Assembly (NCBI GenBank): GCA_030615855.1
Contig: JAUWYL010000001.1
Coordinates: 203,008-252,441 of the forward strand
Source: a bacterium
GTDB taxonomy: Bacteria > UBP18 > UBA7526
DNA length: 49,434 nt
Direction of reading: 5' to 3'
Part shown: positions 1-49,434 of the stretch, one piece after another
Layout of the letters: each line of letters starts with the position of its first letter
How positions within the stretch are numbered: the stretch's first letter is position 1
Notes under the pieces: model-generated
The model's database searches: none
Told to the model about the DNA's origin: nothing
Seen by the model: only the letters and a program-made list of their open reading frames with translations
Position numbers and translations under genes: made by a program

Positions 1-88
1 ATTAATATAGACGGTTAGACGGATAAGACGAGGAGAGACACATTCCGTATAGCGGGTTTAACGAAAAAGAGACTATTGGGAGATTATT

Positions 89-1798
89 ATGAGAATGTCT
101 AAGGGATTATTTCCTACATTGAAAGAAGCGCCGAAAGAGGCGAAGATCGTAAGCCATAAACTTATGATCCGGGCAGGGCTGATGAGAAAATTGGCCTCTG
201 GAATATATACCTATCTCCCTCTGGGCTATAGAGTGATAAGAAAGATAGAGAATATCATACGGGAAGAGATGAATAAGACGGGAGCCCAAGAGGTCCTTCT
301 TTCTGCATTGAGTCCTCAGGAATTATGGGAAGAGAGCGGGAGATGGGAAGTCTATGGTCCGGAACTGATGAGGATAAAGGATAGGCACAATAGACTCTTC
401 GGTTTGGGACCAACCCATGAAGAAGTAATTACTGATTTGGTGAGAAGGGAAGTGAAATCATATAAACAGCTTCCTTTAACCCTCTATCAGATTCAGACCA
501 AGTTTAGGGATGAGATAAGGCCTCGCTTCGGTATGATGAGGGCCCGAGAGTTCCATATGAAGGATGCCTATTCCTTTGATAAGGATGAGAAGGACCTGGG
601 GAAGAATTATAAGAGGATGTATGAGGCCTATCAGAATATCTTCGATCGGTGCGGACTGAGGTATAAGGCGGTGGAGGCAGATACCGGCCCTATCGGTGGA
701 GATATCTCCCATGAGTTCATGGTCTTAGCCAAAACGGGAGAGGACAGGATAGTCTACTGCAGGAAGTGTGGCTATGCGGCCAATGTGAATCGGGCGGAAT
801 ATGTGAAGCCCGGGGTTAAGGGCCAAGGGTCAAGGGTTAAGGAGAAGGGACTGAAGAAGGTGAAGACGCCGGGAATGAAGACAGTGGAAGAGGTGACTGG
901 ATTCTTGAAGTGCAAGCCAAAGGAACTGGTGAAGACCCTGATCTATAAAGTGGATGGCATACCAGTGGCCATTCTAATTAGAGGCGACCATGGGGTAAAC
1001 GAGAGAAGATTGGAGAAATTACTGAAAGCAAAGGAGATTTCCTTGGCAGATGAGAAGACCATTGAAAAAGTGACTGGTGCTCCTTTAGGATATAGCGGTC
1101 CAGTGAGATTAAAGATTAAGATCATCGCTGATTCTGATGTGGCAGCGATGAAGAATATGATTAGCGGGGCCAATAAGAAGGATTACCACTTGATCAACAT
1201 AAATATTGATAGGGACTTTAAGGCAGATAAGGTTCTGGATATAAGGAGTGTCATTCCTGGGGATCGCTGCCCAAAATGTAAGACAAAACTCACCTTTTCA
1301 CGGGGTATTGAGGTGGGTCATGTCTTCAAGTTAGGAACCAAATATTCCCAGGCTTTGAAGGCTACTTTCTCAGATGAGAAAGGAAAAGAGAGACCCCTGA
1401 TCATGGGCTGTTACGGCATCGGCTTGGATAGGATAATGGCTGCTTCAATAGAGCAGAATCACGATGGAAATGGAATCATCTGGCCATCTTCAATCGCTCC
1501 CTATCAGGTCCTAATCCTGGTTGTCAATAACCAAGATAAGAAACAAGTAAAGTTAGCAGAAGAAGTCTATAAGTCTTTAGAGAAAGAGGAAATAGAAGTC
1601 CTTTTAGATGACCGGGATCTGCGCGCCGGTGCCAAATTCAAGGACGCTGATTTAATGGGAATTCCTCTTAGAATCACCATCGGCAACAAGACGATAAAAG
1701 AAAATAGAATAGAGATAAAGATTCGTAAAACCAACAAGATCCACGAAATAAATAAAAAAGACCTCATTTCCAAAATCAGGTCTTTACTTGAGATGTAA
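89..1798 (+). CDS. proS: Proline--tRNA ligase (bacterial type with INS editing domain)
   Basis: GPTHEE, QIQTKFRDEIRPRFG, MKDAYSF, GIEVGHVFKLG, MGCYGIG motifs; C-terminal anticodon-binding domain. Confidence 0.98.
   Translation: MRMSKGLFPTLKEAPKEAKIVSHKLMIRAGLMRKLASGIYTYLPLGYRVIRKIENIIREEMNKTGAQEVLLSALSPQELWEESGRWEVYGPELMRIKDRHNRLFGLGPTHEEVITDLVRREVKSYKQLPLTLYQIQTKFRDEIRPRFGMMRAREFHMKDAYSFDKDEKDLGKNYKRMYEAYQNIFDRCGLRYKAVEADTGPIGGDISHEFMVLAKTGEDRIVYCRKCGYAANVNRAEYVKPGVKGQGSRVKEKGLKKVKTPGMKTVEEVTGFLKCKPKELVKTLIYKVDGIPVAILIRGDHGVNERRLEKLLKAKEISLADEKTIEKVTGAPLGYSGPVRLKIKIIADSDVAAMKNMISGANKKDYHLININIDRDFKADKVLDIRSVIPGDRCPKCKTKLTFSRGIEVGHVFKLGTKYSQALKATFSDEKGKERPLIMGCYGIGLDRIMAASIEQNHDGNGIIWPSSIAPYQVLILVVNNQDKKQVKLAEEVYKSLEKEEIEVLLDDRDLRAGAKFKDADLMGIPLRITIGNKTIKENRIEIKIRKTNKIHEINKKDLISKIRSLLEM
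812..839 (+). repeat. Four degenerate heptamers (RGGGYYA) inside proS
   Basis: ggggtta agggcca agggtca agggtta, encoding GVKGQGSRV in the linker before the editing domain. Confidence 0.6.
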
Positions 1799-1806
1799 AA
1801 TTTTTC

Positions 1807-1835
1807 TTGCATTTTGGATATACTTGTGCTATAGT
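1807..1835 (+). promoter_or_regulatory. Sigma70-type promoter of the rimP-nusA-infB operon
   Basis: TTGCAT (1807-1812), 17 bp spacer, TG-n-TATAGT (1827-1835). Confidence 0.7.
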
Positions 1836-1860
1836 ACTGTAACCTTAGGATTTGCTTCTT

Positions 1861-1890
1861 AGGAGTGGGCTTAACCCACTCCTTTCTTTT
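1861..1890 (+). terminator. rimP leader hairpin / attenuator
   Basis: aggagtggg-cttaa-cccactcct followed by ttctttt, between promoter and rimP; matches the GGG...CCC terminator-like rimP leader. Confidence 0.75.
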
Positions 1891-1914
1891 AAAACGCGAA
1901 TCAGAAAACAGTGA

Positions 1915-2052
1915 TTTACGGTTGACCGACCCCGATGCTATCGGGGTGCTCGCGGTTAACGGTAAACAGTCCCGACAGTTGTCGGGACGGGCAAATTGAA
2001 TAGTAGCTATTCACCGGCGGGGCAAGTAAAACGCGCCGCCCAACGGTAAACG
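1915..2052. repeat. 138-bp multi-hairpin repeat, family A, copy 1
   Basis: Aligns ungapped with 7643-7780 (8 differences); imperfect terminal IR tttacggttg/caacggtaaa; internal hairpins. Confidence 0.92.
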
Positions 2053-2061
2053 GGGGTCAAG

Positions 2062-2520
2062 ATGGGAAAAGTGAGAGAGGAAGTGGAGAGGCTGGTTCTC
2101 CCTATTCTAGAAGAAGAGGGGATGGAGTTGGTAGATATTGAGTATAAGAAAGAAAGGGGCAGAGGTATATTACGCCTTTATATCGATAAACCGGGTGGAG
2201 TGAAGATAGATGACTGCCAAGGGGTGAGCCAGAGGATAGATCCTATATTGGAGAGGTGTAATATCATAAGGGGTCATTATCTCTTAGAGGTCTCCTCTCC
2301 TGGCCTGGATAGACCATTGAAGAAGGAAGAGGACTTTAAAAGATTTATAGGAAGACTGATTAAAATAAAGACCTTCTCACCTATTGATAATCAGAAGACG
2401 TTTGTGGGAACCCTGAAGGATTATAAGGAGGAAATAGTTATCCTAGAGACAAGGGAAGGAAAGATTATAGAGATTCCGATGAAGAATATAGCAAAGGCAA
2501 ACTTAGAGATCGAATTCTAA
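2062..2520 (+). CDS. rimP: Ribosome maturation factor RimP
   Basis: LRLYIDK, IDDC, YLLEVSSPGLDRPL motifs; upstream of nusA. Confidence 0.97.
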   Translation: MGKVREEVERLVLPILEEEGMELVDIEYKKERGRGILRLYIDKPGGVKIDDCQGVSQRIDPILERCNIIRGHYLLEVSSPGLDRPLKKEEDFKRFIGRLIKIKTFSPIDNQKTFVGTLKDYKEEIVILETREGKIIEIPMKNIAKANLEIEF

Positions 2521-2537
2521 AGGGGGAATAAGAGAAA

Positions 2538-3791
2538 ATGAGTGTTGAGTTGAAGGGATTAATGGAGGAGATAAGGAAGGAGAAGGAGATTGAGCTGGGG
2601 GTCATTGTTGAGGCCCTACGCTCCGCTCTCCTTTCTGCCTATAAGAAGCACTTCGGTTCCAGTGAGAATGTAACCATCGATATTAGTCCCGATACCGGAA
2701 GACTGAAGGTACTGGCCAAAAAAAGAGTGGTTAAGGAGATAGAGGACCCCAGGATAGAGATAGGGAAGGAAGAGGCCAAGAGAATAAAGAAGAGGGTGAG
2801 GTTAAATCAGGAGATAGAAGTTGAGATCACCCCCAAGGAGTTCGGCAGGATTGCCGTCCAGACGGCAAAGCAGGTAGTTACTCAGAGAATAAGAGAGGCA
2901 GAGAGGGAGAAGATATACCAGGAGTTTAAAGAGAGGGAGGGGGATATTATTACGGGAATCGTCCAGCGCAGTGAACATAGAACAGTAATCGTGACCCTGG
3001 GAAAGATAGAGGCCATCCTACCCGTAAGGGAGCAGACCTGGGGTGAGGATTATAGATACGGGGATAGGATAAAGACCTATATCCTGAATGTAAAGAGAAC
3101 CCCAAGGGGACCCCAGATCATACTCTCCCGTACCCATCCGGGACTGGTGAGAAGATTATTTGAGTTAGAGATTCCGGAAGTATATGAGAAGATTGTTGAG
3201 ATGAAGAATATCGCTCGGGAAGCAGGAGGAAGGACGAAGATCGCCGTCTTCTCAAAGGATGCCAATGTTGATGCCGTGGGTTCCTGTGTGGGAACCAGGG
3301 GAGCAAGGGTGAACTCCATCATCCAGGAACTAAGAGGAGAGAAGATCGATATCATTCCCTATAGTGAGGATGCGGTTACCTTTGTCTCAAGCGCTTTAAA
3401 GCCCGCCCAGGTGCAGGAAGTCATTGTCCATAAAGAAGAAGGGGAGATGGAGGTCATCGTTCTCAAGGATAAGCTCTCTCTGGCTATTGGTAAGAAAGGG
3501 CAGAACGTTAGGTTGGCAGCGAAGCTGACTGGATGGAAGATAGATCTCAAGAGTCCGGAAGAGAAGGCCTTGGAAGAGAAAGCAAAGATAAAGTTGACTG
3601 AACTACCAGGCGTGGGCAAAAAGAGCGCCCAGGCTTTAGAAAAGGCAGGACTTAGGAACGTAGTCGATATTGCCCAAAGTAAAATAGAAGATTTGACAAA
3701 GGTCAAAGGGATCGGAAAGAAGAGCGCTGAGAAAATTCTGAAAGCAGCCAAGGAGTTGATAGGAGAAGCAAAAGAGAAAGTGGGAAAGTAA
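2538..3791 (+). CDS. nusA: Transcription termination/antitermination factor NusA
   Basis: FGRIAVQTAKQV, S1 and KH domains (AIGKKGQNVRLAAKLTGWKIDL), C-terminal HhH repeats. Confidence 0.98.
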   Translation: MSVELKGLMEEIRKEKEIELGVIVEALRSALLSAYKKHFGSSENVTIDISPDTGRLKVLAKKRVVKEIEDPRIEIGKEEAKRIKKRVRLNQEIEVEITPKEFGRIAVQTAKQVVTQRIREAEREKIYQEFKEREGDIITGIVQRSEHRTVIVTLGKIEAILPVREQTWGEDYRYGDRIKTYILNVKRTPRGPQIILSRTHPGLVRRLFELEIPEVYEKIVEMKNIAREAGGRTKIAVFSKDANVDAVGSCVGTRGARVNSIIQELRGEKIDIIPYSEDAVTFVSSALKPAQVQEVIVHKEEGEMEVIVLKDKLSLAIGKKGQNVRLAAKLTGWKIDLKSPEEKALEEKAKIKLTELPGVGKKSAQALEKAGLRNVVDIAQSKIEDLTKVKGIGKKSAEKILKAAKELIGEAKEKVGK

Positions 3792-3808
3792 TCAGGCAAA
3801 ATAGGTGA

Positions 3809-3861
3809 ATTAGTTGGACTAGTTGGATTGATAATCCACCTAATATACTAATCCAACTAAT
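3809..3861. repeat. Degenerate 9-mer palindromic intergenic element
   Basis: attagttgg actagttgg attg ... ccacctaat atactaat ccaactaat; attagttgga/tccaactaat is a perfect IR. Confidence 0.65.
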
Positions 3862-3919
3862 CGCTACTTGTGCATTGTTACTTGTAACTTCCCCCGAAGG
3901 GGGGTGAGGGAGGAATATT

Positions 3920-5893
3920 ATGGTTGAGAGAATGAAGGTATATGAACTGGCTAGGGAGTTAGGAATGACCAGTAAGGAACTTTTGGCCCAATTGAAGGAT
4001 TTGGGGATTGAAGTAAAGAGCCATATGAGCGTTCTCATTAAAGAAGAAATAGAGAAGGTCATTGCTAAGATAGAAGAGAAGGAGAAGCCTGCCCCAGAAG
4101 TAGCGGAGAAGGTGGAGGAGATTATTGAGAAGCCACCAATAGAGGAGAAACCAAAAGAGGTGATCAAGATCGAGGAGACGATTACGGTTGGGGAATTAGC
4201 CCAAAAGATGAAAATAAAGGTAAATGAACTGATAAAGAAGTTAATGGGCATCGGAGTTATGGCGACCATCAATCAATCCTTAGATGTTGCTACTGCCAAT
4301 AAGGTGGCCTTTGAGTATGGATTCGTTGTTGAGGTCTTACCGGTAGCAAGGAAGAAAGTCATCCCCAAAGAGATAGAGAAAGGGAAGAGATTAGCTCCTC
4401 GACCACCAGTGGTCACCATTATGGGCCATGTGGACCATGGAAAGACCCTTCTTCTGGATGCTATAAGAGAGAGTGATATCATTGCTCAGGAAGCGGGAGG
4501 GATTACCCAGCACATCGGAGCCTATGAAGTAGAATTGGAAAAGGGTAAAATAACCTTTTTAGATACCCCAGGCCACGAGGCCTTCACTGCCATGCGGGCC
4601 AGGGGGGCACAGGTGACGGATATCGTTGTTCTTGTGGTGGCGGCAGATGATGGGATCATGCCCCAAACCATAGAGGCCATCGACCATGCCCGGGCAGCAA
4701 AGGTACCCATGGTAGTTGCCATAAATAAGTGCGACCTCCCCAATGCTGATCCGGAAAGAGTGAAGAGGCAACTGAGGGATTATAATCTGACGCCTGAAGA
4801 GTGGGGAGGAAAGACCATTATGGCCAAGGTCTCTGCTAAGGAGAAGAAGGGTATTAATGAATTATTGGAGATGCTCTTATTGGAGGCGGAGATGCTGGAA
4901 TTGACGGCCGATCCCACCCTTCCCGCAAAAGGGACGGTCATTGAAGCCCGGCTGGATAAAGGAAAGGGGCCGGTGGCCACGGTTTTAGTCCAGAGCGGAA
5001 CCCTGAGGGTGGGGGATGTCCTTATGGTCGGAGACTATTCGGGAAAGGTGAGAACATTAGCTGACGATCTCGGGAAGGAAGTGGAAGAGGCTGGACCTTC
5101 TATACCAGTTGAGGTCTCTGGTCTTTCTGAAGTTCCCCAGGCAGGGGATACCTTTGAGGTGGTGGAGGATGAAACTAAGGCACGCCAGATGGCAGAAAAA
5201 AGGCAGGAGAAGGCAAAGGCCCTTGAATTAACCAAACCAGCCCACATCAGCCTGGAGGGTCTTTATAGACAGATAGAGGAAGGAAGGCTGAAGGAACTTT
5301 CCCTTATTATCAAAGGGGATGTCCAGGGCTCGATTGAAGCCTTGAGCGACTCCCTGGAGTCTTTATCGAGTGAAGAGGTGCGGGTGAATGTCATCCATAA
5401 AGGGGTGGGGGCAATCAATGAATCGGATGTTATCTTAGCCTCTGCCTCGGATGCCATAATCATCGGTTTCCATGTCTCTAGTGAGCCCGGTGCCCAGGGC
5501 CTGGCTTCAGGGGAGAATGTCGACATCCGAACCTATGATGTCATCTATGAGACAATAGAGGATGTCAAGAAAGCCATGAAGGGAATGCTCGCTCCCAAGT
5601 TAAAAGAGGTAATCTTGGGAAGGGCAGAGGTACGCCAGATATTCAAAATCCCCAAAGGAATGATTGCCGGCTCCTATGTAAAGGAAGGGAACATAATAAG
5701 GAACGCCAAGGTGAGGCTATTAAGGGAAGGGAAAGTAATCTATGAAGGAAGTATTAATTCCCTTAAGCGCTTCAAGGAGGACGCCAAGGAGGTAAAGGAA
5801 GGATTTGAGTGTGGCATCGGCCTGGGAGACTTCACTGAGCTAAAGGAAGGAGACATCATAGAGGCCTACAAGATGGAAGAGGAGAAGAGATGA
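3920..5893 (+). CDS. infB: Translation initiation factor IF-2
   Basis: [20 protein letters not shown] GTPase motifs; [18 protein letters not shown]. Confidence 0.99.
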
Positions 5894-6171
5894 TTATTGG
5901 GAGTGCATGGATTGAGTTGCATATCCCGGGAGTGAATTCCCTGAAAGGTAAGAGACAGATCATCAAGAGTATAAAGGAGAGAGTAAAGAATAGATTTAAC
6001 GTCTCCATTGCTGAGGTGGAAAAACAGGATCTCTGGCAGAGAGCCACTCTGGGCTTGGCCTGTGTGACAAATAATAAGGCCCAAGCAAATCGCACCCTCT
6101 CTAAAGTAATCCATTTTATAGAGCAGAATAGAAATATCTCCCTTACAGATTATGAGATAGAAATTATCTAA
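5890..6171 (+). CDS. DUF503 (YlxP-like) protein
   Basis: SLKGKRQIIKS...RFNVSIAEV...DLWQRA motif; usual position between infB and rbfA. Confidence 0.9.
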   Translation: MIIGSAWIELHIPGVNSLKGKRQIIKSIKERVKNRFNVSIAEVEKQDLWQRATLGLACVTNNKAQANRTLSKVIHFIEQNRNISLTDYEIEII

Positions 6172-6172
6172 A

Positions 6173-6207
6173 GTGAACCGTGATCCGTGAACAGTGAACG
6201 GTAAAAA
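6173..6207 (+). repeat. GTGAWCN heptamer tract
   Basis: gtgaacc gtgatcc gtgaaca gtgaacg gtaaaaa; same unit at 34459 and 46484. Confidence 0.75.
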
Positions 6208-6218
6208 TGGGGTGAGAA

Positions 6219-6566
6219 ATGACGCGGAGGAGAGCTCAGCGGGCAGGAAGACTTATTCAGGAAGAGATTTCAAAGATCATTCAGAGGGAATTAAAGGATC
6301 CACGGATTGGATTTGTTACTATTACTGGTGTAGATGTTACTGATGATCTCCGCTATGCCAAGGTATTCATCACTGTTTTAAAAAGAGAGGAAAGGGAGAG
6401 GACTCTGGAAGGCCTGGAGCATGCCAAGGGATTTATTCGTAGGGAGATCGGACAGAGAATAAAAATGAAGTTCACTCCAGAGATTGAGTTTAGATTCGAT
6501 GAAACTATAGAGCGTGGAGCACACATAGAGGAAGTAATAAGAAAGATTAAGGAGAAGGAGAAGTGA
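6219..6566 (+). CDS. rbfA: Ribosome-binding factor A
   Basis: KDPRIGFVTITGVDVTDDLRYAKVF, TPEIEFRFD. Confidence 0.97.
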   Translation: MTRRRAQRAGRLIQEEISKIIQRELKDPRIGFVTITGVDVTDDLRYAKVFITVLKREERERTLEGLEHAKGFIRREIGQRIKMKFTPEIEFRFDETIERGAHIEEVIRKIKEKEK

Positions 6567-6567
6567 A

Positions 6568-6676
6568 TCCCGTTAGATGCTGGTCTTTTAATGAAGTGGA
6601 AATAAATGATACATTTAGGATCGCTATTAAAGATATTAGAAAAAGCTATATAACAATATTTGGGAGTCTAACGGGA
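6568..6676. mobile_element. Miniature TIR element (MITE-like), copy 1
   Basis: tcccgttaga ... tctaacggga perfect 10-bp IR, flanked by TGAA direct repeats at 6564-6567 and 6677-6680. Confidence 0.8.
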
Positions 6677-7653
6677 TGAAGGAACTAAAAAAGATTGTCG
6701 AGGTTATCAGAGAGAATAAAAGTTTCTTTATTACTTCTCACATCAGGCCAGATGGGGATTCCATCGGCTCTCAACTTGCCCTGAAGAGGATACTGGAAAG
6801 GTTAGGAAAGGAAGTAATCATCACCAATCATGATCCGGCCCCTAAAATCTACGATTTTCTTCCCGGAAAAGAGAGCATCAAGCAAGAACTACCTAAGAAT
6901 AGAGAGTTCGATGTGGCCTTTATTCTGGATAGCCCAGAGCTCTCTCGTCTGGTGAGCACCGCAGAGATAATCGAGAAAGCAAAGGTCATCGTAAATATCG
7001 ATCACCATCTGGGGAATGAAAAGTTTGGAAAGTATAACTATGTTGATACTGAGGCTTCTGCCGTGGGAGAAGAGATATATGAACTGACAAGAGTAATGGG
7101 GTTTGAGATAGATAGGGAGATTGCCTTATGCCTCTATGTGGGCATCTTTACAGATACCGGTTCCTTCCGGCAGTCAAATACTACCCCTCGTACCCATGAG
7201 ATCGTGGCCCACCTCATGAAGATAGGAGATTTAAAGCCTGCCCAGATCACCCATCAGATATACGGGACCCAGCTTCCTTCTGCCATAAAGTTATTGAGCA
7301 TGACTTTGGATACCTTGGAGAGGAGCGGAGACGGCAGGATAGCTTGGATGACCATTACCGACGAGATGTTCAAAGAGACCGGAACCACCAAGGCGGAGAC
7401 CGAGAACTTCATCAACTATGTTCGTTCTGTGAAAGGAAGCGAGGTGGCCATTCTATTCACTGAGCTTGCTAAGGATGAGGTAAAGGTCAGTTTCCGCTCC
7501 AAGTCTAGTGCCGACGTTAATAGTATAGCCAAAATATTTGGAGGTGGAGGACATCTTCGCGCTTCTGCCTGCACTATAAAGGGAGATTTGGAGGAGGCAA
7601 AGAGGAAGGTGCTGGTTGAGGTAGAGAAGAGACTAAAGAAGGTTTACGGTTGA
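6676..7653 (+). CDS. nrnA: DHH/DHHA1 bifunctional oligoribonuclease / PAP phosphatase
   Basis: HIRPDGDSIGS, IDHH, TDTGSF, GGGGH motifs; typical rbfA-nrnA-truB context. Confidence 0.93.
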   Translation: MKELKKIVEVIRENKSFFITSHIRPDGDSIGSQLALKRILERLGKEVIITNHDPAPKIYDFLPGKESIKQELPKNREFDVAFILDSPELSRLVSTAEIIEKAKVIVNIDHHLGNEKFGKYNYVDTEASAVGEEIYELTRVMGFEIDREIALCLYVGIFTDTGSFRQSNTTPRTHEIVAHLMKIGDLKPAQITHQIYGTQLPSAIKLLSMTLDTLERSGDGRIAWMTITDEMFKETGTTKAETENFINYVRSVKGSEVAILFTELAKDEVKVSFRSKSSADVNSIAKIFGGGGHLRASACTIKGDLEEAKRKVLVEVEKRLKKVYG

Positions 7654-7780
7654 CCGACCCCGATGCTATTGGGGTGCCCGCGGTTGACGGTAAACAGCCC
7701 CGACAGCTGTCGGGACGGGCAAATCGAATAGTAGCTATTCACCAGCGGGGCAAGTAAAACGCGCCGCTCAACGGTAAACG
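7643..7780. repeat. 138-bp multi-hairpin repeat, family A, copy 2 (supplies nrnA stop)
   Basis: Near-identical to 1915-2052; nrnA last codons and TGA (7651-7653) lie inside it. Confidence 0.92.
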
Positions 7781-7786
7781 ATAAGC

Positions 7787-8704
7787 ATGGATGGATTCTT
7801 AAATGTTAATAAGCCGAAGGGCATGACTTCTCACGACGTTGTGGATGAGATAAGGAAGTTGGTGGGAAGGGAGAAAGTGGGGCATGCGGGAACCCTGGAT
7901 CCCGAGGCCACTGGCGTTCTTCCCATCGCCATCGGTAAGGCAACCAAGGTAATCCAGTTTTTGGAAGAAGGAAAAGGATATCGGGCAACCATGAGATTAG
8001 GAATCACCACCGATACCCAGGATATAACAGGTAAGATAATTGCTAAAAGTGATGAGATTAATATCCCAGTAGAAAGGATAAGGGAAGTCTTCAAGAATTT
8101 TTTAGGAAAGATAGAGCAGATTCCACCTATGGTCTCGGCAGTGAAAGTAAGGGGGGAAAGGCTTTATAAGTTAGCCCGGGAAGGGAAGAGAGTGAAAAGG
8201 CCACAGAGAGAGGTTGAAATCTATAATCTCAATCTCTTAGAATACAAACTGCCAGATATCATCTTTAAAGTAAGTTGCTCAAAAGGAACCTACATTAGGA
8301 CCCTCTGTCATGATATGGGAAAAGCCCTGGGTTCTGGGGCCTGCCTGAAAGATCTAGTGCGTACTAAATCAGGTATCTTTACTTTGAAAAAAAGCTATAC
8401 CCTGGAAGAATTGAAGAAACTACCTAATTTAGAAAGATATCTAATGAGTATGGATAAAGCCTTGAGGCATCTGCCGATAGTGAAGGTTAAAGATAGGATA
8501 AGAGAATCTGTTCTCAATGGGGGACCGATAGGAACCTCGGGAATACTGGAATTTTCTTTACCTATCAAGGGAGAGGAATTGGTCAGGGTCCATAATTCAG
8601 AGAAGAGACTCTTAGCAGTCGCCAGAGCACTATTCGATATTGGAGATTTAAAAAGGATAGAGAAAGAGGTTGTGGTCTTCAAACCAGTGAGGGTTATTGG
8701 TTAA
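7787..8704 (+). CDS. truB: tRNA pseudouridine(55) synthase
   Basis: KPKGMTSHDVV, GHAGTLDPEATGVL, QIPPMVSAVK, CSKGTYIRTL. Confidence 0.98.
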   Translation: MDGFLNVNKPKGMTSHDVVDEIRKLVGREKVGHAGTLDPEATGVLPIAIGKATKVIQFLEEGKGYRATMRLGITTDTQDITGKIIAKSDEINIPVERIREVFKNFLGKIEQIPPMVSAVKVRGERLYKLAREGKRVKRPQREVEIYNLNLLEYKLPDIIFKVSCSKGTYIRTLCHDMGKALGSGACLKDLVRTKSGIFTLKKSYTLEELKKLPNLERYLMSMDKALRHLPIVKVKDRIRESVLNGGPIGTSGILEFSLPIKGEELVRVHNSEKRLLAVARALFDIGDLKRIEKEVVVFKPVRVIG

Positions 8705-8706
8705 GA

Positions 8707-9636
8707 ATGGAACTTGTTCTGGGAATTGATAAGATAAGGAAAAGGCATAAGAGAGGGATTCTTGCCCTGGGCACATTTGATGGCCTCCATCTCGGTCATC
8801 AGGGGGTGATCGAATCTCTAAAGAGACGAGCGAAAAGACTGAAGAAGAGATCCATTGTTTTGACCTTTGATATCCATCCCCTAAAAACGATTGATCCAGC
8901 AAAGTGCCCTCCCCTGCTTACCCCAAAGGAGGAGAAGATAAATCTAATTCAAGATCTGGGAATAGATACCCTTGTCCTAACTAATTTTGATAGGAAATTT
9001 GCTTCCCTCTCACCAGAGAAATTCATCAGAGATATTCTGGTCAGTAGATTGGGCGTAAGAGAGATATTCGTGGGAAAGGACTTCACCTTTGGAAGAGGAG
9101 CAACTGGCGATATAACGTTCTTGAGAAGTAAAGCAAAAGAGTATGGCTTCAAGGTCAGGGTCATTCCTCCGGTAAAAATAGGCAAGAAGGTAATAAGTAG
9201 CACAGCAATAAGGGAACTTATTAGAAGAGGGGCGGTTAAGAAAGCGGCAAAACTTCTGGGCCGCCCCTATGCCCTCTATGGCCGAGTAATCCATGGGGAA
9301 TCCCGGGGAAAAGAATTGGGCTATCCTACAGCCAATATAAGGCCTCACTATGAGATGATTCCCTCTGATGGAGTCTATCTAGGGAGGATAAAAGTGAGGG
9401 GAAGGGATCGGGATGGGCTTCTAAATATCGGAACCCAGCCTACCTTCCATAAGCGAGGGGCAAGAATTATTGAGACCTATATCTTTAACTTTAATGGAAG
9501 GATCTATGGCCGGGATATAAAGGTCAGTTTTCTGCAGCGGATACGAGATGAAATCGCCTTTAAAAGCCCAGAAGCCCTCAGAGCCCAGATAAGGAAGGAT
9601 ATTATCAAGGCAAGAAAAATTTTGCATCTCATTTGA
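8707..9636 (+). CDS. ribF: Bifunctional riboflavin kinase / FAD synthetase
   Basis: GTFDGLHLGH, ISSTAIR, GYPTAN, NIGTQPTF motifs. Confidence 0.97.
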   Translation: MELVLGIDKIRKRHKRGILALGTFDGLHLGHQGVIESLKRRAKRLKKRSIVLTFDIHPLKTIDPAKCPPLLTPKEEKINLIQDLGIDTLVLTNFDRKFASLSPEKFIRDILVSRLGVREIFVGKDFTFGRGATGDITFLRSKAKEYGFKVRVIPPVKIGKKVISSTAIRELIRRGAVKKAAKLLGRPYALYGRVIHGESRGKELGYPTANIRPHYEMIPSDGVYLGRIKVRGRDRDGLLNIGTQPTFHKRGARIIETYIFNFNGRIYGRDIKVSFLQRIRDEIAFKSPEALRAQIRKDIIKARKILHLI

Positions 9637-9649
9637 TATGTGTTATAAT
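9622..9649 (+). promoter_or_regulatory. Putative sigma70 promoter for rpsO-pnp
   Basis: TTGCAT (9622-9627), 16 bp, TG-t-TATAAT (9641-9649). Confidence 0.6.
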
Positions 9650-9834
9650 AAAGACGCCTTCGCTTCGCGAAGAACTTTGTTATTCCAGCGCGTCTTTATT
9701 AGACAGGGCAAGTAGAACGCGCTGTTATAATAAGGAAGCCTCCGCTTCCAGCGGAGAACCTTGTTATTCGGGCTTCCTTAGTAGAGGAGGCAAGCCTGCT
9801 TGTCGGCAGACAGGCGAAGCGCGTCGTCATAATA
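9641..9834 (+). repeat. Two tandem 82-nt structured units delimited by (T/C)GT(T/C)ATAATA
   Basis: Unit 1 9641-9722; unit 2 9723-9824 is 82 nt once the 20-nt hairpin 9795-9814 is removed; compensatory stem changes between units. Confidence 0.8.
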
Positions 9835-9846
9835 ATTTAAATATAA

Positions 9847-9896
9847 TGCCGTTGCTGGGAGAATCGCCTCCCCACCGATTCTCTCGGCAATTGGCA
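9847..9896 (+). promoter_or_regulatory. Structured rpsO leader, candidate S15 autoregulatory RNA
   Basis: Long hairpin tgcc-gttgc-tgggagaatcg...cgattctctcg-gcaat-tggca just upstream of the rpsO RBS; S15 leaders are known in many phyla. Confidence 0.55.
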
Positions 9897-9921
9897 GCGA
9901 GTAAGAAAGGGGGAAATGAAA

Positions 9922-10191
9922 ATGGTCTTGGAGAAGGAAAAGAAGAAAGAGATTATCTCTAAGTACCGGTTGAATGAGAAGGATACTGGCTCACCAGAGG
10001 TTCAGATCGCCCTGCTAACGGAGAGGATTAATTCCTTGACCGAGCACCTTGAGACCCATAAGAAGGACCATCACTCACGAAGAGGGCTTTTAAAGATGGT
10101 TGGCCAGAGGAGAAGACTGTTGGGTTACCTTAAGGATAAGGATAAGAAAAGATACGAGAAGATTATCCAGGAACTGGGTTTGAGAAAATGA
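9922..10191 (+). CDS. rpsO: 30S ribosomal protein S15
   Basis: [38 protein letters not shown] 9922 preferred over 9916 from SD spacing. Confidence 0.99.
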
Positions 10192-10194
10192 TTG

Positions 10195-10282
10195 GCGCCA
10201 AGTCGCCAAAGAAATCACCAAGTCGCCAAATTTTGGCGCCTTTGCGGATCTTTTGTGTTTTAGCGTTTAGCGTTTTGGCGTT
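10195..10282. repeat. Degenerate CGCCAA/TTGGCG palindromic element (period about 8)
   Basis: cgccaagt cgccaaag ... caccaagt cgccaaat then tttggcg, tttgcg, tttagcg, tttagcg, ttttggcg. Confidence 0.7.
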
Positions 10283-10297
10283 ACGAAAGGAGAAGAG

Positions 10298-12400
10298 ATG
10301 ATAAAGAGAGAAGAATTGGAGATCGCGAGAAGGAAACTAACTGTTGAAACCGGGAAGATGGCTAAGCAGGCGGATGGTGCGGTTACCGTACGCTATGGAG
10401 ACACCATAGTCTTAGTGGCGGTGGTGGCTTCTAAAGAGGCCAGAGAAGATATTGACTTCTTCCCCTTGACCGTTGACTATAGGGAGAAGACCTATTCTGC
10501 GGGAAAGATTCCCGGGGGCTTCTTTAAGAGAGAAGGGAGACCAAGGGATTGGGAGATTTTGACCTGTCGGTTGATCGATCGCCCTTTGAGGCCTCTTTTC
10601 CCAAAAGGAATCAGGAACGCGGTCCAGATTATGGTGAGCGTGCTGTCTGCAGATGGGGAGAATGACCCGGATATCTTATCCATAATCGGTGCCTCAGCCG
10701 CTTTGTCTATATCTGATATCCCATTCAATGGTCCGGTGGCTGCCGTGCGCCTTGGACGGATTGGGGAAGAGTTTATCATCAATCCTACCTATGGGGAATT
10801 GGAAAGAAGCAGGCTGGATATGGTAGTTGTCGGGACTAAGGATGCGATAGCAACCATAGAGGTTGAAGCCCATGAGGTTCCAGAGGAGACCATTTTAGAG
10901 GGGCTAGAGAAGGCCAAAGAGCACATCAGAAGGCTTGTTGAGATTCAGGAAAGGTTGGTCAAATCCTGTGGCAGACCCAAGAGAGAAATCGTCCTCTATG
11001 CTCCGGATGAGGAGATAGAGAAGAGGGTGAGAGAATTATCCACTTCCAAATTAGAGGAGGCCTATAGGATAAAGGAAAAGACCAAAAGGGATGAAGCGCT
11101 AAGCAAGGTTGAGAATGAAGCTATGGAGGCCTTAAGCACTGAATTTCCAGAAAAGGAGAAAGACATCAAATTTGTCGTAGACAAGATAGTGAAGGAAATT
11201 CTGCGCCGGGCCATTTTAGATGAGAACCGTAGAGCAGATGGGAGAAGAGCGGACGAGATCAGGCCCATAACCTGCGAGGTGGGAATCCTCCCCAGGGCCC
11301 ATGGAAGTGCCCTCTTTACCAGAGGACAGACCCAGGCCCTGGTGGCTACTACTTTGGGAACTACAGAGGATGAGCAACGTATTGATGCCCTGGAGAAGGA
11401 ATTCCGAAAGACCTTTATGTTTCACTATAATTTCCCACCCTTTAGTGTGGGAGAAACGAAGCCATTGAGGGGTCCAGGCAGGAGAGAGATCGGCCACGGC
11501 GCTCTTGCCGAGAAGGCCCTTCTTCCTGTCATTCCTCCCAATGATAAGTTTCCCTACACCATAAGGATAGTCTCCGATATCTTGGAGTCTAATGGTTCCT
11601 CTTCCATGGCCAGTGTCTGTGGGGCAAGCCTATCTTTGATGGATGCGGGAGCTCCCATTAAAGCCCCGGTTGCCGGGGCAGCCATTGGATTAGTAATAGA
11701 GGGGGAGAAGTATGCTCTCCTTACTGATATCTTGGGGGTGGAGGATGCCTTGGGAGATATGGACTTCAAGATCGCCGGAACCAGGGAAGGAATTACTGCC
11801 CTTCACTTAGATATCAAGACCTTGGGAGTCACCACTCCTTTGATAGAGGAGGCCTTGGAGCAGGCAAAGAAAACCCGCCTCTTCATTCTGGATAAGATGA
11901 ACCAGACCATCTCCCAACCAAGAGAGGGAATCTCCGCCTATGCTCCACATATTATCGTTACTTATGTGAAACAAGAAAAGATTGGAGGTATCATCGGTCC
12001 CAGAGGTAAGACAATAAAGGGGATCATTGAGGAAACTGGTGCCGAGGTGAATATCGATGACGATGGAAAGATATCCATCTCCTCCCCAGATAAGGCCAAG
12101 GCCCAGGCTGCCCTGGATATGATTAACTATCTCACAGAAGAGGTTGAGGTAGGAAAAATCTATAGGGGTAAAGTGACCAGAATCATGAACTTTGGGGCCT
12201 TTGTTGAGATCCTCCCCGGGAAGGAAGGCCTGGTCCATGTTTCCCAGTTAGCAGAGGGTTTTGTCAAGAATGTGAAGGATGTTTTAAAGGAAGGTCAGGA
12301 GATAGAGGTAAAGGTCATTGAGATTGATGACCAGGGAAGGACTAACCTCTCCCGCAAGGCAGCCCTGAGAGAGAAAGGACGACCCAAGAAGCACAAGTAA
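10298..12400 (+). CDS. pnp: Polyribonucleotide nucleotidyltransferase (PNPase)
   Basis: FFPLTVDY, IPGGFFKREGRP, RREIGHG, ESNGSSSMASVC, DMDFKIAG; KH and S1 domains. Confidence 0.99.
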   Translation: MIKREELEIARRKLTVETGKMAKQADGAVTVRYGDTIVLVAVVASKEAREDIDFFPLTVDYREKTYSAGKIPGGFFKREGRPRDWEILTCRLIDRPLRPLFPKGIRNAVQIMVSVLSADGENDPDILSIIGASAALSISDIPFNGPVAAVRLGRIGEEFIINPTYGELERSRLDMVVVGTKDAIATIEVEAHEVPEETILEGLEKAKEHIRRLVEIQERLVKSCGRPKREIVLYAPDEEIEKRVRELSTSKLEEAYRIKEKTKRDEALSKVENEAMEALSTEFPEKEKDIKFVVDKIVKEILRRAILDENRRADGRRADEIRPITCEVGILPRAHGSALFTRGQTQALVATTLGTTEDEQRIDALEKEFRKTFMFHYNFPPFSVGETKPLRGPGRREIGHGALAEKALLPVIPPNDKFPYTIRIVSDILESNGSSSMASVCGASLSLMDAGAPIKAPVAGAAIGLVIEGEKYALLTDILGVEDALGDMDFKIAGTREGITALHLDIKTLGVTTPLIEEALEQAKKTRLFILDKMNQTISQPREGISAYAPHIIVTYVKQEKIGGIIGPRGKTIKGIIEETGAEVNIDDDGKISISSPDKAKAQAALDMINYLTEEVEVGKIYRGKVTRIMNFGAFVEILPGKEGLVHVSQLAEGFVKNVKDVLKEGQEIEVKVIEIDDQGRTNLSRKAALREKGRPKKHK

Positions 12401-12409
12401 TCAATAGCA

Positions 12410-12540
12410 GCCACAGGTTACGTAGTTGGGTTAGGGTAAGGTAGTGGGTTTGGTAGTTTGGTAAGGGTTAGGTGTTTTTTTTAAAAAGACCAACTACCTA
12501 ACCCAACAGCTAAACTAACAACCTGACCTTAACCTTGGCC
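12410..12540. repeat. G-rich/C-rich degenerate palindrome (GGTTAG-like units)
   Basis: gttgggttagggtaaggtagt... then a T8/A5 centre, then ...actacctaacccaac...accttaacc. Confidence 0.7.
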
Positions 12541-12561
12541 AAATCTTATTAAGGAGTGAGC

Positions 12562-13374
12562 ATGTCCTGGTCTGAGGCTCTTCTTCTGGGGATCCTACAG
12601 GGCCTGACAGAATTCTTGCCTGTAAGTTCAAGCGGCCACTTAGTCTTAGCAGAGAATTTCCTGAAGGTCAATCCTCCGGGAATCACCCTTGAGATTTGCC
12701 TTCACCTGGGAACATTACTTGCCATTATTGCTATCTTCAGAAGAGAGATTGGGAAAATTTTGGTCAGTCTTGCCCATATCTTCAAGACTGGTAAGCATAG
12801 GAGGAGAGAAGACCCTTATCTTCTCTTATTGGGCTTTCTATTACTGGGAACCATCCCTACTGCTCTAATAGGTGGCCTATTCAAAGAAGGGATCGGGAAA
12901 CTATTTGAATGCCCAAGAATGGTCTCTTCAATGCTCATTATAACCGGGATTATCCTCTGGGCAACGAAGCGTCTCAAGATTGGTAAAAGAGAGATTCATA
13001 GATTAAATATAAAGGATGCCTTAGGAATTGGCCTGGCACAAGCGATAGGCCTCATTCCCGGTATCTCAAGGAGCGGGGTAACCATATCCTGCGGTTTATT
13101 TCGGGGACTCTCCAGAGACCTGGCCTATCGGTTCTCGTTCCTATTGGCCATACCAGCAATTATTGGGGCCGCAAGTTTAGAATTCAGGAACCTTTCTGCA
13201 ATCCCAAAAGAGAACCTTCACCCTTTATTAATAGGAACTATAGCAGCCTTTTTGAGTGGCCTGGTAGCCTTAAGGATTTTACTCTCTATTGTCAAGAAAG
13301 GAAGATTCTCCTTTTTTGCCTATTATCTGTGGTTTGTTGGCTTAGTCAGTTTAGCAATTTCGTATGTCAAATAA
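12562..13374 (+). CDS. uppP: Undecaprenyl-diphosphate phosphatase
   Basis: GILQGLTEFLPVSSSGHL and PGISRSGVT motifs; ATG 12562 follows AAGGAG. Confidence 0.96.
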   Translation: MSWSEALLLGILQGLTEFLPVSSSGHLVLAENFLKVNPPGITLEICLHLGTLLAIIAIFRREIGKILVSLAHIFKTGKHRRREDPYLLLLGFLLLGTIPTALIGGLFKEGIGKLFECPRMVSSMLIITGIILWATKRLKIGKREIHRLNIKDALGIGLAQAIGLIPGISRSGVTISCGLFRGLSRDLAYRFSFLLAIPAIIGAASLEFRNLSAIPKENLHPLLIGTIAAFLSGLVALRILLSIVKKGRFSFFAYYLWFVGLVSLAISYVK

Positions 13375-13448
13375 AAGTTGATACGTTAATAAGTAAATAA
13401 GAAATAAAATTTTGCCCAATACGCGTTAAACAAATTTTTGGAGGCTTT

Positions 13449-13673
13449 ATGGCAGATTTAGTTTGTATTAGAACTTATAATAATAGACCTGAGGCTGAAC
13501 TTGCAAAGGGACTTCTTGGAGCAAGTGGTGTCAAAGCCATTGTCTCTGCAGATGATGCCGGTGGCATGCGCCCTCATTTAACATTAGGTATGGGAGGAGT
13601 GCGGTTGTTAGTTAAAAAGGAAGATGTCCAGAAAGTACTCGGGATTTTAGAAGTTACCAATGATAAAGGTTGA
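13449..13673 (+). CDS. Small DUF2007-like (putative signal transducing) protein
   Basis: EAELAKGLL..GV.A...D...GGVRLLV pattern; GGAGG RBS. Confidence 0.75.
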   Translation: MADLVCIRTYNNRPEAELAKGLLGASGVKAIVSADDAGGMRPHLTLGMGGVRLLVKKEDVQKVLGILEVTNDKG

Positions 13674-13727
13674 GACATATAGAAACGAAAGAATCTACTA
13701 GGAAGATTCAAAGCCAGTGAGGTTAAT

Positions 13728-15800
13728 ATGGCCATAAAAGAGAAGAGAATCAGTGAGATAGAAGGGATTATTCTATTTGCTTTGACTATTTTTATTCTCC
13801 TTAGCCTTATCTCCTATGAGCCAACGGATATCGCTTATTATCAGCAGCCACCTAATATCCCGGCAGTGAACTGGATGGGGAAGGCCGGTGCTTATCTGGC
13901 CTTTGGACTGAACTTCGTCATGGGTTATGGCGCCTATCTCATTCTTCTGGTGACTCTTGTCTGGGGAATAAGAAGATTTCGGGGGATGAAGTTCCATAAG
14001 AAGGCCTATCGGGTCTTAGGAGTCTTACTCCTCTTAGTCTCAACCTGCACACTACTTTCCTCAAAATACTCTTTAATCTTAGAAAAAAGATTGGCATTGG
14101 GAGGACATCTGGGAATCGTTCTCTCCAATGGACTGAAGCAGATCTTTGGGGCTTCGGGTGCCTATCTCATTGCAGTAACGGTATTAGTCGTCTCTTTACC
14201 TCTGGCGGCAGAGGTCTCTTATCCCAAGTTCTTTTCTCTGTTGGGAAGAGGAATCCTCTCCTTCTTTCGGGGATTAATAAGGATATTTTCCCGGAAACCG
14301 AGACCAGCCAAGCCGATAGCAATTAAGAGGCCAGAGATTAAAGAGGAGAAGGTTGCTCCTACCCCTAAGAGAGTGAAGAAGGTAACCAAGAAGATTCCGG
14401 AGGAGGAGAAGGCCTATACTATGCCTGATCTCTCTCTTCTCTCTAAGCCAAAGGCAGAGGAGGCGAAAGAGGACCTTAAGGCAAAGGGTGCTCTCTTGGA
14501 AGAGACTCTCTCTGAGTTTGGGATATCGGCCAAGGTTATTGGCGCTCTTCAGGGTCCAGTCATTACCAGGTTTGAGGTCCAGCCGGCAAAAGGGGTAACT
14601 GTCTCTTCTATTACCTCTCGCTCTAATGACATCGCTCTGAAATTGGCTGCCCCCAGTATCCGTATCGAGGCCCCCATTCCGGGAAAGGCCGCCTTGGGGA
14701 TTGAGGTTCCCAACAAGAGGCCTTCCTTTGTCTATCTCTCAGAGATTCTGAGTACCAGGGAGTTCTATGAGTCTCCATCAAAACTTACCCTGGCATTGGG
14801 AAAGGACATAGCCGGTAGACCAGTAATCGCTAATCTGGCTACCATGCCCCATTTATTGATTGCCGGAACCACAGGAAGCGGCAAGAGTGTCTGTATAAAC
14901 TGCATCATAAATAGCATCCTGTTTCAGGCAGCACCAGATGAGGTGAAGTTCCTCTTAATCGATCCCAAGAGAGTGGAACTGAAGGCCTATAATGATAGCC
15001 CCTATCTTCTCACCCCGGTAATTACTGACCCCAAGAAGGCAACTTTTGCTCTGAAGTGGGCGGTGGGGACAGTAGAAGAGAGGTTCAAGTTATTCTCTGA
15101 GGCCGGGGCCCGGGATATCGAAAACTATAATGCCCTCACCAAGGTAGAGAAAATACCCTACATCATCGTGATCATTGACGAGTTAGCCGATCTGATGCTC
15201 GTGGCTCCTGTAGACTGTGAGCATACCATCACCCGACTGGCCCAGATGGCTCGGGCAGTGGGGATTCACATTGTCCTTGCTACCCAGAGACCATCTGTTG
15301 ACGTCATTACTGGTCTCATTAAGGCCAACTTCCCGGTGAGGATCGCCTTCCAGGTTGCGGCAAGGGTTGATTCTAGGATTGTCTTAGATATGAGTGGGGC
15401 AGAGAAGTTACTGGGAAGAGGGGATATGCTCTTCTCCGACCCTTCAAAGGCCAAACCAATACGTATCCAAGGATCGCTCATTACCGACCCTGAGATTGAG
15501 AGGATGGCAGAGTTTACCCGTTCTCAGGCAGAGCCGCTCTATGTGGAGGACATTTTTGAAAGGAGAGCCCCTTCCTTACCCAGCACCCCAGAGGAGGACG
15601 AATTATATCAGGATGCGGTGAGGGTGGTCATCCAGGCAAGAAGGGCCTCAGTCTCCATGCTACAGAGGAGATTAAAAGTAGGCTATGCCCGGGCAGCAAG
15701 ACTGGTCGATATGATGGAGGAGGAAGGGATAGTGGGACCTTATAGGGGAAGCAAGGTGAGGGAAGTACTGGCTGATGAAAGCTACCTCAAAAAAGAGTAA
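13728..15800 (+). CDS. ftsK: DNA translocase FtsK/SpoIIIE
   Basis: N-terminal TM domain, IAGTTGSGKS, IDELADLM, LATQRPSVDV, gamma domain LQRRLKVGYARAARL. Confidence 0.97.
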   Translation: MAIKEKRISEIEGIILFALTIFILLSLISYEPTDIAYYQQPPNIPAVNWMGKAGAYLAFGLNFVMGYGAYLILLVTLVWGIRRFRGMKFHKKAYRVLGVLLLLVSTCTLLSSKYSLILEKRLALGGHLGIVLSNGLKQIFGASGAYLIAVTVLVVSLPLAAEVSYPKFFSLLGRGILSFFRGLIRIFSRKPRPAKPIAIKRPEIKEEKVAPTPKRVKKVTKKIPEEEKAYTMPDLSLLSKPKAEEAKEDLKAKGALLEETLSEFGISAKVIGALQGPVITRFEVQPAKGVTVSSITSRSNDIALKLAAPSIRIEAPIPGKAALGIEVPNKRPSFVYLSEILSTREFYESPSKLTLALGKDIAGRPVIANLATMPHLLIAGTTGSGKSVCINCIINSILFQAAPDEVKFLLIDPKRVELKAYNDSPYLLTPVITDPKKATFALKWAVGTVEERFKLFSEAGARDIENYNALTKVEKIPYIIVIIDELADLMLVAPVDCEHTITRLAQMARAVGIHIVLATQRPSVDVITGLIKANFPVRIAFQVAARVDSRIVLDMSGAEKLLGRGDMLFSDPSKAKPIRIQGSLITDPEIERMAEFTRSQAEPLYVEDIFERRAPSLPSTPEEDELYQDAVRVVIQARRASVSMLQRRLKVGYARAARLVDMMEEEGIVGPYRGSKVREVLADESYLKKE

Positions 15801-16157
15801 CCAGTAACCAGTTAACAGTAAAAAGTAGGAAAGTAGGAAAGTAAAAGAGTATCAGATTACCAGTATATCAGATGGAGAAGGACAGATATCAGAATTCTAA
15901 AATCCTAAGCACGAAATCTCTCCGAGCCAGAGGCTCTCTGAGCCGGAGGCCGAAATACTAAACAAGCACAAATGTTCAAAATTCAAATGACCAAAACAAG
16001 AAACAAAGAATTGTCAGTTTAGAAATTTGAAATTAGGATTTAGATATTGTTTAGGATTTCGATATTAGAATTTCGAATTTACCAAATCTGATATTCTGAC
16101 CTTCTGAATACTCATTCTGATGTTCTGATAATCTATAGTTTTACTGGGACTGTAAAC
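15797..16157. repeat. Family B palindromic element (GTAACCA outer, ATCAGAAT inner arms) with a nested family C element
   Basis: Arms homologous to 44491-44696; central 15891-16081 homologous to 23808-24000. Confidence 0.85.
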
Positions 16158-16177
16158 TATTAAAGTGAGGCAGAAAC

Positions 16178-16831
16178 GTGGAGCCCATTGGTCTTACTCT
16201 GCAGCAGACGAGGCAGAAGAAACGATTAAAATTAGAGACGATAAGTAAGAAGACAAAGATAAGTATAAAATATCTCAAAGCCCTGGAAGCAGAGGACTGG
16301 GATGTTTTTCCGGCACCTGCCTATACCCAGGCCTTCCTGCGCAGTTATGCCAACTTCTTAAATCTGGATAGCGATGAATTAGTTCGAGAGTATAAGAAAT
16401 ATTTAGAGACAACCACCAAAGTTCCAGTAGCAGAGAGATTAATTCCAAAAAGAATAAGACCTAAAAGACTAACCATTCTTCCCATAGCAATAAGTATAAT
16501 AGTTCTCATCGTTTGGGGAGGGTGGTTTCTTTTCTTTCGCCCCCCTTCTCTACCAGTAGTTGAGGTTACCGAGGAGAAGAAAGCCCCTCTTACCCTGAAA
16601 ACAACCGCACTCGAAGAGGTCTGGGTGAGTATTACTGTTGATGGAAGAGAAGAGATTCAAGAACTATTGAAGGCTGGAGATGAAAAGACCTGGGAAGCGG
16701 AGAATAAACTCGAGATAAGAGTGGGGAATGCCGGGGGAATAAAGTTGGAGTTGAATGGAGAACCCCTTGGGTCCCCAGGCGAGAGGGGACAGGTAGTAAC
16801 GAAAACCTTTGTGAGAGAAAAAGAAGAATGA
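16178..16831 (+). CDS. rodZ: RodZ-like protein (HTH_25, TM helix, DUF4115)
   Basis: TKISIKYLKALEAE...FLRSYANFL HTH, one TM helix, VGNAGG..L.LNG C-terminus; follows ftsK. Confidence 0.85.
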   Translation: MEPIGLTLQQTRQKKRLKLETISKKTKISIKYLKALEAEDWDVFPAPAYTQAFLRSYANFLNLDSDELVREYKKYLETTTKVPVAERLIPKRIRPKRLTILPIAISIIVLIVWGGWFLFFRPPSLPVVEVTEEKKAPLTLKTTALEEVWVSITVDGREEIQELLKAGDEKTWEAENKLEIRVGNAGGIKLELNGEPLGSPGERGQVVTKTFVREKEE

Positions 16832-17733
16832 CCATTACTGAAGCAATTAAAGAAGGATTCAAGACCACCTATCGCAACTGGCCCCTGATCCTGATTCAGT
16901 TTGTAATTCAGATAATTCTGGGACTTTTATTCATCGTTCCTGTTTTGTTCATTCTCTTTTCCTTGGGATTCTATGCTGGGCTAACCAAGGGAGAGTTTAG
17001 TCTGGAGTTATTTCAGCAGGGTCTCCGCGCCCATCCTTTGTTAATCGTAATCTGTGGCCTCTTCTTCCTTCTCATCTGGATAGGGGCCATACTATTGGGC
17101 ATCTTCTTAAAGGGTGGGATAAAGGGGATATTTAGAGATGCTTTGATAAAGAAAGAGAAGTTTACTTTGAGAAGATTCTTTCGTTATGGAGGTTATTTCT
17201 TCAAACGCCTATTTCTCCTCTGGCTTCTCTTCTTCCTGGCTTTCCATATTCTCTTTCTAACCCTGGGTGGAATATTCGGCCTTCCCGTCTATCTTCTCAT
17301 TCAGAAGTGTCAAGAGGCAGGGATGGTCTTTGGGGTTCTTCTGGGAATCTTGGGCTTTTTTTTACTCCTCCTTGCAAGCCTTACCCTGGGTCTTGTCTTT
17401 TCCTACTCTGGAATAGTAATCGTTGTTGAGGATTCCATTCTAAAGAGAGCAGTCAAGAAGGCTTTTTCTTTTATCAGGAGAAATCTCGGTCCGGTTCTAG
17501 GCCTCTTCTTCCTTTTCATCCTGATCGGCATAGGCGTCATAGGTGTCTTTATCTCGTTTGACCTTCTTTTGAAGATTCCGGCCTCCATTCCAGGAATAGG
17601 AGCAGGGATGCTCATTTTTCTCTTACCCCTTCGCTTCCTTTTAAATTTTGTTCAGAGTGGGGCTCAGATCTATCTCACTCTTTTCACTATTGCTTCTACT
17701 ATGGCCCTCTATCTGAGTTTAAGTAAAAAGTAA
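16828..17733 (+). CDS. Hypothetical multi-pass membrane protein
   Basis: 301 aa, several hydrophobic helices, ATGA overlap with rodZ. Confidence 0.75.
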   Translation: MTITEAIKEGFKTTYRNWPLILIQFVIQIILGLLFIVPVLFILFSLGFYAGLTKGEFSLELFQQGLRAHPLLIVICGLFFLLIWIGAILLGIFLKGGIKGIFRDALIKKEKFTLRRFFRYGGYFFKRLFLLWLLFFLAFHILFLTLGGIFGLPVYLLIQKCQEAGMVFGVLLGILGFFLLLLASLTLGLVFSYSGIVIVVEDSILKRAVKKAFSFIRRNLGPVLGLFFLFILIGIGVIGVFISFDLLLKIPASIPGIGAGMLIFLLPLRFLLNFVQSGAQIYLTLFTIASTMALYLSLSKK

Positions 17734-17781
17734 AAAGTAAGAAATAAAAAGTTTTCATTTTGCATTTTACATTTTTAATTG
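17722..17781. repeat. AGTAAAA / TTTTRCA heptamer palindrome
   Basis: agtaaaa agtaaaa agtaaga aataaaa then ttttca ttttgca ttttaca tttttaa; contains the upstream gene's TAA. Confidence 0.7.
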
Positions 17782-17790
17782 GAGATAATC

Positions 17791-18372
17791 ATGAACTTGG
17801 CCAATAGGCTCACTATCATCCGAATCATCATTGCTCCCCTCTTTATCATTCTACTCTTAGCGGATGGGGCCTGGACAAAGTATTCTACCCTATTACTCTT
17901 TATTCTCGCCTCTCTAACTGACCTCTACGATGGAAGGATCGCCCGGGCGAGGGGAGTGGTAACCAGCTTTGGAAAGTTTATGGACCCCTTAGCAGATAAG
18001 ATAATCGTTTTAGGAGCCCTCATCTGCTTCGTTGCCCTGAGAGAGGTCTGGGCTCTGTTGGTAATCATTATCCTGGCCAGAGAGTTCATGATCACTGGGT
18101 TGAGGTTTCAGGCTGCCTCCCAAGGGATAGTGATACCAGCGGGAAGGTGGGGGAAGCATAAAACCGCCACCCAGATGATCGCAGTAAGTGTCACCTTAGT
18201 AGTCATCGCCACAAAGTCGACCTTTGCCTCCTTCTCTATCAATGCTCCTTCTTTCCTCTTACAGATATTGAGATATACTCCAAATACCTTAGTAGGCTTG
18301 GCAGTTATTATGACTATTGTCTCTGGCGTCCTCTATGTTGAAAAGCATAGAGAGGTTTTGAAAGGAAGATAG
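17791..18372 (+). CDS. pgsA: CDP-diacylglycerol--glycerol-3-phosphate 3-phosphatidyltransferase
   Basis: MNLANRLTIIR, TDLYDGRIAR...GKFMDPLADK CDP-alcohol motif; ATG 17791 after GGAG. Confidence 0.96.
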   Translation: MNLANRLTIIRIIIAPLFIILLLADGAWTKYSTLLLFILASLTDLYDGRIARARGVVTSFGKFMDPLADKIIVLGALICFVALREVWALLVIIILAREFMITGLRFQAASQGIVIPAGRWGKHKTATQMIAVSVTLVVIATKSTFASFSINAPSFLLQILRYTPNTLVGLAVIMTIVSGVLYVEKHREVLKGR

Positions 18373-18375
18373 TAA

Positions 18376-18831
18376 ATGAAGTGGCTGATTAAGTTTCTGG
18401 CAACGGGATTCTATACTGGTTATACCCCCATTGCTCCAGGAACCGCAGGAAGCCTCATTGGGGTTATCATCTATCTCGGGATGTATAGGCTTTCTTGGCC
18501 TCTTTATCTTTTAATTCTTATCGTTCTTTCTCTTTTTGGAATATGTATTTCAAATAAAGCGACCATCTACTTCTTCAAAGAGAAGGATAGCAAGAGGATT
18601 GTCATTGATGAGATCATTGGCTTCCTGATCGCCATGTTCTTAATTCCCTTCAAGCTTAAATTCATCCTTGTGGCTTTCATTGTCTTTCGGGTGATTGATA
18701 TCTTGAAGCCCTTCCCCTTAAGAAGGTTGGAGAAGCTACCTGGTGGTTGGGGAGTGATGTGTGATGACCTCTTAGCCGGGGTCTATGCTAATCTAATCGT
18801 GCAAGCAATTAGATTAGCGAGTTTACAGTAA
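18376..18831 (+). CDS. pgpA: Phosphatidylglycerophosphatase A
   Basis: APGTAGS, IVIDEIIG, FRVIDILKPFP, GVMCDDLLAG. Confidence 0.95.
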   Translation: MKWLIKFLATGFYTGYTPIAPGTAGSLIGVIIYLGMYRLSWPLYLLILIVLSLFGICISNKATIYFFKEKDSKRIVIDEIIGFLIAMFLIPFKLKFILVAFIVFRVIDILKPFPLRRLEKLPGGWGVMCDDLLAGVYANLIVQAIRLASLQ

Positions 18832-19016
18832 CCAGCGAACAGTAACCAGAAAAACCACAGAATATCAGTATATCAGAACATCAGAATGAGAATTCAGAAT
18901 ACCAGATTTAATTTTATAATCTGACTTTCTGATAACTGACCTTCTCTATCTGGTAATCTGGTTATCTGATGCTCTTTTATTTTTTGCTGTTAACTGTAAA
19001 CTGGTTACTGGTTACT
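18821..19016. repeat. Family B palindromic element, inverted relative to 44491-44696
   Basis: Roughly 90% identical by eye to the reverse complement of 44491-44696; supplies the pgpA stop. Confidence 0.9.
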
Positions 19017-19047
19017 TCAGGATACACTGGTTACTTTGAGGTAGATA

Positions 19048-20286
19048 ATGAATGCTGAGATAATCTCTATTGGATCTGAGCATCTCCTAGGCGAGATACT
19101 AAATACCGATGCCCCTTATCTCTGCCAAAGATTGACTGCCTTAGGGATTGAGGTTGAGAGAGAGATTACCGTTGGGGATGATGAGAAAAGCATTACTTCT
19201 TCCTTAGAAGAGGCTCTGAGACGGGTCAGGATAGTGATTACCATTGGAGGCTTGGGCCCTACTCCGGATGATTTGACGAAGAAGGTAATCGCCAAAGGGG
19301 CAGAAGAACAACTAGTTCTGAATGAGGAGATCCTCTCTGAGATTGAGGGGAAGTTTAAAGAGGAGGGGAAGCCCATGCCTTCAGATAATATAAAGCAAGC
19401 CTTCCTTCCCAGGGATTCTCATCCCCTGAAAAACAGAATAGGTATTGCTCCAGGCTTCATTTTAGAGACCAGGAACAGGATAATTGTTGCTCTCCCCGGT
19501 CCATACAATGAGTTGGTTTCCATGTTTGAAGAAAAGGTTATCCCTTATCTTGAGGAAAGGCTCAAAGTAAGAGAAGTCATCAAATCTTTGATTCTGCGTA
19601 CTACAGGCCTTCCAGAATCAAAGGTGGCTGAGAAACTGAAGGACATCCTGAAGAAGAGTAAGAACCCTCAAATCTCCCTTTTGGCCCATGAGAATATTGT
19701 TGATATTAGATTGACAGCAAAGGCCGGGGATGAAAAGACAGGGGAGAAGCTGAATGAAGGGATGGGGAAGAAGATTAGCAAACGACTAGGGAACTACATC
19801 TTTGGAACAGGGAAGCAGACCCTGGAAGAGGTCATTGGATATCTCTTATATATGCGCAAGAAGACCATCGCCGTTGCTGAGTCCTGCACCGGAGGGCTCA
19901 TCTCTCATAGATTGACCAATGTTTCCGGTTCCTCCGATTATTTTCTAGGAAGCGTAGTAGCCTATAGCAATAGAATGAAAAGAGATCGGTTGGGGGTAAA
20001 GAAGACCACTCTTGAGAAGTATGGAACAGTGAGTGAGAAGGTGGCAGGAGAGATGGCGAAAGGAATAAAGAAAGTTGTCAGGTCAGACTTTGGATTGGGG
20101 ATTACCGGCATCGCTGGTCCTACCGGTGCCACAGAAGAAAAACCCATTGGTCTAGTCTATATTGCTCTGGCCTATAAGAATAAGGTAGAGATAAGAGAGT
20201 TCAAGTTCCGGGGAGAAAGAGGGGTAATCAAGGCCAAGGCGGCTAATGCTGCCTTAGATATGGTGAGAAGGCATTTACTGAAGTAA
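19048..20286 (+). CDS. cinA: Competence/damage-inducible protein CinA (MoCF-like domain plus NMN deamidase)
   Basis: GGLGPTPDDLT, LPGP, AESCTGG, GITGIAGP motifs. Confidence 0.95.
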   Translation: MNAEIISIGSEHLLGEILNTDAPYLCQRLTALGIEVEREITVGDDEKSITSSLEEALRRVRIVITIGGLGPTPDDLTKKVIAKGAEEQLVLNEEILSEIEGKFKEEGKPMPSDNIKQAFLPRDSHPLKNRIGIAPGFILETRNRIIVALPGPYNELVSMFEEKVIPYLEERLKVREVIKSLILRTTGLPESKVAEKLKDILKKSKNPQISLLAHENIVDIRLTAKAGDEKTGEKLNEGMGKKISKRLGNYIFGTGKQTLEEVIGYLLYMRKKTIAVAESCTGGLISHRLTNVSGSSDYFLGSVVAYSNRMKRDRLGVKKTTLEKYGTVSEKVAGEMAKGIKKVVRSDFGLGITGIAGPTGATEEKPIGLVYIALAYKNKVEIREFKFRGERGVIKAKAANAALDMVRRHLLK

Positions 20287-20385
20287 CCAGTTAACATCGG
20301 TTAATAGTGGTTAACAACAGTTAATAACAGTTGTTTTTTAAGGGGGTAACCGATATTAACAGTTTTTAACCGATATTAACTATAT
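20283..20385. repeat. 10-mer palindromic element (GTTAAYAWCR / TAACCGATAT)
   Basis: cagttaacat cggttaatag tggttaacaa cagttaataa ... taaccgatat taacagtttt taaccgatat taactat. Confidence 0.75.
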
Positions 20386-20416
20386 ACTTATTACTTCTAA
20401 TAAACGGAGTAAAGGA

Positions 20417-20980
20417 GTGGAGAAGATCAGGACATTCATTGCTATAAAACTAACCCCAGAGATATCGTCGAATATTAGTAAGCTCCAAGAAGAATTAAAG
20501 AAAACCAGTGCCCAGGTTAAATGGGTGAAGCCAGAGAATATCCATCTCACCCTGAAGTTCTTAGGCCATGTTACTCCAGAAGAATTAGAGAAGGTTAAAC
20601 TTATTACAAAGGAGACCCTGGAACCTTTTGCCCCCTTTGAAGTAAGCATCTCTGGCTTGGGCGCCTTCCCTAAGATAAAGTATCCCAGGGTAATCTGGGT
20701 GGGAGTAGATCAGGGAAAGGAAGAATTGAAGCGAATGGTTTCTAATCTGGAAGAGAGATTAGCGAGAATTGGTTTTGCCAAAGAGAAGAGACCCTTCAGC
20801 CCCCACCTCACACTGGGAAGGGTGAAGTCTTCCAAAGGAAGAGAGAGATTAATAGAGGCCTTGAGTTTAGTAAAAGCCTCTAATCTGGGAAATATGAGAG
20901 TAACTAAGATATCCATTATGAAGAGCGAATTGAGACCTGAAGGTCCGATCTATACTATATTAGAAGAAACAGTCTTATAA
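20417..20980 (+). CDS. thpR: RNA 2',3'-cyclic phosphodiesterase (2H family)
   Basis: RTFIAI, HLTLKFLG and PHLTLGR 2H motifs; cinA-thpR-recA context. Confidence 0.95.
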   Translation: MEKIRTFIAIKLTPEISSNISKLQEELKKTSAQVKWVKPENIHLTLKFLGHVTPEELEKVKLITKETLEPFAPFEVSISGLGAFPKIKYPRVIWVGVDQGKEELKRMVSNLEERLARIGFAKEKRPFSPHLTLGRVKSSKGRERLIEALSLVKASNLGNMRVTKISIMKSELRPEGPIYTILEETVL

Positions 20981-20985
20981 AAGCT

Positions 20986-22788
20986 ATGAAAAAATCTATA
21001 CCGTTCCTAATAATCTCAGTCTTTCTTATCATGGGTGCTACTTCCTCCTTTGCGGCCAAGAAGAGAGTGGCGGTTATGTGCTTTACCAATTTGACTAAAG
21101 AGAAGGAGATGGATTGGCTCTCCTCTGGTATTGCCGAGGCCCTAACCCATAAGCTCAAGGAGTTCGGTGAATTAGAGGTAGTGGAGCAGAGTGAGATAAG
21201 AAAGGTTTTGGAGCGCTTAAAGATACGCATGGAGATTGGATTATACGAGAGGGTTGCCCGGATATTGGATGTCGATCTTTTGGTGGTGGGGGCTTTTCAG
21301 ATATCTGAGGGAGAGATCAGGATAACAGCGCGCATGGTAGAAGTGGAGACGGGGAAGATCCTGAAATCTACCATGGTCACGGGGAGCCTGGGCGATATAT
21401 TCAAGTTGCAGGATCAACTGACTTTTGCTACTGCAGATACCCTGGAGATCAGAGTAAAGACTAAAGTGAAGAAGCGCATTATGAGAAAGCCGACAGATAA
21501 GTTGAGTGCTTATAAGTGGTTCAGTAAGGCCTGCGATTATGATAACCACGTGGCTACTTATGACCAGGCCCTCTTCTCTTATCAGAAGGCCTTGGAGATA
21601 GACCCCCGCTATGCTGATGCCTATAATAACTTAGGAGTCCTTTATTATAAGAAGGGCAGATATGGAGAGGCGATAGAAGAGCTTAAGAAGGCAATAGAAA
21701 TTACTCCTGATTATCCGGGGGCTCGGTTTATGGAAAAGAGCATAAGTGAATTAGAGAGGGAGGTAGAGAAAAGACCAGATGATATCCGTGCCCATTGGGA
21801 GCTCGCCTTCCGCTACCAGAAGAGGGGCTACCCTGGCTTAGCTACTTTAGAATTCAGGGAAGTAATAAGAATAAATCCCAGAATTGCAGAGGCCCATTAT
21901 CAACTGGGGCGCTATTATCTAAGCATTGGTCAAGAAGAAAAGACCATTATAGAATATGAAGAAGCCTTAGCCCTCAAGAGTAAAAAGGAAAAGAAGATAA
22001 GGGATACCCTCTACACGCTCTGCCGCAATAGAGGGATAATCTATTATCAACAGGAGGAGTATCAAAAAGCGCTTGAACTACTTAAAAAAGCGCTGGAGAT
22101 TAAAGAAGAGAAAGAGATCGCAGAATTAGTCGTTAAAGCCCAAAGAGAGTTGAAACGCTATAAGAGAAGACCACCCGATGCTTCCTCTTATCTTAAATAT
22201 GGAATTACCTATTACAAATATGGTCAATACCCTTTCGCTATAAAGGAACTAACGAAAGCAATAGATCTGGATCCAAAATTGGTAGATGCTCACACCTGTT
22301 TGGGGCTGGCTTATATGGAAGTGAGAGAGGACCAGAAAGCAATGTATGAATTCAAGGAGGCAATAAGATTAGATCCTAATTCCAGCCAGGCCCATCTGGG
22401 ACTTGGGAACTGGTATCGCCTTTATGGCCTCTATGATGAGGCAATGATTGAGCTCAAGAAAGCAACAAAGTTAGATCCTCTGTGTGAGGATGCCTACTAT
22501 ATCATGGCCTTAGCCTATAAAGAGAAAGGGATTCAGGAACAGATGGTGAAGACCCTGGCAAGGCAGTACCTTGAAGAAGGAGAGAGTTATCACCGCCAAG
22601 GCCTGGCAAGCACTGCTTACCTTAAAGCAGAGAGGGCGCTCAGCTTGGCGGATAAGGATAGCCAGATTGCCTCTCGGGCAAGAAGCATTATGGACAGGAC
22701 AAAAGGAGTCAGGGCAAGAGAAATAGCCGAGGAGAAGAGGAAAAGGGAGAGATACTTAGAAGCATTAGCAGAAAGAAGAATGAGATAA
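20986..22788 (+). CDS. Exported TPR protein with an N-terminal CsgG/FlgO/TolB-N-like domain
   Basis: Signal peptide; VAVMCFTN...GIAEAL...ITARMVEVETG domain; many TPRs (AYNNLG, AHYQLG, AHTCLG). Confidence 0.8.
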   Translation: MKKSIPFLIISVFLIMGATSSFAAKKRVAVMCFTNLTKEKEMDWLSSGIAEALTHKLKEFGELEVVEQSEIRKVLERLKIRMEIGLYERVARILDVDLLVVGAFQISEGEIRITARMVEVETGKILKSTMVTGSLGDIFKLQDQLTFATADTLEIRVKTKVKKRIMRKPTDKLSAYKWFSKACDYDNHVATYDQALFSYQKALEIDPRYADAYNNLGVLYYKKGRYGEAIEELKKAIEITPDYPGARFMEKSISELEREVEKRPDDIRAHWELAFRYQKRGYPGLATLEFREVIRINPRIAEAHYQLGRYYLSIGQEEKTIIEYEEALALKSKKEKKIRDTLYTLCRNRGIIYYQQEEYQKALELLKKALEIKEEKEIAELVVKAQRELKRYKRRPPDASSYLKYGITYYKYGQYPFAIKELTKAIDLDPKLVDAHTCLGLAYMEVREDQKAMYEFKEAIRLDPNSSQAHLGLGNWYRLYGLYDEAMIELKKATKLDPLCEDAYYIMALAYKEKGIQEQMVKTLARQYLEEGESYHRQGLASTAYLKAERALSLADKDSQIASRARSIMDRTKGVRAREIAEEKRKRERYLEALAERRMR

Positions 22789-22800
22789 GGAGGAAATGAG

Positions 22801-23805
22801 ATGGTGAAGAAAGAGGAGAAGATTGAAAAGGCGAAGGAGAAGGCATTGGATTTGACCTTAGAGCAGATTGAGAAGAAGTATGGAAGGGGAGCCATTATGC
22901 GCCTTTCCAAGGAGAGGCCGCTAGAGAAGATTGCGGCCATTCCTACAGGAGCTCTACCCCTTGATCTGGCCTTAGGGATCGGTGGCGTTCCTCGGGGAAG
23001 GGTGGTCGAGCTCTTCGGGGCAGAAGGAGGGGGAAAAACTACCCTCTCTCTCCATATCATCGCCGAGGCCCAGAAGATGGGAGGAGAGGCGGCATTCATT
23101 GATGTGGAACATGCTATGGATCCTGCCTATGCCAGAGAGTTGGAAGTGGACTTAGATCATCTTTTAATCTCTCAGCCAGATTCCGGGGAGCAGGCTTTAG
23201 AGATCACTGAGGCTTTAGTTCGCAGTGGAGCAGTTGATGTCATTGTCATAGATTCTGTTGCTGCTCTAGTTCCCCGAGCAGAGATTGAGGGTGAGATGGG
23301 AGATGCCCAAGTCGGCCTACAGGCTAGGCTCATGTCCCAAGCACTGAGGAAATTAACTTCAGTGATTTCAAAATCCAACACCTGTGTGATATTCATCAAT
23401 CAGATAAGGATGAAGATCGGGGTGATGTATGGTTCTCCCGAGACCACACCGGGGGGAAGGGCACTTAAGTTCTACTCCACAGTACGCATGGATATCAGAA
23501 GGATCGGCCCTATAAAAGAAGGCCCGAATATTATCGGTAATCGCACCGTAGTCAAGATCGCTAAGAACAAGGTCGCCCCTCCCTTTAGGAGAGCGGAATT
23601 TGACATCATCTATGGCAAGGGAATTTCAAAGGAAGGCTGCCTCATCGATCTTGGTTTAGAAAAGGGAATTATCAAGAGATCCGGGGTTTGGTTTTCCTAT
23701 AAGAAAATTAAGGTCGGTCAGGGAAGAGAAGGGGTGAGGAGCTTCTTAAAGAAGAATCCCAAGATAGCCCAGGAGATCGAAAAAGAGATCAAAAAACTAA
23801 TCTAA
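22801..23805 (+). CDS. recA: Recombinase A
   Basis: [62 protein letters not shown]. Confidence 0.99.
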
Positions 23806-23807
23806 TT

Positions 23808-24000
23808 AGAATTCTAAAATCCTAAGCACGAAATCTCCATCCTCCGCAGTAGCAGGCTACTGCTACGGAGGACGGGCGAAATCCGAAACAATTTCAAATG
23901 ACCAAAATCCAAATGTTCTAAACAAGGACAAATAGTTTTGAATTTTAATATTTGAATTTAGAATTTGTTTAGAATTTAGAGATTAGTATTTCGAATTTTA
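23808..24000. repeat. Family C heptamer palindrome (CGAAATC/CAAATGA arms) with a GC hairpin insert
   Basis: First 30 nt identical to 15891-15920; both end tttcgaattt; different GC hairpin at the same position. Confidence 0.88.
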
Positions 24001-24023
24001 ACAAGCATAACGTAGGAAGAAAA

Positions 24024-24965
24024 ATGCGACAGTCCAATTATTTAGTTACTGGCGGGGCGGGATTCATCGGCTCCCATATCGTGGAAGAATTAATTAGGAG
24101 GGGGGAGAGGGTAAGGGTCCTGGACAACTTTTCTACCGGCAAGAGAGAAAATATTACCCCCTTTTCAAAAGATATTGAACTCATAGAAGGGGATATCAGG
24201 AATCTGACGATAGTCAAAAAAGCCATGCAGGGAACAGACTTTTGTTTGCATCAGGCTGCCCTTCCCTCTGTTCCCAGATCTATTAAAGATCCTATAACTA
24301 CCAACGAGGTAAATGTTTTAGGCACCTTGAATATCTTGATGGCAGCGAAGGAAGCGGGAGTGAAGAAGATAGTCTATGCTTCTTCTTCCTCAGTATATGG
24401 AGATACTCCCAACCTACCCAAGAGAGAAGATACCGTAACTTCTCCCCTCTCTCCCTATGCCTTGAGTAAGTTAGCAGGCGAAGAATATTCTAAGCTCTTT
24501 ACCTCTTTATATGGGCTGGAGACTGTAAGCCTTCGCTACTTCAATGTCTTCGGCCCCCGGCAGGACCCTACCTCTCAGTATGCTGCAGTCATCCCCAAGT
24601 TTATCTCTCTTATGCTGAAAGGGGAAAGGCCCACCATCTATGGGGATGGGAAGCAGTCCCGGGACTTTACCTATGTCTCCAATGTGGTAAATGCCAATCT
24701 ATTGGCTACTACTTCCCAGACCAAAGAAGGGGTCTTCAACATCGCCTGCGGGAAAAAAATTACAGTGAATGAACTAGCGAAGAATTTAAATAGGATTATG
24801 AATACAGACATCAAACCCCTATATACTGGTCCTAGGCCGGGGGATGTCAGACATTCCCAGGCAGATATCTCCAGGGCAGAAGAAGCGCTTGGCTATAAGG
24901 TAGAGGTTGGTTTCGAAAAAGGACTAGAGAAGACAGTGGAATGGTTCCGCAAGCAATTGGAGTAA
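24024..24965 (+). CDS. NAD-dependent nucleotide-sugar epimerase/dehydratase (extended SDR, WbpP/GalE-like)
   Basis: TGGAGFIGS, ASSSSVYG, YALSK, LRYFNVFGPRQD. Confidence 0.93.
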   Translation: MRQSNYLVTGGAGFIGSHIVEELIRRGERVRVLDNFSTGKRENITPFSKDIELIEGDIRNLTIVKKAMQGTDFCLHQAALPSVPRSIKDPITTNEVNVLGTLNILMAAKEAGVKKIVYASSSSVYGDTPNLPKREDTVTSPLSPYALSKLAGEEYSKLFTSLYGLETVSLRYFNVFGPRQDPTSQYAAVIPKFISLMLKGERPTIYGDGKQSRDFTYVSNVVNANLLATTSQTKEGVFNIACGKKITVNELAKNLNRIMNTDIKPLYTGPRPGDVRHSQADISRAEEALGYKVEVGFEKGLEKTVEWFRKQLE

Positions 24966-24967
24966 GT

Positions 24968-26071
24968 ATGCTCACTATTCTGCATACCGAATCGGCTAAG
25001 AGATGGGGTGGCCAGGAAAGGAGGACATTTGCTGAGGCAAGAGAATTTAAGAAGAGAGGCTATCGGGTAATCCTTGCCGTTCAACCGGAAAGTGCTTTGG
25101 GGAAGCATGCTAAAGAGATAGGGATTGAGGTAAGGGAGATAGGAATGGGAAATAGAGATATCGCGAAGGCCTTCTTTCGACTCCTTTCTCTAATAAGGAG
25201 AGAAAGAGTAGATATCGTTAATACCCATTCCTCAAAGGATTCCTGGATAGCATCCTTTGCTGCGCGTCTGGCTCACCAACCAATCCTCCTTAGAACCCGT
25301 CATGTCACTATTCCTATATCAAACCACCCCTTGAATATTGTTTATAAAATGCCCCATAAGATTATCACGGTGAGTAATTATCTCCGAAACACAATGATTC
25401 AAAAGAACAGAATAAAGCCAAAGAAGATCGTTTCTATTCCTACTGCTGTAGATCTGGCGAAATTCGATTTCAATATAAGCGGGAAGAGGGTAAGAGAAGA
25501 ATTAGTAATCAATCCTGAGGTTCCTTTAGTGGGGATGATTGGAGTTATTCGCATGGAAAAAGGTCATCGATATTTTATAGAAGCAGCTCAGAGAATATTA
25601 AAAATAAAACCAGAAGCTAAATTTCTTATTATTGGTCCAGAACCAAAAGGAGAGACCGTTATTCAAAAGGTACGGGAGCTAAAGTTAGAGAAGAAAATTC
25701 TCGTGCTTGGTTTACGCTCTGATACCCCTCAAATTTTAGCTGCTCTAGATATTTTTGTTATGCCTTCTCTGAGAGAAGCTCTGGGTACTGCTCTCTTAGA
25801 GGCTTTGGCTATGAAAAAAGCAGTAGTTGCTACCTGGGTAGGTGGTATTCCGGAGGTAATTATTCATAACCAGACCGGTCTGTTAGTTCCTCCTGCAGAT
25901 GGTAAAGCATTAGCCAGGGCAATCCTCGAATTATTAGAGAATAGAGAGAAGGCAAAGAGATTAGGGGAGAATGGTCGAAGACTGGTAGAGGAGAAGTTCA
26001 GCCAAAAGAGCATGATAGAGAAAATAGAGGACCTTTACCGAGAATTATTAAAGAGAAGAAGAGAGATTTGA
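24968..26071 (+). CDS. Glycosyltransferase family 4
   Basis: WGGQE, VNTHSSKDSW, PSLREALGTALLEALA; start moved to ATG 24968. Confidence 0.9.
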   Translation: MLTILHTESAKRWGGQERRTFAEAREFKKRGYRVILAVQPESALGKHAKEIGIEVREIGMGNRDIAKAFFRLLSLIRRERVDIVNTHSSKDSWIASFAARLAHQPILLRTRHVTIPISNHPLNIVYKMPHKIITVSNYLRNTMIQKNRIKPKKIVSIPTAVDLAKFDFNISGKRVREELVINPEVPLVGMIGVIRMEKGHRYFIEAAQRILKIKPEAKFLIIGPEPKGETVIQKVRELKLEKKILVLGLRSDTPQILAALDIFVMPSLREALGTALLEALAMKKAVVATWVGGIPEVIIHNQTGLLVPPADGKALARAILELLENREKAKRLGENGRRLVEEKFSQKSMIEKIEDLYRELLKRRREI

Positions 26072-27513
26072 AGAAATATCGTATCCTTTTTCTGGTCCTG
26101 CTCTTATCGCTTACCATATTTCGTCTCTTCTATATTAAAAGCTTTAACCTTTGTCCAGATGAGGCCTATTACTGGGATTGGTCAAGGAATCCCTCCCTCT
26201 CTTACTACACTCATCCCCCTATGGTGGCCTACATTATCCATATCTCTACTCTATTAGGAGGGGATAGCGAGTTTTGGATAAGGTTGGGGGCAGTGCCCCT
26301 CAGTTTAGGAGTGAGTATTCTGGTTTATCTTTTGACTCGAGATATCTTCAAAAGCGAAAGGATTGCCTTCTTCTCCGTTCTTCTTTTGAATATTACCTTA
26401 GGATTTGCCATTGGGGCGCTTATCATTACTCCTGATGTTCCCCTGATCTTCTTCTGGATGCTTTCCCTCTACTTTCTCTATAAGGCAAGTGAAGGAGAGA
26501 ATAGGGGCTGGTGGTATCCTTTAGGAGTAGCAGTTGGTCTAGGTCTTTTAAGTAAGTATACTATGGTTCTCTTCTTTCCCTGTGCGCTACTCTTTCTGCT
26601 ATTATCTAGTGAGAACAGGAGATGGTTCAAGTGTAAGGAGCCCTATCTTGCTTTAGCCATTGCTCTTTTGATCTTTACTCCAGTAATCGTCTGGAATTAC
26701 CAGCACAGCTGGGTCTCTTTTACCAAGCAGCTTGTTCATGGTCTGGGAAGAAAAGGTAATCCCTTTCTTAACCTGGGGATTTATTTTGGTTCCCAATTAG
26801 GGGTAGTCTCCCCCTTTCTCTTCTTGGGACTTCTCTATAGCATGGTGAAGGGCCTTCGCCTCGGGATTAAAGAGAGAAGAGACGACATTTTACTCCTATT
26901 CTGCTTTTCTCTACCCATCTTCCTTTTCTTCCTTCTGACCAGTCTGCGTTCCAAGGTGGAGGCCAACTGGCCGGCCATGAGTTATCTCTCAGCAATGGTC
27001 CTCTTAAGTGGCTTTCTCTTTAAAATAGAGAAGAAGAGAAAGAGAATCTTTTTAGTCCTTTTGATCTTTGTCACTAGCCTCTCATTTACCATGTTGGCCT
27101 ACTCCTTTCCCCTCCTCCCCCCTAAAATAAAGCCCATTAATCAGCTCTATGGTTGGAAAGAGTTGGGAAGAGAAGTGAGCAGGCTCAAGGAGAAGATGCC
27201 TGAAGATAGTTTCATCTTTGCTCCTCGACATCAGTTAGCGGCTGAGATCGCTTTCTATACAGATGAGAAATACCAGACCTACGAGATAGATTCCCAGTAT
27301 GGAAAAGATTACTGGGGAAATATCGACTTTCTGAAAGGAAAAGACGCCCTCTTTGTGACCCATAGCGATTATGATAAACTACCCTTCGTTGCCTCTCATT
27401 TCACCTTGCTAAGGAAAGAAAAGGATATCTCCATCTTCCGCAAAGGAGAGAAGATAAAGGCCTTCTCCATCTATCGCTGTCATAACTACCTGGGGGGTCT
27501 ATTCGATGACTAA
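26068..27513 (+). CDS. ArnT/PMT-like (GT83/GT39) membrane glycosyltransferase
   Basis: DEAYYWDWS...YYTHPPMVA, ITPD.PL, GLGLLSKYT, multiple TM helices. Confidence 0.85.
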   Translation: MKKYRILFLVLLLSLTIFRLFYIKSFNLCPDEAYYWDWSRNPSLSYYTHPPMVAYIIHISTLLGGDSEFWIRLGAVPLSLGVSILVYLLTRDIFKSERIAFFSVLLLNITLGFAIGALIITPDVPLIFFWMLSLYFLYKASEGENRGWWYPLGVAVGLGLLSKYTMVLFFPCALLFLLLSSENRRWFKCKEPYLALAIALLIFTPVIVWNYQHSWVSFTKQLVHGLGRKGNPFLNLGIYFGSQLGVVSPFLFLGLLYSMVKGLRLGIKERRDDILLLFCFSLPIFLFFLLTSLRSKVEANWPAMSYLSAMVLLSGFLFKIEKKRKRIFLVLLIFVTSLSFTMLAYSFPLLPPKIKPINQLYGWKELGREVSRLKEKMPEDSFIFAPRHQLAAEIAFYTDEKYQTYEIDSQYGKDYWGNIDFLKGKDALFVTHSDYDKLPFVASHFTLLRKEKDISIFRKGEKIKAFSIYRCHNYLGGLFDD

Positions 27514-28624
27514 GGAATTTGTCAGATCGGACTGCCGCTACTTCCTTGGAGATCGTCCCTGTAGATATCATAAAAAAGAAGGAGTCAAATGCTCTGACTG
27601 TAGATATCATGATCCAATAAAGTTGAGAACCCTCATTATAAAGCTGGGGGCCATGGGTGATGTCTTAAGGACTACTCCTATCTTAGAGGCCTTAAAAGGA
27701 AAGTATAGAGGGAGTAAGATCACCTGGGTTGTGGATGAGGAGTCAAAAGAGTTACTTGAGAATAATCCCTATATCGATGGTATCCTTTCCTATGGCCCGG
27801 AGGCCCTCTCGCACTTACTAGTTGAAGAATTCGATCTGGTCATCAATCTTGATTCCTTACCGAGGAGCGCCTGCCTTGCTTCCCTGGCTAAAGGGAAGAA
27901 GAAATTGGGGTTTGGACTCGATAAAAAAGAGTCTGTCTTTCCTTTCAATAAGGAGGCAGAGGAATGGTTCCGGATGGGGATAGATGACGATTTAAAGAGA
28001 AAGAATAAGAAGACCTATCAGGAAATCGTCTTTAAAATAGCAGGACTTAGATTTAAGAAAGAGAAATTAGTTGTCAATCTGAGAGAAAGAGAGATAGATT
28101 TTGCTAATAAGTTTGCCAAGAAACATAATCTGGGTGGGAAGAAAATTATTGGATTGGCCACGGGTGCAGGAGGAAGGTGGGAACTGAAGAAATGGACCAT
28201 AGAAGGCTATTTAAGACTCATTAAGAAAATAGATAAAGAAATAAAGGATGCCAAGATACTATTATTTGGTGAAAGAGAAGAGATAGGGAGAAATAGAGAG
28301 ATTATGGAACGGTCAAAAGTTCCTCTCATTAATACCGGCCATGAGAATACCTTGAGAGGATTTTTGTCGCTTTTAAACCTTTGCGATTTGGTGGTAACTG
28401 GTGATACCCTGGCGATGCATGCTGCAGTTGCTTTGAGAAAAAAGGTAGTTGTTCTCTTTGGCCCTACATCCTCTGCCGAGGTTGAACTTTATAAAAGAGG
28501 GAAGAAAATTATACCCGATATGGACTGCCTCTCTTGCTATAAAGAAACCTGTGACAAGCATCCTAACTGCATGGAAAGCATCAGCCCCGATATTGTATTT
28601 CAAGCAGTGAAAAAACTCCTATGA
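27506..28624 (+). CDS. GT9 heptosyltransferase-like protein with Cys-rich N-terminus
   Basis: IIKLGAMGDVLRTTP, VTGDTLAMHAAVAL, LFGPT, C-terminal Cys cluster. Confidence 0.88.
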   Translation: MTKEFVRSDCRYFLGDRPCRYHKKEGVKCSDCRYHDPIKLRTLIIKLGAMGDVLRTTPILEALKGKYRGSKITWVVDEESKELLENNPYIDGILSYGPEALSHLLVEEFDLVINLDSLPRSACLASLAKGKKKLGFGLDKKESVFPFNKEAEEWFRMGIDDDLKRKNKKTYQEIVFKIAGLRFKKEKLVVNLREREIDFANKFAKKHNLGGKKIIGLATGAGGRWELKKWTIEGYLRLIKKIDKEIKDAKILLFGEREEIGRNREIMERSKVPLINTGHENTLRGFLSLLNLCDLVVTGDTLAMHAAVALRKKVVVLFGPTSSAEVELYKRGKKIIPDMDCLSCYKETCDKHPNCMESISPDIVFQAVKKLL

Positions 28625-29322
28625 AGACTATGGTCATCATCCCCACCTATAATGAGAGGGAGAACATCGGCCCCTTGCTTGATGAAATTATGAACCTTAA
28701 AGAAAATATCGAGGCTCTGGTGGTAGATGATAACTCTCCGGATGGCACTTGGAGAATAGTAGGAAATTATTCTAAGAAAAACCCTAGAGTTCATCTCTTA
28801 CGGAGAACCTCTGAGAGAGGACGGGGCCTGGCAGGAATAGCAGGATTTAAGTATGCTTTGGAGAATAAAGCAGATTATGTCATTGAGATGGATGGTGATC
28901 TTTCCCACAATCCAAAGTATATCCCAGAGTTCTTGAAAAAGATTGAGGATTGCGATGTAGTCATCGGCTCTCGTCTTCTTCCCGGTGGAGGGGAGGTGGG
29001 AAGAGGGTTTTTAAGGCGTCTAATCACCAGGCTGGCTGCCATCTACGTTAGGATTTTATTAGGATTCAAGGTTACAGATCCTACCTCCGGCTACCGTTGT
29101 TATCGGGGAGAAGTCCTAAGGGCTATAGATATTAAAAGCCTAAAGGCCAGGGATCCTTTCCTCCTCTCTGAGATGCTCCTCAGGTGCTATAAGAAAAGCT
29201 ATAGAATTAAAGAAATCCCCATCCTCTTTCAAAATCGGAAATCCGGTGCTTCTAAGATCGGCTGGAAAATCTTGATAACCTATCTCTTCAAGGTCCTAAA
29301 GTTGAGAGTTAGAGGGAAGTGA
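28621..29322 (+). CDS. Polyprenol monophosphate glycosyltransferase (GT2, Dpm1-like)
   Basis: IIPTYNERENI, VDDNSPDGT, EMDGDLSH, DPTSGYR. Confidence 0.9.
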   Translation: MKTMVIIPTYNERENIGPLLDEIMNLKENIEALVVDDNSPDGTWRIVGNYSKKNPRVHLLRRTSERGRGLAGIAGFKYALENKADYVIEMDGDLSHNPKYIPEFLKKIEDCDVVIGSRLLPGGGEVGRGFLRRLITRLAAIYVRILLGFKVTDPTSGYRCYRGEVLRAIDIKSLKARDPFLLSEMLLRCYKKSYRIKEIPILFQNRKSGASKIGWKILITYLFKVLKLRVRGK

Positions 29323-30494
29323 GTATCCCGATCTTAATGTATCATCATGTAAACCCCGTTAGAAGTCCTCGTTGCAAACGAGGCATCCGTCCCCTTCGGG
29401 GTCGGATTACTTCTAACGGGGTAAATGAACTCCCAGATAGTTTTACTATTTCTCCAGATGATTTCCAGAGTCAAATGGAGTACTTAGCAAAAAAAAATTA
29501 CCAGACCCTCTTTCTGGATGAGTTAATTAATTCTTTAAAAGAGAGAAAAGAGAAGAGAAAGGTAGCCCTTACCTTTGATGATGGTTATCTTGATAACTGG
29601 GTCTATGCCTACCCCATCCTGAAGAAGTATAATCTAAGAGCAACCGTCTTTGTCATTACCTCTCGCATTAAAGAGAAGCCTATCTCCTATCGCCCTAACT
29701 TAGAAAATCTCTGGAAGAGGAAAGTTAAGAAAGAAGGGCTTCCCAGGATTTCTAATCACTATCAGAGTAATCTAAGATGTGTCAGGAATCTTGAAGGTTC
29801 AGATGATCATATTACCTGGGAAGAAGCGAAGAAGATGTCTCGAAGCGGTCTGATAGATATCCAGTCCCACAGTTATTTACACAGCTACTGTTATGTAAGT
29901 GATAAGATAGTCGATTATTATCGAGGACATAAGTGGCGCACGGGCTGGCTTACAGATGGAGATACAAGATTAGGCATCCCGATATATGAGGATAAGCCAG
30001 CCCTTGCTGGGCAAAGATATTTTGATGATCAGGACTTAAGAAATAGACTGGCAGAATACGTTTCCCAAAGAGGGGAAGGAAAATTCTTTGAAAAGGAGGA
30101 TTGGAAGAAGGAATTGGATGGGATAGTAGATGATTATCGGGTGCAAAATGAACTAAAAGATAATTATGAAACTTTAAAAGAGAGAGGGAAGCGAGTCAAA
30201 AGCGAGTTATTACTATCTAAAAATATTGTCGAAGAAAAACTAAATAAAGAATGTAACTTCATCGCCTGGCCAGGAGGGGCATACGATAGTTATTTAGTTA
30301 AGTGGGCTAGGGAGTGTGGCTATCAAGGAGCAGTAACTACCCAGCCAGGAGCGAATACTTCTAATACCAACCCTATGTATCTCAAGAGGTTTGAGATTAA
30401 GAGAAGGGATCTTGGCTGGTTTAAGAAAAGGCTTTTCATTTACTCCCATAATTTCACGGCCCGATTTTACCCCAAGATAAAGGGGTTATTTTAA
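29319..30494 (+). CDS. Polysaccharide deacetylase (CE4) carrying a 24-aa in-frame insertion
   Basis: IPILMYHHV, LTFDDGYLDN, IQSHSYLH, AWPGG motifs. Confidence 0.9.
   Translation: MSIPILMYHHVNPVRSPRCKRGIRPLRGRITSNGVNELPDSFTISPDDFQSQMEYLAKKNYQTLFLDELINSLKERKEKRKVALTFDDGYLDNWVYAYPILKKYNLRATVFVITSRIKEKPISYRPNLENLWKRKVKKEGLPRISNHYQSNLRCVRNLEGSDDHITWEEAKKMSRSGLIDIQSHSYLHSYCYVSDKIVDYYRGHKWRTGWLTDGDTRLGIPIYEDKPALAGQRYFDDQDLRNRLAEYVSQRGEGKFFEKEDWKKELDGIVDDYRVQNELKDNYETLKERGKRVKSELLLSKNIVEEKLNKECNFIAWPGGAYDSYLVKWARECGYQGAVTTQPGANTSNTNPMYLKRFEIKRRDLGWFKKRLFIYSHNFTARFYPKIKGLF
29354..29421. mobile_element. Miniature TIR element, copy inserted in frame in the deacetylase
   Basis: ccccgttagaagt ... acttctaacgggg perfect 13-bp IR; TAAA direct repeats at 29350-29353 and 29422-29425; 68+4 = 72 nt. 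Confidence 0.9.
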
Positions 30495-30543
30495 AGCGTT
30501 ACAATGTAGGATGAGAGAATTGTTTTTGAAAAGGTGAAAATAA

Positions 30544-31386
30544 ATGAGCCAGCCTGTCTATGTCAAATGTAATCTGTGCCACAGGGATGAGACGCGTCCT
30601 TTAATAAAGGTTGATGGCTTCTCCTGGGTGAGCTGTCAGCATTGTGGTCTAATCTATCTTGATCCCCGCCCGAAGCCGGCGAAAGAATTGAACCCTGCTA
30701 TCGTGGAACCTGGTGCCGATTATTACATCAGAAAGGGATATTCTCGAGACAAGCAGAACTACTATAAAAAATATCTTAAGAAATTCGAAGGATATAGGAA
30801 GACTAATCGTTTACTGGAGATTGGTTGCGCTTCGGGAGGCTTTCTCTATGCTGCCCGGGATTGTGGTTGGCAGGTGAAAGGAATAGAATATTTTGAACCC
30901 ACAGCGCGATATGGCCGGGATCATCATAATTTAGATATTATCACTGGCTCTTTGTTAGAAATAGAGCTGCCCAAAGAACATTTTGACTTAGTCATTATGA
31001 ACATGGTTATTGAGCATCTTGAGGATCCCGTAGGAACACTCTTCAAGATTAACCGGCTTCTGCGACCGAAAGGGGTGGTTTATATTCATACCCCAAACTA
31101 TGACAGCCTCACTCTAAAGCTATTTCCAGCATATCCCAAATTTTTCCCCAAGGGCCACTTCTACTTCTTTACCGTAAGAACCCTTAAAAAAGCATTAAAA
31201 AAGACTGGATTTCAGATAGTCTGGAAGAAGACCCGGGGGTTTGAATTTCCCAAGGAAAAGGGCGGGGTTCCTTTCTTAAAGCGACAGTCCTTGAGGTTGC
31301 TAACAGACCTGGTTTCTCCTGTGGTTAATATTCTGGGCAAAGGAGATCGGGTAAGGGTGCTTGCCGAGAAGGGGATAGTTTCTTGA
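30544..31386 (+). CDS. Class I SAM-dependent methyltransferase with N-terminal CxxC pairs
   Basis: CNLC...CQHCGL, LLEIGCASGGF, VIEHLEDP, IHTPNY. Confidence 0.88.
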   Translation: MSQPVYVKCNLCHRDETRPLIKVDGFSWVSCQHCGLIYLDPRPKPAKELNPAIVEPGADYYIRKGYSRDKQNYYKKYLKKFEGYRKTNRLLEIGCASGGFLYAARDCGWQVKGIEYFEPTARYGRDHHNLDIITGSLLEIELPKEHFDLVIMNMVIEHLEDPVGTLFKINRLLRPKGVVYIHTPNYDSLTLKLFPAYPKFFPKGHFYFFTVRTLKKALKKTGFQIVWKKTRGFEFPKEKGGVPFLKRQSLRLLTDLVSPVVNILGKGDRVRVLAEKGIVS

Positions 31387-32501
31387 ATGGTTTGAATATC
31401 CTTCATCTCTATAGCGATGAGAACTGGACCGGCCCAGCAGAATCGGTTTTAAATCTTTTGAAGGAATTAAATAAGAAAGGACATAAAGTCTTTTTTGCCG
31501 GAGTTACAAAAAGAAGAGGAAGATTCCTTCCCAAGATAAAAGAGGCAGGTATCCCAGTAATAGAGAACCTCAACCTCGATAGAAAATCCCATCCCCTAAA
31601 TTACTTTAAGAATTTAATCAATCTAGCCCGAGTTCTGAAGAAGGAAAAAATCGATATCATCCATACTCACTTTCGTTATGACCATATCTTAGCCTCTTTT
31701 ATTAAGAGAAGAGATCTTTTAATACGTACCCTCCACAGGGCAGACCTGGAAAAGGTCAACTTCCAGGAAAGATTTACGCTGCGTTACAAAACAGACTACA
31801 TTATTGCTATTTCAAAAGCGATCAGGGAAAAGATCATCCAGAATTTGGGGATTGAGTCAGAAAGAATAAGTACTATCTATGGGGCGGTGGATAGCAATAA
31901 ATTTAATCCCCAACTTTCGGGAAATAAAATAAGAGAAGAATTCGAAATAGATACGGATGTTCCTACAGTAGGCATGGTCGCCCCCCTACAGCCCTATAGA
32001 AAGCATTTTCATCTTTTAAGAACTATTCCTCAGGTGAGAAAGGAGTTTCCCAAAGTAAAATTTCTTCTCATCGGTAGCATCGGCAGTTATCAGAAAGTCT
32101 TAGAAGAAGAGATCAAAAAATTAGGAATCTCTGATTCTGTCATCTTTGCTGGCTATAGAGATGAGGATTATCCTCAGGTCTTAGCCTCTTTGGATCTAGA
32201 AGTTTTCTTAATTCCAGGTTCCGATGGTTCTTGCCGCGCAGTCTTAGAGGCTCTGGCTATGGCCAAGCCTGTAGTCTCTGCTAAAGTAGGACCTATCACA
32301 GAGATAATGGAAAATGGCAGGGAAGGAACATTAATAGATGATCCAGGTGACACTACTTCTTTAGGGGAAGCGATTATAAGAATCCTTAAGGATAAGGAAT
32401 TAGCAAGAAGAACGGGGGAAGCAGGAAGAAGGCTGATAGGGAGATTCACACCAGAAAATAGAGCTGCTCAAATAGAAAAAATATACTATTCACTAATGTG
32501 A
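31383..32501 (+). CDS. Glycosyltransferase family 4
   Basis: WTGPAE, IIHTH, GSDGSCRAVLEALAMAKPVV. Confidence 0.88.
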   Translation: MNGLNILHLYSDENWTGPAESVLNLLKELNKKGHKVFFAGVTKRRGRFLPKIKEAGIPVIENLNLDRKSHPLNYFKNLINLARVLKKEKIDIIHTHFRYDHILASFIKRRDLLIRTLHRADLEKVNFQERFTLRYKTDYIIAISKAIREKIIQNLGIESERISTIYGAVDSNKFNPQLSGNKIREEFEIDTDVPTVGMVAPLQPYRKHFHLLRTIPQVRKEFPKVKFLLIGSIGSYQKVLEEEIKKLGISDSVIFAGYRDEDYPQVLASLDLEVFLIPGSDGSCRAVLEALAMAKPVVSAKVGPITEIMENGREGTLIDDPGDTTSLGEAIIRILKDKELARRTGEAGRRLIGRFTPENRAAQIEKIYYSLM

Positions 32502-33233
32502 AGGTCCGAAAATCTTTTGGGCAACGATGATCAGTTTTTCGCCCAATAAAACTTCTTTCGAAATTAGGGTTTGATAAAATAACTTTTTTCTCTTGTCTTT
32601 GCTAAAGAAATTATCAATCCAGGTAAATATTCTGATAATCCAAATTAGAGGAAAGAAGAGATAGATTTTGGGCTCAATTTTAGTGGCTAGTATGGTAGTA
32701 ATAGAATATTTATATCTTTCTAGAGCGAGTTCAATTTCTCGAAAGGAGACTGGATTAATAGTAACCTTGGCCCACTCGGCATCGGTAGTGGGCAGTTGAC
32801 TGCGTGGTTTGAAAAAGCGACGATCACCGCGAATAAGAAACCTGAACCGGGACTGAATATTCAGGACGTTGGGCATAGAGATAATAAGCATTCCTTCCTT
32901 TTTGAGAATCCGGGAAAACTCGCGAATTAGGTGATAAAGATTTTCTAAATATTGAATAGATTCCAAACAGATTATATACTGGAAATAGTCGTTCAAATAA
33001 GAAAGTTTTCTATTTAGATCCACCCTCTGGCAGGTAAGATGAGGAACCTGGAAGTTTTCAGGATAGAGGTCGCAGCAGTGAACCTGGAACCCGATTTTAG
33101 ATAAACAGTTAGCAAGTACTCCATTTCCTGCAGGGGCATCTAGAAGTACTCCTGGTTCTTTTTCCTTTAAGAAATTTAGGACTACACGATGCATATACTT
33201 TAATTTCTCTAGATCTGATTTCCGCAATTCCAT
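32493..33233 (-). CDS. Class I SAM-dependent methyltransferase
   Basis: LLDAPAGNG, RILKKEGMLIISMPN; start placed at ATG 33233 behind AAGGAG. Confidence 0.85.
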   Translation of the reverse strand: MELRKSDLEKLKYMHRVVLNFLKEKEPGVLLDAPAGNGVLANCLSKIGFQVHCCDLYPENFQVPHLTCQRVDLNRKLSYLNDYFQYIICLESIQYLENLYHLIREFSRILKKEGMLIISMPNVLNIQSRFRFLIRGDRRFFKPRSQLPTTDAEWAKVTINPVSFREIELALERYKYSITTILATKIEPKIYLFFPLIWIIRIFTWIDNFFSKDKRKKLFYQTLISKEVLLGEKLIIVAQKIFGPSH

Positions 33234-33285
33234 AATTATCTCCTTAAAAAATAGATCAAAATATTTGAACCTAAAATACGAACTC

Positions 33286-33314
33286 ATTATAGCATAAAGA
33301 AAAAAGGAAAACAA
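33286..33314 (-). promoter_or_regulatory. Sigma70-type promoter of the minus-strand methyltransferase
   Basis: Minus strand TTGTTT (33314-33309), 17 bp, TG-c-TATAAT (33294-33286). Confidence 0.6.
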
Positions 33315-33333
33315 TCTTTTGAAAAAAGTAAGC

Positions 33334-34476
33334 ATGAAAGTTGCTTTAGTTCGTCAGAGTTATCATAAATACGGAGGGGCGGAGAGGTATGTAAGTTACC
33401 TGGCAGAGGGGTTCTTGAAAAGAGGCCATAAGGTCCACGTCTTTGCCAGAAAGTGGGATCCCAGTGCCCCAAAAGGGATTATCTTCCATAGGGTTCCTAC
33501 CCTAAAAGGCCCCTCTTTTTTAAAAGCTTTGAGTTTTGCCTCCAATGTGAAAAGATTATTGGAAGGGAAGAAATTTGATATCATTAATAGTTTTGATCGC
33601 ACTCTCTATCAGGATGTTTACCGTGCTGGAGATGGGGTTCATAGAGAGTGGAGGAAGAGACTTTTAGAGATTACTCCTAATCTCCTAATCAGACTCTTGA
33701 TCCTTATCAACCCTTTACATCTAAGCCTCCTTTTCTTAGAAAAAAGAATCTTTCAAGAGAATAATTATAAGAAGATAATTGCCATATCAAAGAAGGGTAA
33801 AGAGGAGATTATAAAGTATTACGGAGTCTGTCCAGAGGATATTATTGTCATCTATAATGGGGTGAATCTGGAGGAGTTTCATCCCAAAAATAAGGCCTTA
33901 TTCAGAGAGGAGATAAGAAAAGAATTTGGTATTTCTGAAGAGGAATTTCTCGTTTTGTTTGTGGGAAGTGGCTATAGGAGGAAGGGGTTGAGATACTTGA
34001 TTGAGGCCGTTTCTCTCCTAAAGGACGAAAAACCATTAAAAGTATTAGTAGTGGCAAAGGGCAAGAAAAGAGCGTACTTAAGATTAGCAAAAAAGCTGGG
34101 AATAAGAAGTAAAATAATCTTTGCTGGGGGAAGAAAAGACTTAAGAAAGTTCTATGCAGCAAGTGATCTTTTCGTTCTTCCCACTATCTATGAACCATTT
34201 GGCAATGTCTGTCTGGAGACCCTGGCCAGTGGGCTTCCCATTATTGTGAGTAAAGCGAGCGGAGCAGCAGAGATTATTACAGAAGGAGAGAACGGGCTCC
34301 TCCTAAAGAATCCCAGAGATCCCCAAGAACTAGCTAAAAAGATTAAACAAACTTTTGATAATAATTTTAGAGAAGAATTAAGTAAAAACGCCCGGATTTT
34401 AGCTGAGAATTTTACCGTGGATAAGAATGTAGAAAGGACATTAAAAGTCTACCAGGAAGTGATCGGTGAACAGTAA
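33334..34476 (+). CDS. Glycosyltransferase family 4 (WaaG/WabG-like)
   Basis: GGAERY, YRAGDGVH, GSGYRRKG, PTIYEPFGNVCLETLASG; start at ATG 33334. Confidence 0.9.
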   Translation: MKVALVRQSYHKYGGAERYVSYLAEGFLKRGHKVHVFARKWDPSAPKGIIFHRVPTLKGPSFLKALSFASNVKRLLEGKKFDIINSFDRTLYQDVYRAGDGVHREWRKRLLEITPNLLIRLLILINPLHLSLLFLEKRIFQENNYKKIIAISKKGKEEIIKYYGVCPEDIIVIYNGVNLEEFHPKNKALFREEIRKEFGISEEEFLVLFVGSGYRRKGLRYLIEAVSLLKDEKPLKVLVVAKGKKRAYLRLAKKLGIRSKIIFAGGRKDLRKFYAASDLFVLPTIYEPFGNVCLETLASGLPIIVSKASGAAEIITEGENGLLLKNPRDPQELAKKIKQTFDNNFREELSKNARILAENFTVDKNVERTLKVYQEVIGEQ

Positions 34477-34612
34477 TCGGTGAACGGTGATCGGTGAACG
34501 GTGATCGGTGAATAGAATAGCTATCAAGCAATTAAGCCATTAAGAATAAGGATCAAGCATTCAGTATCTGTGATCTGTGTTAATCTGTAATAAATCTGTG
34601 CGAATCTGTGTC
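34459..34612 (+). repeat. Composite repeat: 8 GTGAWCN heptamers, ATYAAGCA octamers, AATCTGTG units
   Basis: gtgatcg gtgaaca gtaatcg gtgaacg gtgatcg gtgaacg gtgatcg gtgaata (34459-34514), then atcaagca attaagcc attaagaa and atctgtg repeats. Confidence 0.85.
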
Positions 34613-34625
34613 TAAGGAGAGAAGC

Positions 34626-35750
34626 GTGGAAGTAATCTATGCCGTGGCCGCTCCCTTAGCAAAAGGGGGGATCGGAAGTCTCGCCTATCAGGCAATTAAA
34701 GCAATCGATAAACATGGTTATTTGAAAAGCGTGATTACTATTGGTAAAAGTAGAAAAGTAGACTTGAATCCCCATAAAATAGTAAGCATCTTCTATCCCA
34801 AGAGGATAAGGCTTCCCTATCTCGATGCCAAAAGGTGGTATTATCTGAGGAATCTATACTTCGATCGCCGAGTTAGAAATCTTTTGAAAGAAGGGTGTGA
34901 CATCTTCCATGGCTGGAATAGCCAGTGCCTTTTCTCATTAAAAGAAGCGAAGAGGAGGGGAATAGTAACCGTTGTTGAGAGGTCTTCTTCTCACATTTTG
35001 ACCCAGATGGAATTAATCAAAGAGGAATACGAGACCTATAGTATTAGGTTGAAGCCAGAGTTGAATGTAGTAATTGAACGCTGCCTAGAAGAGTATGAGG
35101 TAGCAGACTATATAAGCGTCCCTTCCCGGTTTGTCTATGATAGTTTCTTAAAGAAAGGTTTTGATAGAAAGAAATTGATCCTCATTCCCTTGGGAATAGA
35201 CATCGAGAAGTATCGGCCGGGAGAAAAAAAGGACAAAATCTTTCGGGTTTTATTTATGGGACAAATCTCCCTACGCAAGGGAGCACAGTATCTCCTGAAG
35301 GCTTTTTCAGAACTTAAATTAAAGAATAGTGAACTCCTCTTAGTGGGAGGAATAGGAAAGGACTTTAAGAAGATTTTTGAGGAATACCGAAAGAAAATAG
35401 CATTAAAACATATCCCCTGGAGCAATGACTTAGGAAGTATCTGCCGTCAATCTTCTCTCTTTGTCTTCCCTTCCATTGAGGAAGGTTCTGCTTTAGTCAA
35501 CTATATTGCCATGGCCTGTGGCCTATCAGTTATCACCACCTTTAATTCGGGCTCTCCAGTAAGAGATGGTGAGGATGGCTTTCTTGTCCCCATAAGGGAT
35601 GTTGAAGCATTGAAAAAAAAGATATTATATTTCTATGAAAAGCCCCAAGAAATCAAGGCCATGGGCACAAATGCCAGAGAAGAAGTAGAGAAGTATACTT
35701 GGGAAAGGTATGGAGAGCAACTAAACAGGATCTATGAAAGGACAGTCTGA
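34626..35750 (+). CDS. Glycosyltransferase family 4
   Basis: GQISLRKG, FPSIEEGSALVNYIAMACG; GTG 34626 follows AAGGAG. Confidence 0.88.
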   Translation: MEVIYAVAAPLAKGGIGSLAYQAIKAIDKHGYLKSVITIGKSRKVDLNPHKIVSIFYPKRIRLPYLDAKRWYYLRNLYFDRRVRNLLKEGCDIFHGWNSQCLFSLKEAKRRGIVTVVERSSSHILTQMELIKEEYETYSIRLKPELNVVIERCLEEYEVADYISVPSRFVYDSFLKKGFDRKKLILIPLGIDIEKYRPGEKKDKIFRVLFMGQISLRKGAQYLLKAFSELKLKNSELLLVGGIGKDFKKIFEEYRKKIALKHIPWSNDLGSICRQSSLFVFPSIEEGSALVNYIAMACGLSVITTFNSGSPVRDGEDGFLVPIRDVEALKKKILYFYEKPQEIKAMGTNAREEVEKYTWERYGEQLNRIYERTV

Positions 35751-35751
35751 G

Positions 35752-36945
35752 ATGGAGAAGTTGGCTCTTTTGGGAGGAAAACCAGCAAGAGATAAGTTTT
35801 TGGTCTTTGGGGCACCAGATATAAGGGAAGCAGAGATAAAAGAGGTAGTTGCTACTTTAAAATCCGGCTGGCTCTCTACTGGCCCCAGGGTGGCAAGATT
35901 CGAAGAAGATTTCAAAAGTTATATCGGATGTAAACACGCCATCGCCCTAAACTCCTGTACTGCAGGATTACACCTTGCTTTGGAGATCGCTGGAATTGAG
36001 ACGGGAGATGAAGTAATTACTACTCCTCTAACCTTTACCTCAACAGCCAATGTCATTATTCATAAAGGCGCTACTCCTATCTTTGCTGATGTAGAAAGGG
36101 AAACGGGAAACATTGATCCTAAGGAAATAAAGAGAAAGATTACCAAGAAGACCAAGGCTATTATCCCCGTTCATTTATATGGGAGACCATGCAGGATGGA
36201 TGAAATTATGAAAATTGCAAAAGAAAATAGTCTCTTTGTCATTGAAGATGCTGCCCATGCCGTGGAGGTTTACTATAGAAATAAGAAGATTGGAAATATC
36301 GGAGATCTCACGGCTTTCAGTTTCTACGCTACAAAGAACGTGGTTACTGGCGAAGGAGGAATGATCACTACCAATAATGATGAATGGGCAAGAAGATTAA
36401 GAGTCTTAAGGCTCCATGGTCTCTCAAAGGATGCCTGGAAGAGATACTCTGCCGAAGGCTTTACTCCTTATGACATCCTTTATCCCGGCTATAAATATAA
36501 TATGATGGATATTCAGGCAGCCTTAGGTATTTATCAATTGAAAAGAGTGGAAAAGAATCTGAAGATTAGGGAGAAATATTTCAGAATGTATAATCAGGCT
36601 TTCACAGAGATTCCAGAGATAGAAACTCCGAGCGAGGAAGAGCATATCCGTCACGCCCGCCATCTCTATACTATTCTATTAAGATTGGAAAGATTAAATT
36701 GTGGTCGAAATCAATTTGCGGTCGCGCTACAAGCAGAGAACATTGGTATTGGCATTCACTTCTTGGCCTTGCATCTTTCTTCCTATTATAAGAAGAGATT
36801 CGGGTTCAAAAGGGGAGACTTCCCCAATGCAGAATATATCTCAGATAGAACGATATCCTTACCCCTTTCTACCAAGTTGACTGAAGAGGATATTAATGAT
36901 GTTATAGAAGCAGTGAGGAAAGTGATCAGGTATTACAAAAGATGA
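35752..36945 (+). CDS. DegT/DnrJ/EryC1/StrS PLP-dependent sugar aminotransferase
   Basis: NSCTAGLHLAL, PVHLYG, IEDAAHA, FSFYATKNVVTGEGG, GYKYNM; ORF-track start 35734 also possible. Confidence 0.94.
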   Translation: MEKLALLGGKPARDKFLVFGAPDIREAEIKEVVATLKSGWLSTGPRVARFEEDFKSYIGCKHAIALNSCTAGLHLALEIAGIETGDEVITTPLTFTSTANVIIHKGATPIFADVERETGNIDPKEIKRKITKKTKAIIPVHLYGRPCRMDEIMKIAKENSLFVIEDAAHAVEVYYRNKKIGNIGDLTAFSFYATKNVVTGEGGMITTNNDEWARRLRVLRLHGLSKDAWKRYSAEGFTPYDILYPGYKYNMMDIQAALGIYQLKRVEKNLKIREKYFRMYNQAFTEIPEIETPSEEEHIRHARHLYTILLRLERLNCGRNQFAVALQAENIGIGIHFLALHLSSYYKKRFGFKRGDFPNAEYISDRTISLPLSTKLTEEDINDVIEAVRKVIRYYKR

Positions 36946-38039
36946 GGATATTGTTAGCTACAAACGACTTTCCACCGAAGGTGGGGGGAATTCAAACCTA
37001 TTGCTATGAGTTGGCGAAGAACCTTACTTCTTTAGGGGAGGAAATAGTTGTTTTAGCGCCTGGGACAGAAGGGGACTTAGAATTTGATAAAAGGCAGAAC
37101 TTTAAGATAATAAGAATCAAAAATAAAATAAGTCTATATTTTACTTTTTTCTTCATTCTTAAAAGAGAAAAGATAGAAAGGATCCTGGTTGGCCATCGGG
37201 CAAACTATGCCCGCTTGGCTTTCTGGACTAATCTTCTTTTTAATACCCCCTATGATATCGTTGTTTATGGGGGAGAGATCTTTCTTCCTGAAAGCAGAAA
37301 AAGTATTCAAAAAAATTTTAAAAGGGCTCATAAAGTAATTGCCTTTAGCCATTTTACTAAGAAAAAATTAGCTGAGATTGGTGTTTCAGAAAATAAGATT
37401 GTGGTCGTTTATCCTGGGGTGGATGCTATAAGATTTAATCCGGCGATAGACCCCTCTCCCATTAGAAGGAAATACCGATTAGAAGGCAAGAAGGTTATTC
37501 TGACCGCTGCTCGTTTGGTCAGGCACAAGGGTCACCAGAATGTTCTCAAGGCACTCCCTCAGGTTCTGAAGGAGGTGCCCAACCTTGTTTATCTCATTAT
37601 TGGCAAAGGAGAAGAGAAAGGGGTACTAAAGGAAATGGTAAAGGATTTAAAATTGGAAGAAATAGTGGTCTTTGCGGGAGAGATAGTGGAGGAACTTCCC
37701 TTATATTATGCTGCCTGTAACCTTTTCATTATGCCCAGTTACCAGATCAAAGATAGAGGTGATGTGGAAGGTTTTGGCATTGTCTATTTGGAGGCCAACG
37801 CCTGTGGAAGACCAGTTATCGGGGGAAGGAGCGGAGGAGTTACTGATGCTGTCATCGATGAAGAAACCGGCCTCTTGGTAGACCCTTTGAACATCGATCA
37901 GATTGCCGAGGCCTTAGTTAAATTGCTCACTAATCCAGAACTTGCCCGAAGACTTGGAGAAAAAGGAAGAGAACGAGTGGAGAGAGAATTTAGTTGGGGA
38001 AGAATAGCCCAGAAGATTAGAGAAATAATTAGAAGTTAA
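36942..38039 (+). CDS. Glycosyltransferase family 4 (PimB-like), paralog A1
   Basis: TNDFPPKVGGIQTY, RHKG, VEGFGIVYLEANACG. Confidence 0.92.
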   Translation: MRILLATNDFPPKVGGIQTYCYELAKNLTSLGEEIVVLAPGTEGDLEFDKRQNFKIIRIKNKISLYFTFFFILKREKIERILVGHRANYARLAFWTNLLFNTPYDIVVYGGEIFLPESRKSIQKNFKRAHKVIAFSHFTKKKLAEIGVSENKIVVVYPGVDAIRFNPAIDPSPIRRKYRLEGKKVILTAARLVRHKGHQNVLKALPQVLKEVPNLVYLIIGKGEEKGVLKEMVKDLKLEEIVVFAGEIVEELPLYYAACNLFIMPSYQIKDRGDVEGFGIVYLEANACGRPVIGGRSGGVTDAVIDEETGLLVDPLNIDQIAEALVKLLTNPELARRLGEKGRERVEREFSWGRIAQKIREIIRS

Positions 38040-38048
38040 GGAAGGCAG

Positions 38049-39167
38049 ATGAGTAGATATAATTTTAGCGAAGAGTTAAAGAATTTAAAAATTGGGATTA
38101 TTCGCCGTAGTCCACCGGATTCTACTGGTGAGACCTTTTCTTCTGAACTTTTTTTTCACCTGAAAGATAGATTAGATGTTGAGCAGGTAATATGTGGCTG
38201 GGATAGGCGATGTCGGGAGATTGATCGAAAGAGGCCAGCGAGCATAGTAATAACTTACCGTAATAAACGCCTGAGAGATAGACAACTGCTTTCCCAAATG
38301 CCCCACTATGACCTTTACCATTTCCACTTTCCAGTCTTCGCTTCCCTAATTAAATATAGAAGGCCGGCCATTGTTACGGTGCACGATCTCATTCCCCTTC
38401 GCTTTCCTCATCTCTATTCTCGTACCCGACGGAAATTAACTAAAAAGAGACTTATCTATTCCAGTAGGGCCGATTGCATCATTGCTGTTTCTCAGTCTAC
38501 TAAGGAGGACTTAGTCCAATTGTTGAATATTAATCCAGAAAAGATCACTGTTATTTATCATGGGGTCAATCATAAAATATACCAGCCGAGAGCCAAAGAC
38601 CAGGCAAGAAAGGCCTTGGGTTTATCCCAAGAGAAAAGAATTCTTCTAAATATGGGTACAGAAAGTTTGAATAAGAATATAGAAAGATTAATTCGGGCAT
38701 TTTATCGTTTAACGAAGAGATTTACAGATCTAATACTTATTCGGGTAGGGTCAACTTCAGAATCGGTGACTCACTTGATAAATGAACTAAAGATAGGCGA
38801 TAAGGTATTAAGGAAAGGATTTATAGAAAGACACTTTAATCTCTATTATAACGCAGCCGATCTATACATCTGTCCTGAGATATTGGGAGGATTCGGCCTA
38901 CCCAACTTAGAGGCCATGGCCAGTGGTTGTCCGGTAATTTCCTCAGATGCCGGGTCTTTCCCGGAAGTAGCAAGAGATGCGGGACTATTCTTTAATCCCT
39001 GGGATGAAGAGGATATCTTTGAAAAGACCGCCCTCCTGTTAGAGAATAGTAAGTTGCGGGGAGAATACGCACAAAAAGGCCTGAAGCGAGCAAAACTATT
39101 CAGTTGGAAGAAAGCGGCTGAGGAAACTATAAAGGTCTATGCCCAAGTAGTCAGAGAATATTATTAA
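38049..39167 (+). CDS. Glycosyltransferase family 4, paralog B1
   Basis: TVHDLIP, AVSQSTKEDL, KNIERL, GFGLPNLEAMASG. Confidence 0.9.
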   Translation: MSRYNFSEELKNLKIGIIRRSPPDSTGETFSSELFFHLKDRLDVEQVICGWDRRCREIDRKRPASIVITYRNKRLRDRQLLSQMPHYDLYHFHFPVFASLIKYRRPAIVTVHDLIPLRFPHLYSRTRRKLTKKRLIYSSRADCIIAVSQSTKEDLVQLLNINPEKITVIYHGVNHKIYQPRAKDQARKALGLSQEKRILLNMGTESLNKNIERLIRAFYRLTKRFTDLILIRVGSTSESVTHLINELKIGDKVLRKGFIERHFNLYYNAADLYICPEILGGFGLPNLEAMASGCPVISSDAGSFPEVARDAGLFFNPWDEEDIFEKTALLLENSKLRGEYAQKGLKRAKLFSWKKAAEETIKVYAQVVREYY

Positions 39168-39168
39168 G

Positions 39169-40254
39169 ATGAAAATTCTCTTAGCGACCAATGGCTTTTT
39201 ACCTGAGATAGGAGGAGTTCAAACCTACTGTTATCAATTAGCAAAGAACCTTTTTTCTTTGGGGGAAGAAATCATTGTCTTAGCTCCGAAAACCGAAGGG
39301 GATGCGGATTTTAATAAGAAGGAGAGGTTTAAGATAATCAGGACTAAGAAGAAGGTTTGTTCCCGGTTGGCTTTCCTTTTTCTATTAAAAAGAGAAAGAA
39401 TAGGAAAAATATTGGTGGGTCATGGCTCACATTATGTTCGTTTAGCTTCTTTAGCAAACCGTCTTTTTAAAATTCCCTATGATATTATCATTCATTTGGA
39501 AGAGATTCTTCCTTTAGAAAGAAAAAAGATTATTCAGAAAAGTTTCAAAAGAGCCGACAAAATCATCACAGTCAGCCACTTCGCAAAAAAGAAATTGGTG
39601 GAGATTGGCATTCCAGAGAGTAAGATTGTAGTCATCCATCCCGGAGTAGATCCAGAAAAATTTCGTCCTAAACCCGAACCTTCCCCAATTAGAAAGCGAT
39701 ATCGCTTAGAAAAGAAAAAGGTTATTTTAACTATCTCCCGCTTAGGCGAACATAAAGGTCATGCTAATGTTATTCGTGCCCTCCCTCAGGTATTAGAAAA
39801 AATACCTGAAAGCGTCTATTTGGTGGTGGGTTCAGGCGAGAAGGAAGATAGATTAAAAGGACTGGTGAAGGAATTAGGGCTGGAAGATAAGGTGATCTTC
39901 ACTGGTGAAGTGGAAGAAGAGGAGCTTCCTCTATATTACGCTGCCTGTGATGTTTTCATTATGCCCAGTGATGTGGAGGGATTTGGCATCGTTTTTTTAG
40001 AAGCGGGAGCCTCGGGCAAACCCGTCATTGGAGGAAAGACCGGAGGAATTTCTGATGCTATCACCGATGGAGAGACTGGTTTACTGGTAGATCCGTTAAG
40101 CGTTAACCAAATTACTGAAGCACTAATAAAATTGCTCACCAATCCTGAATCTGCCCGAAAACTGGGAGAAAAAGGGAGAGAAAAAGTGGAAAAGGAATTT
40201 AACTGGCAGGAGATAGCAGAAAAGGTTAAAGGAATAATCCATGAGAAAGGCTAG
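39169..40254 (+). CDS. Glycosyltransferase family 4 (PimB-like), paralog A2
   Basis: GGVQTYCYQLAKNL, EHKGH, VEGFGIVFLEAGASG; collinear with 36942-38039. Confidence 0.92.
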   Translation: MKILLATNGFLPEIGGVQTYCYQLAKNLFSLGEEIIVLAPKTEGDADFNKKERFKIIRTKKKVCSRLAFLFLLKRERIGKILVGHGSHYVRLASLANRLFKIPYDIIIHLEEILPLERKKIIQKSFKRADKIITVSHFAKKKLVEIGIPESKIVVIHPGVDPEKFRPKPEPSPIRKRYRLEKKKVILTISRLGEHKGHANVIRALPQVLEKIPESVYLVVGSGEKEDRLKGLVKELGLEDKVIFTGEVEEEELPLYYAACDVFIMPSDVEGFGIVFLEAGASGKPVIGGKTGGISDAITDGETGLLVDPLSVNQITEALIKLLTNPESARKLGEKGREKVEKEFNWQEIAEKVKGIIHEKG

Positions 40255-41188
40255 TATTATCATCTCCAACTGGAATGGCAAGAATCTACTGAAGGAGAAT
40301 CTGCCCAGTGTGATCAAGGCTATCAAGTATAGCGGCGGGAATCATGAGTTAATTGTGGTTGACGATGCCAGTTCAGATGGGAGTCCAGAGTTTATAAAGA
40401 AGAATTATCCTCAAGTAAAGCTAATTGAGCTGGAGGAGAATAAAGGATTTGGGAAAGCGAACAATATTGCTATCTCAAAAAGCAAAAACGACGTCATCGT
40501 TCTTTTGAATACCGATATGTCTATCAAGAAGGATTACTTCTCTTTTGTCCTTTCCCATTTTGACGATGAAAATATCTTCGCTGTTACCCCTAAGATGATT
40601 ACGGAAGATATCTTCCGTAAGAAATTTAAAGTCACTATCTCCTGCTGGGCAAAGTTTAGGCATGGCTTCTGGCACTTTATAGAGATTCGTGACTTGAGAG
40701 ACGAAGAAGGTCACCGTATTGTCCTTACTGTGCCCGGAGGAGGAGTAGCCTTTGACAAGAAAAAATTTCTTTCTCTAGGCGGTTTTGACAGTCTCTATTA
40801 TCCCTTTTACTATGAGGATACTGACCTCTCTTATCGTGCCTGGAAGAGGGGCTGGAAGATTATTTATGAACCAACTACGCTAGTATACCATAGATGCAGC
40901 ATGACCATTGGTGAACACTTTGGGGAGTATGCTTCTCTCATTGAGATGAAGAACTACTATCTTTTCATGTGGAAGAATATTACAGATAGCCACCTGATCC
41001 TGAAGCATCTCTTAATTCTTCCCTTTCACCTTCTAATTAAATTATTGGGAGGTAGATGGATCTGGGTCAAGGGCTTCTTTTTGGCCTTGAAGCAGCTGAG
41101 AGAAGTATTAGCCCGGAGAAAGGTAGTAAAAAAAGAGAGCATCCTTTCAGATCGTAAGGTCTTAGACCTCTTTAAGAAGAGGAGATAA
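40241..41188 (+). CDS. Glycosyltransferase family 2
   Basis: IIISNWNG, VDDASSDGS, NKGFGKANN, LLNTD, YYEDTDL. Confidence 0.92.
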   Translation: MRKASIIISNWNGKNLLKENLPSVIKAIKYSGGNHELIVVDDASSDGSPEFIKKNYPQVKLIELEENKGFGKANNIAISKSKNDVIVLLNTDMSIKKDYFSFVLSHFDDENIFAVTPKMITEDIFRKKFKVTISCWAKFRHGFWHFIEIRDLRDEEGHRIVLTVPGGGVAFDKKKFLSLGGFDSLYYPFYYEDTDLSYRAWKRGWKIIYEPTTLVYHRCSMTIGEHFGEYASLIEMKNYYLFMWKNITDSHLILKHLLILPFHLLIKLLGGRWIWVKGFFLALKQLREVLARRKVVKKESILSDRKVLDLFKKRR

Positions 41189-41189
41189 G

Positions 41190-42320
41190 ATGAGATTAAA
41201 CAATTTGACAATTGGGATCATCAGGGATGGTCCTCCGGGCTGTTCGGGAGGAGTTATTTCTCGAGAGTTATTTCTAAACTTAAAAGATAATCTAAACATA
41301 GAAGAAGTGATGTGTATTCGGCTCAGGGAGAGCCGCAAGATCAGATGGAATACTCCTCCTACGAGAATAATAACCTATCGTACCAAACATTTGAGAGACT
41401 CTCAGCTATTATGGAAGTTGCCTCGTTATGACCTCTATCATTTTCAAAGCCATATCTTCTTCAGCCTCATTAAACATAGAAGGCCAGCCATAGCTACGGC
41501 GATTGACCTCATTCCTTTAAAGAGCGGTCTCTATTCTGACACCCATCTTGAGGCAGTAAGGAGGTCTTTTCAATTCTTTAGGGAGGCAGAGCACATCATT
41601 GCTATATCTCAGAGTACCAAAAAAGACCTGATTGAACTACTGAATATCGATTCAGAGAAAATAGAGGTTATCTACCTCGGAGTAAATTATAAGATATATA
41701 AGGCGAGGAATAAGGAAGAAGTGAGGAGAAAATTGAACCTGCCTTTAGATAAAGAAATCCTGCTCAATGTAGGCACCGAAAACGAGAATAAGAATATAGA
41801 GAGATTAATCAGAGTATTTTATCGTTTACAGAAAAGATTCAAAGACCTCATGCTTATCAGGGTAGGTTTGATCTCAGATTCCATAACTAAGTTAGTAGAC
41901 GAGTTAAAACTAAATGATAGGGTACTGAGAGTAGGATTTATAGAAGGCTACCCTAATCTCTATTATAATGCGGTAGATGTTTATGTCTGCGCTGATTTAT
42001 TGGGAGGTTTTGGATTACCTAATCTGGAGGCTATGGCCAGTGGTTGTCCAGTAGCTACCTCAGGGAGCAGTGCCTTTCCTGAGGTGGTAGGGAATGCTGG
42101 ATTACTTTTCAATCCTCAGGATGAAGATGATGTCTTTGAGAAAATAGCTACTCTGTTAGAGGATAGTAGGTTACGGGAAAAATATGCTCAAAAAGGTCTT
42201 GAGAGAGCAAAATTATTTAGTTGGAAGAAAATGGCTCAGAAGACTATAAAGGTTTATGCCAGAGTGGCCAGAGAATACTATGGGAAGAATATCATCATTC
42301 CAAAAGATGAAAAAGAATGA
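41190..42320 (+). CDS. Glycosyltransferase family 4, paralog B2
   Basis: Collinear with 38049-39167; GFGLPNLEAMASG. Confidence 0.9.
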   Translation: MRLNNLTIGIIRDGPPGCSGGVISRELFLNLKDNLNIEEVMCIRLRESRKIRWNTPPTRIITYRTKHLRDSQLLWKLPRYDLYHFQSHIFFSLIKHRRPAIATAIDLIPLKSGLYSDTHLEAVRRSFQFFREAEHIIAISQSTKKDLIELLNIDSEKIEVIYLGVNYKIYKARNKEEVRRKLNLPLDKEILLNVGTENENKNIERLIRVFYRLQKRFKDLMLIRVGLISDSITKLVDELKLNDRVLRVGFIEGYPNLYYNAVDVYVCADLLGGFGLPNLEAMASGCPVATSGSSAFPEVVGNAGLLFNPQDEDDVFEKIATLLEDSRLREKYAQKGLERAKLFSWKKMAQKTIKVYARVAREYYGKNIIIPKDEKE

Positions 42321-43297
42321 AGATCATCTTAGCTGGTCCATTAGATAAACCTTCTTCTACCGTCTCTTTTATGAAGAAGACTTTGGAGAAATTAGGGCAA
42401 GAAATAGTACCTTTTGATTATCGTAAGGAGCGGGAGAAATATGGCAATGAAAGAATGCAGCAGGAGATGATCGATCTAACAAAAGAAAAGAAACCAGATA
42501 TCTTCTTATTATTAAAAGGGGATGGAATTTTCCCTGAGACGTTAGAGGACATTAAGAAGACCTGTCATGTTGCCTTTCGCTATATGGATTCTCCAATCAA
42601 AGGATGGATAGTTAGATTGGCAAGAGCCTCTGATTCCTTTTTCCTTACTGCTGGAGGATTAATTGAAAAGTATAGGCGTTTAGGAGTCAAAAATGTCTTT
42701 CATCTCTGGGAGGGATGTGATCCGGAAGTTCATAGATATCTTCCTTCAGATTCTCCGGAGTATCAATGTGAGGTGGCTTTCATTGGAGTGGGTAAAGTAG
42801 GGAGAGAAAGTCTTTTAAAGAAGGTTATGAAGGCTGGTTGTGATTTAAAGATCTGGGGCCGCGATTGGCCGCACGGTTTTCCGGTCCAGAAGGAATGGGT
42901 CGAGCCCGAGGAGTTTGCTAAAGTTTGCTCTAGTGCTAAGATTGTCTTAGGACTAAACGATAATAATACCATTCCCGACTATTTTTCTGATCGGACATTC
43001 TTGACCTTAGCCTGCAGAGGATTCCACATCACCTCCTATGCTCCTCGGTTAGAGAGATGGTTCACAAATAAGAAGCATTTAGTCTGGTATAATACAAGAA
43101 AGAAATATCCATGGTCCAATAGATATGCAGAATGTATCGATCTCATTAAATATTATCTGAATAAGCCAGAAGAGAGGGAAAGAATCGCTCGGGCTGGTCA
43201 GGAATGGGTCTATTCCCATTACACCTGGCGCCACTCTATGGAAAAGATGGTTAAGATTTTAGGAGAATTAATTGGCAAAGAGAGATGTCTAGAATAG
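42317..43297 (+). CDS. CgeB-like glycosyltransferase (GT-B)
   Basis: FIG...R, SAKIVLG...FSDRTF..LACRGF, YYLNKPEERERIARAG...HYTW. Confidence 0.8.
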   Translation: MKIILAGPLDKPSSTVSFMKKTLEKLGQEIVPFDYRKEREKYGNERMQQEMIDLTKEKKPDIFLLLKGDGIFPETLEDIKKTCHVAFRYMDSPIKGWIVRLARASDSFFLTAGGLIEKYRRLGVKNVFHLWEGCDPEVHRYLPSDSPEYQCEVAFIGVGKVGRESLLKKVMKAGCDLKIWGRDWPHGFPVQKEWVEPEEFAKVCSSAKIVLGLNDNNTIPDYFSDRTFLTLACRGFHITSYAPRLERWFTNKKHLVWYNTRKKYPWSNRYAECIDLIKYYLNKPEERERIARAGQEWVYSHYTWRHSMEKMVKILGELIGKERCLE

Positions 43298-43845
43298 CAG
43301 TCTTTATAGATCGGGATGGAACGATTATAGAGGAATTGGAATATTTAAAGGATCTAGAGAGGATTAGACTTATACCCCATTCAGCAGATGCTATTAGATC
43401 ATTAAATGAAAGAGAGATATTGGCCATCATTGTTTCCAACCAAGCAGGAGTAGCACGAGGCTATTTCTTAGAAGAGACTGTTAGGAAGATAAATGAGAGG
43501 TTAGAAGAACTCCTAAGTAAAGAAGGAGCACACTTAGATGCAATCTATTATTGTCCACATCATCCAGAGTTTGGTTCACCTGAGTATAGGAAGGACTGTA
43601 ACTGCCGAAAACCAAAACCAGGCATGTTATGGAAATCAGCTAAAAAGTTTCATTTAAACCTGAAGGATTGTTATGTAATCGGGGATAGAGCAGATGATAT
43701 TCGATTGGCGCAAAATGGGGGCGCAAAAGGGATATTGGTATTAACCGGATATGGCCAGAAGGCCAAAGAAGAGATAAAGCCAGATCATATGGCTAAAGAC
43801 TTATATCAAGCAGTTAGATGGATATTAGAAGAGTGTGGACAGTGA
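43285..43845 (+). CDS. gmhB: D-glycero-D-manno-heptose 1,7-bisphosphate phosphatase
   Basis: FIDRDGT, VSNQAGVARG, YCPHHP...CNCRKPKPGM, IGDRADD. Confidence 0.94.
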   Translation: MSRIAVFIDRDGTIIEELEYLKDLERIRLIPHSADAIRSLNEREILAIIVSNQAGVARGYFLEETVRKINERLEELLSKEGAHLDAIYYCPHHPEFGSPEYRKDCNCRKPKPGMLWKSAKKFHLNLKDCYVIGDRADDIRLAQNGGAKGILVLTGYGQKAKEEIKPDHMAKDLYQAVRWILEECGQ

Positions 43846-43905
43846 GCAGATGGACAGGTGGGAGAATGAGCAAGTAAAAAAGGAGGAAAAAGGGGAAGTT
43901 ATGAA

Positions 43906-44017
43906 TCCCGTTAGACCTTTCTAAAGTCTAACGGGATTAAATCGGAAAATTTTGGAATATGCCAAGTAAGTTATCTTTTTATACTCTTTACTCGTAAACT
44001 AAGGAGGTCTAACGGGA
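43906..44017. mobile_element. Miniature TIR element, copy upstream of the DUF4254 N-half gene
   Basis: tcccgttagacc ... ggtctaacggga perfect 12-bp IR; TGAA direct repeats at 43902-43905 and 44018-44021; extra right end at 43926-43936. Confidence 0.85.
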
Positions 44018-44223
44018 TGAAAAAGACATTTGCTCAACTGGTGAATGAGTTAACAAAGGTAAATATTGCATTATGGCATGAGGAAGATAAGGCGAGAAGT
44101 GAAGATGATAAAGTTGTGGCTCAGGCGAAGAGAGAAATTGATAGATTGAATCAGAGAAGGAACGATCTCATTGAGGCTATTGATGAATATGCTATTACCT
44201 TGAGCAAGGGGAGAAATAAATAA
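44017..44223 (+). CDS. DUF4254-like protein, N-terminal half
   Basis: LWHEEDKAR...[19 protein letters not shown] resembles the DUF4254 N-region (recognised from memory). Confidence 0.7.
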
Positions 44224-44486
44224 TGGCGGAGACTATTGGGAGTTTAGTGGATAAAATAAGCATCTTTGAACAGAAGTGCTTCCATATGAAGGAAGAGACA
44301 AAGAGAAAGGATGTTTCTAAAAAGCATGTCGGAGAATGTAAAAAGAAACTTTTGATATTAAAGAGGCAGCGCAACGACTTAGTAGAAGAACTTGATGAAC
44401 TATTCATGGATATTCTATCTGGAAAGAAAAAGCTAAAGGTCTATAAGCAATTCAAGATGTATAATCTACCAGAGTATATAAAATAA
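44223..44486 (+). CDS. DUF4254-like protein, C-terminal half
   Basis: ETIGSLVDKISI..K.FHM..E...C..KL..L..Q..DL...G.K..KVYKQFKMYN; TAATG coupling. Confidence 0.72.
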   Translation: MAETIGSLVDKISIFEQKCFHMKEETKRKDVSKKHVGECKKKLLILKRQRNDLVEELDELFMDILSGKKKLKVYKQFKMYNLPEYIK

Positions 44487-44490
44487 AGAA

Positions 44491-44696
44491 GTTTACAGTA
44501 ACCAGTTTACAGTTTACAGCAAAAAAGTAAAAGAGCATCAGATAATCAGATTATCAGATGGAAAAGGTCAGTTATCAGAAGGTCAGATTGAAAACATTGA
44601 ATCTGGTATTCTGAATTCTCATTCTGAGATTCTGATGTTCTGATATACTGATATTCTATGGTTTTGCTGGTTACTGTTCGCTGGTTACTGGTTACT
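44491..44696. repeat. Family B palindromic element
   Basis: Inverted near-copy of 18821-19016 with one extra octamer. Confidence 0.9.
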
Positions 44697-44707
44697 AAGG
44701 TCAGATT

Positions 44708-45712
44708 ATGGATTTCAAACGAATTCTAATTGTTAAGCTCAGCTCCATTGGGGATGTGGTTCATACCCTACCAGTTTTAAGTGCCTTAAAAAAGAAGTAT
44801 CCTAAAAGATACATCGCCTGGGTAGTGAAGAAGAAGGCAAAAGATATTCTCTTGGATCATCCCCATCTAAATGAGGTTATTCTCTATGAAGGAATATGGA
44901 AGACGACGAGGAAGCTTCGCTCTTTAAAATTTGATCTGGCCATTGATCTCCAAGGTCTCTTTAGAAGCGGCCTTCTAATTTTATTAAGTGGTGCTGGGGT
45001 GAGGCTCGGCTTCAGCAGGGCGAATAGTCGGGAACTGAGTCATCTATTCCTCAACCAGAGAGTTACTCCAAGAGAAGAGGATAGACACGTCATCGATAAG
45101 AACTTGAGTCTCCTTCGCCCTCTGGGGATAGAGGTCAGGGAGAAAGAGTTTATCATTCCTGTATCCAATGAAAACAGAGAGTACATTGCTCATTTCTTGA
45201 AAGAAAAGGGAGTTGCCTCAAATGATCTTTTAATCGCCCTCAATCCCGGAGCCAGCTGGCAATCAAAGCTCTGGCCAGCAGAGAGATGGGCGGAATTAGC
45301 GGATCGACTGATAGAGAAGTTGAAAGCCAAAATAGTTTTTCTCTGGGGTCCAGGGGAGAAAAATTTTATCAATAGAATAGTAAAGATGACAGAGAATAAA
45401 CCTATCATTTCTTGCAAGACGAATCTGAAGGAACTTGCTTGTCTTATCTCTAAATGTAGGTTATTCGTTGGGGGAGAGACAGGGCCTCTTCACATCGCCT
45501 GCGCCCTAAATATTCCCAGCGTGGCTCTCATCGGGCCAACAAATTCTGTGAGGAATGGACCCTATGAAGAAGGGCATATCGTCATTGAGAAAGATCTTCC
45601 CTGCCGGGGATGCTGGAGACATGAATGTAAGAGGCTTGATTGTATGAAGTTAATAACTGTGGATGAGGTTTTTTCTGCGGTTGAAAGGCAGCTACAGGGA
45701 AAGAAGGTATGA
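44708..45712 (+). CDS. waaC: LPS heptosyltransferase (GT9), WaaC-like
   Basis: ILIVKLSSIGDVVHTLP, IDLQGLFRS, NPGASWQSKLWP, ETGPLHIA; heptose/Kdo context. Confidence 0.82.
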   Translation: MDFKRILIVKLSSIGDVVHTLPVLSALKKKYPKRYIAWVVKKKAKDILLDHPHLNEVILYEGIWKTTRKLRSLKFDLAIDLQGLFRSGLLILLSGAGVRLGFSRANSRELSHLFLNQRVTPREEDRHVIDKNLSLLRPLGIEVREKEFIIPVSNENREYIAHFLKEKGVASNDLLIALNPGASWQSKLWPAERWAELADRLIEKLKAKIVFLWGPGEKNFINRIVKMTENKPIISCKTNLKELACLISKCRLFVGGETGPLHIACALNIPSVALIGPTNSVRNGPYEEGHIVIEKDLPCRGCWRHECKRLDCMKLITVDEVFSAVERQLQGKKV

Positions 45713-46461
45713 TCAAAAGAATATTGGCCATCGCTATTCTGTTACTTATCTTTTCTCTGGGCCAGCCATTAAATCTTTCCTCAGAATTCGTCAAATCAAA
45801 TCCTCCCTTTGGGGTGGGGGAAAGGATGGTCTTTGCCATAAAGGCCTTCGGCATTACTGCTGGCCATGCTACTTTAGAGATAAAGGAGATTCTAAATCTT
45901 GATGGTCATGAGGTATATCACATAGTGGTCACCGCTCAGACCACCCCCTTCTTCAGCCTCTTCTATAGAATAAACGATAGGCTGGAGACCTATCTGGATA
46001 CCAAGGAGTTCTATCCTCACCGGTATGAAGCCCATCTTGAGGAAGGGAAGTATAGGAAGGATGAGGTTATTATCTATGATCAAGAGAGGCACATTGCCTA
46101 TCGCAAAGGGAAAGAGATAAAGATACCTCCCAGGGTTCAGGACTCGGTATCAGTCTACTATTACCTGCGCACCCTGAACCTTAAGACTGGTGATGTGATC
46201 AGAGTTCCCATAAACTGTGGGAGGCATAACTATCTCCTCACTTTCAAGGTTAAGGGAGAGGAGAGCATCCATACTAAAGATGGTCATCATCAGGCCTTCA
46301 TCCTCGTTCCCCAGAGCCTGACGCTTGAGGGCGAGGTGAAGAGGAAGGGCCAGGCTACTGCCTGGCTCTCTATGACAGAGAAGGCCCTTCTCTTAGCCAA
46401 GGTCTCCCGGGCTGGGATCTTTTCTGCCCAAGCAGTATTGATTGATTGGAAAAAATTCTAA
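45709..46461 (+). CDS. DUF3108-like exported protein
   Basis: Signal peptide; F.VGE...F......AG.A.L, FYRINDR..TY.D, QDSVS..YYLR pattern. Confidence 0.7.
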   Translation: MIKRILAIAILLLIFSLGQPLNLSSEFVKSNPPFGVGERMVFAIKAFGITAGHATLEIKEILNLDGHEVYHIVVTAQTTPFFSLFYRINDRLETYLDTKEFYPHRYEAHLEEGKYRKDEVIIYDQERHIAYRKGKEIKIPPRVQDSVSVYYYLRTLNLKTGDVIRVPINCGRHNYLLTFKVKGEESIHTKDGHHQAFILVPQSLTLEGEVKRKGQATAWLSMTEKALLLAKVSRAGIFSAQAVLIDWKKF

Positions 46462-46475
46462 AAGTGTGATATACT
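46446..46475 (+). promoter_or_regulatory. Putative promoter for gmhA-hldA-hldC-kdsB
   Basis: TTGGAA, 18 bp, TG-a-TATACT (46467-46475). Confidence 0.4.
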
Positions 46476-46483
46476 CTCTTACA

Positions 46484-46584
46484 GTGAACAGTGATCGGTG
46501 AACAGTGAACGGTTTATCTGTGGTCATCAGCGTTTCCTAAGCCCACGCAGTGAGCAATACAAAGAAATCCGCGTCTAAGGAGAG
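46484..46584 (+). repeat. GTGAWCN heptamers plus ATCYGYG units ending GTCTAAGGAGAG
   Basis: gtgaaca gtgatcg gtgaaca gtgaacg; 3' end aatccgcgtctaaggagag parallels aatctgtgtctaaggagag at about 34603-34621. Confidence 0.7.
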
Positions 46585-46588
46585 GGAA

Positions 46589-47158
46589 GTGAAAGATATA
46601 GTGATAAGAGAATTGGAGGAGAGTGCCAGAATAAAGAGATTAGTTGCTAAAGAACTGGCAGAAAGAATAGCAGAGGCCAGCCAGTGGGTGATGGAGACCT
46701 TCAGATCTGGAGGAAAAGTTCTCCTCTTTGGCAACGGAGGCTCTGCTGCAGATGCCCAGCATATTGCCACAGAACTCGTCTGTAGATTTAAGAAAGAAAG
46801 AAAAGCTCTTCCTGCTTTAGCTCTCTCTACCAACTCATCCTTAGTAACCGCCCAAGCGAATGATAAGGGCTTTGAGACTATCTTTTCTCGGCAGATTGAG
46901 ACTTGGGCCAAGAAGGGAGACGTCGCCATCGCCATTTCAACCAGTGGGAATTCACCCAATATTCTGGAGGGGGTGAAGAAGGCAAAAGAACTTGGGATGA
47001 GAACCATTGGCTTTATAGGAAAGAGGGGAGGGAAATTAAAGGACTTAGTGGATCTTCCCTTGGTTGTCCCCTCAGACGATGTTCCTCGGATTCAGGAAGT
47101 ACATATTACCATAGGCCATATCATCTGCCATTTGGCGGAAAAGGGGCTATTTAAATGA
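46589..47158 (+). CDS. gmhA: D-sedoheptulose 7-phosphate isomerase
   Basis: FGNGGSAADAQHIATEL, ISTSGNSPN, RIQEVHI; GTG 46589 follows AAGGAG. Confidence 0.96.
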   Translation: MKDIVIRELEESARIKRLVAKELAERIAEASQWVMETFRSGGKVLLFGNGGSAADAQHIATELVCRFKKERKALPALALSTNSSLVTAQANDKGFETIFSRQIETWAKKGDVAIAISTSGNSPNILEGVKKAKELGMRTIGFIGKRGGKLKDLVDLPLVVPSDDVPRIQEVHITIGHIICHLAEKGLFK

Positions 47159-48132
47159 AGGAGAGACTCGTTGAAATAGTAAATAGATTTAACAAAGCAA
47201 AAGTGCTTGTTATCGGAGATGTCATGATGGATGAGTATATCTATGGAGACGTCTCCCGCATCTCTCCTGAGGCTCCGGTACCAGTGGTCAAGGTTATGAA
47301 AGAAACCTTCATCCCCGGAGGAGCAGCAAATGTGGTGAGGAATATAAATTCCTTAGGAGGGAAGGTCTACCTGGTAGGAACTATAGGAAATGATCCCTTG
47401 GGAAAGAGACTGAAGAAGACCTTGACTAAGACCGGGGCAAGCACTCAAGGACTGATCATCGATAGGTCGCGCCCCACTACCCAGAAGACAAGGATCATCG
47501 CCCATAGCCAGCAGGTGGTGCGTATCGATAAAGAGAGGACAGAATCCGTTGCTTCTCAGGTAAGAAAAAAACTCATAAGTGCCCTTGAGAGATTCATCAA
47601 TCGGGCGGACATCGTTATCGTGTCTGACTATGGTAAGGGAATAATTACTTCTTCGACCCTTAAGGGAATCTTCTCTCTGGCAAGTAAGCATAAAAAGAGG
47701 GTGGTCATCGATCCCAAAGTGGGTCACTTCAAGAACTATCGGGGAGCTACCATCCTTACCCCCAACAAGAATGAGGCACGTGTCGCCTTGGGAGGGGTTC
47801 TGACCGCTAAGGAGAGTATTCATTCTATAGGCAAGAGGCTTTTGGAAGGATTGAATCTTAAGGCCCTGCTCATCACTAAAGGAGCAGAAGGGATGTCTCT
47901 CTTCCAAAAAGATGAAAAAGTTATCGATATCCCTACTGTTGCTCAAGAGATATATGATGTTACTGGAGCTGGGGATACAGTGGCTGCTGTCCTCGCTTTA
48001 GGCCTTGCCGTGGGGGCAGATTTTCTATCCAGTGCCCGGATTGCCAACTTTGCTGCGGGAATAGTGGTAAGAGAGATAGGGGCAGCCACAGCTACTAAGA
48101 AAGAGCTTTTAAAAAGAATAAGAAGCGGATGA
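47155..48132 (+). CDS. hldA: D-glycero-beta-D-manno-heptose-7-phosphate kinase (HldE N-half, RfaE1)
   Basis: RISPEAPVPV, GGAANV, SDYGKG, TPNKNEA, DVTGAGDTV. Confidence 0.94.
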   Translation: MKERLVEIVNRFNKAKVLVIGDVMMDEYIYGDVSRISPEAPVPVVKVMKETFIPGGAANVVRNINSLGGKVYLVGTIGNDPLGKRLKKTLTKTGASTQGLIIDRSRPTTQKTRIIAHSQQVVRIDKERTESVASQVRKKLISALERFINRADIVIVSDYGKGIITSSTLKGIFSLASKHKKRVVIDPKVGHFKNYRGATILTPNKNEARVALGGVLTAKESIHSIGKRLLEGLNLKALLITKGAEGMSLFQKDEKVIDIPTVAQEIYDVTGAGDTVAAVLALGLAVGADFLSSARIANFAAGIVVREIGAATATKKELLKRIRSG

Positions 48133-48602
48133 GCAAGCTAAAGACATTAGATGAATTAATAAAAATAGTTGAGGGGCTGAAGAAAGAGGGCAAAAAGATC
48201 GTCTTCACCAACGGCTGCTTCGATCTCTTACACCTTGGCCACATAAGATATCTAAAAGAGGCGAAGAAGCTGGGCGACATCTTGATCATTGGTCTGAATA
48301 GCGATACATCGGTGAGATCCTTAAAAGGTCCTAATCGCCCTTTGGTTAAAGAGGAGGATAGGGCAGAGATTTTAAGCGCTTTAGAAGCCGTAGATTACAT
48401 TGTAATCTTTAACGAACTGACTCCCAAGAATTTAATTGACAAAATCATTCCCAATGTCTTGGCTAAGGGTGGGGACTGGAGAGAAGAAGAGGTAGTGGGA
48501 AGGGATACGGTAGAAGCCCATGGGGGAAAAGTAATTATCATCCCGGAGGTCAAGGGCTATTCAACGAGCGCCCTCATCAATAAAATAAGATTCCAGGGAT
48601 GA
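48129..48602 (+). CDS. hldC: D-glycero-beta-D-manno-heptose 1-phosphate adenylyltransferase (RfaE2)
   Basis: FTNGCFDLLHLGH, GLNSDTSVRSLKGPNRP, KGGDW, STS. Confidence 0.95.
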   Translation: MSKLKTLDELIKIVEGLKKEGKKIVFTNGCFDLLHLGHIRYLKEAKKLGDILIIGLNSDTSVRSLKGPNRPLVKEEDRAEILSALEAVDYIVIFNELTPKNLIDKIIPNVLAKGGDWREEEVVGRDTVEAHGGKVIIIPEVKGYSTSALINKIRFQG

Positions 48603-48615
48603 GCAGGAAGAATAA

Positions 48616-48780
48616 CGGTTACTACGTCCCGATATATCGGGACTGTTACTATCGGTTACTACATCCGCCTAAAGTCGGATTGTTACTATCAGTTGCTTTT
48701 GTAACCATTAGTAACCGTTAGTAACCCCTGCCTGCTGAAGCCTTGGCGTAGGCAGGCTTTAGTAACTGTTAGTAACTATC
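48616..48780. repeat. 10-mer palindromic element (CGGTTACTAT / TAGTAACCGT) with three GC hairpin inserts
   Basis: Hairpins at 48626-48643, 48663-48680 and 48727-48756 interrupt the gttact/agtaac periodicity. Confidence 0.8.
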
Positions 48781-48799
48781 TTTTTAGAAGGAGAAATTT

Positions 48800-49434
48800 T
48801 TGAGAGTAATTGGTGTCATTCCCGCAAGGTATGGCTCAACGAGATTTCCTGGGAAGCCCTTAGCAGATATCTTAGGAAAGCCCATGATCCAGCATGTCTG
48901 GGAGAGGGCATCTCAGGCAAAGACTTTAGGAAAGGTGATTATTGCTACAGATGACGAACGTATCCTGAAAAAAGCAAAAGGGTTCGGGGCAGAAGCAGTC
49001 TTGACTTCTCCTTCCTTGTCTTCTGGAACAGAGAGGGTGGCAGAGGTGGCAAAAGGTTTAGATGTTGAGATTGTGGCTAATATCCAGGGAGATGAGCCAT
49101 TACTCAAGGCAGGAGCCATTGACGAAACCGTCAAGTCCCTAATCGACAATCCCGAAATTCCTATAGCCACCTTAGCCTATAAAACGACTAAGAAGGAGGA
49201 GATAGAAGACCCCAATGTGGTTAAGGTAGTCTTCGATAAGGATAATTTCGCCCTCTATTTCTCGCGCTCCTTGATCCCTTATTCAAAAGGATGCTTCTTA
49301 CCGTTTTACAAACACATTGGTCTCTACATCTATAGAAAAGAGTTTCTAGCGAAACTCGTTCAATTAGAGCCAAGTCCTTTAGAAAAAATAGAGGGCCTGG
49401 AACAGTTGCGCGTTCTGGAGAGTGGATATAGAAT
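48800..49434 (+). CDS. kdsB: 3-deoxy-manno-octulosonate cytidylyltransferase (CMP-Kdo synthetase), runs off the window end
   Basis: Not in ORF track; translated by hand from TTG 48800: IPARYGSTRFPGKPL, SGTERV, NIQGDEP, ALYFSR, HIGLY, LEQLRVLE. Confidence 0.95.
   Translation, partial: MRVIGVIPARYGSTRFPGKPLADILGKPMIQHVWERASQAKTLGKVIIATDDERILKKAKGFGAEAVLTSPSLSSGTERVAEVAKGLDVEIVANIQGDEPLLKAGAIDETVKSLIDNPEIPIATLAYKTTKKEEIEDPNVVKVVFDKDNFALYFSRSLIPYSKGCFLPFYKHIGLYIYRKEFLAKLVQLEPSPLEKIEGLEQLRVLESGYR

Follow-up and report, generated by a model that had tools for sequence, protein, structure and literature searches.

Three short repeats with matching inverted ends lie among the genes of one bacterial contig, two of them on start codons and one inside a reading frame, which raises the question of what these repeats are and how they can occupy such positions and leave the genes readable. 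The stretch of DNA analysed, referred to here as the window, is 49,434 nucleotides long. Re-reading of the sequence gave the three copies as they had been reported in a preliminary description, with perfect ends of 10–13 bp and flanking TGAA, TAAA and TGAA repeats, at the following positions.

6564..6567, + strand: left TGAA duplication of copy 1, taking in the TGA stop of rbfA and the TG of the old GTG start (6563-6565)
6568..6676, + strand: copy 1, 109 bp, ends TCCCGTTAGA / TCTAACGGGA
6677..6680, + strand: right TGAA duplication of copy 1
29350..29353, + strand: left TAAA duplication of copy 2
29354..29421, + strand: copy 2, 68 bp, two-hairpin type
29422..29425, + strand: right TAAA duplication of copy 2
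43902..43905, + strand: left TGAA duplication of copy 3 (old ATG = 43901-43903)
43906..44017, + strand: copy 3, 112 bp, ends TCCCGTTAGACCT / AGGTCTAACGGGA
43906..43936, + strand: 31-bp mini-copy forming the left part of copy 3, consisting of two ends with 11 bp between them and followed by TTAA
44018..44021, + strand: right TGAA duplication of copy 3

The three repeats are copies of a small mobile MITE-like element with the ends YCCCGTTAGA...TCTAACGGGR. The perfect terminal inverted repeats comprise 10 bp in copy 1 and 13 bp in each of copies 2 and 3; an alternative count of 11, 14, and 14 bp is reached because the A...T of the flanking duplications also pairs. Copy 1 carries GGGAG just inside its right end, and its final base, A, together with the following TG forms a new ATG (6676-6678) for the DHH/DHHA1 gene (6676-7653), while the ORF from the old GTG (6563-6679) crosses the element and ends at a TGA overlapping this new ATG. 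Copy 3 is built in the same manner, with GGAGG abutting the right end and the final A plus TG giving the ATG (44017-44019) of a DUF4254 N-terminal ORF (44017-44223). Copy 2 lies in frame (68 + 4 = 72) in a polysaccharide deacetylase gene (29319-30494), to which it adds 24 codons encoding NPVRSPRCKRGIRPLRGRITSNGV, and has a predicted fold of -42.1 kcal/mol (z -7.7). The earlier reading, in which two copies regenerate a start codon and one is in frame within a coding sequence, was therefore borne out, as was the absence of a transposase from the window, with none found among the 45 window ORFs scanned. The interiors had been called unrelated, which holds among the three window copies but not beyond them: the interior of copy 1 has 73–80% matches to copies in genomes G004 and G005, copy 2 has a 96% match to G004:C189, and copy 3 contains the nested mini-copy.

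Within the window, CCCGTTAGA occurs seven times against 0.35 expected, a number reached in none of 100 shuffles; with one mismatch allowed there was no excess in the window (10 matches against 8.7 expected). Genome-wide, the single 9-mer was mildly enriched only (45 against 32 for the reversed control), and the paired-end pattern was specific (11 against 0). An unbiased scan of the same genome for any 4-bp direct repeat adjoining any 12-bp inverted repeat returned 91 matches, 44 of which begin with YCCCG, the leading duplications being TTCA (17), TGAA (11), TCAA (5), and TAAA (5). Thus the further copies that had been predicted were found both by pattern searches and by a scan that presupposed neither end. 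A sister family, with the ends YCCCGCNCCT and identical duplications, is commoner than the first family in this genome and within the sample is found only in this phylum; its end AAAGGTGCGGGR is itself Shine-Dalgarno (SD)-like.

Paired ends were present in all six genomes of this small phylum, which are draft MAGs of 53–94% completeness, and in 3 of the 35 other genomes sampled. Scanning of species genomes brought up at least 120 stretches with the family, in Patescibacteria, Planctomycetota, Omnitrophota, and others, and the family also occurs on eight viral contigs; the 10-bp end is shared by Patescibacteria, Planctomycetota, Omnitrophota, Cloacimonadota, Nitrospirota, and viral contigs. Across genomes the copies measure 29–281 bp and contain no transposase ORF, within the length typical of MITEs (below ~500 bp), and they have the terminal inverted repeats of MITEs (among 87 copies from other phyla, 51 have C..G and 30 have T..A termini), a target duplication of fixed 4-bp length, dispersed copies, and variable presence among relatives. 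The 4-bp duplication is exact in 8 of 12 copies of this family and 35 of 50 of the sister family in the window's own genome, in 8 of 15 copies in G004, and in 40 of 87 in other phyla, leaving 4, 15, 7, and 47 copies, respectively, without an exact duplication. A recurring class of copies has TTYA at one flank and TRAA or CAAG at the other. Copies in G012 and G015 obey the same rules. The smallest, the mini-copies of 29–32 bp, consist of two 11-bp arms and a 7–10-bp spacer. The 'variable cargo' first proposed for the interiors is better described as many subfamilies, with occasional tRNA genes between the ends, in two phyla. Candidate copies interrupting tRNA genes in arrays were rejected, as the two halves tried do not pair, and an ARAGORN 'intron' in tRNA-Arg was rejected as an artefact.

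As predicted, relatives have empty sites holding one TRAA, which demonstrates insertion. The site of copy 2 is empty, with a single GTGAAY, in five of five relatives, and that of copy 3 is empty in both of the relatives having both flanks (G002 and G004), the empty sites retaining one copy of the 4 bp. In an alignment of 15 deacetylase homologues, 12 lack an insert of 22–26 residues and three carry one at the same site. Moreover, the net 72 bp are missing from a contig of a second sample, and a twin of copy 2 (96% identity) was found at a different locus in another genus, where the flanking genes are ~81–82% identical.

The target is R|TNAA, or more broadly TNNA in other phyla, which refines the TRAA preference described at first. 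A purine precedes the duplication in 42 of 42 cases in the window's own genome and in 75 of 80 elsewhere. The frequent duplications are TGAA/TTCA, TCAA/TTGA, and TAAA/TTTA, with TTAA rare, and the flanking 4 bp differ between copies (TGAA, TAAA, TCAA, TCCA, and TCTA) and are identical on both sides of one copy. After in silico removal of the element, an RTG that opens an ORF of ≥60 codons lies at the insertion point in 25 of 30 TGAA/TGAG cases; for comparison, RTGAA sites genome-wide comprise 590 that are start-like, 982 other non-coding-like, and 4669 coding. An SD-like sequence is located within or beside the right end of the start-codon copies.

Copies within genes have lengths that are multiples of three and read PVR...SNG. 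The peptide xPVR...SNGx is read by the four in-gene copies of G000 and by L001, L002, L009, and L013 of G004, as well as by L008 and L014 of G004, which lie near starts. In 30 two-hairpin copies tallied by hand, the core length is a multiple of three in every case, and this is retained even between genes (L003–L005 of G004), which makes selection after insertion an insufficient explanation by itself. There is no general length rule, since the 87 copies from other phyla fall into the three classes of length mod 3 as 40/30/17.

Taken together, these data make it probable that the repeats are non-autonomous MITEs served by a transposase supplied in trans. The reading as a non-autonomous element with terminal inverted repeats, already put forward in the preliminary description, is supported by the further copies, by the empty sites, and by the lack of a transposase in window or genome. 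In such a mechanism, ends of ~10–13 bp (YCCCGTTAGA...TCTAACGGGR) would suffice for an element, which the enzyme, acting in trans, would insert at R|TNAA through cuts staggered by 4 bp. As RTGAA is a start codon followed by AA and the element ends in a purine, an insertion at a start leaves the old RTG on its left side and builds a new RTG on its right side; many copies also have SD-like bases, GGAGG or GGGAG, next to the right end, and the rebuilt starts are presumably those in use. Within genes, only one frame avoids the TAG and TAA of the ends, and the frame is kept only if (L+4) is divisible by three; consequently, the surviving in-gene copies add a short PVR...SNG peptide. The present pattern would then reflect a preferred target together with the sieving of insertions by selection in a compact genome.

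A bolder extension, which we regard as possible but doubtful, is that the elements form a many-phylum superfamily of 'self-neutralising' transposons, whose ends have been shaped for harmless insertion: the terminal purine would rebuild the start, the end or adjoining sequence would act as a ribosome-binding site, the PVR...SNG frame would be free of stops, and the two-hairpin subfamily would be held to multiples of three. Such elements might be mobilised by an unrecognised class of transposase or by a conserved host enzyme, might move between phyla, possibly on phages, and may have been adopted as translational-coupling switches and carriers of tRNA genes.

The putative enzyme is most likely a DDE transposase. 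Profile searches covered 41 genomes with PF01609, PF13701, and PF13843 and the six phylum genomes with PF00665, PF01797, and PF07282. No match to DDE_Tnp_1, DDE_Tnp_1_4 (IS1380-type), or DDE_Tnp_1_7 (piggyBac) was found in the six genomes, and none to DDE_Tnp_1_7 above the cut-off in all 41; DDE_Tnp_1_4 was matched among the 35 other genomes only in G015 (a 60-residue fragment below the cut-off), G023, and G032. Y1_Tnp was likewise found in none of the six and TnpB gave one sub-threshold match there, whereas rve revealed only an IS481-like gene and broken IS3 and ISL3 genes. The IS481-like gene (G004:C132) was rejected as a partner, its sole visible end not being CCCG. In G012, a weak DDE_Tnp_1 match adjoins a copy. 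No autonomous partner with the same ends was found in G000 at spacings of up to 4 kb, and the long copies enclosing a recombinase that had been envisaged did not appear: in 204 loci no end pair encloses an ORF, and all long end pairs (up to 5 kb) proved to be two separate short copies. Among 910 ORFs adjoining copies there was no recurrent transposase-like protein, the clusters being housekeeping families only. As the phylum drafts are 53–94% complete, the absence of a transposase is weak evidence.

IS1380 elements have CC ends and 4–5-bp duplications, and piggyBac has CCC...GGG ends and a strict TTAA target duplication. The present ends, YCCCG...CGGGR, and the TNAA duplication resemble both, and the CC terminus and 4–5-bp duplication of IS1380 are found here; in contrast, the six phylum genomes contain no such transposase and, unlike that of piggyBac, the target is not restricted to TTAA. 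Three IS1380-like copies in G032, checked against the CC-end rule, had no clear ends. An IS1380- or piggyBac-like enzyme is thus a lead only, suggested by the style of the ends and duplications.

The classical bacterial MITEs include Correia, Nezha, and Chunjie. In the portion of PMC10969869 drawn upon, such MITEs are small, non-coding, multi-copy elements with terminal inverted repeats and target duplications, variably present and sometimes located in genes or altering expression. Compared with Correia/NEMIS, ERIC, BOX, RUP, Nezha, and Chunjie, the present element has a different end sequence, the R|TNAA target, a terminal purine that rebuilds starts, SD-like bases in or beside the end, and many unrelated interiors on one end pair, with no known parent insertion sequence. 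In searches of article text, the end sequence was met only as primers and no described IS or MITE with these ends was found. The Rickettsia palindromic elements (RPEs) are, according to the same portion of PMC10969869, short palindromic mobile repeats of ~150 bp that insert in frame in unrelated protein-coding genes, contribute a tolerated peptide, and are described only in Rickettsia. The present elements also insert in frame into protein-coding genes but, compared by description, differ in their size of 29–281 bp, their occurrence in many phyla, their 4-bp duplication at R|TNAA, and their location mostly on rebuilt start codons.

Other routes to the same pattern were weighed. Movement as single-stranded hairpins by a Y1 HUH enzyme (RAYT or IS200/IS605 TnpA), in the manner of REPINs or PATEs, would turn the apparent duplication into a fixed cleavage tetranucleotide. 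Like REPs and REPINs, the elements form hairpins whose ends are conserved and whose middle varies, have a high copy number for the genome size, and appear to be mobilised in trans; the two-hairpin type folds very stably, hairpin sequences differ among copies while pairing persists, and many copies lack an exact duplication. We nonetheless consider this route unlikely, as the 4-bp flanks vary between copies and match within a copy, which fits a true duplication, the empty sites hold a single 4 bp, and no Y1 gene occurs in the six phylum genomes. REPs are not known to have a target duplication. Furthermore, REPs carry GTAG or CGTC tags (as given in the part of PMC3733652 used here), whereas the YCCCG ends have neither. 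The 29–32-bp mini-copies resemble the core sites of recombinases, elements are common in tiny genomes with few insertion sequences, and tRNA genes lie between ends in two phyla, all of which would suit modules of a site-specific recombinase (Xer-like tyrosine or serine) acting on joined ends (TCTAACGGGR-TNAA-YCCCGTTAGA) and crossing over within the 4 bp. This is very improbable given a target of only five degenerate bases, far below known recombinase site needs, arms that are 40–130 bp apart in most copies, and no recombinase gene linked to copies among the 910 neighbouring ORFs. In the hairpin of an integron attC site, RYYYAAC lies 5' and GTTRRRY lies 3', and the resemblance to integron core sites noted at first fails on orientation, with GTTAGA first and TCTAAC last on both strands, the opposite order.

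Selection for a host-useful regulatory RNA, which would be compatible with transposition, could also drive the spread: the end stem would hide the new SD, and translation would begin only once ribosomes from the old start had opened the stem. The SD-like bases in or beside the end stem of copies 1 and 3 are consistent with this, as are the old-GTG ORF of copy 1, stopping at the new ATG, the ATGA overlap between the stop of the old-start ORF and the new ATG in 8 of 10 start-codon copies of the window's own genome with (L+4) mod 3 = 2, and a viral contig on which several genes each have a copy at the start. Against it, start-codon copies show no preference of length class (5/8/7 in the sister family), orthologues work without the element, and no Rfam family was matched in the window at the gathering score, with only chance-level matches around copy 2 (E ≥ 0.56); as the driving force, such control seems improbable. 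Least credible, to the point of being barely tenable, is intron-like removal from RNA, which would make a copy in a gene or tRNA region harmless in any frame. Copies do lie within and beside tRNA gene arrays, and a genome of 93.6% completeness yielded only 25 tRNA genes, but every in-gene copy keeps the frame and uses the stop-free one, a constraint that would be needless if they were spliced out, and no ribozyme or intron family was matched. Insertion of a MITE at R|TNAA by a transposase acting in trans thus remains the preferred reading.

The elements show how a mobile element can colonise compact genomes of 1.1–1.4 Mb and leave genes intact, either by landing on and rebuilding start codons or by adding a tolerated peptide; the same apparently holds for the still smaller Patescibacteria genomes. 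Annotated gene starts are shifted by the insertions, short ORFs arise upstream, and proteins gain 22–46 residues, so that recognising the elements would benefit gene calling and comparative work on uncultivated lineages. The 10-bp end common to several phyla and viral contigs marks an exchange of DNA across phylum boundaries and also points to a transposase yet to be found; once the enzyme is known, the short end pair and defined 5-bp target could become a useful tool. G015 contains, in addition, a second MITE with CCCGAAAAATGC ends and TTAA or TAAA duplications. The 24 matches in this genome were rejected as independent insertions, most being one copy carried in a 325-bp MITE.

The elements with YCCCGTTAGA...TCTAACGGGR ends (the TTAGA family) make up a MITE family with ends shaped for restoring start codons and for being translated. 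The sequence readout agrees with the preliminary description on the positions, ends and 4-bp duplications of three copies in the window, and a 31-bp mini-copy is nested at the start of copy 3.

TTAGA-family elements in the window, with flanking duplications
6568–6676: copy 1, beside rbfA and the DHH/DHHA1 gene nrnA, TGAA-TCCCGTTAGA...TCTAACGGGA-TGAA
29354–29421: copy 2, in a polysaccharide deacetylase gene, TAAA-CCCCGTTAGAAGT...ACTTCTAACGGGG-TAAA
43906–44017: copy 3, at a DUF4254 gene, TGAA-TCCCGTTAGACCT...AGGTCTAACGGGA-TGAA
43906–43936: nested mini-copy, 31 bp, start of copy 3

The window contains the terminal 9-mer CCCGTTAGA seven times (0.35 expected), a count reached in none of 100 shuffles; if one mismatch is tolerated, the excess in the window disappears (10 observed, 8.7 expected). 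Across the genome the 9-mer by itself shows only slight enrichment (45 versus 32 in the reversed control), and it is the paired-end pattern that is specific (11 versus 0 in the control). The surrounding draft genome (1.375 Mb in 45 contigs, 44% GC, 93.6% completeness) has its best matches among sequencing runs labelled marine sediment metagenome. The genes of the window have ordinary housekeeping and envelope-sugar functions, and no transposase was found among the 45 window ORFs scanned, in line with the preliminary description. One ORF of 301 residues (16828–17730) has no Pfam match at an E-value of 1e-8.

Further copies were anticipated elsewhere in the genome, and pairing of ends with at most one mismatch yields about 20, which group into subfamilies with common interiors. 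When this genome was scanned without bias for 12-bp inverted repeats of any sequence next to a 4-bp direct repeat of any sequence, 91 hits came up; 44 begin with YCCCG, and the leading duplications were TTCA (17), TGAA (11), TCAA (5) and TAAA (5). The scan also brought out a sister family with YCCCGC(A/C/T)CCT(T/C) ends and the same duplications (TGAA/TTCA/TCAA), for example at C9:4158–4293, C34:3293–3339 and C30:196176–196225, all outside the window. The sister family is the commoner of the two, with 50 pairs against 12 of the TTAGA family, and exact 4-bp duplications flank 35/50 and 8/12 of these pairs, respectively. The genome is rich in other short dispersed repeats, with 1203 self-matches 80 bp or more in length. 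One of about 190–200 bp, with GTTTACAGTAACCAG... ends and ATCAGA-type short repeats in its interior, lies at window 44496–44696 and 18826–19018 and on contigs C14, C27, C35 and others, and its contig depth in the metagenome is very high. Another, a GC-rich, hairpin-bearing intergenic repeat (TTTACGGTTGACCGACCCCGATGC...CAACGGTAAAC), is found at 1915–2052 and 7643–7780 with 94% identity between the two, and has more copies elsewhere in the genome.

When each duplication was oriented as TNAA and the preceding base was scored, that base was a purine in 42/42 cases in this genome and in 75/80 cases in other genomes, where some loci overlap and the 80 are not all independent. No constraint was detected at any other position of the target alignment. 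Duplications in other phyla also include TCCA, TCTA and TAGA, giving TNNA as the general form. Around half of the copies outside the host genome lack an exact duplication, and one flank class, mostly with CCCCGTTAGAT ends, pairs TTYA at one flank with TRAA or CAAG at the opposite flank; inversion between copies could be the source of the TTYA...TRAA flanks, and would not account for CAAG.

Empty sites with a single duplication had been predicted, and were found for two of the three window copies. At the site of copy 2, the deacetylase gene of all five relatives lacks the 72 bp and reads a single GTGAAY, and a contig from a second sample lacks a net 72 bp there. Twelve of 15 aligned deacetylase homologues read YHH|VNELKD with no insert, and in the remaining three that point is occupied by inserts with common NPV(R/G)S...TSNGV ends and differing middles. 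The site of copy 3 reads ATGAAG or GTGAAG, once only, in two genomes of the same phylum (G002 and G004). No clean empty site for copy 1 was present among the relatives compared: the rbfA–nrnA junction (window 6548–6700 against loci L042–L045) holds other, unrelated repeat-like DNA of 135, 179 and 205 bp in G001, G002 and G005, respectively, and a remnant-like 46 bp in G003. From these alignments the junction looks like an insertion hot spot with a different insert in each species. Copy 2 shares 96% identity with a G004 copy at another locus, where the flanking genes are 81–82% identical, which suggests either that the element spread recently or that a master copy is conserved.

The regeneration of start codons put forward in the preliminary description is borne out by the anatomy of the junction. 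As the terminal base of the element is A or G, the right junction always reads RTG-AA. The 30 elements of the host genome with a TGAA or TGAG duplication were each removed in silico. In 25/30 the RTG left at the site opens an ORF 60 or more codons long, with at most 27 codons open upstream in 23 of these 25; the other five elements lie in short ORFs, two of them nested within other copies. In a crude map of the RTGAA sites of the whole genome (n = 6241), 590 are start-like, 982 other non-coding-like and 4669 coding. Start codons are thus over-represented among the insertions, even when only sites outside genes are considered. The sister family shares this habit. An SD-like GGGAG or GGAGG adjoins the right end of copies 1 and 3, and the sister family has an end that is SD-like in its own right (AAAGGTGCGGGR or GGAGGGGCGGGR).

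The duplication of copy 1 also contains the stop codon of rbfA, and an ORF from the old GTG crosses the element and ends at a TGA overlapping the new ATG. Such an ATGA overlap occurs in 8/10 start-codon copies in which (L+4) mod 3 = 2, where L is the element length. The length classes of start-codon copies are about equal (5/8/7 in the sister family), hence coupling of this kind is no general rule. The rebuilt TGAA is itself a landing site for new copies, giving rise to nests such as C2:14587–14831. Next to copy 3, the DUF4254 family is represented by two abutting ORFs (44017–44223 and 44223–44486, with a TAATG overlap) matching profile positions 2–59 and 73–144; the same split is seen in G004, where 153 bp of repeat-rich DNA separates the halves.

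Inside genes the ends present a TAG in one frame and a TAA in one frame, and the two stops share a frame whenever (L+4) is divisible by 3. Every in-gene copy examined, four in the host genome and, in G004, four well inside genes and two close to starts, reads through as xPVR...SNGx, in keeping with the in-frame insertion described for copy 2. In the two-hairpin subfamily of the TTAGA family, to which copy 2 belongs (predicted fold −42 kcal/mol, z −7.7), the core is 60, 63, 66, 69, 72 or 78 nt long in 30/30 copies by hand tally. This rule is kept even in intergenic copies beside tRNA genes, and is consequently a property of the subfamily and not a copy-by-copy filter. Sorted by length mod 3, the 87 copies read in other phyla split 40/30/17.

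The anatomy of the elements fits transposition in which an enzyme needing only the 10–13-bp ends would cut the target with a 4-bp stagger. To our knowledge, IS1380 is the only prokaryotic family in the ISfinder summary with CC ends and 4–5-bp duplications; it is related to piggyBac, which has CCC ends and TTAA. We infer an enzyme of the DDE type. The rival explanations are that the elements move by HUH hairpin transposition or by site-specific recombination, that their role is mainly regulatory, or that they are removed from RNA. A search with six Pfam transposase families gave no partner for the elements. Long copies enclosing an enzyme gene, as envisaged earlier, did not materialize, with no long end pairs found in the host genome or at the 204 loci searched, and the genes adjoining copies include no recurrent neighbour. 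The phylum genomes are all incomplete drafts, making this absence weak evidence.

In keeping with the earlier failure to match the ends to a described IS or MITE family, a literature search for the literal ends returned only unrelated primers, and literature on MITEs together with in-frame insertion, start codons or these phyla yielded no description of the family. The nearest analogue in behaviour is the Rickettsia palindromic element (reviewed in PMC10969869). The family is distinctive in its unusually wide phyletic spread and in having no known transposase.

Paired TTAGA ends occur in 9/41 sampled genomes, namely the six of the phylum (the only species genomes of the phylum in the collection, from a single family) and three from other phyla. 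The sister family is restricted to the six, with 4–53 matches each, and the other genomes of the sample have at most one each, the control level. A scan of species genomes gave at least 120 stretches with TTAGA-family ends, whose taxa were taken from record titles. Among the matches listed are many Patescibacteria groups; Pirellulales, Phycisphaerae and other Planctomycetota; Omnitrophota, Cloacimonadota, Deltaproteobacteria, Nitrospirota, Nitrospinota, WOR-3 and KSB1; Bacteroidales and Gammaproteobacteria MAGs; and one Paenibacillus isolate. The 87 copies from other phyla, in 80 loci from these stretches, have termini C..G in 51 and T..A in 30, with an exact 4-bp duplication in 40. Eight viral contigs bear copies, and on some of them several genes each have a copy at the start. 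Most matches in G015, a genome from a distant phylum, are one 94-bp CCCGTTAGA copy carried as a passenger in a 325-bp MITE, which makes a third element built in the same style.

Positions of the 325-bp MITE
L035 (G015:C24), about 590–915 of the oriented segment, and also L026, L031 and L036: ends CCCGAAAAATGC...GCATTTTTCGGG, TTAA or TAAA duplications

In three cases a whole tRNA gene lies directly between inverted ends, and the first two copies listed here are flanked by CTTG and TGAA.

tRNA genes between inverted ends
L080 (G004:C142), 209–317: tRNA-Val
L136, 4972–5059: Saccharibacteria contig
G004:C25:9201–9303: sister family

In the host genome, rated 93.6% complete, ARAGORN recovers only 25 tRNA genes, and several tRNA arrays are interleaved with the repeats. 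Outside the window, at G000:C44:40490–40800 of this genome, ARAGORN places a tRNA-Asn(GTT) with a 236-nt insertion in the anticodon loop, which may be a group I intron.

Follow-up and report, generated by a model that had tools for sequence, protein, structure and literature searches.

Tandem hairpin units behind the −10 box of an rpsO promoter: a probable family-specific, non-autonomous element that targets and regenerates −10-like hexamers

The window analysed here is the whole 49,434-nt stretch of contig JAUWYL010000001.1, in which Pfam matches and open reading frames place a DHH/DHHA1 gene, truB, ribF, rpsO and pnp in this order, all on the + strand. An earlier note, made from the letters alone, had described two tandem structured units stacked at the −10 box of the rpsO promoter. 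We followed up this description in the genome of the window (G000) and in five further genomes of its family (G001–G005). The features of the ribF–rpsO junction are as follows.

To 9636, + strand: ribF, the last base of which is 9636; its 3′ end is overlapped by a promoter-like site.
9621..9626, + strand: −35-like hexamer TTTGCA of the native rpsO promoter, inside the ribF 3′ end (promoter scan).
9641..9649, + strand: extended −10 box TGtTATAAT, an element of the native promoter and the probable insertion target (promoter scan, rpsO loci of relatives).
9650..9731, + strand: unit 1, subfamily A1, 82 nt (covariance model, 100.9 bits).
9646–9657 with 9690–9701: outer stem of unit 1; its 5′ arm takes in the TAAT of the target.
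9658–9672: inner hairpin of unit 1; the conserved single-stranded GAACTTTGTTATTC runs from 9672.
9702–9709 with 9719–9726: 3′ hairpin of unit 1, with a conserved G.G mismatch; a third helix, absent from the earlier description.
9732..9833, + strand: unit 2, 102 nt, made up of 82 nt and a nested 20-nt palindrome (covariance model, 84.1 bits).
9728–9740 with 9771–9783: outer stem of unit 2, A3-type.
9740–9756: inner hairpin of unit 2, with loop GAACCTTGTTATTC.
9784–9791 and 9821–9828: arms of the 3′ hairpin of unit 2; one pair is broken relative to the G005 orthologue.
9795..9814, + strand: nested 20-nt palindromic repeat in the loop of unit 2's 3′ hairpin; boundary ambiguous by 1 nt.
9842..9847, + strand: second TATAAT hexamer, 8 nt past the array; relatives read TACAAT or GAAGTG at that position.
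9847..9896, + strand: long conserved hairpin in the rpsO 5′ leader (minimum free energy −29.6 kcal/mol, z −2.6).
9916..10191, + strand: rpsO, ribosomal protein S15 (Pfam Ribosomal_S15, E 2.9e-39).

The native rpsO promoter comprises TTTGCA, a 17-nt spacer and TATAAT (9644–9649) with TG ahead, and scores 10/12 consensus matches in the promoter scan. The unit array starts at the base immediately after this extended −10 box (9650). Judged by its letters, the second TATAAT (9842–9847) may provide an alternative −10 of rpsO. The leader hairpin at 9847–9896 lies downstream of the array, is separate from the repeat and was found in 6/6 family genomes; a ribosome-binding site sits between it and the rpsO start (9916). 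Assembled contigs from four DNA runs end within the rpsO repeat, and none of the pieces listed crosses the array.

Tandem Repeats Finder reports a period of 82 nt with 1.9 copies, 78% matches and a score of 192 (9641–9794), which bears out the tandem 82-nt organisation at the −10 box, and the sequence at the three junctions (9641, 9723, 9825) reads as the earlier note had it. In pairwise alignment both units are 82 nt long once the 20 nt at 9795–9814 are taken out of unit 2. The compensatory changes between the units also hold, being A–T to G–C and C–G to A–T in the outer stem and T–A to C–G in the inner hairpin, as does the conservation of the loop GAACYTTGTTATTC and the tail GGCAAG...CGCG in both units. 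The register was corrected to 9650–9731 and 9732–9833, which matches the empty sites of relatives. The first TGTTATAAT (9641–9649) is the native promoter and lies outside any unit; the end of unit 1 reads TGTTATAAT once more, a perfect extended −10 with its terminal ATAAT at 9727–9731, and may form a second rpsO promoter. Unit 2 closes with the hexamer CATAAT (9828–9833).

The two units match each other with a BLAST E-value of 4e-10, and copies on other contigs with values down to 3e-24. Three subfamilies, A1, A2 and A3, differ in the outer stem and in the 3′ hairpin, where a change in one arm is matched in the other, and hybrids between them occur. The rpsO units are of different subfamilies, unit 1 being A1 and unit 2 combining an A3-type outer stem with an A2-type 3′ hairpin arm. 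The idea that unit 2 is a deletion chimera of two units was dropped, given the G005 orthologue: one substitution in the 3′ hairpin arm suffices. The 20-nt palindrome is a separate repeat, with 25 matches on both strands at about 20 sites in this genome (≤4 mismatches), many of its copies being nested within other repeats. It has no copy in 34/36 aligned units and occupies the same loop position in one G001 unit.

The helices were tested on an alignment (A2) of 36 distinct units, with the outer stem in columns 3–14/61–72, the inner hairpin in 15–21/37–43 and the 3′ hairpin in 73–80/111–118. Jointly, the three helices are paired in 92.3% of 907 cells, and 13 of the 26 pairs have changed on both sides. 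None of 500 column shuffles matched this result, and sliding the partners by 1–3 columns left 35–53% paired. The inner hairpin (91.0% paired) and the 3′ hairpin (96.4%) each contain five pairs changed on both sides, and the purine–purine mismatch of the 3′ hairpin is G.G in 31/36 units. RNAalifold recovered the outer stem and the 3′ hairpin from the alignment alone. With DNA parameters, the minimum-energy fold of the top strand of each window unit is the three-helix structure (z −4.3 and −4.0; 0/200 shuffles). The earlier claim of a structured element is thus upheld by compensatory changes in three helices.

A competing helix between ATAATAARG and the loop CYTTGTTAT is 95.7% paired, includes one perfectly covarying pair (AU 19, GC 17) and is the minimum-energy fold under RNA parameters. 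One 5′ base covaries with both its outer-stem and its competing-helix partner. Wobble cells in the three helices (18 G.T versus 11 A.C) leave the folding strand undistinguished.

A covariance model built from the same 36 units, with ≥65 bits defining a full unit, was combined with BLAST to search for the further copies that the earlier note had suggested looking for. The genome of the window (1.375 Mb, 45 contigs) carries 11 full units at 7 loci on 6 contigs, and the five other family genomes carry 12, 7, 19, 4 and 1, making 54 in 6/6 genomes; the best score under the full-unit threshold in these genomes was 53.6 bits. The highest count, about 19, belongs to a genome with a completeness of 53%, and the single unit to G003. 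The same model gave no match (E up to 1e-4) in 95 genomes from other families, and an exact pattern scan of one genome per species over 185,579 species matched only 4 unclassified ‘bacterium’ metagenome-assembled genomes (MAGs). The host family consists of uncultured bacteria with genomes of about 0.8–1.4 Mb, represented here by MAGs that are 53–94% complete. A loose pattern picked up at least 119 stretches in metagenomes, nearly all by chance, with 4 true units among the matches listed (L132, L178, L194, L232); two units on metagenome contigs lie 3′ of TGGTAAAAT and TGCTAGAAT. Of the 27 stretches that a pattern scan returned from viral contigs, none is a true unit.

The suggested Rfam scan found no family that matches the units. 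Against Rfam 15, neither the window nor 10 loci reached a gathering score, the units drew no hit even with E relaxed to 10, and a 90-nt repeat adjoining one unit had no match. A limited keyword search of the literature found no account of such an element. The same genomes hold related modules: about 48 short cores, solo 3′ hairpins, the 20-nt palindrome, and 90-nt and ~100-nt repeats. The 3′ hairpins come in four stem types, with a conserved TAGA ahead of them. Of 33 related short cores classified against crude ORF calls, 15 are opposed to and 13 co-oriented with the gene.

Relatives with other unit numbers, another check that the earlier note had proposed, revealed empty sites at four loci (rpsO, ThiD2, C7 and C37). 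The six genomes offer seven rpsO loci, and ribF–rpsO adjacency is kept in the relatives. Five of the seven have no unit after a TGaTATAAT box (TGaTATACT in G004); in four of these the leader follows the box directly, and in G001 (C68) a different repeat stands about 4 nt after it. The filled loci are those of G000, with two units, and of G005, from another genus, with two units and a short related module. S15 is 97% identical between same-genus species that differ in the presence of rpsO units. At the ThiD2 locus a common promoter (TTGAAC, 17 nt, then TGGTATGAT or TGGTATAAT) is followed by one unit in G000, two in G002 and none in G004, where the promoter leads to a ribosome-binding site with nothing inserted; G005 has other small repeats there. 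In G001 the ThiD2 leader contains a TPP riboswitch match (47.8 bits, E 1.8e-8) that is under the gathering score of 54.3.

At C7, TATAAT overlaps the stop codon of the upstream gene, and in G003 TTATAAT is immediately followed by the same 40+ nt that come after the unit in G000. At C37, G002 is empty and reads CTTTAAT and immediately thereafter the flank, with an A3 unit in G000 and an A2 unit in G001 at the same point. Number varies at filled sites too: the mreB–mreC spacer contains three units in G000 and one in G002, in an array antisense to both genes, and array sizes range from 1 to at least 4 units.

Orthologous copies have diverged to differing degrees. Unit 1 of the rpsO array is identical at 87/88 positions between G000 and G005 (98.9%, between genera), and rpsO itself is 84.9% identical; the two arrays are alike in their unusual architecture and in the base of the left flank. 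Such likeness could stem from descent with repeated precise losses, from lateral exchange or from selection acting on the array. At the DUF4015 locus, identity is 95.7% for the orthologous unit and 83.9% for the gene, and at the ThiD2 locus the orthologous unit (92.0%) compares with its flanks (93.5%) and has lost pairs and one loop base.

Of the 36 aligned units, 16 have TATAAT as their left-flank hexamer and 11 have CATAAT, the latter mostly at internal junctions; GATAAT and AATAAT stand there in 2 units each, and five other hexamers occur once. At the opposite end, 33/36 units close with CATAAT and 3/36 with TATAAT, in a set collected with a pattern that demanded an xAT[AT]AT end; the 11 G000 units were gathered without that demand, and all 11/11 end in CATAAT or TATAAT. 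The left flanks of the seven G000 arrays are more varied (TATAAT three times, TATGAT, GATAAT, TTTAAT and GGAAAT). Repeated insertion at TATAAT-like boxes, as the earlier note had proposed, is therefore supported both by the empty sites at four loci and by an xATAAT left flank in 31/36 units.

The filled C37 site has TTTAAT on its left and CATAAT on its right, which share at most AAT. The terminal ATAAT therefore belongs to the element, and any duplication is of ≤3 nt. Where the site itself is ATAAT, an element-borne ATAAT and a 5-nt duplication look the same. Because the element brings its own CATAAT end, a −10-like hexamer and with it a new target are regenerated, and head-to-tail arrays result.

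The target is the sequence and not promoter function as such, as the stop-codon site and the antisense mreB–mreC array demonstrate. These same two cases refute the notion that all arrays are promoter-bound and co-oriented with the downstream gene. Judged by crude ORF calls, TATAAT falls between ORFs 122 times in G000, with TG two bases ahead in 12 cases, and within ORFs 878 times. Type-A arrays occupy 3/122 of the intergenic hexamers, including 2/12 of those with TG. At left flanks reading TAnAAT, TG stands two bases upstream at about 5 of about 15 independent loci (by eye), against a baseline of 12/122. These small numbers hint at a preference for real promoters beyond the bare hexamer.

We searched the six family genomes for an enzyme that could move the units. 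Y1_Tnp (PF01797) and the IS110-type Transposase_20 (PF02371) were found in 0/6 genomes, with controls matched 6/14 in each case, and RVT_1 and DDE_Tnp_1 (PF01609) also in 0/6 with controls matched. The TnpB zinc-ribbon domain (PF07282) exceeded its cut-off in 0/6, with one sub-threshold match in G004. An rve domain (PF00665) occurs in 2/6 genomes, G003 and G004 only, and a Resolvase domain in 1/6, in a 548-aa ORF of G000; controls were matched in these searches as well. A single Phage_integrase-domain gene is present in G000 (C30:194555), at a distance of about 17 kb from the window array and adjoining no array; it would most simply be a chromosome-dimer resolvase. In the search for Y2_Tnp (IS91), the controls themselves were without a match. 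A cursory look through 28 inverted 3′-hairpin modules noticed no gene bracketed by them, and no resident insertion sequence with ends matching the units was found in the six genomes. Since these negatives rest on MAGs that are only partly complete, absence from the family is provisional.

Taken together, the units are very probably an insertion element with a (T)ATAAT-like target. The combined reading, a lineage-specific, non-autonomous hairpin element that targets and regenerates −10-like hexamers, is one that we regard as probable. This non-coding, hairpin-rich element of about 82 nt integrates immediately 3′ of a (T)ATAAT-like hexamer, which in the window is the rpsO −10 box. According to the model, it would move as a folded single strand, the outer stem pairing the left junction with the interior, one hairpin lying close to the 5′ end and another, imperfect, directly ahead of the 3′ ATAAT, an arrangement like that of palindrome-associated transposable elements (PATEs) and of IS200/IS605 ‘peel-and-paste’ transposition. 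The mobilising enzyme would act in trans. Transcripts from the native rpsO promoter would gain a 5′ leader about 180 nt longer. A single-strand, HUH-like mechanism is possible, and we put it forward tentatively.

It is doubtful, though worth stating, that one mechanism outside the known transposase families moves all the nested hairpin modules, that is, type-A units, short cores, 3′ hairpins and other repeats. One version of this proposal has a host enzyme being exploited. In another, an undescribed small nuclease would read the folded single strand, with internal segments pairing with the −10 hexamer; the element would then home to promoters, perhaps on the non-template strand melted in the open complex, and the split promoter would be repaired.

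Several other explanations need to be weighed against a non-autonomous insertion element. The earlier note had suggested that the loop guides insertion, by bridge-RNA or EBS-like logic. Its observation of complementarity was sound: both the loop (TTGTTAT) and the outer stem's 3′ arm (TTAKTA) are complementary to ATAAT+AA. The accompanying identity between the loop's TGTTAT and the junction holds in the window and is a peculiarity of this locus, where the left junction comes from the native promoter and the right one from a C-to-T variant of the usual unit end, GTCATAAT; the likeness is partly coincidence. The check for covariation between loop and target was negative. At every deviating flank examined (TATGAT, TTTAAT, GGAAAT, GATTAT, TGCGAT, TAAAAT and TAGAAT), the loop TTGTTAT is unchanged and the 3′ arm uncompensated. 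Moreover, one target is common to all three subfamilies, and the 0/6 counts for Transposase_20 and RVT_1 speak against both bridge-RNA and EBS-like versions. A programmable guide that specifies its target through the loop is thus highly improbable. A fixed guide for a fixed target is conceivable. We also consider it unlikely that the units are primarily functional RNA cassettes, cis-acting 5′-leader modules or small RNAs kept at promoters by selection and spread by recombination; an mRNA-stabilising 5′-terminal hairpin or a protein-binding loop GAACYUUGUUAUUC would be examples. Three of the seven G000 arrays do stand behind good promoters (TTTGCA-17-TGtTATAAT, TTGAAC-17-TGGTATGAT and TGGTATAAT, by eye), where a start about 7 nt past the −10 would place the inner hairpin at the RNA 5′ end. 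The unpaired loop is nearly invariant across the 36 units, the RNA-parameter fold favours the covarying competing helix, and the near-identity of unit 1 between genera would also fit selection on the unit. Yet rpsO units vary between same-genus species with nearly identical S15, orthologous sites differ in unit number and subfamily, one array is antisense and one sits on a stop codon, and the ThiD2-locus unit has diverged like its flanks. The short cores show no strand bias, Rfam offers no match, and the outer-stem 5′ arm of first units would lie upstream of the transcription start and nevertheless covaries. An undescribed ncRNA motif, the earlier note's other suggestion, is the weaker reading of their primary nature, because of presence and absence between close relatives at housekeeping genes, the antisense array and a copy that diverged like its flanks.

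Among mechanisms of integration, a host tyrosine recombinase could recombine the folded hairpin or a small circle, in an attC-like or Xer-exploiting manner, with ATAAT as the crossover core and without need of a dedicated transposase. This would accommodate ATAAT on both sides after insertion, the growth of arrays at a regenerated site, the outer stem of the folded strand rebuilding a duplex copy of the left junction, and the finding of one Phage_integrase-domain gene in G000 and of no transposase. It is quite unlikely, since the targets share only about 6 nt without conserved flanking binding arms, the sequences beside the circle junction are not inverted repeats (by inspection), and the sole G000 enzyme is remote and would be a chromosome-dimer resolvase at its simplest. 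ATAAT on both sides of most units, and a C7 empty site with a single ATAAT, would equally be expected of a double-strand cut-and-paste MITE that duplicates a 5-bp ATAAT. Such an element is very unlikely here, as no terminal inverted repeats are seen (the termini match ~9/14 at best, by inspection), the C37 flanks have only AAT in common, left flanks vary while right ends are constant, and no DDE transposase is common to the family. Finally, the whole array is spanned by no single public contig, as would be the case for an assembly artefact. As sole explanation, local tandem duplication or artefact is already refuted, and its chances are next to nil: copies occur on 6 contigs of this genome and in 5 others, the two units are assigned to separate subfamilies, and ribF is still next to rpsO in relatives.

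Should the reading of the units as a non-autonomous hairpin element be correct, they would constitute a compact mobile element that takes the −10 hexamer of promoters as its target and restores each promoter that it splits. For very small genomes, this would offer a natural route to rewired 5′ leaders of core genes, among them rpsO, the ThiD2 gene and a ComEA-like gene. Transposase-free searches in six genomes, exact empty sites and near-identical cross-genus copies make this family a good place to seek a new mobilising enzyme or the hijacking of a host enzyme. On a practical level, the units break assemblies of the lineage and are mistakable for riboswitch-like leaders.

Comparable repeats and sites are known from several systems. 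Correia/NEMIS elements of Neisseria are small non-coding mobile repeats near genes, with −10-like hexamers at their ends that alter or create promoters; they are bounded by long terminal inverted repeats and duplicate TA. The units are likewise small, non-coding, near genes and ended by −10-like hexamers, but have neither the long terminal inverted repeats nor the TA duplication. Integron attC sites and the CTX phage present folded single-strand sites that are recognised by structure, and single-stranded elements can exploit Xer in this way. Here the likeness is in the conserved folded structure and in serial insertion at a regenerated promoter-side site, whereas the units are without integron integrase, cassette genes or an attI- or dif-like 28-bp target; no integron integrase with attI was found beside the array, the one Phage_integrase match of G000 being distant. 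The bridge RNA of the IS110 family has an internal loop complementary to the target. The units differ from it in being 82 nt long without donor and target double loops, in lacking guide/target covariation, and in that Transposase_20 was found in none of the six genomes.

A further comparison is with REP/REPIN sequences and their RAYT (TnpA-REP) (PMC8266576). They share with the units high-copy extragenic imperfect palindromes, compensatory stem variation, a conserved mismatch and a short 5′ motif, the motif of the units being the TAGA before the 3′ hairpin. Differences are that the units have no RAYT-like Y1 gene (0/6), are three-helix composites, form no inverted doublets and use a precise target.

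The closest match is with PATE and the IS200/IS605 family. In the working definition given in PMC3119063, PATEs have no terminal inverted repeats, near-terminal palindromes, no target duplication and a length too short for a transposase. The units have no terminal inverted repeats (5′ end versus 3′ reverse complement, about 9/14 by inspection), an inner hairpin 9–10 nt from the 5′ end and a 3′ hairpin that abuts ATAAT, at most AAT shared across the C37 insertion, and lengths of 82–102 nt. IS608, as described in the relevant part of PMC3201880, inserts 3′ of a short oligonucleotide that is preserved in the empty site; for the units, the oligonucleotide is kept on the empty side at four loci. 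In the IS200/IS605 mechanism (PMC3201880), which is specific for the top strand, guide bases 5′ of each hairpin foot read the cleavage sites; in the units, the RANGCC ahead of the inner hairpin has no obvious complementarity to ATAAT, and other internal segments are complementary to it. As far as these two accounts go (PMC3119063, PMC3201880), further common ground lies in the hairpins near both ends, the non-coding length, the fixed orientation to an asymmetric target and the nesting of other tiny repeats inside. By this definition (PMC3119063) the units work like PATEs. They are not filed as proven members of the PATE family, because no IS200/IS605-type transposon or transposase was found (PF01797 0/6; PF07282 0/6 over cut-off). 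Three features set them apart from the systems so described. Their last five bases are the target, hence the arrays, and that target is the −10 consensus; their 3′ hairpin abuts the equivalent of the cleavage site, from which that of IS608 is 10 nt away (PMC3201880); and their outer stem, of 12 bp, joins the interior to the left junction and takes in target bases there. Set against all these systems, the hairpin units are probably small non-autonomous mobile repeats of a novel form.

The first half of the unit, the ~82-nt mobile hairpin repeat found in tandem at the rpsO promoter, is common to a larger family of short cores, which occupies 48 sites in the genome of the window (G000) beyond the window itself. 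These run from AATAAGRACC through a variable hairpin to GAACCTTGTT. Their tails are of three or more other kinds, and they are also found in tandem. One short core, at C35:74409 (contig C35, position 74409), has no hairpin, suggesting that the hairpin was in turn inserted between GAACC repeats. Neither orientation relative to genes is preferred (15 opposed, 13 co-oriented). Many of the short cores are directly 3' of stop codons, where they look like two-way terminators.

Short cores in G000, example sites
C25:11437-11516, short core
C43:22170, short core
C14:25180, short core

The unit's 3'-hairpin module (of the TAGACGAGGCAAG... type) has eleven solo copies in G000, several of them with a TATAAT or GATAAT box 7-9 nt upstream; this spacing would place them roughly at the expected position of transcription start. 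A hairpin of the same design, with an AGCGG stem, a G.G mismatch and a loop starting AAG, is included in a 138-nt repeat, two copies of which (94% identity) lie in the window between the DHH gene and truB. The genome has 16 or more copies of the final ~100 nt of this repeat. Smaller still is a 20-nt near-palindrome of the CCTGCCTGTCGGCAGACAGG type, carried by unit 2 in the loop of its own 3' hairpin. A genome search allowing up to 4 mismatches returned 25 matches on both strands, at ~20 sites, often nested within other repeats, and one unit in a relative (G001) carries it at the identical loop position.

Repeats sharing a part or a hairpin design with the unit, in G000
C3:12474, C30:92455, C35:5922, C35:100656, C35:124042 and C9:10738, solo 3'-hairpin copies (among others)
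window 1915-2052 and 7643-7780, 138-nt repeat
window 9795-9814, 20-nt near-palindrome
C30:157441, C30:161708, C43:21742 and C6:23239, further examples of the near-palindrome

A 90-nt repeat likewise starts with AAG, directly after an xxAAT or xxGAT flank, and its computed fold is strong (minimum free energy -46 kcal/mol). G000 has four copies at 95-100% identity, G001-G004 have many, and in another genus the identity reaches 99%; the orthologous site in genera g2 and g3 of the same family lacks the repeat. Rfam gave no match for it.

90-nt repeat in G000
C37:3291-3380
C14:10561
C35:103284
C30:190083

Short 'word' repeats (GTGAAC/GTGATC, CAGTAAC and ATCAGA types, and CGCCAAGT) turn up repeatedly as runs between genes, both in the window and genome-wide.

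Intergenic word-repeat runs in the window
10192-10297, in the rpsO-pnp spacer
6169-6213
15791-15894
18820-18907
34462-34520
44485-44580
46480-46524

Three direct repeats, 188-300 nt long and 72-73% identical, run collinearly through window segments 36939-38929 and 39166-42046, a pattern resembling a diverged tandem gene duplication. A Resolvase domain (large serine recombinase) is encoded in an ORF of 548 aa at C30:183960-184406, some 19 kb before the window. Because this ORF was found in G000 only among the six genomes, an integrated element may lie nearby.

On contig C44 of G000, a two-unit array covers the final codons of a LysM ORF lying upstream, and the frame of that ORF now terminates within the unit; downstream of the array lies a gene for a ComEA-like protein with a LysM domain and five HHH_3 repeats. 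In G001, the ThiD2 gene is preceded by a TPP-riboswitch-like leader scoring 47.8 bits (E 1.8e-8), below the gathering score of 54.3. This leader is 171 nt long, lengthened by hairpins of the CCCCGAT...ATCGGGG type, which also serves as the inner hairpin of some units; the ThiD2 genes of G000, G002, G004 and G005 are without such a leader. The rpsO leader contains a long hairpin kept in all six genomes, and in relatives other repeats have inserted between it and the ribosome-binding site. This hairpin may be the S15 autoregulatory site.

Genes and leaders
L003:42-1448 (locus from G000 C44), ComEA-like protein gene
L082:2006-2176 (locus from G001), TPP-riboswitch-like leader
window 9847-9896, long hairpin in the rpsO leader

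Follow-up and report, generated by a model that had tools for sequence, protein, structure and literature searches.

A hairpin element inserted in frame in a bacterial polysaccharide deacetylase gene is one copy of a family found in many phyla

Introduction

Short palindromic DNA is found inside bacterial genes in several described forms. Rickettsia palindromic elements (RPE) are, in excerpts of the published accounts, small palindromic sequences that lie in frame in unrelated housekeeping open reading frames (ORFs), where the peptide they encode is thought to be tolerated, and their transposase is given there as not known (PMC10969869, PMC3733652); RPE-4 and RPE-6 carry a CGTC tag, again according to an excerpt (PMC3733652). 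REP sequences appear in that source, in the part available, as GC-rich hairpins of 20-40 nt that are often paired or clustered and that in some cases lie in ORFs, where they account for 20-30 residues; the hairpin formed by the single strand is presumed to be the substrate (PMC3733652). MITEs (Correia/NEMIS, RUP, ERIC and others), in similar excerpts, have terminal inverted repeats and a target duplication, lack coding capacity, reach many copies, affect the expression of neighbouring genes and occasionally form in-frame fusions with ORFs (PMC10969869, PMC3733652).

Here we describe an insert in a polysaccharide deacetylase gene, contained in a stretch of bacterial DNA of 49,434 nucleotides (the window), which an earlier reading of the sequence alone had likened to the RPE; the likeness is sound as far as in-frame placement within ORFs goes. 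Coding sequence takes up about 90% of the small, streamlined genomes of uncultured bacteria, and a selfish element can therefore persist in them only if it is harmless inside genes.

Results

A precise and recent insertion

The host ORF matches PF01522 (E 1.2e-23), has 1683 homologues at E<=1e-20, and begins at a GTG that overlaps the stop of the upstream GT2 gene (Table 1). As the sequence-only reading had it, a 68-nt element and its TAAA duplication together make up 72 nt in frame, within 29350-29425; they add 24 codons, and the ORF around the insert reads MYHHVN-PVRSPRCKRGIRPLRGRITSNGVN-ELP. Residues Y8-H9-H10 and N, directly before the insert, are nearly invariant among homologues. Removal of the 72 nt restores HHVNEL, matching all five sister-genome orthologues, which are 79-80% identical and have the precise empty site (YHHVNEL), and the exact gap anticipated in homologue alignments is indeed there, 24 of the 27 homologue N-termini examined being empty at this position. 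The locus is likewise empty in a diverged low-depth contig of run X1.

Table 1. Coordinates of the host gene, the element and its parts, and two further family members in the window
Feature	Position	Strand	Remarks
Host gene	29319..30494	+	polysaccharide deacetylase PF01522, 391 aa including the insert
Left TAAA copy of the 4-nt target-site duplication	29350..29353	.	G precedes; fits R|T(A/G)AA
68-nt hairpin mobile element, three-way-junction class	29354..29421	+	inverted ends, fold, covariation
Left terminal inverted repeat, 13 nt, CCCCGTTAGAAGT	29354..29366	+	first 10 nt are the family-defining end
Inner hairpin A	29367..29383	+	7-bp stem, 3-nt loop; module of 17 nt
Inner hairpin B, long 23-nt variant	29385..29407	+	fold and covariation
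Right terminal inverted repeat, 13 nt	29409..29421	+	exact reverse complement of the left repeat
Right TAAA copy of the target-site duplication	29422..29425	.	matches 29350..29353
Second family member in the window	6568..6676	+	109 nt, T...A-ended, AT-rich
Third family member in the window	43906..44017	+	112 nt; begins with a complete 31-nt mini hairpin (43906-43936)

A contig from a different study (run X5) covers 29263-29471 with three differences and carries the insert, which rules out an assembly artefact at this site. No joint skipping exactly the 72 nt was found among the contigs compared, in which rare variants are dropped. Since the insert is missing from the same-genus genomes G001 and G002, the insertion is young.

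Such youth, together with a position adjoining a near-invariant motif, is also what one would see if the deacetylase had been disabled and its ORF had stayed intact only for lack of time, the gene being on its way to a pseudogene. We consider this improbable, for outside the insert the protein is 79-82% identical to its orthologues, full length and free of stops; the near-identical strain of run X5 keeps both insert and frame; the related lineages P0002 and P0003 keep in-frame inserts in full-length proteins; and the duplication leaves the YHHVN motif intact.

Fold of the element

The three-way junction drawn for the insert by the sequence-only reading was reproduced exactly by structure prediction: the RNA fold, at -44.8 kcal/mol (z = -8.65), consists of two hairpins enclosed by a stem of 13 bp, hairpin B has one unpaired base on either side (29384 and 29408), and none of 200 shuffles gives a fold as stable. 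When the three-way-junction class is aligned, 94.8% of cells are paired and both sides have changed in 15 of 27 pairs, with a covariation score of 0.298 against 0.107 in shuffles (0/500 reach it) and at most 0.115 with slid partners. Processes at the DNA level can preserve the pairing of inverted repeats, and covariation of this sort is no proof of a functional fold. Rfam (cmscan, E<=10) returned three noise matches, all under the gathering score (best E 0.86), and so no match to a curated self-splicing intron or ribozyme family.

In a model of the protein with the insert (mean pLDDT 90, pTM 0.88), only residues 15-39 fall below a pLDDT of 50. Next to a near-invariant motif, the insertion may impair the deacetylase, and a young insertion need not be tolerated.

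A family defined by its ends

The window insert is one copy of a family that has members of as little as 28 nt, lengths following a 3n+2 rule and copies on start codons. The family is large and occurs in many phyla, and end-sequence and concept searches of the literature found no description of it; the matches to the end sequences were primers and unrelated items, and PMC3969353, considered as a possible description, is unrelated judging from the part of it available. What defines the family is its ends only, YCCCGTTAGA...TCTAACGGGR, the interiors being unrelated and the sizes ranging from 28-nt hairpins up to about 160 nt. The gapped inverted-end pattern occurs once in the window and in none of 100 dinucleotide shuffles. 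Exact-end copies number 8, 16, 6, 9, 38 and 5 in six genomes of the phylum and 16, 16, 50, 5 and 16 in five genomes from other phyla, and the reversed pattern, used as a control, is found in none of these 11 genomes. A scan of public genomes added at least 122 loci with family ends in hosts from unrelated phyla, the scans of other genomes covering end pairs up to about 150 nt apart; a viral contig collection, searched for signs of phage carriage, yielded only two matches.

An exact 4-nt duplication flanks 105 of 219 non-redundant copies and is absent at 114; with shuffled flanks the number of copies so flanked averages 16.4 and never exceeds 28 in 2000 trials. The base before the duplication is a purine in 92 of the 105, and R|T(A/G)AA describes the target, the duplicated tetranucleotide varying inside one genome (TAAA, TGAA, TTCA, CTCA and others). 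It is unusual for a symmetric DDE complex to combine symmetric ends with an asymmetric target, as seen here. An IS608-like guide would be expected to tie bases 11-13 of the ends to the tetranucleotide that is duplicated, and inspection by eye showed no such correspondence.

In the window's own genome there are 16 loci with ends at <=1 mismatch, 11 of them with an exact 4-nt duplication, plus a further copy (C21) inside a YjeF_N-type ORF that has an exact empty site in all five sister genomes. The ORFs that host copies are unrelated, comprising the deacetylase, the YjeF_N-type ORF, an oxidoreductase ORF and many more in sister genomes. In G004 a tRNA-Val is flanked by family ends, in intergenic DNA too diverged from G000 for its history to be reconstructed.

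We found nothing in support of the view that the insert is not mobile DNA at all but a loop of ancestral origin that others have lost, a palindrome arisen by chance or an artefact of assembly, and we give it almost no weight in view of the other copies, which lie in unrelated genes and have duplications and empty sites of their own, the presence of the insert in independent assemblies, and the shuffled and reversed controls.

Copies on start codons

Other copies have inserted exactly at a start codon, which they reconstitute, and some bring a Shine-Dalgarno sequence of their own. The 109-nt copy in the window has its two TGAA duplicates at 6564-6567 and 6677-6680 and separates the stop of an rbfA-like ORF (TGA, 6564-6566) from the ATG at 6676-6678 of a 325-aa ORF that we read as NrnA-like, with GGGAG 9 nt upstream of that ATG; sister genomes have a different, unalignable spacer at this position. 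The 112-nt copy, with TGAA duplicated at 43902-43905 and 44018-44021, places AAGGAGG 9 nt upstream of a rebuilt ATG at 44017-44019.

A frame rule and its bearing on translation

Of the 219 copies, 128 have a length of 2 mod 3 (binomial p 4e-14), as do 35 of the 36 GC-rich copies in the phylum that measure 55-101 nt. Members of the GC-rich class are assembled from 17-, 20- or 23-nt modules, and a complete GC-rich element is therefore 3n+2 long and, with its duplication, preserves the frame. The ends confine stop codons to one frame per strand, and this, combined with the 3n+2 length, means that, on either strand, an element with its duplication adds whole codons in two frames out of three; both orientations of the element are open in frame. 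When the 13 copies that lie inside long ORFs were excised in silico, 10 proved open and in frame, and one of the three exceptions (L028) turned out to have inserted at a start codon; the in-ORF count in the length analysis is partly circular, as an open frame belongs to its definition. In one Omnitrophota genome, mini hairpins of 29 and 32 nt occur in long ORFs, and those of 28 and 31 nt never do.

From these statistics of frame and stop codons we infer that the insert is translated, in which case the ribosome would produce a deacetylase with a disordered loop of 24 residues directly after YHHVN. Removal of the element after transcription, or its skipping by the ribosome with the duplicated GTA codons at 29349-29351 and 29421-29423 as take-off and landing sites, would fit the presence of matching codons around a very stable structure, but such matches arise from the duplication as a matter of course, whatever the copy, and the codon after the take-off site is neither a stop nor a rare one. 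Skipping or splicing would make the length of the element and its stops irrelevant, and the fact that in-ORF copies are in frame and open thus argues against this; the Rfam search, too, gave no ribozyme or intron match above gathering score. We hold this explanation to be very unlikely.

Search for a mobilising enzyme

DDE_Tnp_1 (PF01609), Y1_Tnp (PF01797) and DDE_Tnp_1_4 (PF13701, IS1380-type) were found in none of the six phylum genomes, rve (PF00665) in two and Resolvase (PF00239) in one, the genomes searched for transposases being 53-94% complete, so that absence is no proof. Four of the five carriers from other phyla have Y1 genes, and none of the eight Y1 loci examined in such carriers has family ends within 1.5 kb; in the same five carriers PF13701 gave one sub-threshold match, to an IS4-like ORF without family ends. 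Among these five domain families no transposase was consistent across carriers, and all-against-all clustering of 1136 ORFs from the flanks (loci from L020 on) revealed no recurrent family, the largest cluster spanning four loci. C44:67723-68567, the only end pair 0.5-3 kb apart that was examined, in the window's own genome, was rejected as an autonomous copy: it encloses a 186-aa ORF that by eye is a HAD-type phosphatase and not a nuclease. The searches made found no autonomous IS that shares the family ends and encodes a transposase.

Different interiors at one site

At the deacetylase site the orientation of the interiors differs between lineages, and one position in one gene holds three of them, of 24 aa in P0001, 26 aa in P0002 and 22 aa in P0003, the P0003 peptide ending in ...ASFATRTSNGV, the reverse-strand reading of window hairpin A. 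None of 200 bootstrap trees unites the three proteins with inserts in a single clade, and P0003 groups with the empty P0006 at 94/95. The C22 site likewise holds a different, longer variant in G005. The intragenic inverton, a segment of which one population contains both orientations, offers a model for alternative peptides from one gene, and by analogy the insert could be an exchangeable or invertible cassette, perhaps in addition to being transposed, whose 13-bp arms recombine so that the interior is flipped or swapped in place and alternative loop peptides result. That both orientations are open in frame, and that the orientation of the interior is independent of that of the duplication (5 versus 6, counted by hand), would suit such a cassette. 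However, two orientations at one locus were not seen in the contigs compared, the carriers have no recombinase in common (Resolvase occurring in one of the six phylum genomes), the tree is nearly a star in which the strongly supported branches are still compatible with a single origin, and the same pattern would result if elements were lost precisely or had repeatedly entered GTAAA as a preferred site. A cassette of this kind therefore seems unlikely to us.

Discussion

The insert is probably a recently inserted, non-autonomous element of REP, RPE or MITE type that inserts at R|T(A/G)AA and is read through as a disordered loop. The data show the insertion with its duplication, the membership in the family, the empty site in relatives and the conservation of the fold. 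Elements of the family enter such targets with duplication of 4 nt, and their perfect inverted ends close either a hairpin or a three-way junction. The mobile form may well be a folded single strand, or at minimum a structure-dependent substrate, because members of 28 nt move and because the stems covary.

A broader reading, which we offer tentatively and think more doubtful than not, is that all these elements belong to a coding-compatible superfamily extending across phyla, with invariant 10-nt ends and a minimal unit of 28 nt, mobilised not by a classical DDE or RAYT protein but by an unrecognised enzyme whose substrate is the folded single strand, its interiors exchanged or inverted in place and its cargo including, for example, tRNA genes. 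If so, their design would let them occupy the space that compact genomes leave: copies in ORFs would be of 3n+2 length with stops in one frame, copies on start codons would rebuild RTG, often with a built-in Shine-Dalgarno sequence, and exchange or inversion of interiors in place would diversify protein loops.

The family shows how a selfish element can be harmless inside genes, namely by length steps of 3 nt, stops in a single frame, a duplication that preserves the motif at the target, and ends that rebuild starts and bring a ribosome-binding site with them. The family would then be a natural source of loop insertions of 20-30 residues and of N-terminal extensions in housekeeping proteins of many phyla, and also of errors of annotation, for example misplaced starts or spurious 'low-complexity' inserts in proteomes from MAGs. 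That distant phyla share the same 10-nt ends, and that no transposase can be recognised, suggests a mobilising activity to be found, one that may act on 28-nt hairpins and insert them precisely with a 4-nt stagger.

Integron attC sites have the order RYYYAAC ... GTTRRRY, stand in arrays beside intI and lack a duplication, whereas here the order is reversed (GTTAGA ... TCTAAC), the copies are dispersed in genes and duplications are present. The palindromes of IS200/IS605 elements are moved by a Y1 transposase and insert without duplication 3' of one fixed tetra- or pentanucleotide; the tetranucleotide duplicated here is variable within a genome, and no Y1 was found in the phylum genomes searched. 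The piggyBac and IS1380-type DDE elements have ends that start CC(C) and a 4-nt AT-rich duplication, and piggyBac can excise seamlessly; the target here, however, is asymmetric and not TTAA, and PF13701 was not found in the six phylum genomes.

The inverted ends, with their 10-nt terminal sequence in all copies, and a duplication with empty sites at two loci are those of a MITE. MITEs, however, are usually 70-300 bp long with ends of 15-30 bp, are lineage-specific and have an identifiable parent IS, whereas we found no parent IS for this family, whose smallest units measure 28-32 nt and whose members have the same 10-nt ends across phyla but unrelated interiors. With REPs the family shares the form of a 20-40-nt GC-rich hairpin, often paired or clustered and sometimes in ORFs. 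REPs bear a GTAG or CGTC tag at one end and are associated with Y1 (RAYT) genes, and to our knowledge they have not been described with target duplications; the family, by contrast, has ends CCCCGTTAGA / TCTAACGGGG and T(A/G)AA flanks without either tag, and it departs from the REP/REPIN-RAYT pattern also in the Y1_Tnp results given above, both in the phylum genomes and at the Y1 loci elsewhere.

The RPE resemble the family in their in-frame placement in unrelated genes, and a transposase has been identified for neither. RPE-1 is about 100-150 bp long and the RPE (RPE-1 to RPE-10) are confined to Rickettsia, whereas the family, which has 28-nt members, spans many phyla, obeys the 3n+2 rule and rebuilds start codons, has ends of the CCCCGTTAGA type without the CGTC tag (the RPE being compared by description) and makes a clear 4-nt duplication. 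Finally, the bypass inserts of T4 gene 60 and the mitochondrial 'byps' of the yeast Magnusiomyces are GC-rich palindromes with matching codons that break the frame and are skipped; a mobile GC-rich palindrome within an ORF is common to both, but the inserts of the present family keep the frame and contain no stops, which argues that they are read.

An in-frame hairpin element in a deacetylase gene

The insert lies 32 nt into the third gene of a GT9-GT2-deacetylase row. Its leading 13 nt, CCCCGTTAGAAGT, are the perfect reverse complement of its terminal 13 nt, and this gapped end pattern is matched a single time in the window and in 0 of 100 shuffles. The host ORF encodes a PF01522 polysaccharide deacetylase that reads MYHHVN-PVRSPRCKRGIRPLRGRITSNGVN-ELPD at the insertion. 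It is tightly packed with the GT9 and GT2 genes, with overlapping stops and starts, and is followed across a 49-nt spacer by a methyltransferase gene; the row looks like a single operon for a modified glycan.

The source genome (1.375 Mb, 45 contigs, 93.6% complete) is one of only six genomes of its phylum in the collection, covering one family and three genera. The other five all have a deacetylase orthologue (79-80% identity, the match starting at residue 34) that reads CAT CAY GTG AAY GA in DNA and YHHVNEL(K/R)D in protein across the empty site, so that precisely 72 nt, or 24 residues, are absent there, as the sequence-only reading had expected of homologues. The site is also empty in 24 of 27 homologue N-termini inspected, taken from 120 listed, and in a diverged, low-depth contig from sequencing run X1, possibly the sample from which the genome came. 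A contig from run X5, from another study, covers window positions 29263-29471 with three differences and carries the insert, so the insertion is real and stable within that lineage. The finding is real, and its interpretation as a palindromic element adding 24 residues in frame holds.

An AlphaFold2 model of the insert-bearing protein, built with 64 aligned homologues (mean pLDDT 90, pTM 0.88), drops below a pLDDT of 50 solely at residues 15-39; the insert, for which a surface loop had been considered, is modelled as an unstructured segment that leaves the fold after the first strand and rejoins it beyond. The nearly invariant YHHVN is left intact because the duplication repeats the V-N codons. 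The insert is probably translated.

Coordinates of the element and related features (G000, source genome; G002, G004, G005, sister genomes of the phylum; G043, an Omnitrophota genome; C, contigs, with the window on C30; L, extracted element loci)
Feature	Position	Strand	Remark
68-nt element	window 29354-29421	+	13-nt ends, flanking TAAA
TAAA duplication	window 29350-29353		abuts left end
TAAA duplication	window 29422-29425		abuts right end
Host ORF	window 29319..30494	+	391 aa
GT9-GT2-deacetylase-methyltransferase row	window 27506-31386
Stop/start overlaps	window 28621-28624, 29319-29322
Further 68-nt copies	G000 C21:8470-8537, C22:2335-2402 (L003)		both in frame within ORFs
Rebuilt starts	G000 C2:5509, C12:1735, C23:5269 (L028), C26:17751
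Rebuilt start	G000 C30:209575		window 6568-6676
Rebuilt start	G000 C30:246913		window 43906-44017
Shine-Dalgarno-end-RTG starts	G000 C2:47891, C2:14587, C18:21603, C35:76952, C44:67724, C12:1828; window 6660-6678, 44003-44019
29-nt mini hairpin	G000 C44:68539-68567		one left-arm mismatch
Partial mini hairpin	G000 C5:27598
Same-loop 29-nt minis	G043 L209, L211, L213, L216, L221, L224
AT-rich subfamily	G000 C2:14670-14785		left end decayed
AT-rich subfamily	G004:C72:14248-14354, C170:3566-3672
Nested/tandem arrangements	L079/L080, L084, L122, L171; G043:C36:16357-16463
tRNA-Val(cac) between ends	L050:209-317 (G004:C142)
Orthologous tRNA-Val	G000 C35:8631-8707		no such flanks
tRNA-Thr(cgt) between ends	L112:901-990		Saccharibacteria-labelled MAG
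tRNA-flank tandem repeats (examples)	G000 C3:20844, C30:122662, C43:23884, C35:8870, C45:14691
Resolvase-domain match	L238, G000:C30:183960-184406		~19 kb upstream of window

A family with shared ends in many phyla

The source genome holds two further 68-nt copies, one of which, inside a 559-residue YjeF_N-type ORF on C21, has an exact empty site in all five sister genomes. The same 10-nt ends, at no more than one mismatch, also enclose unrelated interiors of 31-134 nt at 16 loci, with an exact 4-nt flanking repeat at 11. When the ends may lie 20-140 nt apart, the six phylum genomes contain 8, 16, 6, 9, 38 and 5 exact-end copies; the pattern read backwards, as a control, is found in none of them.

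A public scan (one genome per species, ends 40-70 nt apart) gave at least 122 loci, with about 17 expected in random sequence by our own arithmetic. The matches listed are MAGs labelled Patescibacteria (many lineages), Planctomycetota, Omnitrophota, Cloacimonadota, Deltaproteobacteria, Nitrospirota, Nitrospinota, KSB1, Bacteroidales and Gammaproteobacteria, and the listed loci contain 125 elements, 55 with an exact 4-nt duplication. In five of these other-phylum genomes, copies with exact ends number 16, 16, 50, 5 and 16 (0 for the control pattern), and many consist of a bare 28-32-nt hairpin; of 20 such mini hairpins examined from the Omnitrophota genome, 15 are flanked by an exact duplication, which is TTTA or TAAA and in one case CGCG. 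A viral contig collection gave two matches only. One 29-nt mini hairpin occurs with the same loop in the source genome and in many copies in an Omnitrophota genome, so the interior, not just the ends, is common to different phyla.

In an AT-rich subfamily of ~107 nt the interior sequence is retained between genera, at loci that differ; it may carry a promoter or small RNA. Complete mini hairpins frequently lie within or against longer members, or solo arms are added, which suggests insertion of one element into another or capture between arms. Whole tRNA genes lie exactly between family ends in two unrelated genomes, and in the tRNA-Thr case the ends directly prolong the acceptor stem. A separate family of short tandem repeats, of the ACACGGATA / ACGCAGAT type, lies 3' of several tRNA genes of the source genome, and in G002 the spacer between rbfA and nrnA (L203) is filled with repeats like these.

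Target site, reading frame and start codons

Among 219 non-redundant elements, 105 have an exact 4-nt duplication (shuffled flank pairs: mean 16.4, maximum 28 in 2000 trials): TAAA 46, TGAA 22, TCAA 9, CAAA 5 and others fewer. The preceding base is a purine in 92 of the 105 and G in 61, and the 3' side has no preference; spectrum and purine together define a target R|T(A/G)AA that is asymmetric despite the symmetric ends. By hand count, interior orientation is independent of target orientation.

TAG and TAA in the ends are confined to one frame per strand, and two open frames run through them, xPVR...SNGx and xPLE...LTG. Members of the GC-rich class are assembled from modules: a 13-nt end and hairpin A (17 or 20 nt), then a single base, hairpin B (17 or 23 nt), another single base and the second 13-nt end. 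The resulting lengths are 62, 65, 68 or 71 nt, all 2 mod 3, so that with a 4-nt duplication whole codons are added. Of the 219 copies, 128 have a length that is 2 mod 3 (p 4e-14), as do, among GC-rich copies of 55-101 nt, 35/36 from this phylum and 37/53 from others. Virtual excision placed 13 copies within ORFs that extend 60 codons or more to either side; 10 of these copies are open and in frame, and one of the other three, L028, is actually a start-codon insertion. Four Omnitrophota minis lie inside long ORFs, all of 29 or 32 nt, and none of 11 minis of 28 or 31 nt does. The overall in-ORF tally, 43 in frame and one off, is partly circular and serves as description only.

Since the elements end in G/A and TGAA is a favoured duplication, insertion into RTGAA rebuilds an RTG downstream and leaves the old start upstream. 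At all six rebuilt starts in the source genome the downstream protein starts from the rebuilt codon; at window 6564-6680 the left TGAA preserves the stop of an rbfA-like ORF and the right one supplies the next gene's ATG. A rebuilt RTG that leads into 60 or more open codons occurs in 14/66 elements of this phylum and 23/133 of others. A T...A-ended subfamily places GGAGG or GGGAG 9 nt upstream of the rebuilt codon, and a Shine-Dalgarno-like motif, end and start codon are consecutive at 8 of 45 exact 9-mer end sites in the source genome. Eight gene starts of the source genome are ordered Shine-Dalgarno, TCTAACGGG, RTG (with an extra A in one), several with no recognisable left arm, and their initiation regions seem to be remnants of old element copies.

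A conserved fold and different variants at one site

Folding the single strand reproduces the three-way junction drawn in the sequence-only reading, with a 13-bp closing stem, two hairpins and, at two of the junctions, one unpaired base each (-44.8 kcal/mol, z = -8.65; equal stability in 0/200 shuffles). Across 28 aligned three-way-junction elements, 25 from this phylum and three from MAGs of Omnitrophota, Patescibacteria and Parcubacteria, 94.8% of alignment cells are paired, and in 15 of 27 pairs both partners change. Covariation scores 0.298, compared with 0.107 in shuffles (0/500 as high) and no more than 0.115 when partners are slid; two hairpin A pairs are broken solely by alignment artefacts in 65-nt rows. 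Pairing is kept under sequence drift, including at closing-stem positions 11-13, which argues that selection acts on the single strand in its folded state. Likeness of the arms can also persist through DNA-level repair of inverted repeats, and a functional fold is thus putative. An Rfam search of the element gave no family match.

Two close deacetylase homologues carry other variants exactly at the window's insertion site: 26 residues in P0002 (82% identical) and 22 in P0003 (77%), the latter ending ...ASFATRTSNGV, which is the window's hairpin A read from the reverse strand. None of 200 bootstrap trees unites the three carriers in one clade, and P0003 groups with the empty homologue P0006 at 94/95; the tree is near-star, and a single origin of the inserts is possible. 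Separately, orthologous oxidoreductase ORFs of two genera (L233 in G005:C43 and L003) have different family members at the identical codon, 68 nt in the source genome and a longer one with other hairpins in G005. Same-site variants fit repeated hits, precise loss, or exchange or inversion of the interior in place via the arms.

Mobilisation and comparison with known elements

No mobilising enzyme emerged from the families searched. In the six phylum genomes, which are incomplete MAGs, DDE_Tnp_1, Y1_Tnp and DDE_Tnp_1_4 were found in none, rve in two and Resolvase in one. In the five other-phylum carriers PF13701 gave one sub-threshold match only, an IS4-like ORF without family ends; Y1 genes occur in four of the five, with family ends near none of the eight Y1 loci inspected. 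No recurrent protein family was found beside the elements. The source genome is 93.6% complete, and the perfection of ends and duplications in it points to an enzyme of recent activity that the models used miss. Units of 28 nt would be too short for the usual transpososome binding two double-stranded ends, and unit size and covariation together favour a hairpin substrate. The Resolvase match, unique to the source genome among the six, lies in a 548-residue open frame resembling a large serine recombinase, which may belong to an integrated element.

The main interest of the insert is the family it represents. A literature search by end sequence and concept, covering the main texts of open journals, found no description of these elements. 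Among known kinds, Rickettsia palindromic elements come closest together with intragenic REPs, and bacterial MITEs are next. REP/RAYT systems have a GTAG or CGTC tag, which the family lacks, and a linked Y1 gene, of which there was none in the six phylum genomes or at the eight Y1 loci inspected in other carriers; for the family, in contrast to a classical MITE, a parent IS was not found. Rickettsia palindromic elements belong to a different sequence family in different hosts, but the likeness to them noted from the sequence is borne out in one common trait: they and intragenic REPs also reside in frame within ORFs (PMC10969869; PMC3733652).

What the first reader, a model, noticed from the sequence alone, without database searches (positions are those of the whole stretch)
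43881..44021. TIR element inserted into an ATG start codon rebuilds the ATG and brings a new Shine-Dalgarno
Seen: the inferred empty site is ...aggggaagtt-ATGAAAAAGACA, a start codon with a purine-rich RBS upstream. After insertion the element's terminal A plus the duplicated TGAA recreates ATG AA, and AAGGAGG lies at 44001-44007 inside the element. A second right end (gtctaacggga-ttaa, 43926-43940) forms a minimal hairpin with the left end, suggesting nested or repeated events. Inference: the element swaps translation-initiation regions.
Basis: partly seen in the sequence, partly recalled or inferred. Interest (0 to 1): 0.7.

Follow-up and report, generated by a model that had tools for sequence, protein, structure and literature searches.

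The report
Start-codon-capturing GIY-YIG mini-element remnant
A 112-bp inverted-repeat insert sits exactly on a gene's start codon, rebuilds that codon and supplies a new ribosome-binding site; it is a gene-less copy of a tiny, widespread and apparently undescribed mobile element whose only gene is a 91-residue nuclease.

Summary
A 112-bp element (43906-44017) with perfect inverted ends and a TGAA duplication lies on the ATG of a DUF4254 gene. Its last base rebuilds the ATG, and GGAGG lies 9 nt upstream. Both relatives in which this junction is assembled lack the element and keep the same start.

The element is more than an ordinary MITE. Five full-length members seen in other phyla (four of 268 bp, one slightly longer) are filled by one ORF for a 91-92-aa single-domain GIY-YIG nuclease. 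That ORF starts at the captured host ATG (MNPVRP...). It ends GGLTG-TGA, overlapping the rebuilt host start, and its Gly-Gly codons form the new Shine-Dalgarno. The window copy is a decayed ~112-nt derivative. Paralogues of it sit on the start codons of two unrelated genes.

Start-codon association is extreme:
- 8 of 8 complete TGAR-flanked copies in this genome start ORFs of 68-710 aa.
- 63 of 63 complete copies from many phyla have A or G before the left duplication.
- About 15% is expected if only non-disruptive sites survived.

Nuclease-driven mobility and active targeting are inferred, not shown. I found no publication describing this behaviour. The closest is the Ssn/NTS system. Earlier notes of this scan describe the same family.

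The parts
43880..43898 (+). Host's original purine-rich ribosome-binding tract (AAGGAGG 43880-43886, GGGGAAG 43892-43898). It now serves only the relic leader ORF.
   Evidence: Sequence. Across 63 reconstructed empty sites G is enriched at about -12 to -9.
43901..43924 (+). Captured original start codon ATG (43901-43903) plus a 7-codon relic ORF, MNPVRPF-stop. This is the remnant of the nuclease N-terminus MNPVRP.
   Evidence: Translation. Of the 120 best homologue clusters, 83 begin MNPVRP.
43902..43905 (+). Left copy of the 4-bp target-site duplication TGAA.
43906..44017 (+). 112-bp non-autonomous element. The nuclease frame is kept (length 1 mod 3) but broken by three stops: [36 protein letters not shown].
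   Evidence: Absent at the orthologous site in G002 and G004.
43905..43918 (+). Left terminal inverted repeat (ATCCCGTTAGACCT).
   Evidence: pair I2: 14 nt, 100% complementary to 44005-44018.
43923..43938 (+). Internal copy of the right end. With 43904-43919 it forms a mini-hairpin, which the predicted mRNA fold uses in place of the long-range pairing of the two ends.
   Evidence: pair I1. (minimum free energy -43.1 kcal/mol, z -2.7). Shared by paralogues.
44001..44007 (+). Element-borne Shine-Dalgarno AAGGAGG. The GGAGG at 44003-44007 lies 9 nt before the ATG and corresponds to the Gly-Gly codons GGA GGT of the nuclease C-terminus.
44005..44018 (+). Right terminal inverted repeat (AGGTCTAACGGGAT).
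44017..44021 (+). Rebuilt start ATG (terminal A of the element plus TG of the duplication) and the right TGAA duplication (44018-44021). TGA at 44018-44020 is the relic stop of the nuclease frame.
44017..44223 (+). Host gene: 68-aa N-terminal half of DUF4254.
   Evidence: Pfam PF14063, E 1.3e-15, residues 7-62 matching profile positions 2-59. The start is conserved in G002 and G004.
44223..44486 (+). 87-aa C-terminal half of DUF4254, the next ORF.
   Evidence: Pfam PF14063, E 7.4e-21, profile positions 73-144.
6564..6680 (+). Second copy of the family: element 6568-6676 (109 bp) between TGAA duplications. The left TGA is the stop of the upstream ORF. The original GTG (6563) now opens a 38-codon leader ORF whose stop overlaps the rebuilt ATG (6676) of a DHH/DHHA1 gene.
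   Evidence: Absent at the orthologous junction in G001, G002, G003 and G005.
29354..29421 (+). Related 68-bp hairpin element without a Shine-Dalgarno (ends CCCCGTTAGAAG / CTTCTAACGGGG, duplication TAAA). It is inserted in frame (72 nt, 24 codons) near the N-terminus of a polysaccharide deacetylase ORF.
   Evidence: Absent in all 5 relatives. A contig of run X4 bridges the site without it.

Best explanation
The 112-bp insert is a non-autonomous, decayed copy of a miniature mobile element. The full version is about 268 bp and consists of one gene for a 91-aa single-domain GIY-YIG (Slx1/UPF0213-like) nuclease. The first and last codons of that gene are themselves the terminal inverted repeats.

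Shown:
- The element inserted at T-G-A-A of the host start codon ATGAA and duplicated TGAA.
- The host's own ribosome-binding site and ATG now open the element's frame (MNPVRP...). In full copies this frame is the nuclease; here it is a 7-codon relic.
- The element's last base plus the duplicated TG recreates the host ATG.
- The element's GGA GGT codons place GGAGG 9 nt upstream of that ATG.
- The nuclease stop TGA overlaps the new start (ATGA).

The host gene therefore becomes the second cistron and should stay expressed, which would make the insertion nearly harmless.

Inferred:
- The GIY-YIG nuclease, acting on the hairpin or cruciform formed by the two ends, drives excision and insertion with a 4-nt staggered cut at TGAR.
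- The family prefers translation start sites. Selection then keeps copies that either donate a Shine-Dalgarno and start codon or read through in frame.
- The window copy was mobilised in trans as a ~112-nt unit.
- Translation of the DUF4254 gene now depends on the element-borne ribosome-binding site.
For: Insertion:
- Inverted ends and a 4-bp duplication are present.
- Orthologous sites are empty in 2 of 2 relatives with the junction assembled.
- The two other window copies are absent in 4 of 4 and 5 of 5 relatives with the locus.

Coding origin:
- Four 268-bp members carry the same ends and translate from the captured ATG to GGLTG-TGA as 91-aa proteins. Their MAGs are labelled Pirellulales, Planctomycetaceae, Desulfobacterales and Omnitrophica.
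- All 4 match Pfam GIY-YIG at E 7e-16 to 4e-13.
- One queried (L087) matches the solved UPF0213 proteins 1zg2 (E 3.5e-9) and 1ywl (E 3.5e-5).
- A fifth full copy sits on the start of an ORF beginning VKHAGFSHLHVHTQYSLLDG, in the MAG that gave 16 of the 80 loci, all of them short copies.
- L064 (100 bp) is visibly an internal deletion of an L087-like copy.
- 1235 protein clusters match at E<=1e-5. Of the best 120, 72 are 91 aa, 83 start MNPVRP and 81 end GGLTG.
- Y12, Y23, G25, R33, H37 and E57 are invariant in 28 aligned sequences. These were 4 loci plus 24 of the 120 clusters that I picked at intervals.

Start-codon association:
- Own genome: all 8 complete TGAR-flanked elements start ORFs of 68-710 aa.
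- Own genome: 10 of 11 exact right ends followed by TG open at least 60 codons.
- Relatives: 58 right ends against 0 controls, and 22 of the 30 fetched start ORFs of at least 60 codons.
- Other phyla: 80 of 81 right ends are open for at least 60 codons or to the locus end (one could be followed for only 46 codons). Of these, 63 have a left end with the same duplication.
- In those 63 the base before the left duplication is A (55) or G (8). In 51 the start is the first one after an in-frame stop.
- Base rates in this genome: 26.8% of RTGAR sites are open for at least 60 codons. Start codons are 545 of 3,683 non-disruptive TGAR sites, or 14.8%.

Trans-mobilisation:
- The ~112-nt subfamily, with its mini-hairpin, sits on the start codons of three unrelated genes. 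These are DUF4254, an aconitase-C-domain gene and argininosuccinate lyase.
Against: - No intact nuclease gene with these particular ends was found in this genome (93.6% complete) or its 5 relatives. Their GIY-YIG genes carry other ends.
- Nuclease activity, excision and insertion have never been assayed. GIY-YIG enzymes are hydrolytic nucleases and are not known to join DNA.
- The cross-phylum sample was drawn with a pattern that required GGAGG and RTGAR at the right end. Only the left-junction result is independent of that choice.
- Gene models are crude ORF calls.
- The Shine-Dalgarno-less hairpin subfamily does not sit at starts: 8 of 30 relatives' ends do not, and several are read through in frame. 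Selection on outcome is therefore clearly at work, and it could explain more of the pattern than I allow.
- Contigs of two other runs (X2, and X5 from another study) carry the filled site. No empty allele was seen.
Confidence: 0.8

Rival explanations
1. The element is the same, but it does not target start codons. It inserts at any TGAR, and purifying selection removes every copy except those that leave genes working. That would also favour copies that rebuild a start and donate a Shine-Dalgarno.
For: Outcome-dependent sorting is visible. Copies without a Shine-Dalgarno have length+4 divisible by 3 and are read through in frame. Examples are C2:5509 (71 bp), C26:17751 (134 bp) and window 29354-29421 (68 bp). 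Copies with a Shine-Dalgarno sit at starts. The flanks show no conserved bases beyond a generic Shine-Dalgarno tract and RTGAR.
Against: If all non-disruptive TGAR sites were equally tolerated, about 14.8% would be start codons in this genome: 545 starts, 252 stops and 2,886 sites outside ORFs of at least 100 codons. Observed are 8 of 8 here and 63 of 63 elsewhere. Stop-codon and intergenic sites should tolerate these elements, yet they are almost unused by the Shine-Dalgarno-bearing subfamily.
Confidence: 0.3
2. It is an ordinary MITE moved by a conventional (for example DDE) transposase encoded elsewhere. The GIY-YIG ORF in the long copies is a passenger.
For: Inverted ends plus a 4-bp duplication are the hallmark of DDE elements. 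No cognate nuclease gene with these ends is present in this genome.
Against: All 5 full-length copies examined are filled end to end by the nuclease ORF. The inverted ends are its first and last codons, which leaves no room for another gene. No pair of ends 400-4000 bp apart with a matching duplication exists in this genome. Other end-sequence families in this phylum also enclose GIY-YIG genes.
Confidence: 0.08
3. The nuclease is a free-standing homing endonuclease. The unit spreads by double-strand-break repair or gene conversion between alleles, not by transposition.
For: GIY-YIG is a classic homing-endonuclease fold. There are weak NCBIfam matches to group I intron endonucleases, below cut-off.
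Against: Copies sit in front of many unrelated genes with no shared flanks. They have inverted ends and target duplications. The protein is a bare 91-aa catalytic domain without the DNA-binding domain of Seg or I-TevI type enzymes.
Confidence: 0.05
4. It is not mobile DNA but a vertically inherited leader, a short upstream ORF plus hairpin, that regulates translation of the downstream gene.
For: The mRNA is predicted to fold, with z -2.7. In 25 of 63 elements the leader ORF stays open to a stop that overlaps the new start.
Against: It is absent from orthologous sites in the same genus. The same sequence lies in front of unrelated genes and in many phyla. It carries target duplications.
Confidence: 0.02

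Closest known systems
Ssn nucleases with NTS/SRM hairpin repeats (Chenal et al., Nat Commun 2025, PMC11893778; outline and passages read)
   Same: A single-domain GIY-YIG protein of about 94 aa whose gene is flanked on both sides by its own hairpin-forming repeats, with hundreds of gene-less repeat copies in the genome. The authors note that NTS-ssnA-NTS looks like an insertion sequence.
   Different: The published SRM consensus matches 0 of 63 elements here, and this genome has 6 matches against 2-6 in shuffles. In the passages I read the paper reports no target duplication, no start-codon insertion and no rebuilt start or Shine-Dalgarno ('start codon' occurs 0 times). Here the repeats are part of the ORF itself. 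Whether the protein falls in CDD clade cd10448 could not be tested.
Bacterial insertion sequences and their MITEs (for example Correia, RUP, ERIC; recalled, plus Delihas 2011, PMC3184786, seen in a search listing only)
   Same: Terminal inverted repeats, a short target duplication, many dispersed short copies, co-transcription with neighbouring genes, and occasional donation of expression signals.
   Different: The autonomous form carries no DDE, serine, tyrosine or HUH transposase, only a 91-aa GIY-YIG nuclease. The element has no start codon of its own and borrows the host's. Insertion is confined to start codons.
Prokaryotic Slx1-like / UPF0213 minimal GIY-YIG proteins (BH0048 1zg2, EF2693 1ywl; Dunin-Horkawicz et al. 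2006, PMC1564403, passages read)
   Same: The same minimal stand-alone GIY-YIG domain (E 3.5e-9 to 1zg2). Eukaryotic Slx1 cuts branched or structured DNA, which would fit action on a hairpin or cruciform.
   Different: That paper treats the family as repair enzymes inherited mostly vertically. Here the gene is bounded by inverted repeats and duplications and sits at unrelated gene starts in many phyla.
Free-standing GIY-YIG homing endonucleases of phage T4 (Seg proteins; search listings only: Edgell et al. 2010, PMC2988022, and the SegB paper PMC2330249)
   Same: A selfish GIY-YIG nuclease gene lodged between or at the edge of host genes.
   Different: Seg proteins carry a DNA-binding domain and move by homing with co-conversion of flanks. 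They have no inverted ends, no duplication and no start-codon rebuilding.
IS200/IS605 and REP/RAYT systems (recalled; cited in the Ssn discussion)
   Same: Hairpin-recognising enzymes, short palindromic gene-less derivatives, and sequence-specific tetranucleotide targets.
   Different: Those use HUH Y1 transposases with covalent intermediates, each end has its own subterminal hairpin, and they make no duplication.

Membership tests
Transposable element with terminal inverted repeats (IS/MITE in the broad sense) | Terminal inverted repeats | tested here: met
   14-nt perfect arms 43905-43918 / 44005-44018.
Transposable element with terminal inverted repeats (IS/MITE in the broad sense) | Target-site duplication flanking the element | tested here: met
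   TGAA at 43902-43905 and 44018-44021. The same 4-bp rule holds in 12 complete own-genome copies and in 63 of 81 ends from other phyla.
Transposable element with terminal inverted repeats (IS/MITE in the broad sense) | Empty site in related genomes, and dispersed copies at unrelated loci | tested here: met
   Empty in G002 and G004. There are 49 exact 8-mer ends in the genome. Paralogues sit at three unrelated genes.
Known IS families (DDE, serine, tyrosine or HUH transposases) | The autonomous copy encodes a transposase of a described class | tested here: not met
   Full-length copies hold one ORF only; the four 268-bp copies scanned match Pfam GIY-YIG and no transposase family (the fifth copy was not scanned). 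No long-range end pairs exist in the genome.
Ssn / SRM system (Chenal 2025) | Single-domain GIY-YIG protein of about 90-100 aa flanked by its repeats | tested here: met
   91 aa, GIY-YIG domain at residues 9-75, inverted repeats at both ends. This applies to full-length relatives, not to the window copy.
Ssn / SRM system (Chenal 2025) | Repeats fit the published SRM consensus | tested here: not met
   0 of 63 elements and neither window copy match. The genome has 6 matches against 2-6 in 5 shuffles.
Ssn / SRM system (Chenal 2025) | Protein belongs to CDD cd10448, and shows site-specific single-stranded DNA cleavage | not testable with these tools
   No CDD library or Ssn reference sequence was on hand. 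Activity needs an assay.
Free-standing GIY-YIG homing endonucleases | Nuclease domain joined to a DNA-binding domain, with one conserved homing site | tested here: not met
   Bare 91-aa domain. Dozens of unrelated host genes.
UPF0213 / prokaryotic Slx1-like GIY-YIG | Sequence similarity to the solved members and conserved catalytic Tyr, Tyr, Arg and Glu | tested here: met
   1zg2 at E 3.5e-9 and 1ywl at E 3.5e-5. Y12, Y23, G25, R33, H37 and E57 are invariant in 28 sequences. Assigning these residues to catalysis is recalled knowledge.

The most novel reading that the evidence does not exclude
This family is a new class of transposon and the smallest self-contained one known. It is about 268 bp with no promoter, ribosome-binding site or start codon of its own. 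Its sole product, a 91-aa GIY-YIG nuclease, both mobilises it and directs it to translation start codons, where it borrows the host's initiation signals and hands rebuilt ones back. It has spread in this way across many bacterial phyla, leaving behind gene-less copies such as the one in this window.
Probability: 0.4. Interest if true: 0.92.

Novelty: categorically new. Interest (0 to 1): 0.8.

Why it matters
If the nuclease really moves the element, it adds a new enzyme class to DNA transposition and sets a new lower size limit for an autonomous mobile element.

The start-codon capture is a neat answer to how a parasite can live in a streamlined genome. The element is expressed from the host's signals, and it neutralises its own insertion by returning a start codon, a Shine-Dalgarno and translational coupling.

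It also has practical consequences:
- It rewrites the initiation regions of many genes, including one whose product begins like the DNA polymerase III alpha subunit (resemblance recalled, not tested).
- It creates short upstream ORFs and N-terminal extensions that gene callers will mis-annotate.
- It explains part of the many tiny proteins annotated as 'GIY-YIG nuclease family protein' or 'excinuclease ABC subunit C' in genomes of uncultured bacteria.
- A small protein that recognises start sites or hairpins could become a molecular tool, as has been proposed for the Ssn nucleases.

Tried and rejected
- **attC site.** The ends contain GTTAGAC / GTCTAAC, which resemble integron core sites. I rejected this by inspection, because the order of the two motifs is the reverse of an attC site on either strand.
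- **IS1380 or piggyBac-like element.** Considered because of the CCC ends and 4-bp duplication. I dropped it once the coding content was seen.
- **Long-range end pairs.** None 400-4000 bp apart with a matching duplication in this genome.
- **Promoter inside the element.** 0 sigma-70-like sites in 43700-44200.
- **SRM consensus.** No match.
- **16S 3' end (anti-Shine-Dalgarno).** Not found in the assembly.
- **Viral contigs.** Only 1 match to the 19-nt right-end pattern.
- **Sequencing runs.** No RNA holder is listed. Contigs of X2-X5 showed no empty allele at 43906-44017. The short 'skip 77-81' joints there rest on only 20-21 letters and come from other copies of the repeat.
- **Earlier notes of this scan.** Searches by words for a MITE at start codons and by the element's sequence found nothing. 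A search for 'GIY-YIG inverted repeat' found many.
- **Literature.** Seven full-text searches found no description of a GIY-YIG element with inverted ends and duplications, or of start-codon insertion. The four end-sequence strings occur only in unrelated papers. Supplements of the Ssn paper were not read and may list related repeats.
- **Not run.** Structure prediction, complex prediction and the 1.84-billion-protein search, because the fold and family were already clear from sequence.

Full report
**The observation**

The left side reads ...AAGGGGAAGTT ATG AA | TCCCGTTAGACC, and the right side reads AAGGAGGTCTAACGGGA | TGAAAAAGACA.

- The element spans 43906-44017 (112 bp).
- TGAA is duplicated at 43902-43905 and 44018-44021.
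- The arms 43905-43918 and 44005-44018 are 14 nt and perfectly complementary.
- An internal copy of the right end (43926-43936) pairs with the left end.
- The ATG at 44017 opens a 68-aa ORF. This ORF is the N-terminal half of DUF4254, with the Pfam match starting at profile position 2.

The 11-mer end is far over-represented. It occurs 5 times in the window against 0.49 expected. It occurs 12 times exactly in the 1.375-Mb genome against 0 for the reversed control.

**It is an insertion**

Among 40 relatives searched with the locus, the junction between the phosphatase gene and DUF4254 is assembled in two. G002 is in the same genus and G004 in the same family. Both lack the element and keep the start...GATAAAG ATG AAG AAG ACA TTT and ...TTAGC GTG AAG ACA TTT.

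The window holds two more members of the superfamily.

- **Copy at 6568-6676.** It lies between TGAA duplications. The left TGA is the stop of the upstream ORF, and the rebuilt ATG starts a DHH/DHHA1 gene. It is missing at the orthologous junction in G001, G002, G003 and G005, where the protein starts at the same residue.
- **Copy at 29354-29421.** This is a 68-bp hairpin copy with a TAAA duplication. It is missing in all five relatives, and a contig of another sample bridges the site without it.

**What the element is**

About 17 are expected by chance (my arithmetic). By my tally of the titles of the 80 fetched loci, the MAGs are labelled:

| Submitter's label | Loci |
|---|---|
| Omnitrophota | 34 |
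| Planctomycetota groups | 15 |
| Deltaproteobacteria / Desulfobacterales | 12 |
| Nitrospirae / Thermodesulfovibrionia | 5 |
| Elusimicrobia | 3 |
| Saccharibacteria | 3 |
| Clostridia | 1 |
| Stahlbacteria | 1 |
| Unclassified | 6 |

These are the submitters' labels. Of the 81 right ends, 63 have a left end with the same 4-bp duplication, and element lengths run from 47 to 268 bp.

The four 268-bp members are coding. Read from the host's original ATG they give MNPVRP...GGLTG-stop, 91 aa.

- All four match Pfam GIY-YIG at E 7e-16 to 4e-13, over residues 9-75.
- One of them (L087) was compared with solved structures; its nearest are the minimal UPF0213 / Slx1-like proteins 1zg2 and 1ywl.
- The inverted ends are therefore the first codons (N-P-V-R-P) and last codons (G-G-L-T-G) of the gene.
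- GGAGG is the Gly-Gly codon pair.
- The stop TGA overlaps the rebuilt host start (RTGA).

A protein search found 1235 clusters at E<=1e-5. Among the best 120, 72 are exactly 91 aa, 83 begin MNPVRP and 81 end GGLTG. The positions of the GIY-YIG motif are invariant in a 28-sequence alignment.

Short elements are deletion derivatives. L064 (100 bp) matches the 5' part of the L087 gene and then jumps to its 3' end.

The window element read in the captured frame is [36 protein letters not shown]. The frame is kept, but three stops break it. The copy at 6568 is still open for 38 codons and ends GSLTG-stop on the new ATG.

The MAG that gave 16 of the 80 loci, all of them short copies, also holds an intact full copy. 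That copy sits on the start of an ORF beginning VKHAGFSHLHVHTQYSLLDG. Its resemblance to the N-terminus of the DNA polymerase III alpha subunit is recalled, not tested.

**Start-codon association**

Own genome. The census used only the 8-mer core, so it is blind to flanks.

- There are 12 complete elements. Eight have TGAA or TGAG duplications, and all eight start ORFs of 68-710 aa. Three of them also sit on ATGA stop/start overlaps.
- The four with TAAA/TTTA duplications do not sit at starts.
- Of 11 exact right ends followed by TG, 10 open at least 60 codons. The base rate over all RTGAR sites is 26.8%, giving p about 1.6e-5.

Relatives. There are 58 right ends against 0 controls. Of the 30 fetched, 22 start ORFs of at least 60 codons. 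The 8 misses belong to hairpin subfamilies without a Shine-Dalgarno.

Other phyla.

- 80 of 81 right ends are open for at least 60 codons or to the locus end.
- In all 63 complete elements the base before the left duplication is A (55) or G (8). This result is independent of the search pattern.
- All 63 reconstructed empty sites have an in-frame stop upstream, and in 51 the codon is the first start after it.
- The only conserved flank features are a G-rich tract at about -12 to -9 and RTGAR.

Expectation. If insertion hit TGAR at random and every disruptive copy were lost, about 14.8% of survivors should be at starts in this genome. So there is either real targeting or a selective filter stronger than 'do not break genes'.

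One such filter exists for full copies. They have no start codon of their own, so only copies on a start codon are translated.

That filter does not apply to gene-less copies. Yet the ~112-nt subfamily of the finding, mini-hairpin included, sits on the start codons of three unrelated genes:
- DUF4254 here;
- an aconitase-C-domain gene in G000 and G002;
- argininosuccinate lyase in G003 and G004.

**Selection is also visible**

Copies without a Shine-Dalgarno are tolerated when length+4 is a multiple of 3 and no stop intervenes, so that they are read through.

- The 68-bp copy at 29354 adds 24 codons near the N-terminus of a polysaccharide deacetylase.
- Others span ORFs of 145-783 codons.
- Among the 63 Shine-Dalgarno-bearing elements, 33 keep the nuclease frame (length 1 mod 3). 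In 25 the leader ORF stays open to the overlapping stop.

**How the window copy probably works**

- The host's old ribosome-binding tract and ATG now translate a 7-codon relic.
- The DUF4254 gene starts at the rebuilt ATG, served by the element's GGAGG 9 nt upstream.
- In the predicted mRNA fold the left end pairs with the internal copy rather than with the right end. This would leave the new initiation region less occluded, which is an inference.
- No promoter-like site lies in the element.

**Comparison with what is known**

The nearest published system is Ssn/NTS (PMC11893778; passages read). There, 94-aa single-domain GIY-YIG nucleases cut single-stranded DNA next to their hairpin repeats. 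The genes are flanked by those repeats, and the authors remark on the likeness to an insertion sequence.

- The published SRM consensus does not fit these ends (0 of 63).
- The passages I read mention no duplications or start codons.
- The 2006 survey of the GIY-YIG superfamily treats the minimal Slx1-like proteins as repair enzymes inherited vertically (PMC1564403).
- Seven full-text searches found no description of this behaviour.

Earlier notes of this scan independently describe the same kind of element in Patescibacteria. They are unpublished AI notes and count as leads only. One of them pointed me to the Ssn paper. I had already reached the GIY-YIG link from the 268-bp copies.

**Limits**

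- No intact nuclease with these ends is present in this genome or its five relatives. Their GIY-YIG genes have other ends.
- This GTDB phylum holds only six genomes.
- Nuclease activity and mobility are untested.
- Contigs of two other runs carry the filled site, and no empty allele was seen.
- Gene models are ORF-based.

Noticed in passing
window 29354-29421: A 68-bp palindromic element of the same superfamily (ends CCCCGTTAGAAG / CTTCTAACGGGG, duplication TAAA) is inserted in frame. It adds 24 codons near the N-terminus of a polysaccharide deacetylase ORF (29319-30494). It is absent in all five relatives and resembles the in-frame palindromic elements of Rickettsia (that resemblance is recalled).
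   Followed up: yes
window 44017-44486: DUF4254 is encoded as two consecutive ORFs of 68 and 87 aa (profile positions 2-59 and 73-144), joined at TAATG. The split is also present in G002 and G004, so it looks like a conserved two-gene arrangement and not a recent break. G004 has about 150 extra bases between the halves, not examined.
   Followed up: partly
window 44487-44707 and 34560-34615: Intergenic stretches are built of degenerate 7-8-nt tandem units (GTTTACA, TCAGATDA, TTCTGAN, GGTTACT; ATCTGTG upstream of a start). Similar arrays precede many genes in the genome (flanks). Contigs of other samples pile up here at depths up to about 600, with variable joints. Their function is unexplained.
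   Followed up: no
G000:C35:39241-39489 (-), outside the window: An intact small GIY-YIG gene lies between a different pair of inverted ends (ACCCCGCACCTTTT / AAAAGGTGCGGGGT). The left flank is ...ATGA, and two right ends in tandem are followed by GTG AAG AAG..., the start of a signal-peptide-like ORF. The nuclease here uses its own internal ATG.
   Followed up: partly
G000:C30:56584-56805 (-), outside the window: A third end family (CCCCGCCCCCATTT / AAATGGGGGCGGGG) encloses an 89-aa GIY-YIG gene with duplication TCAA. On the other strand, TTGA is the first part of a TTGACA-17 nt-TATACT promoter-like site.
   Followed up: no
L208 (G004:C106), about positions 167-194: The argininosuccinate-lyase copy of the ~112-nt element carries a nested 28-bp mini-palindrome of another family (CCCCGTTGATAAC...CTACGGGG) flanked by CAAG. 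Tandem or nested insertions into rebuilt starts also occur in L066, L074, L082, L123 and L128.
   Followed up: partly
G000:C1:5068 and C18:21602, C44:67723, C35:76951: Solo right ends (GGAGGTCTAACG[GA]G[AG] then TGAA) start ORFs of 76-237 aa, with no recognisable left end within 420 bp. They may be older insertions whose left half has decayed.
   Followed up: no
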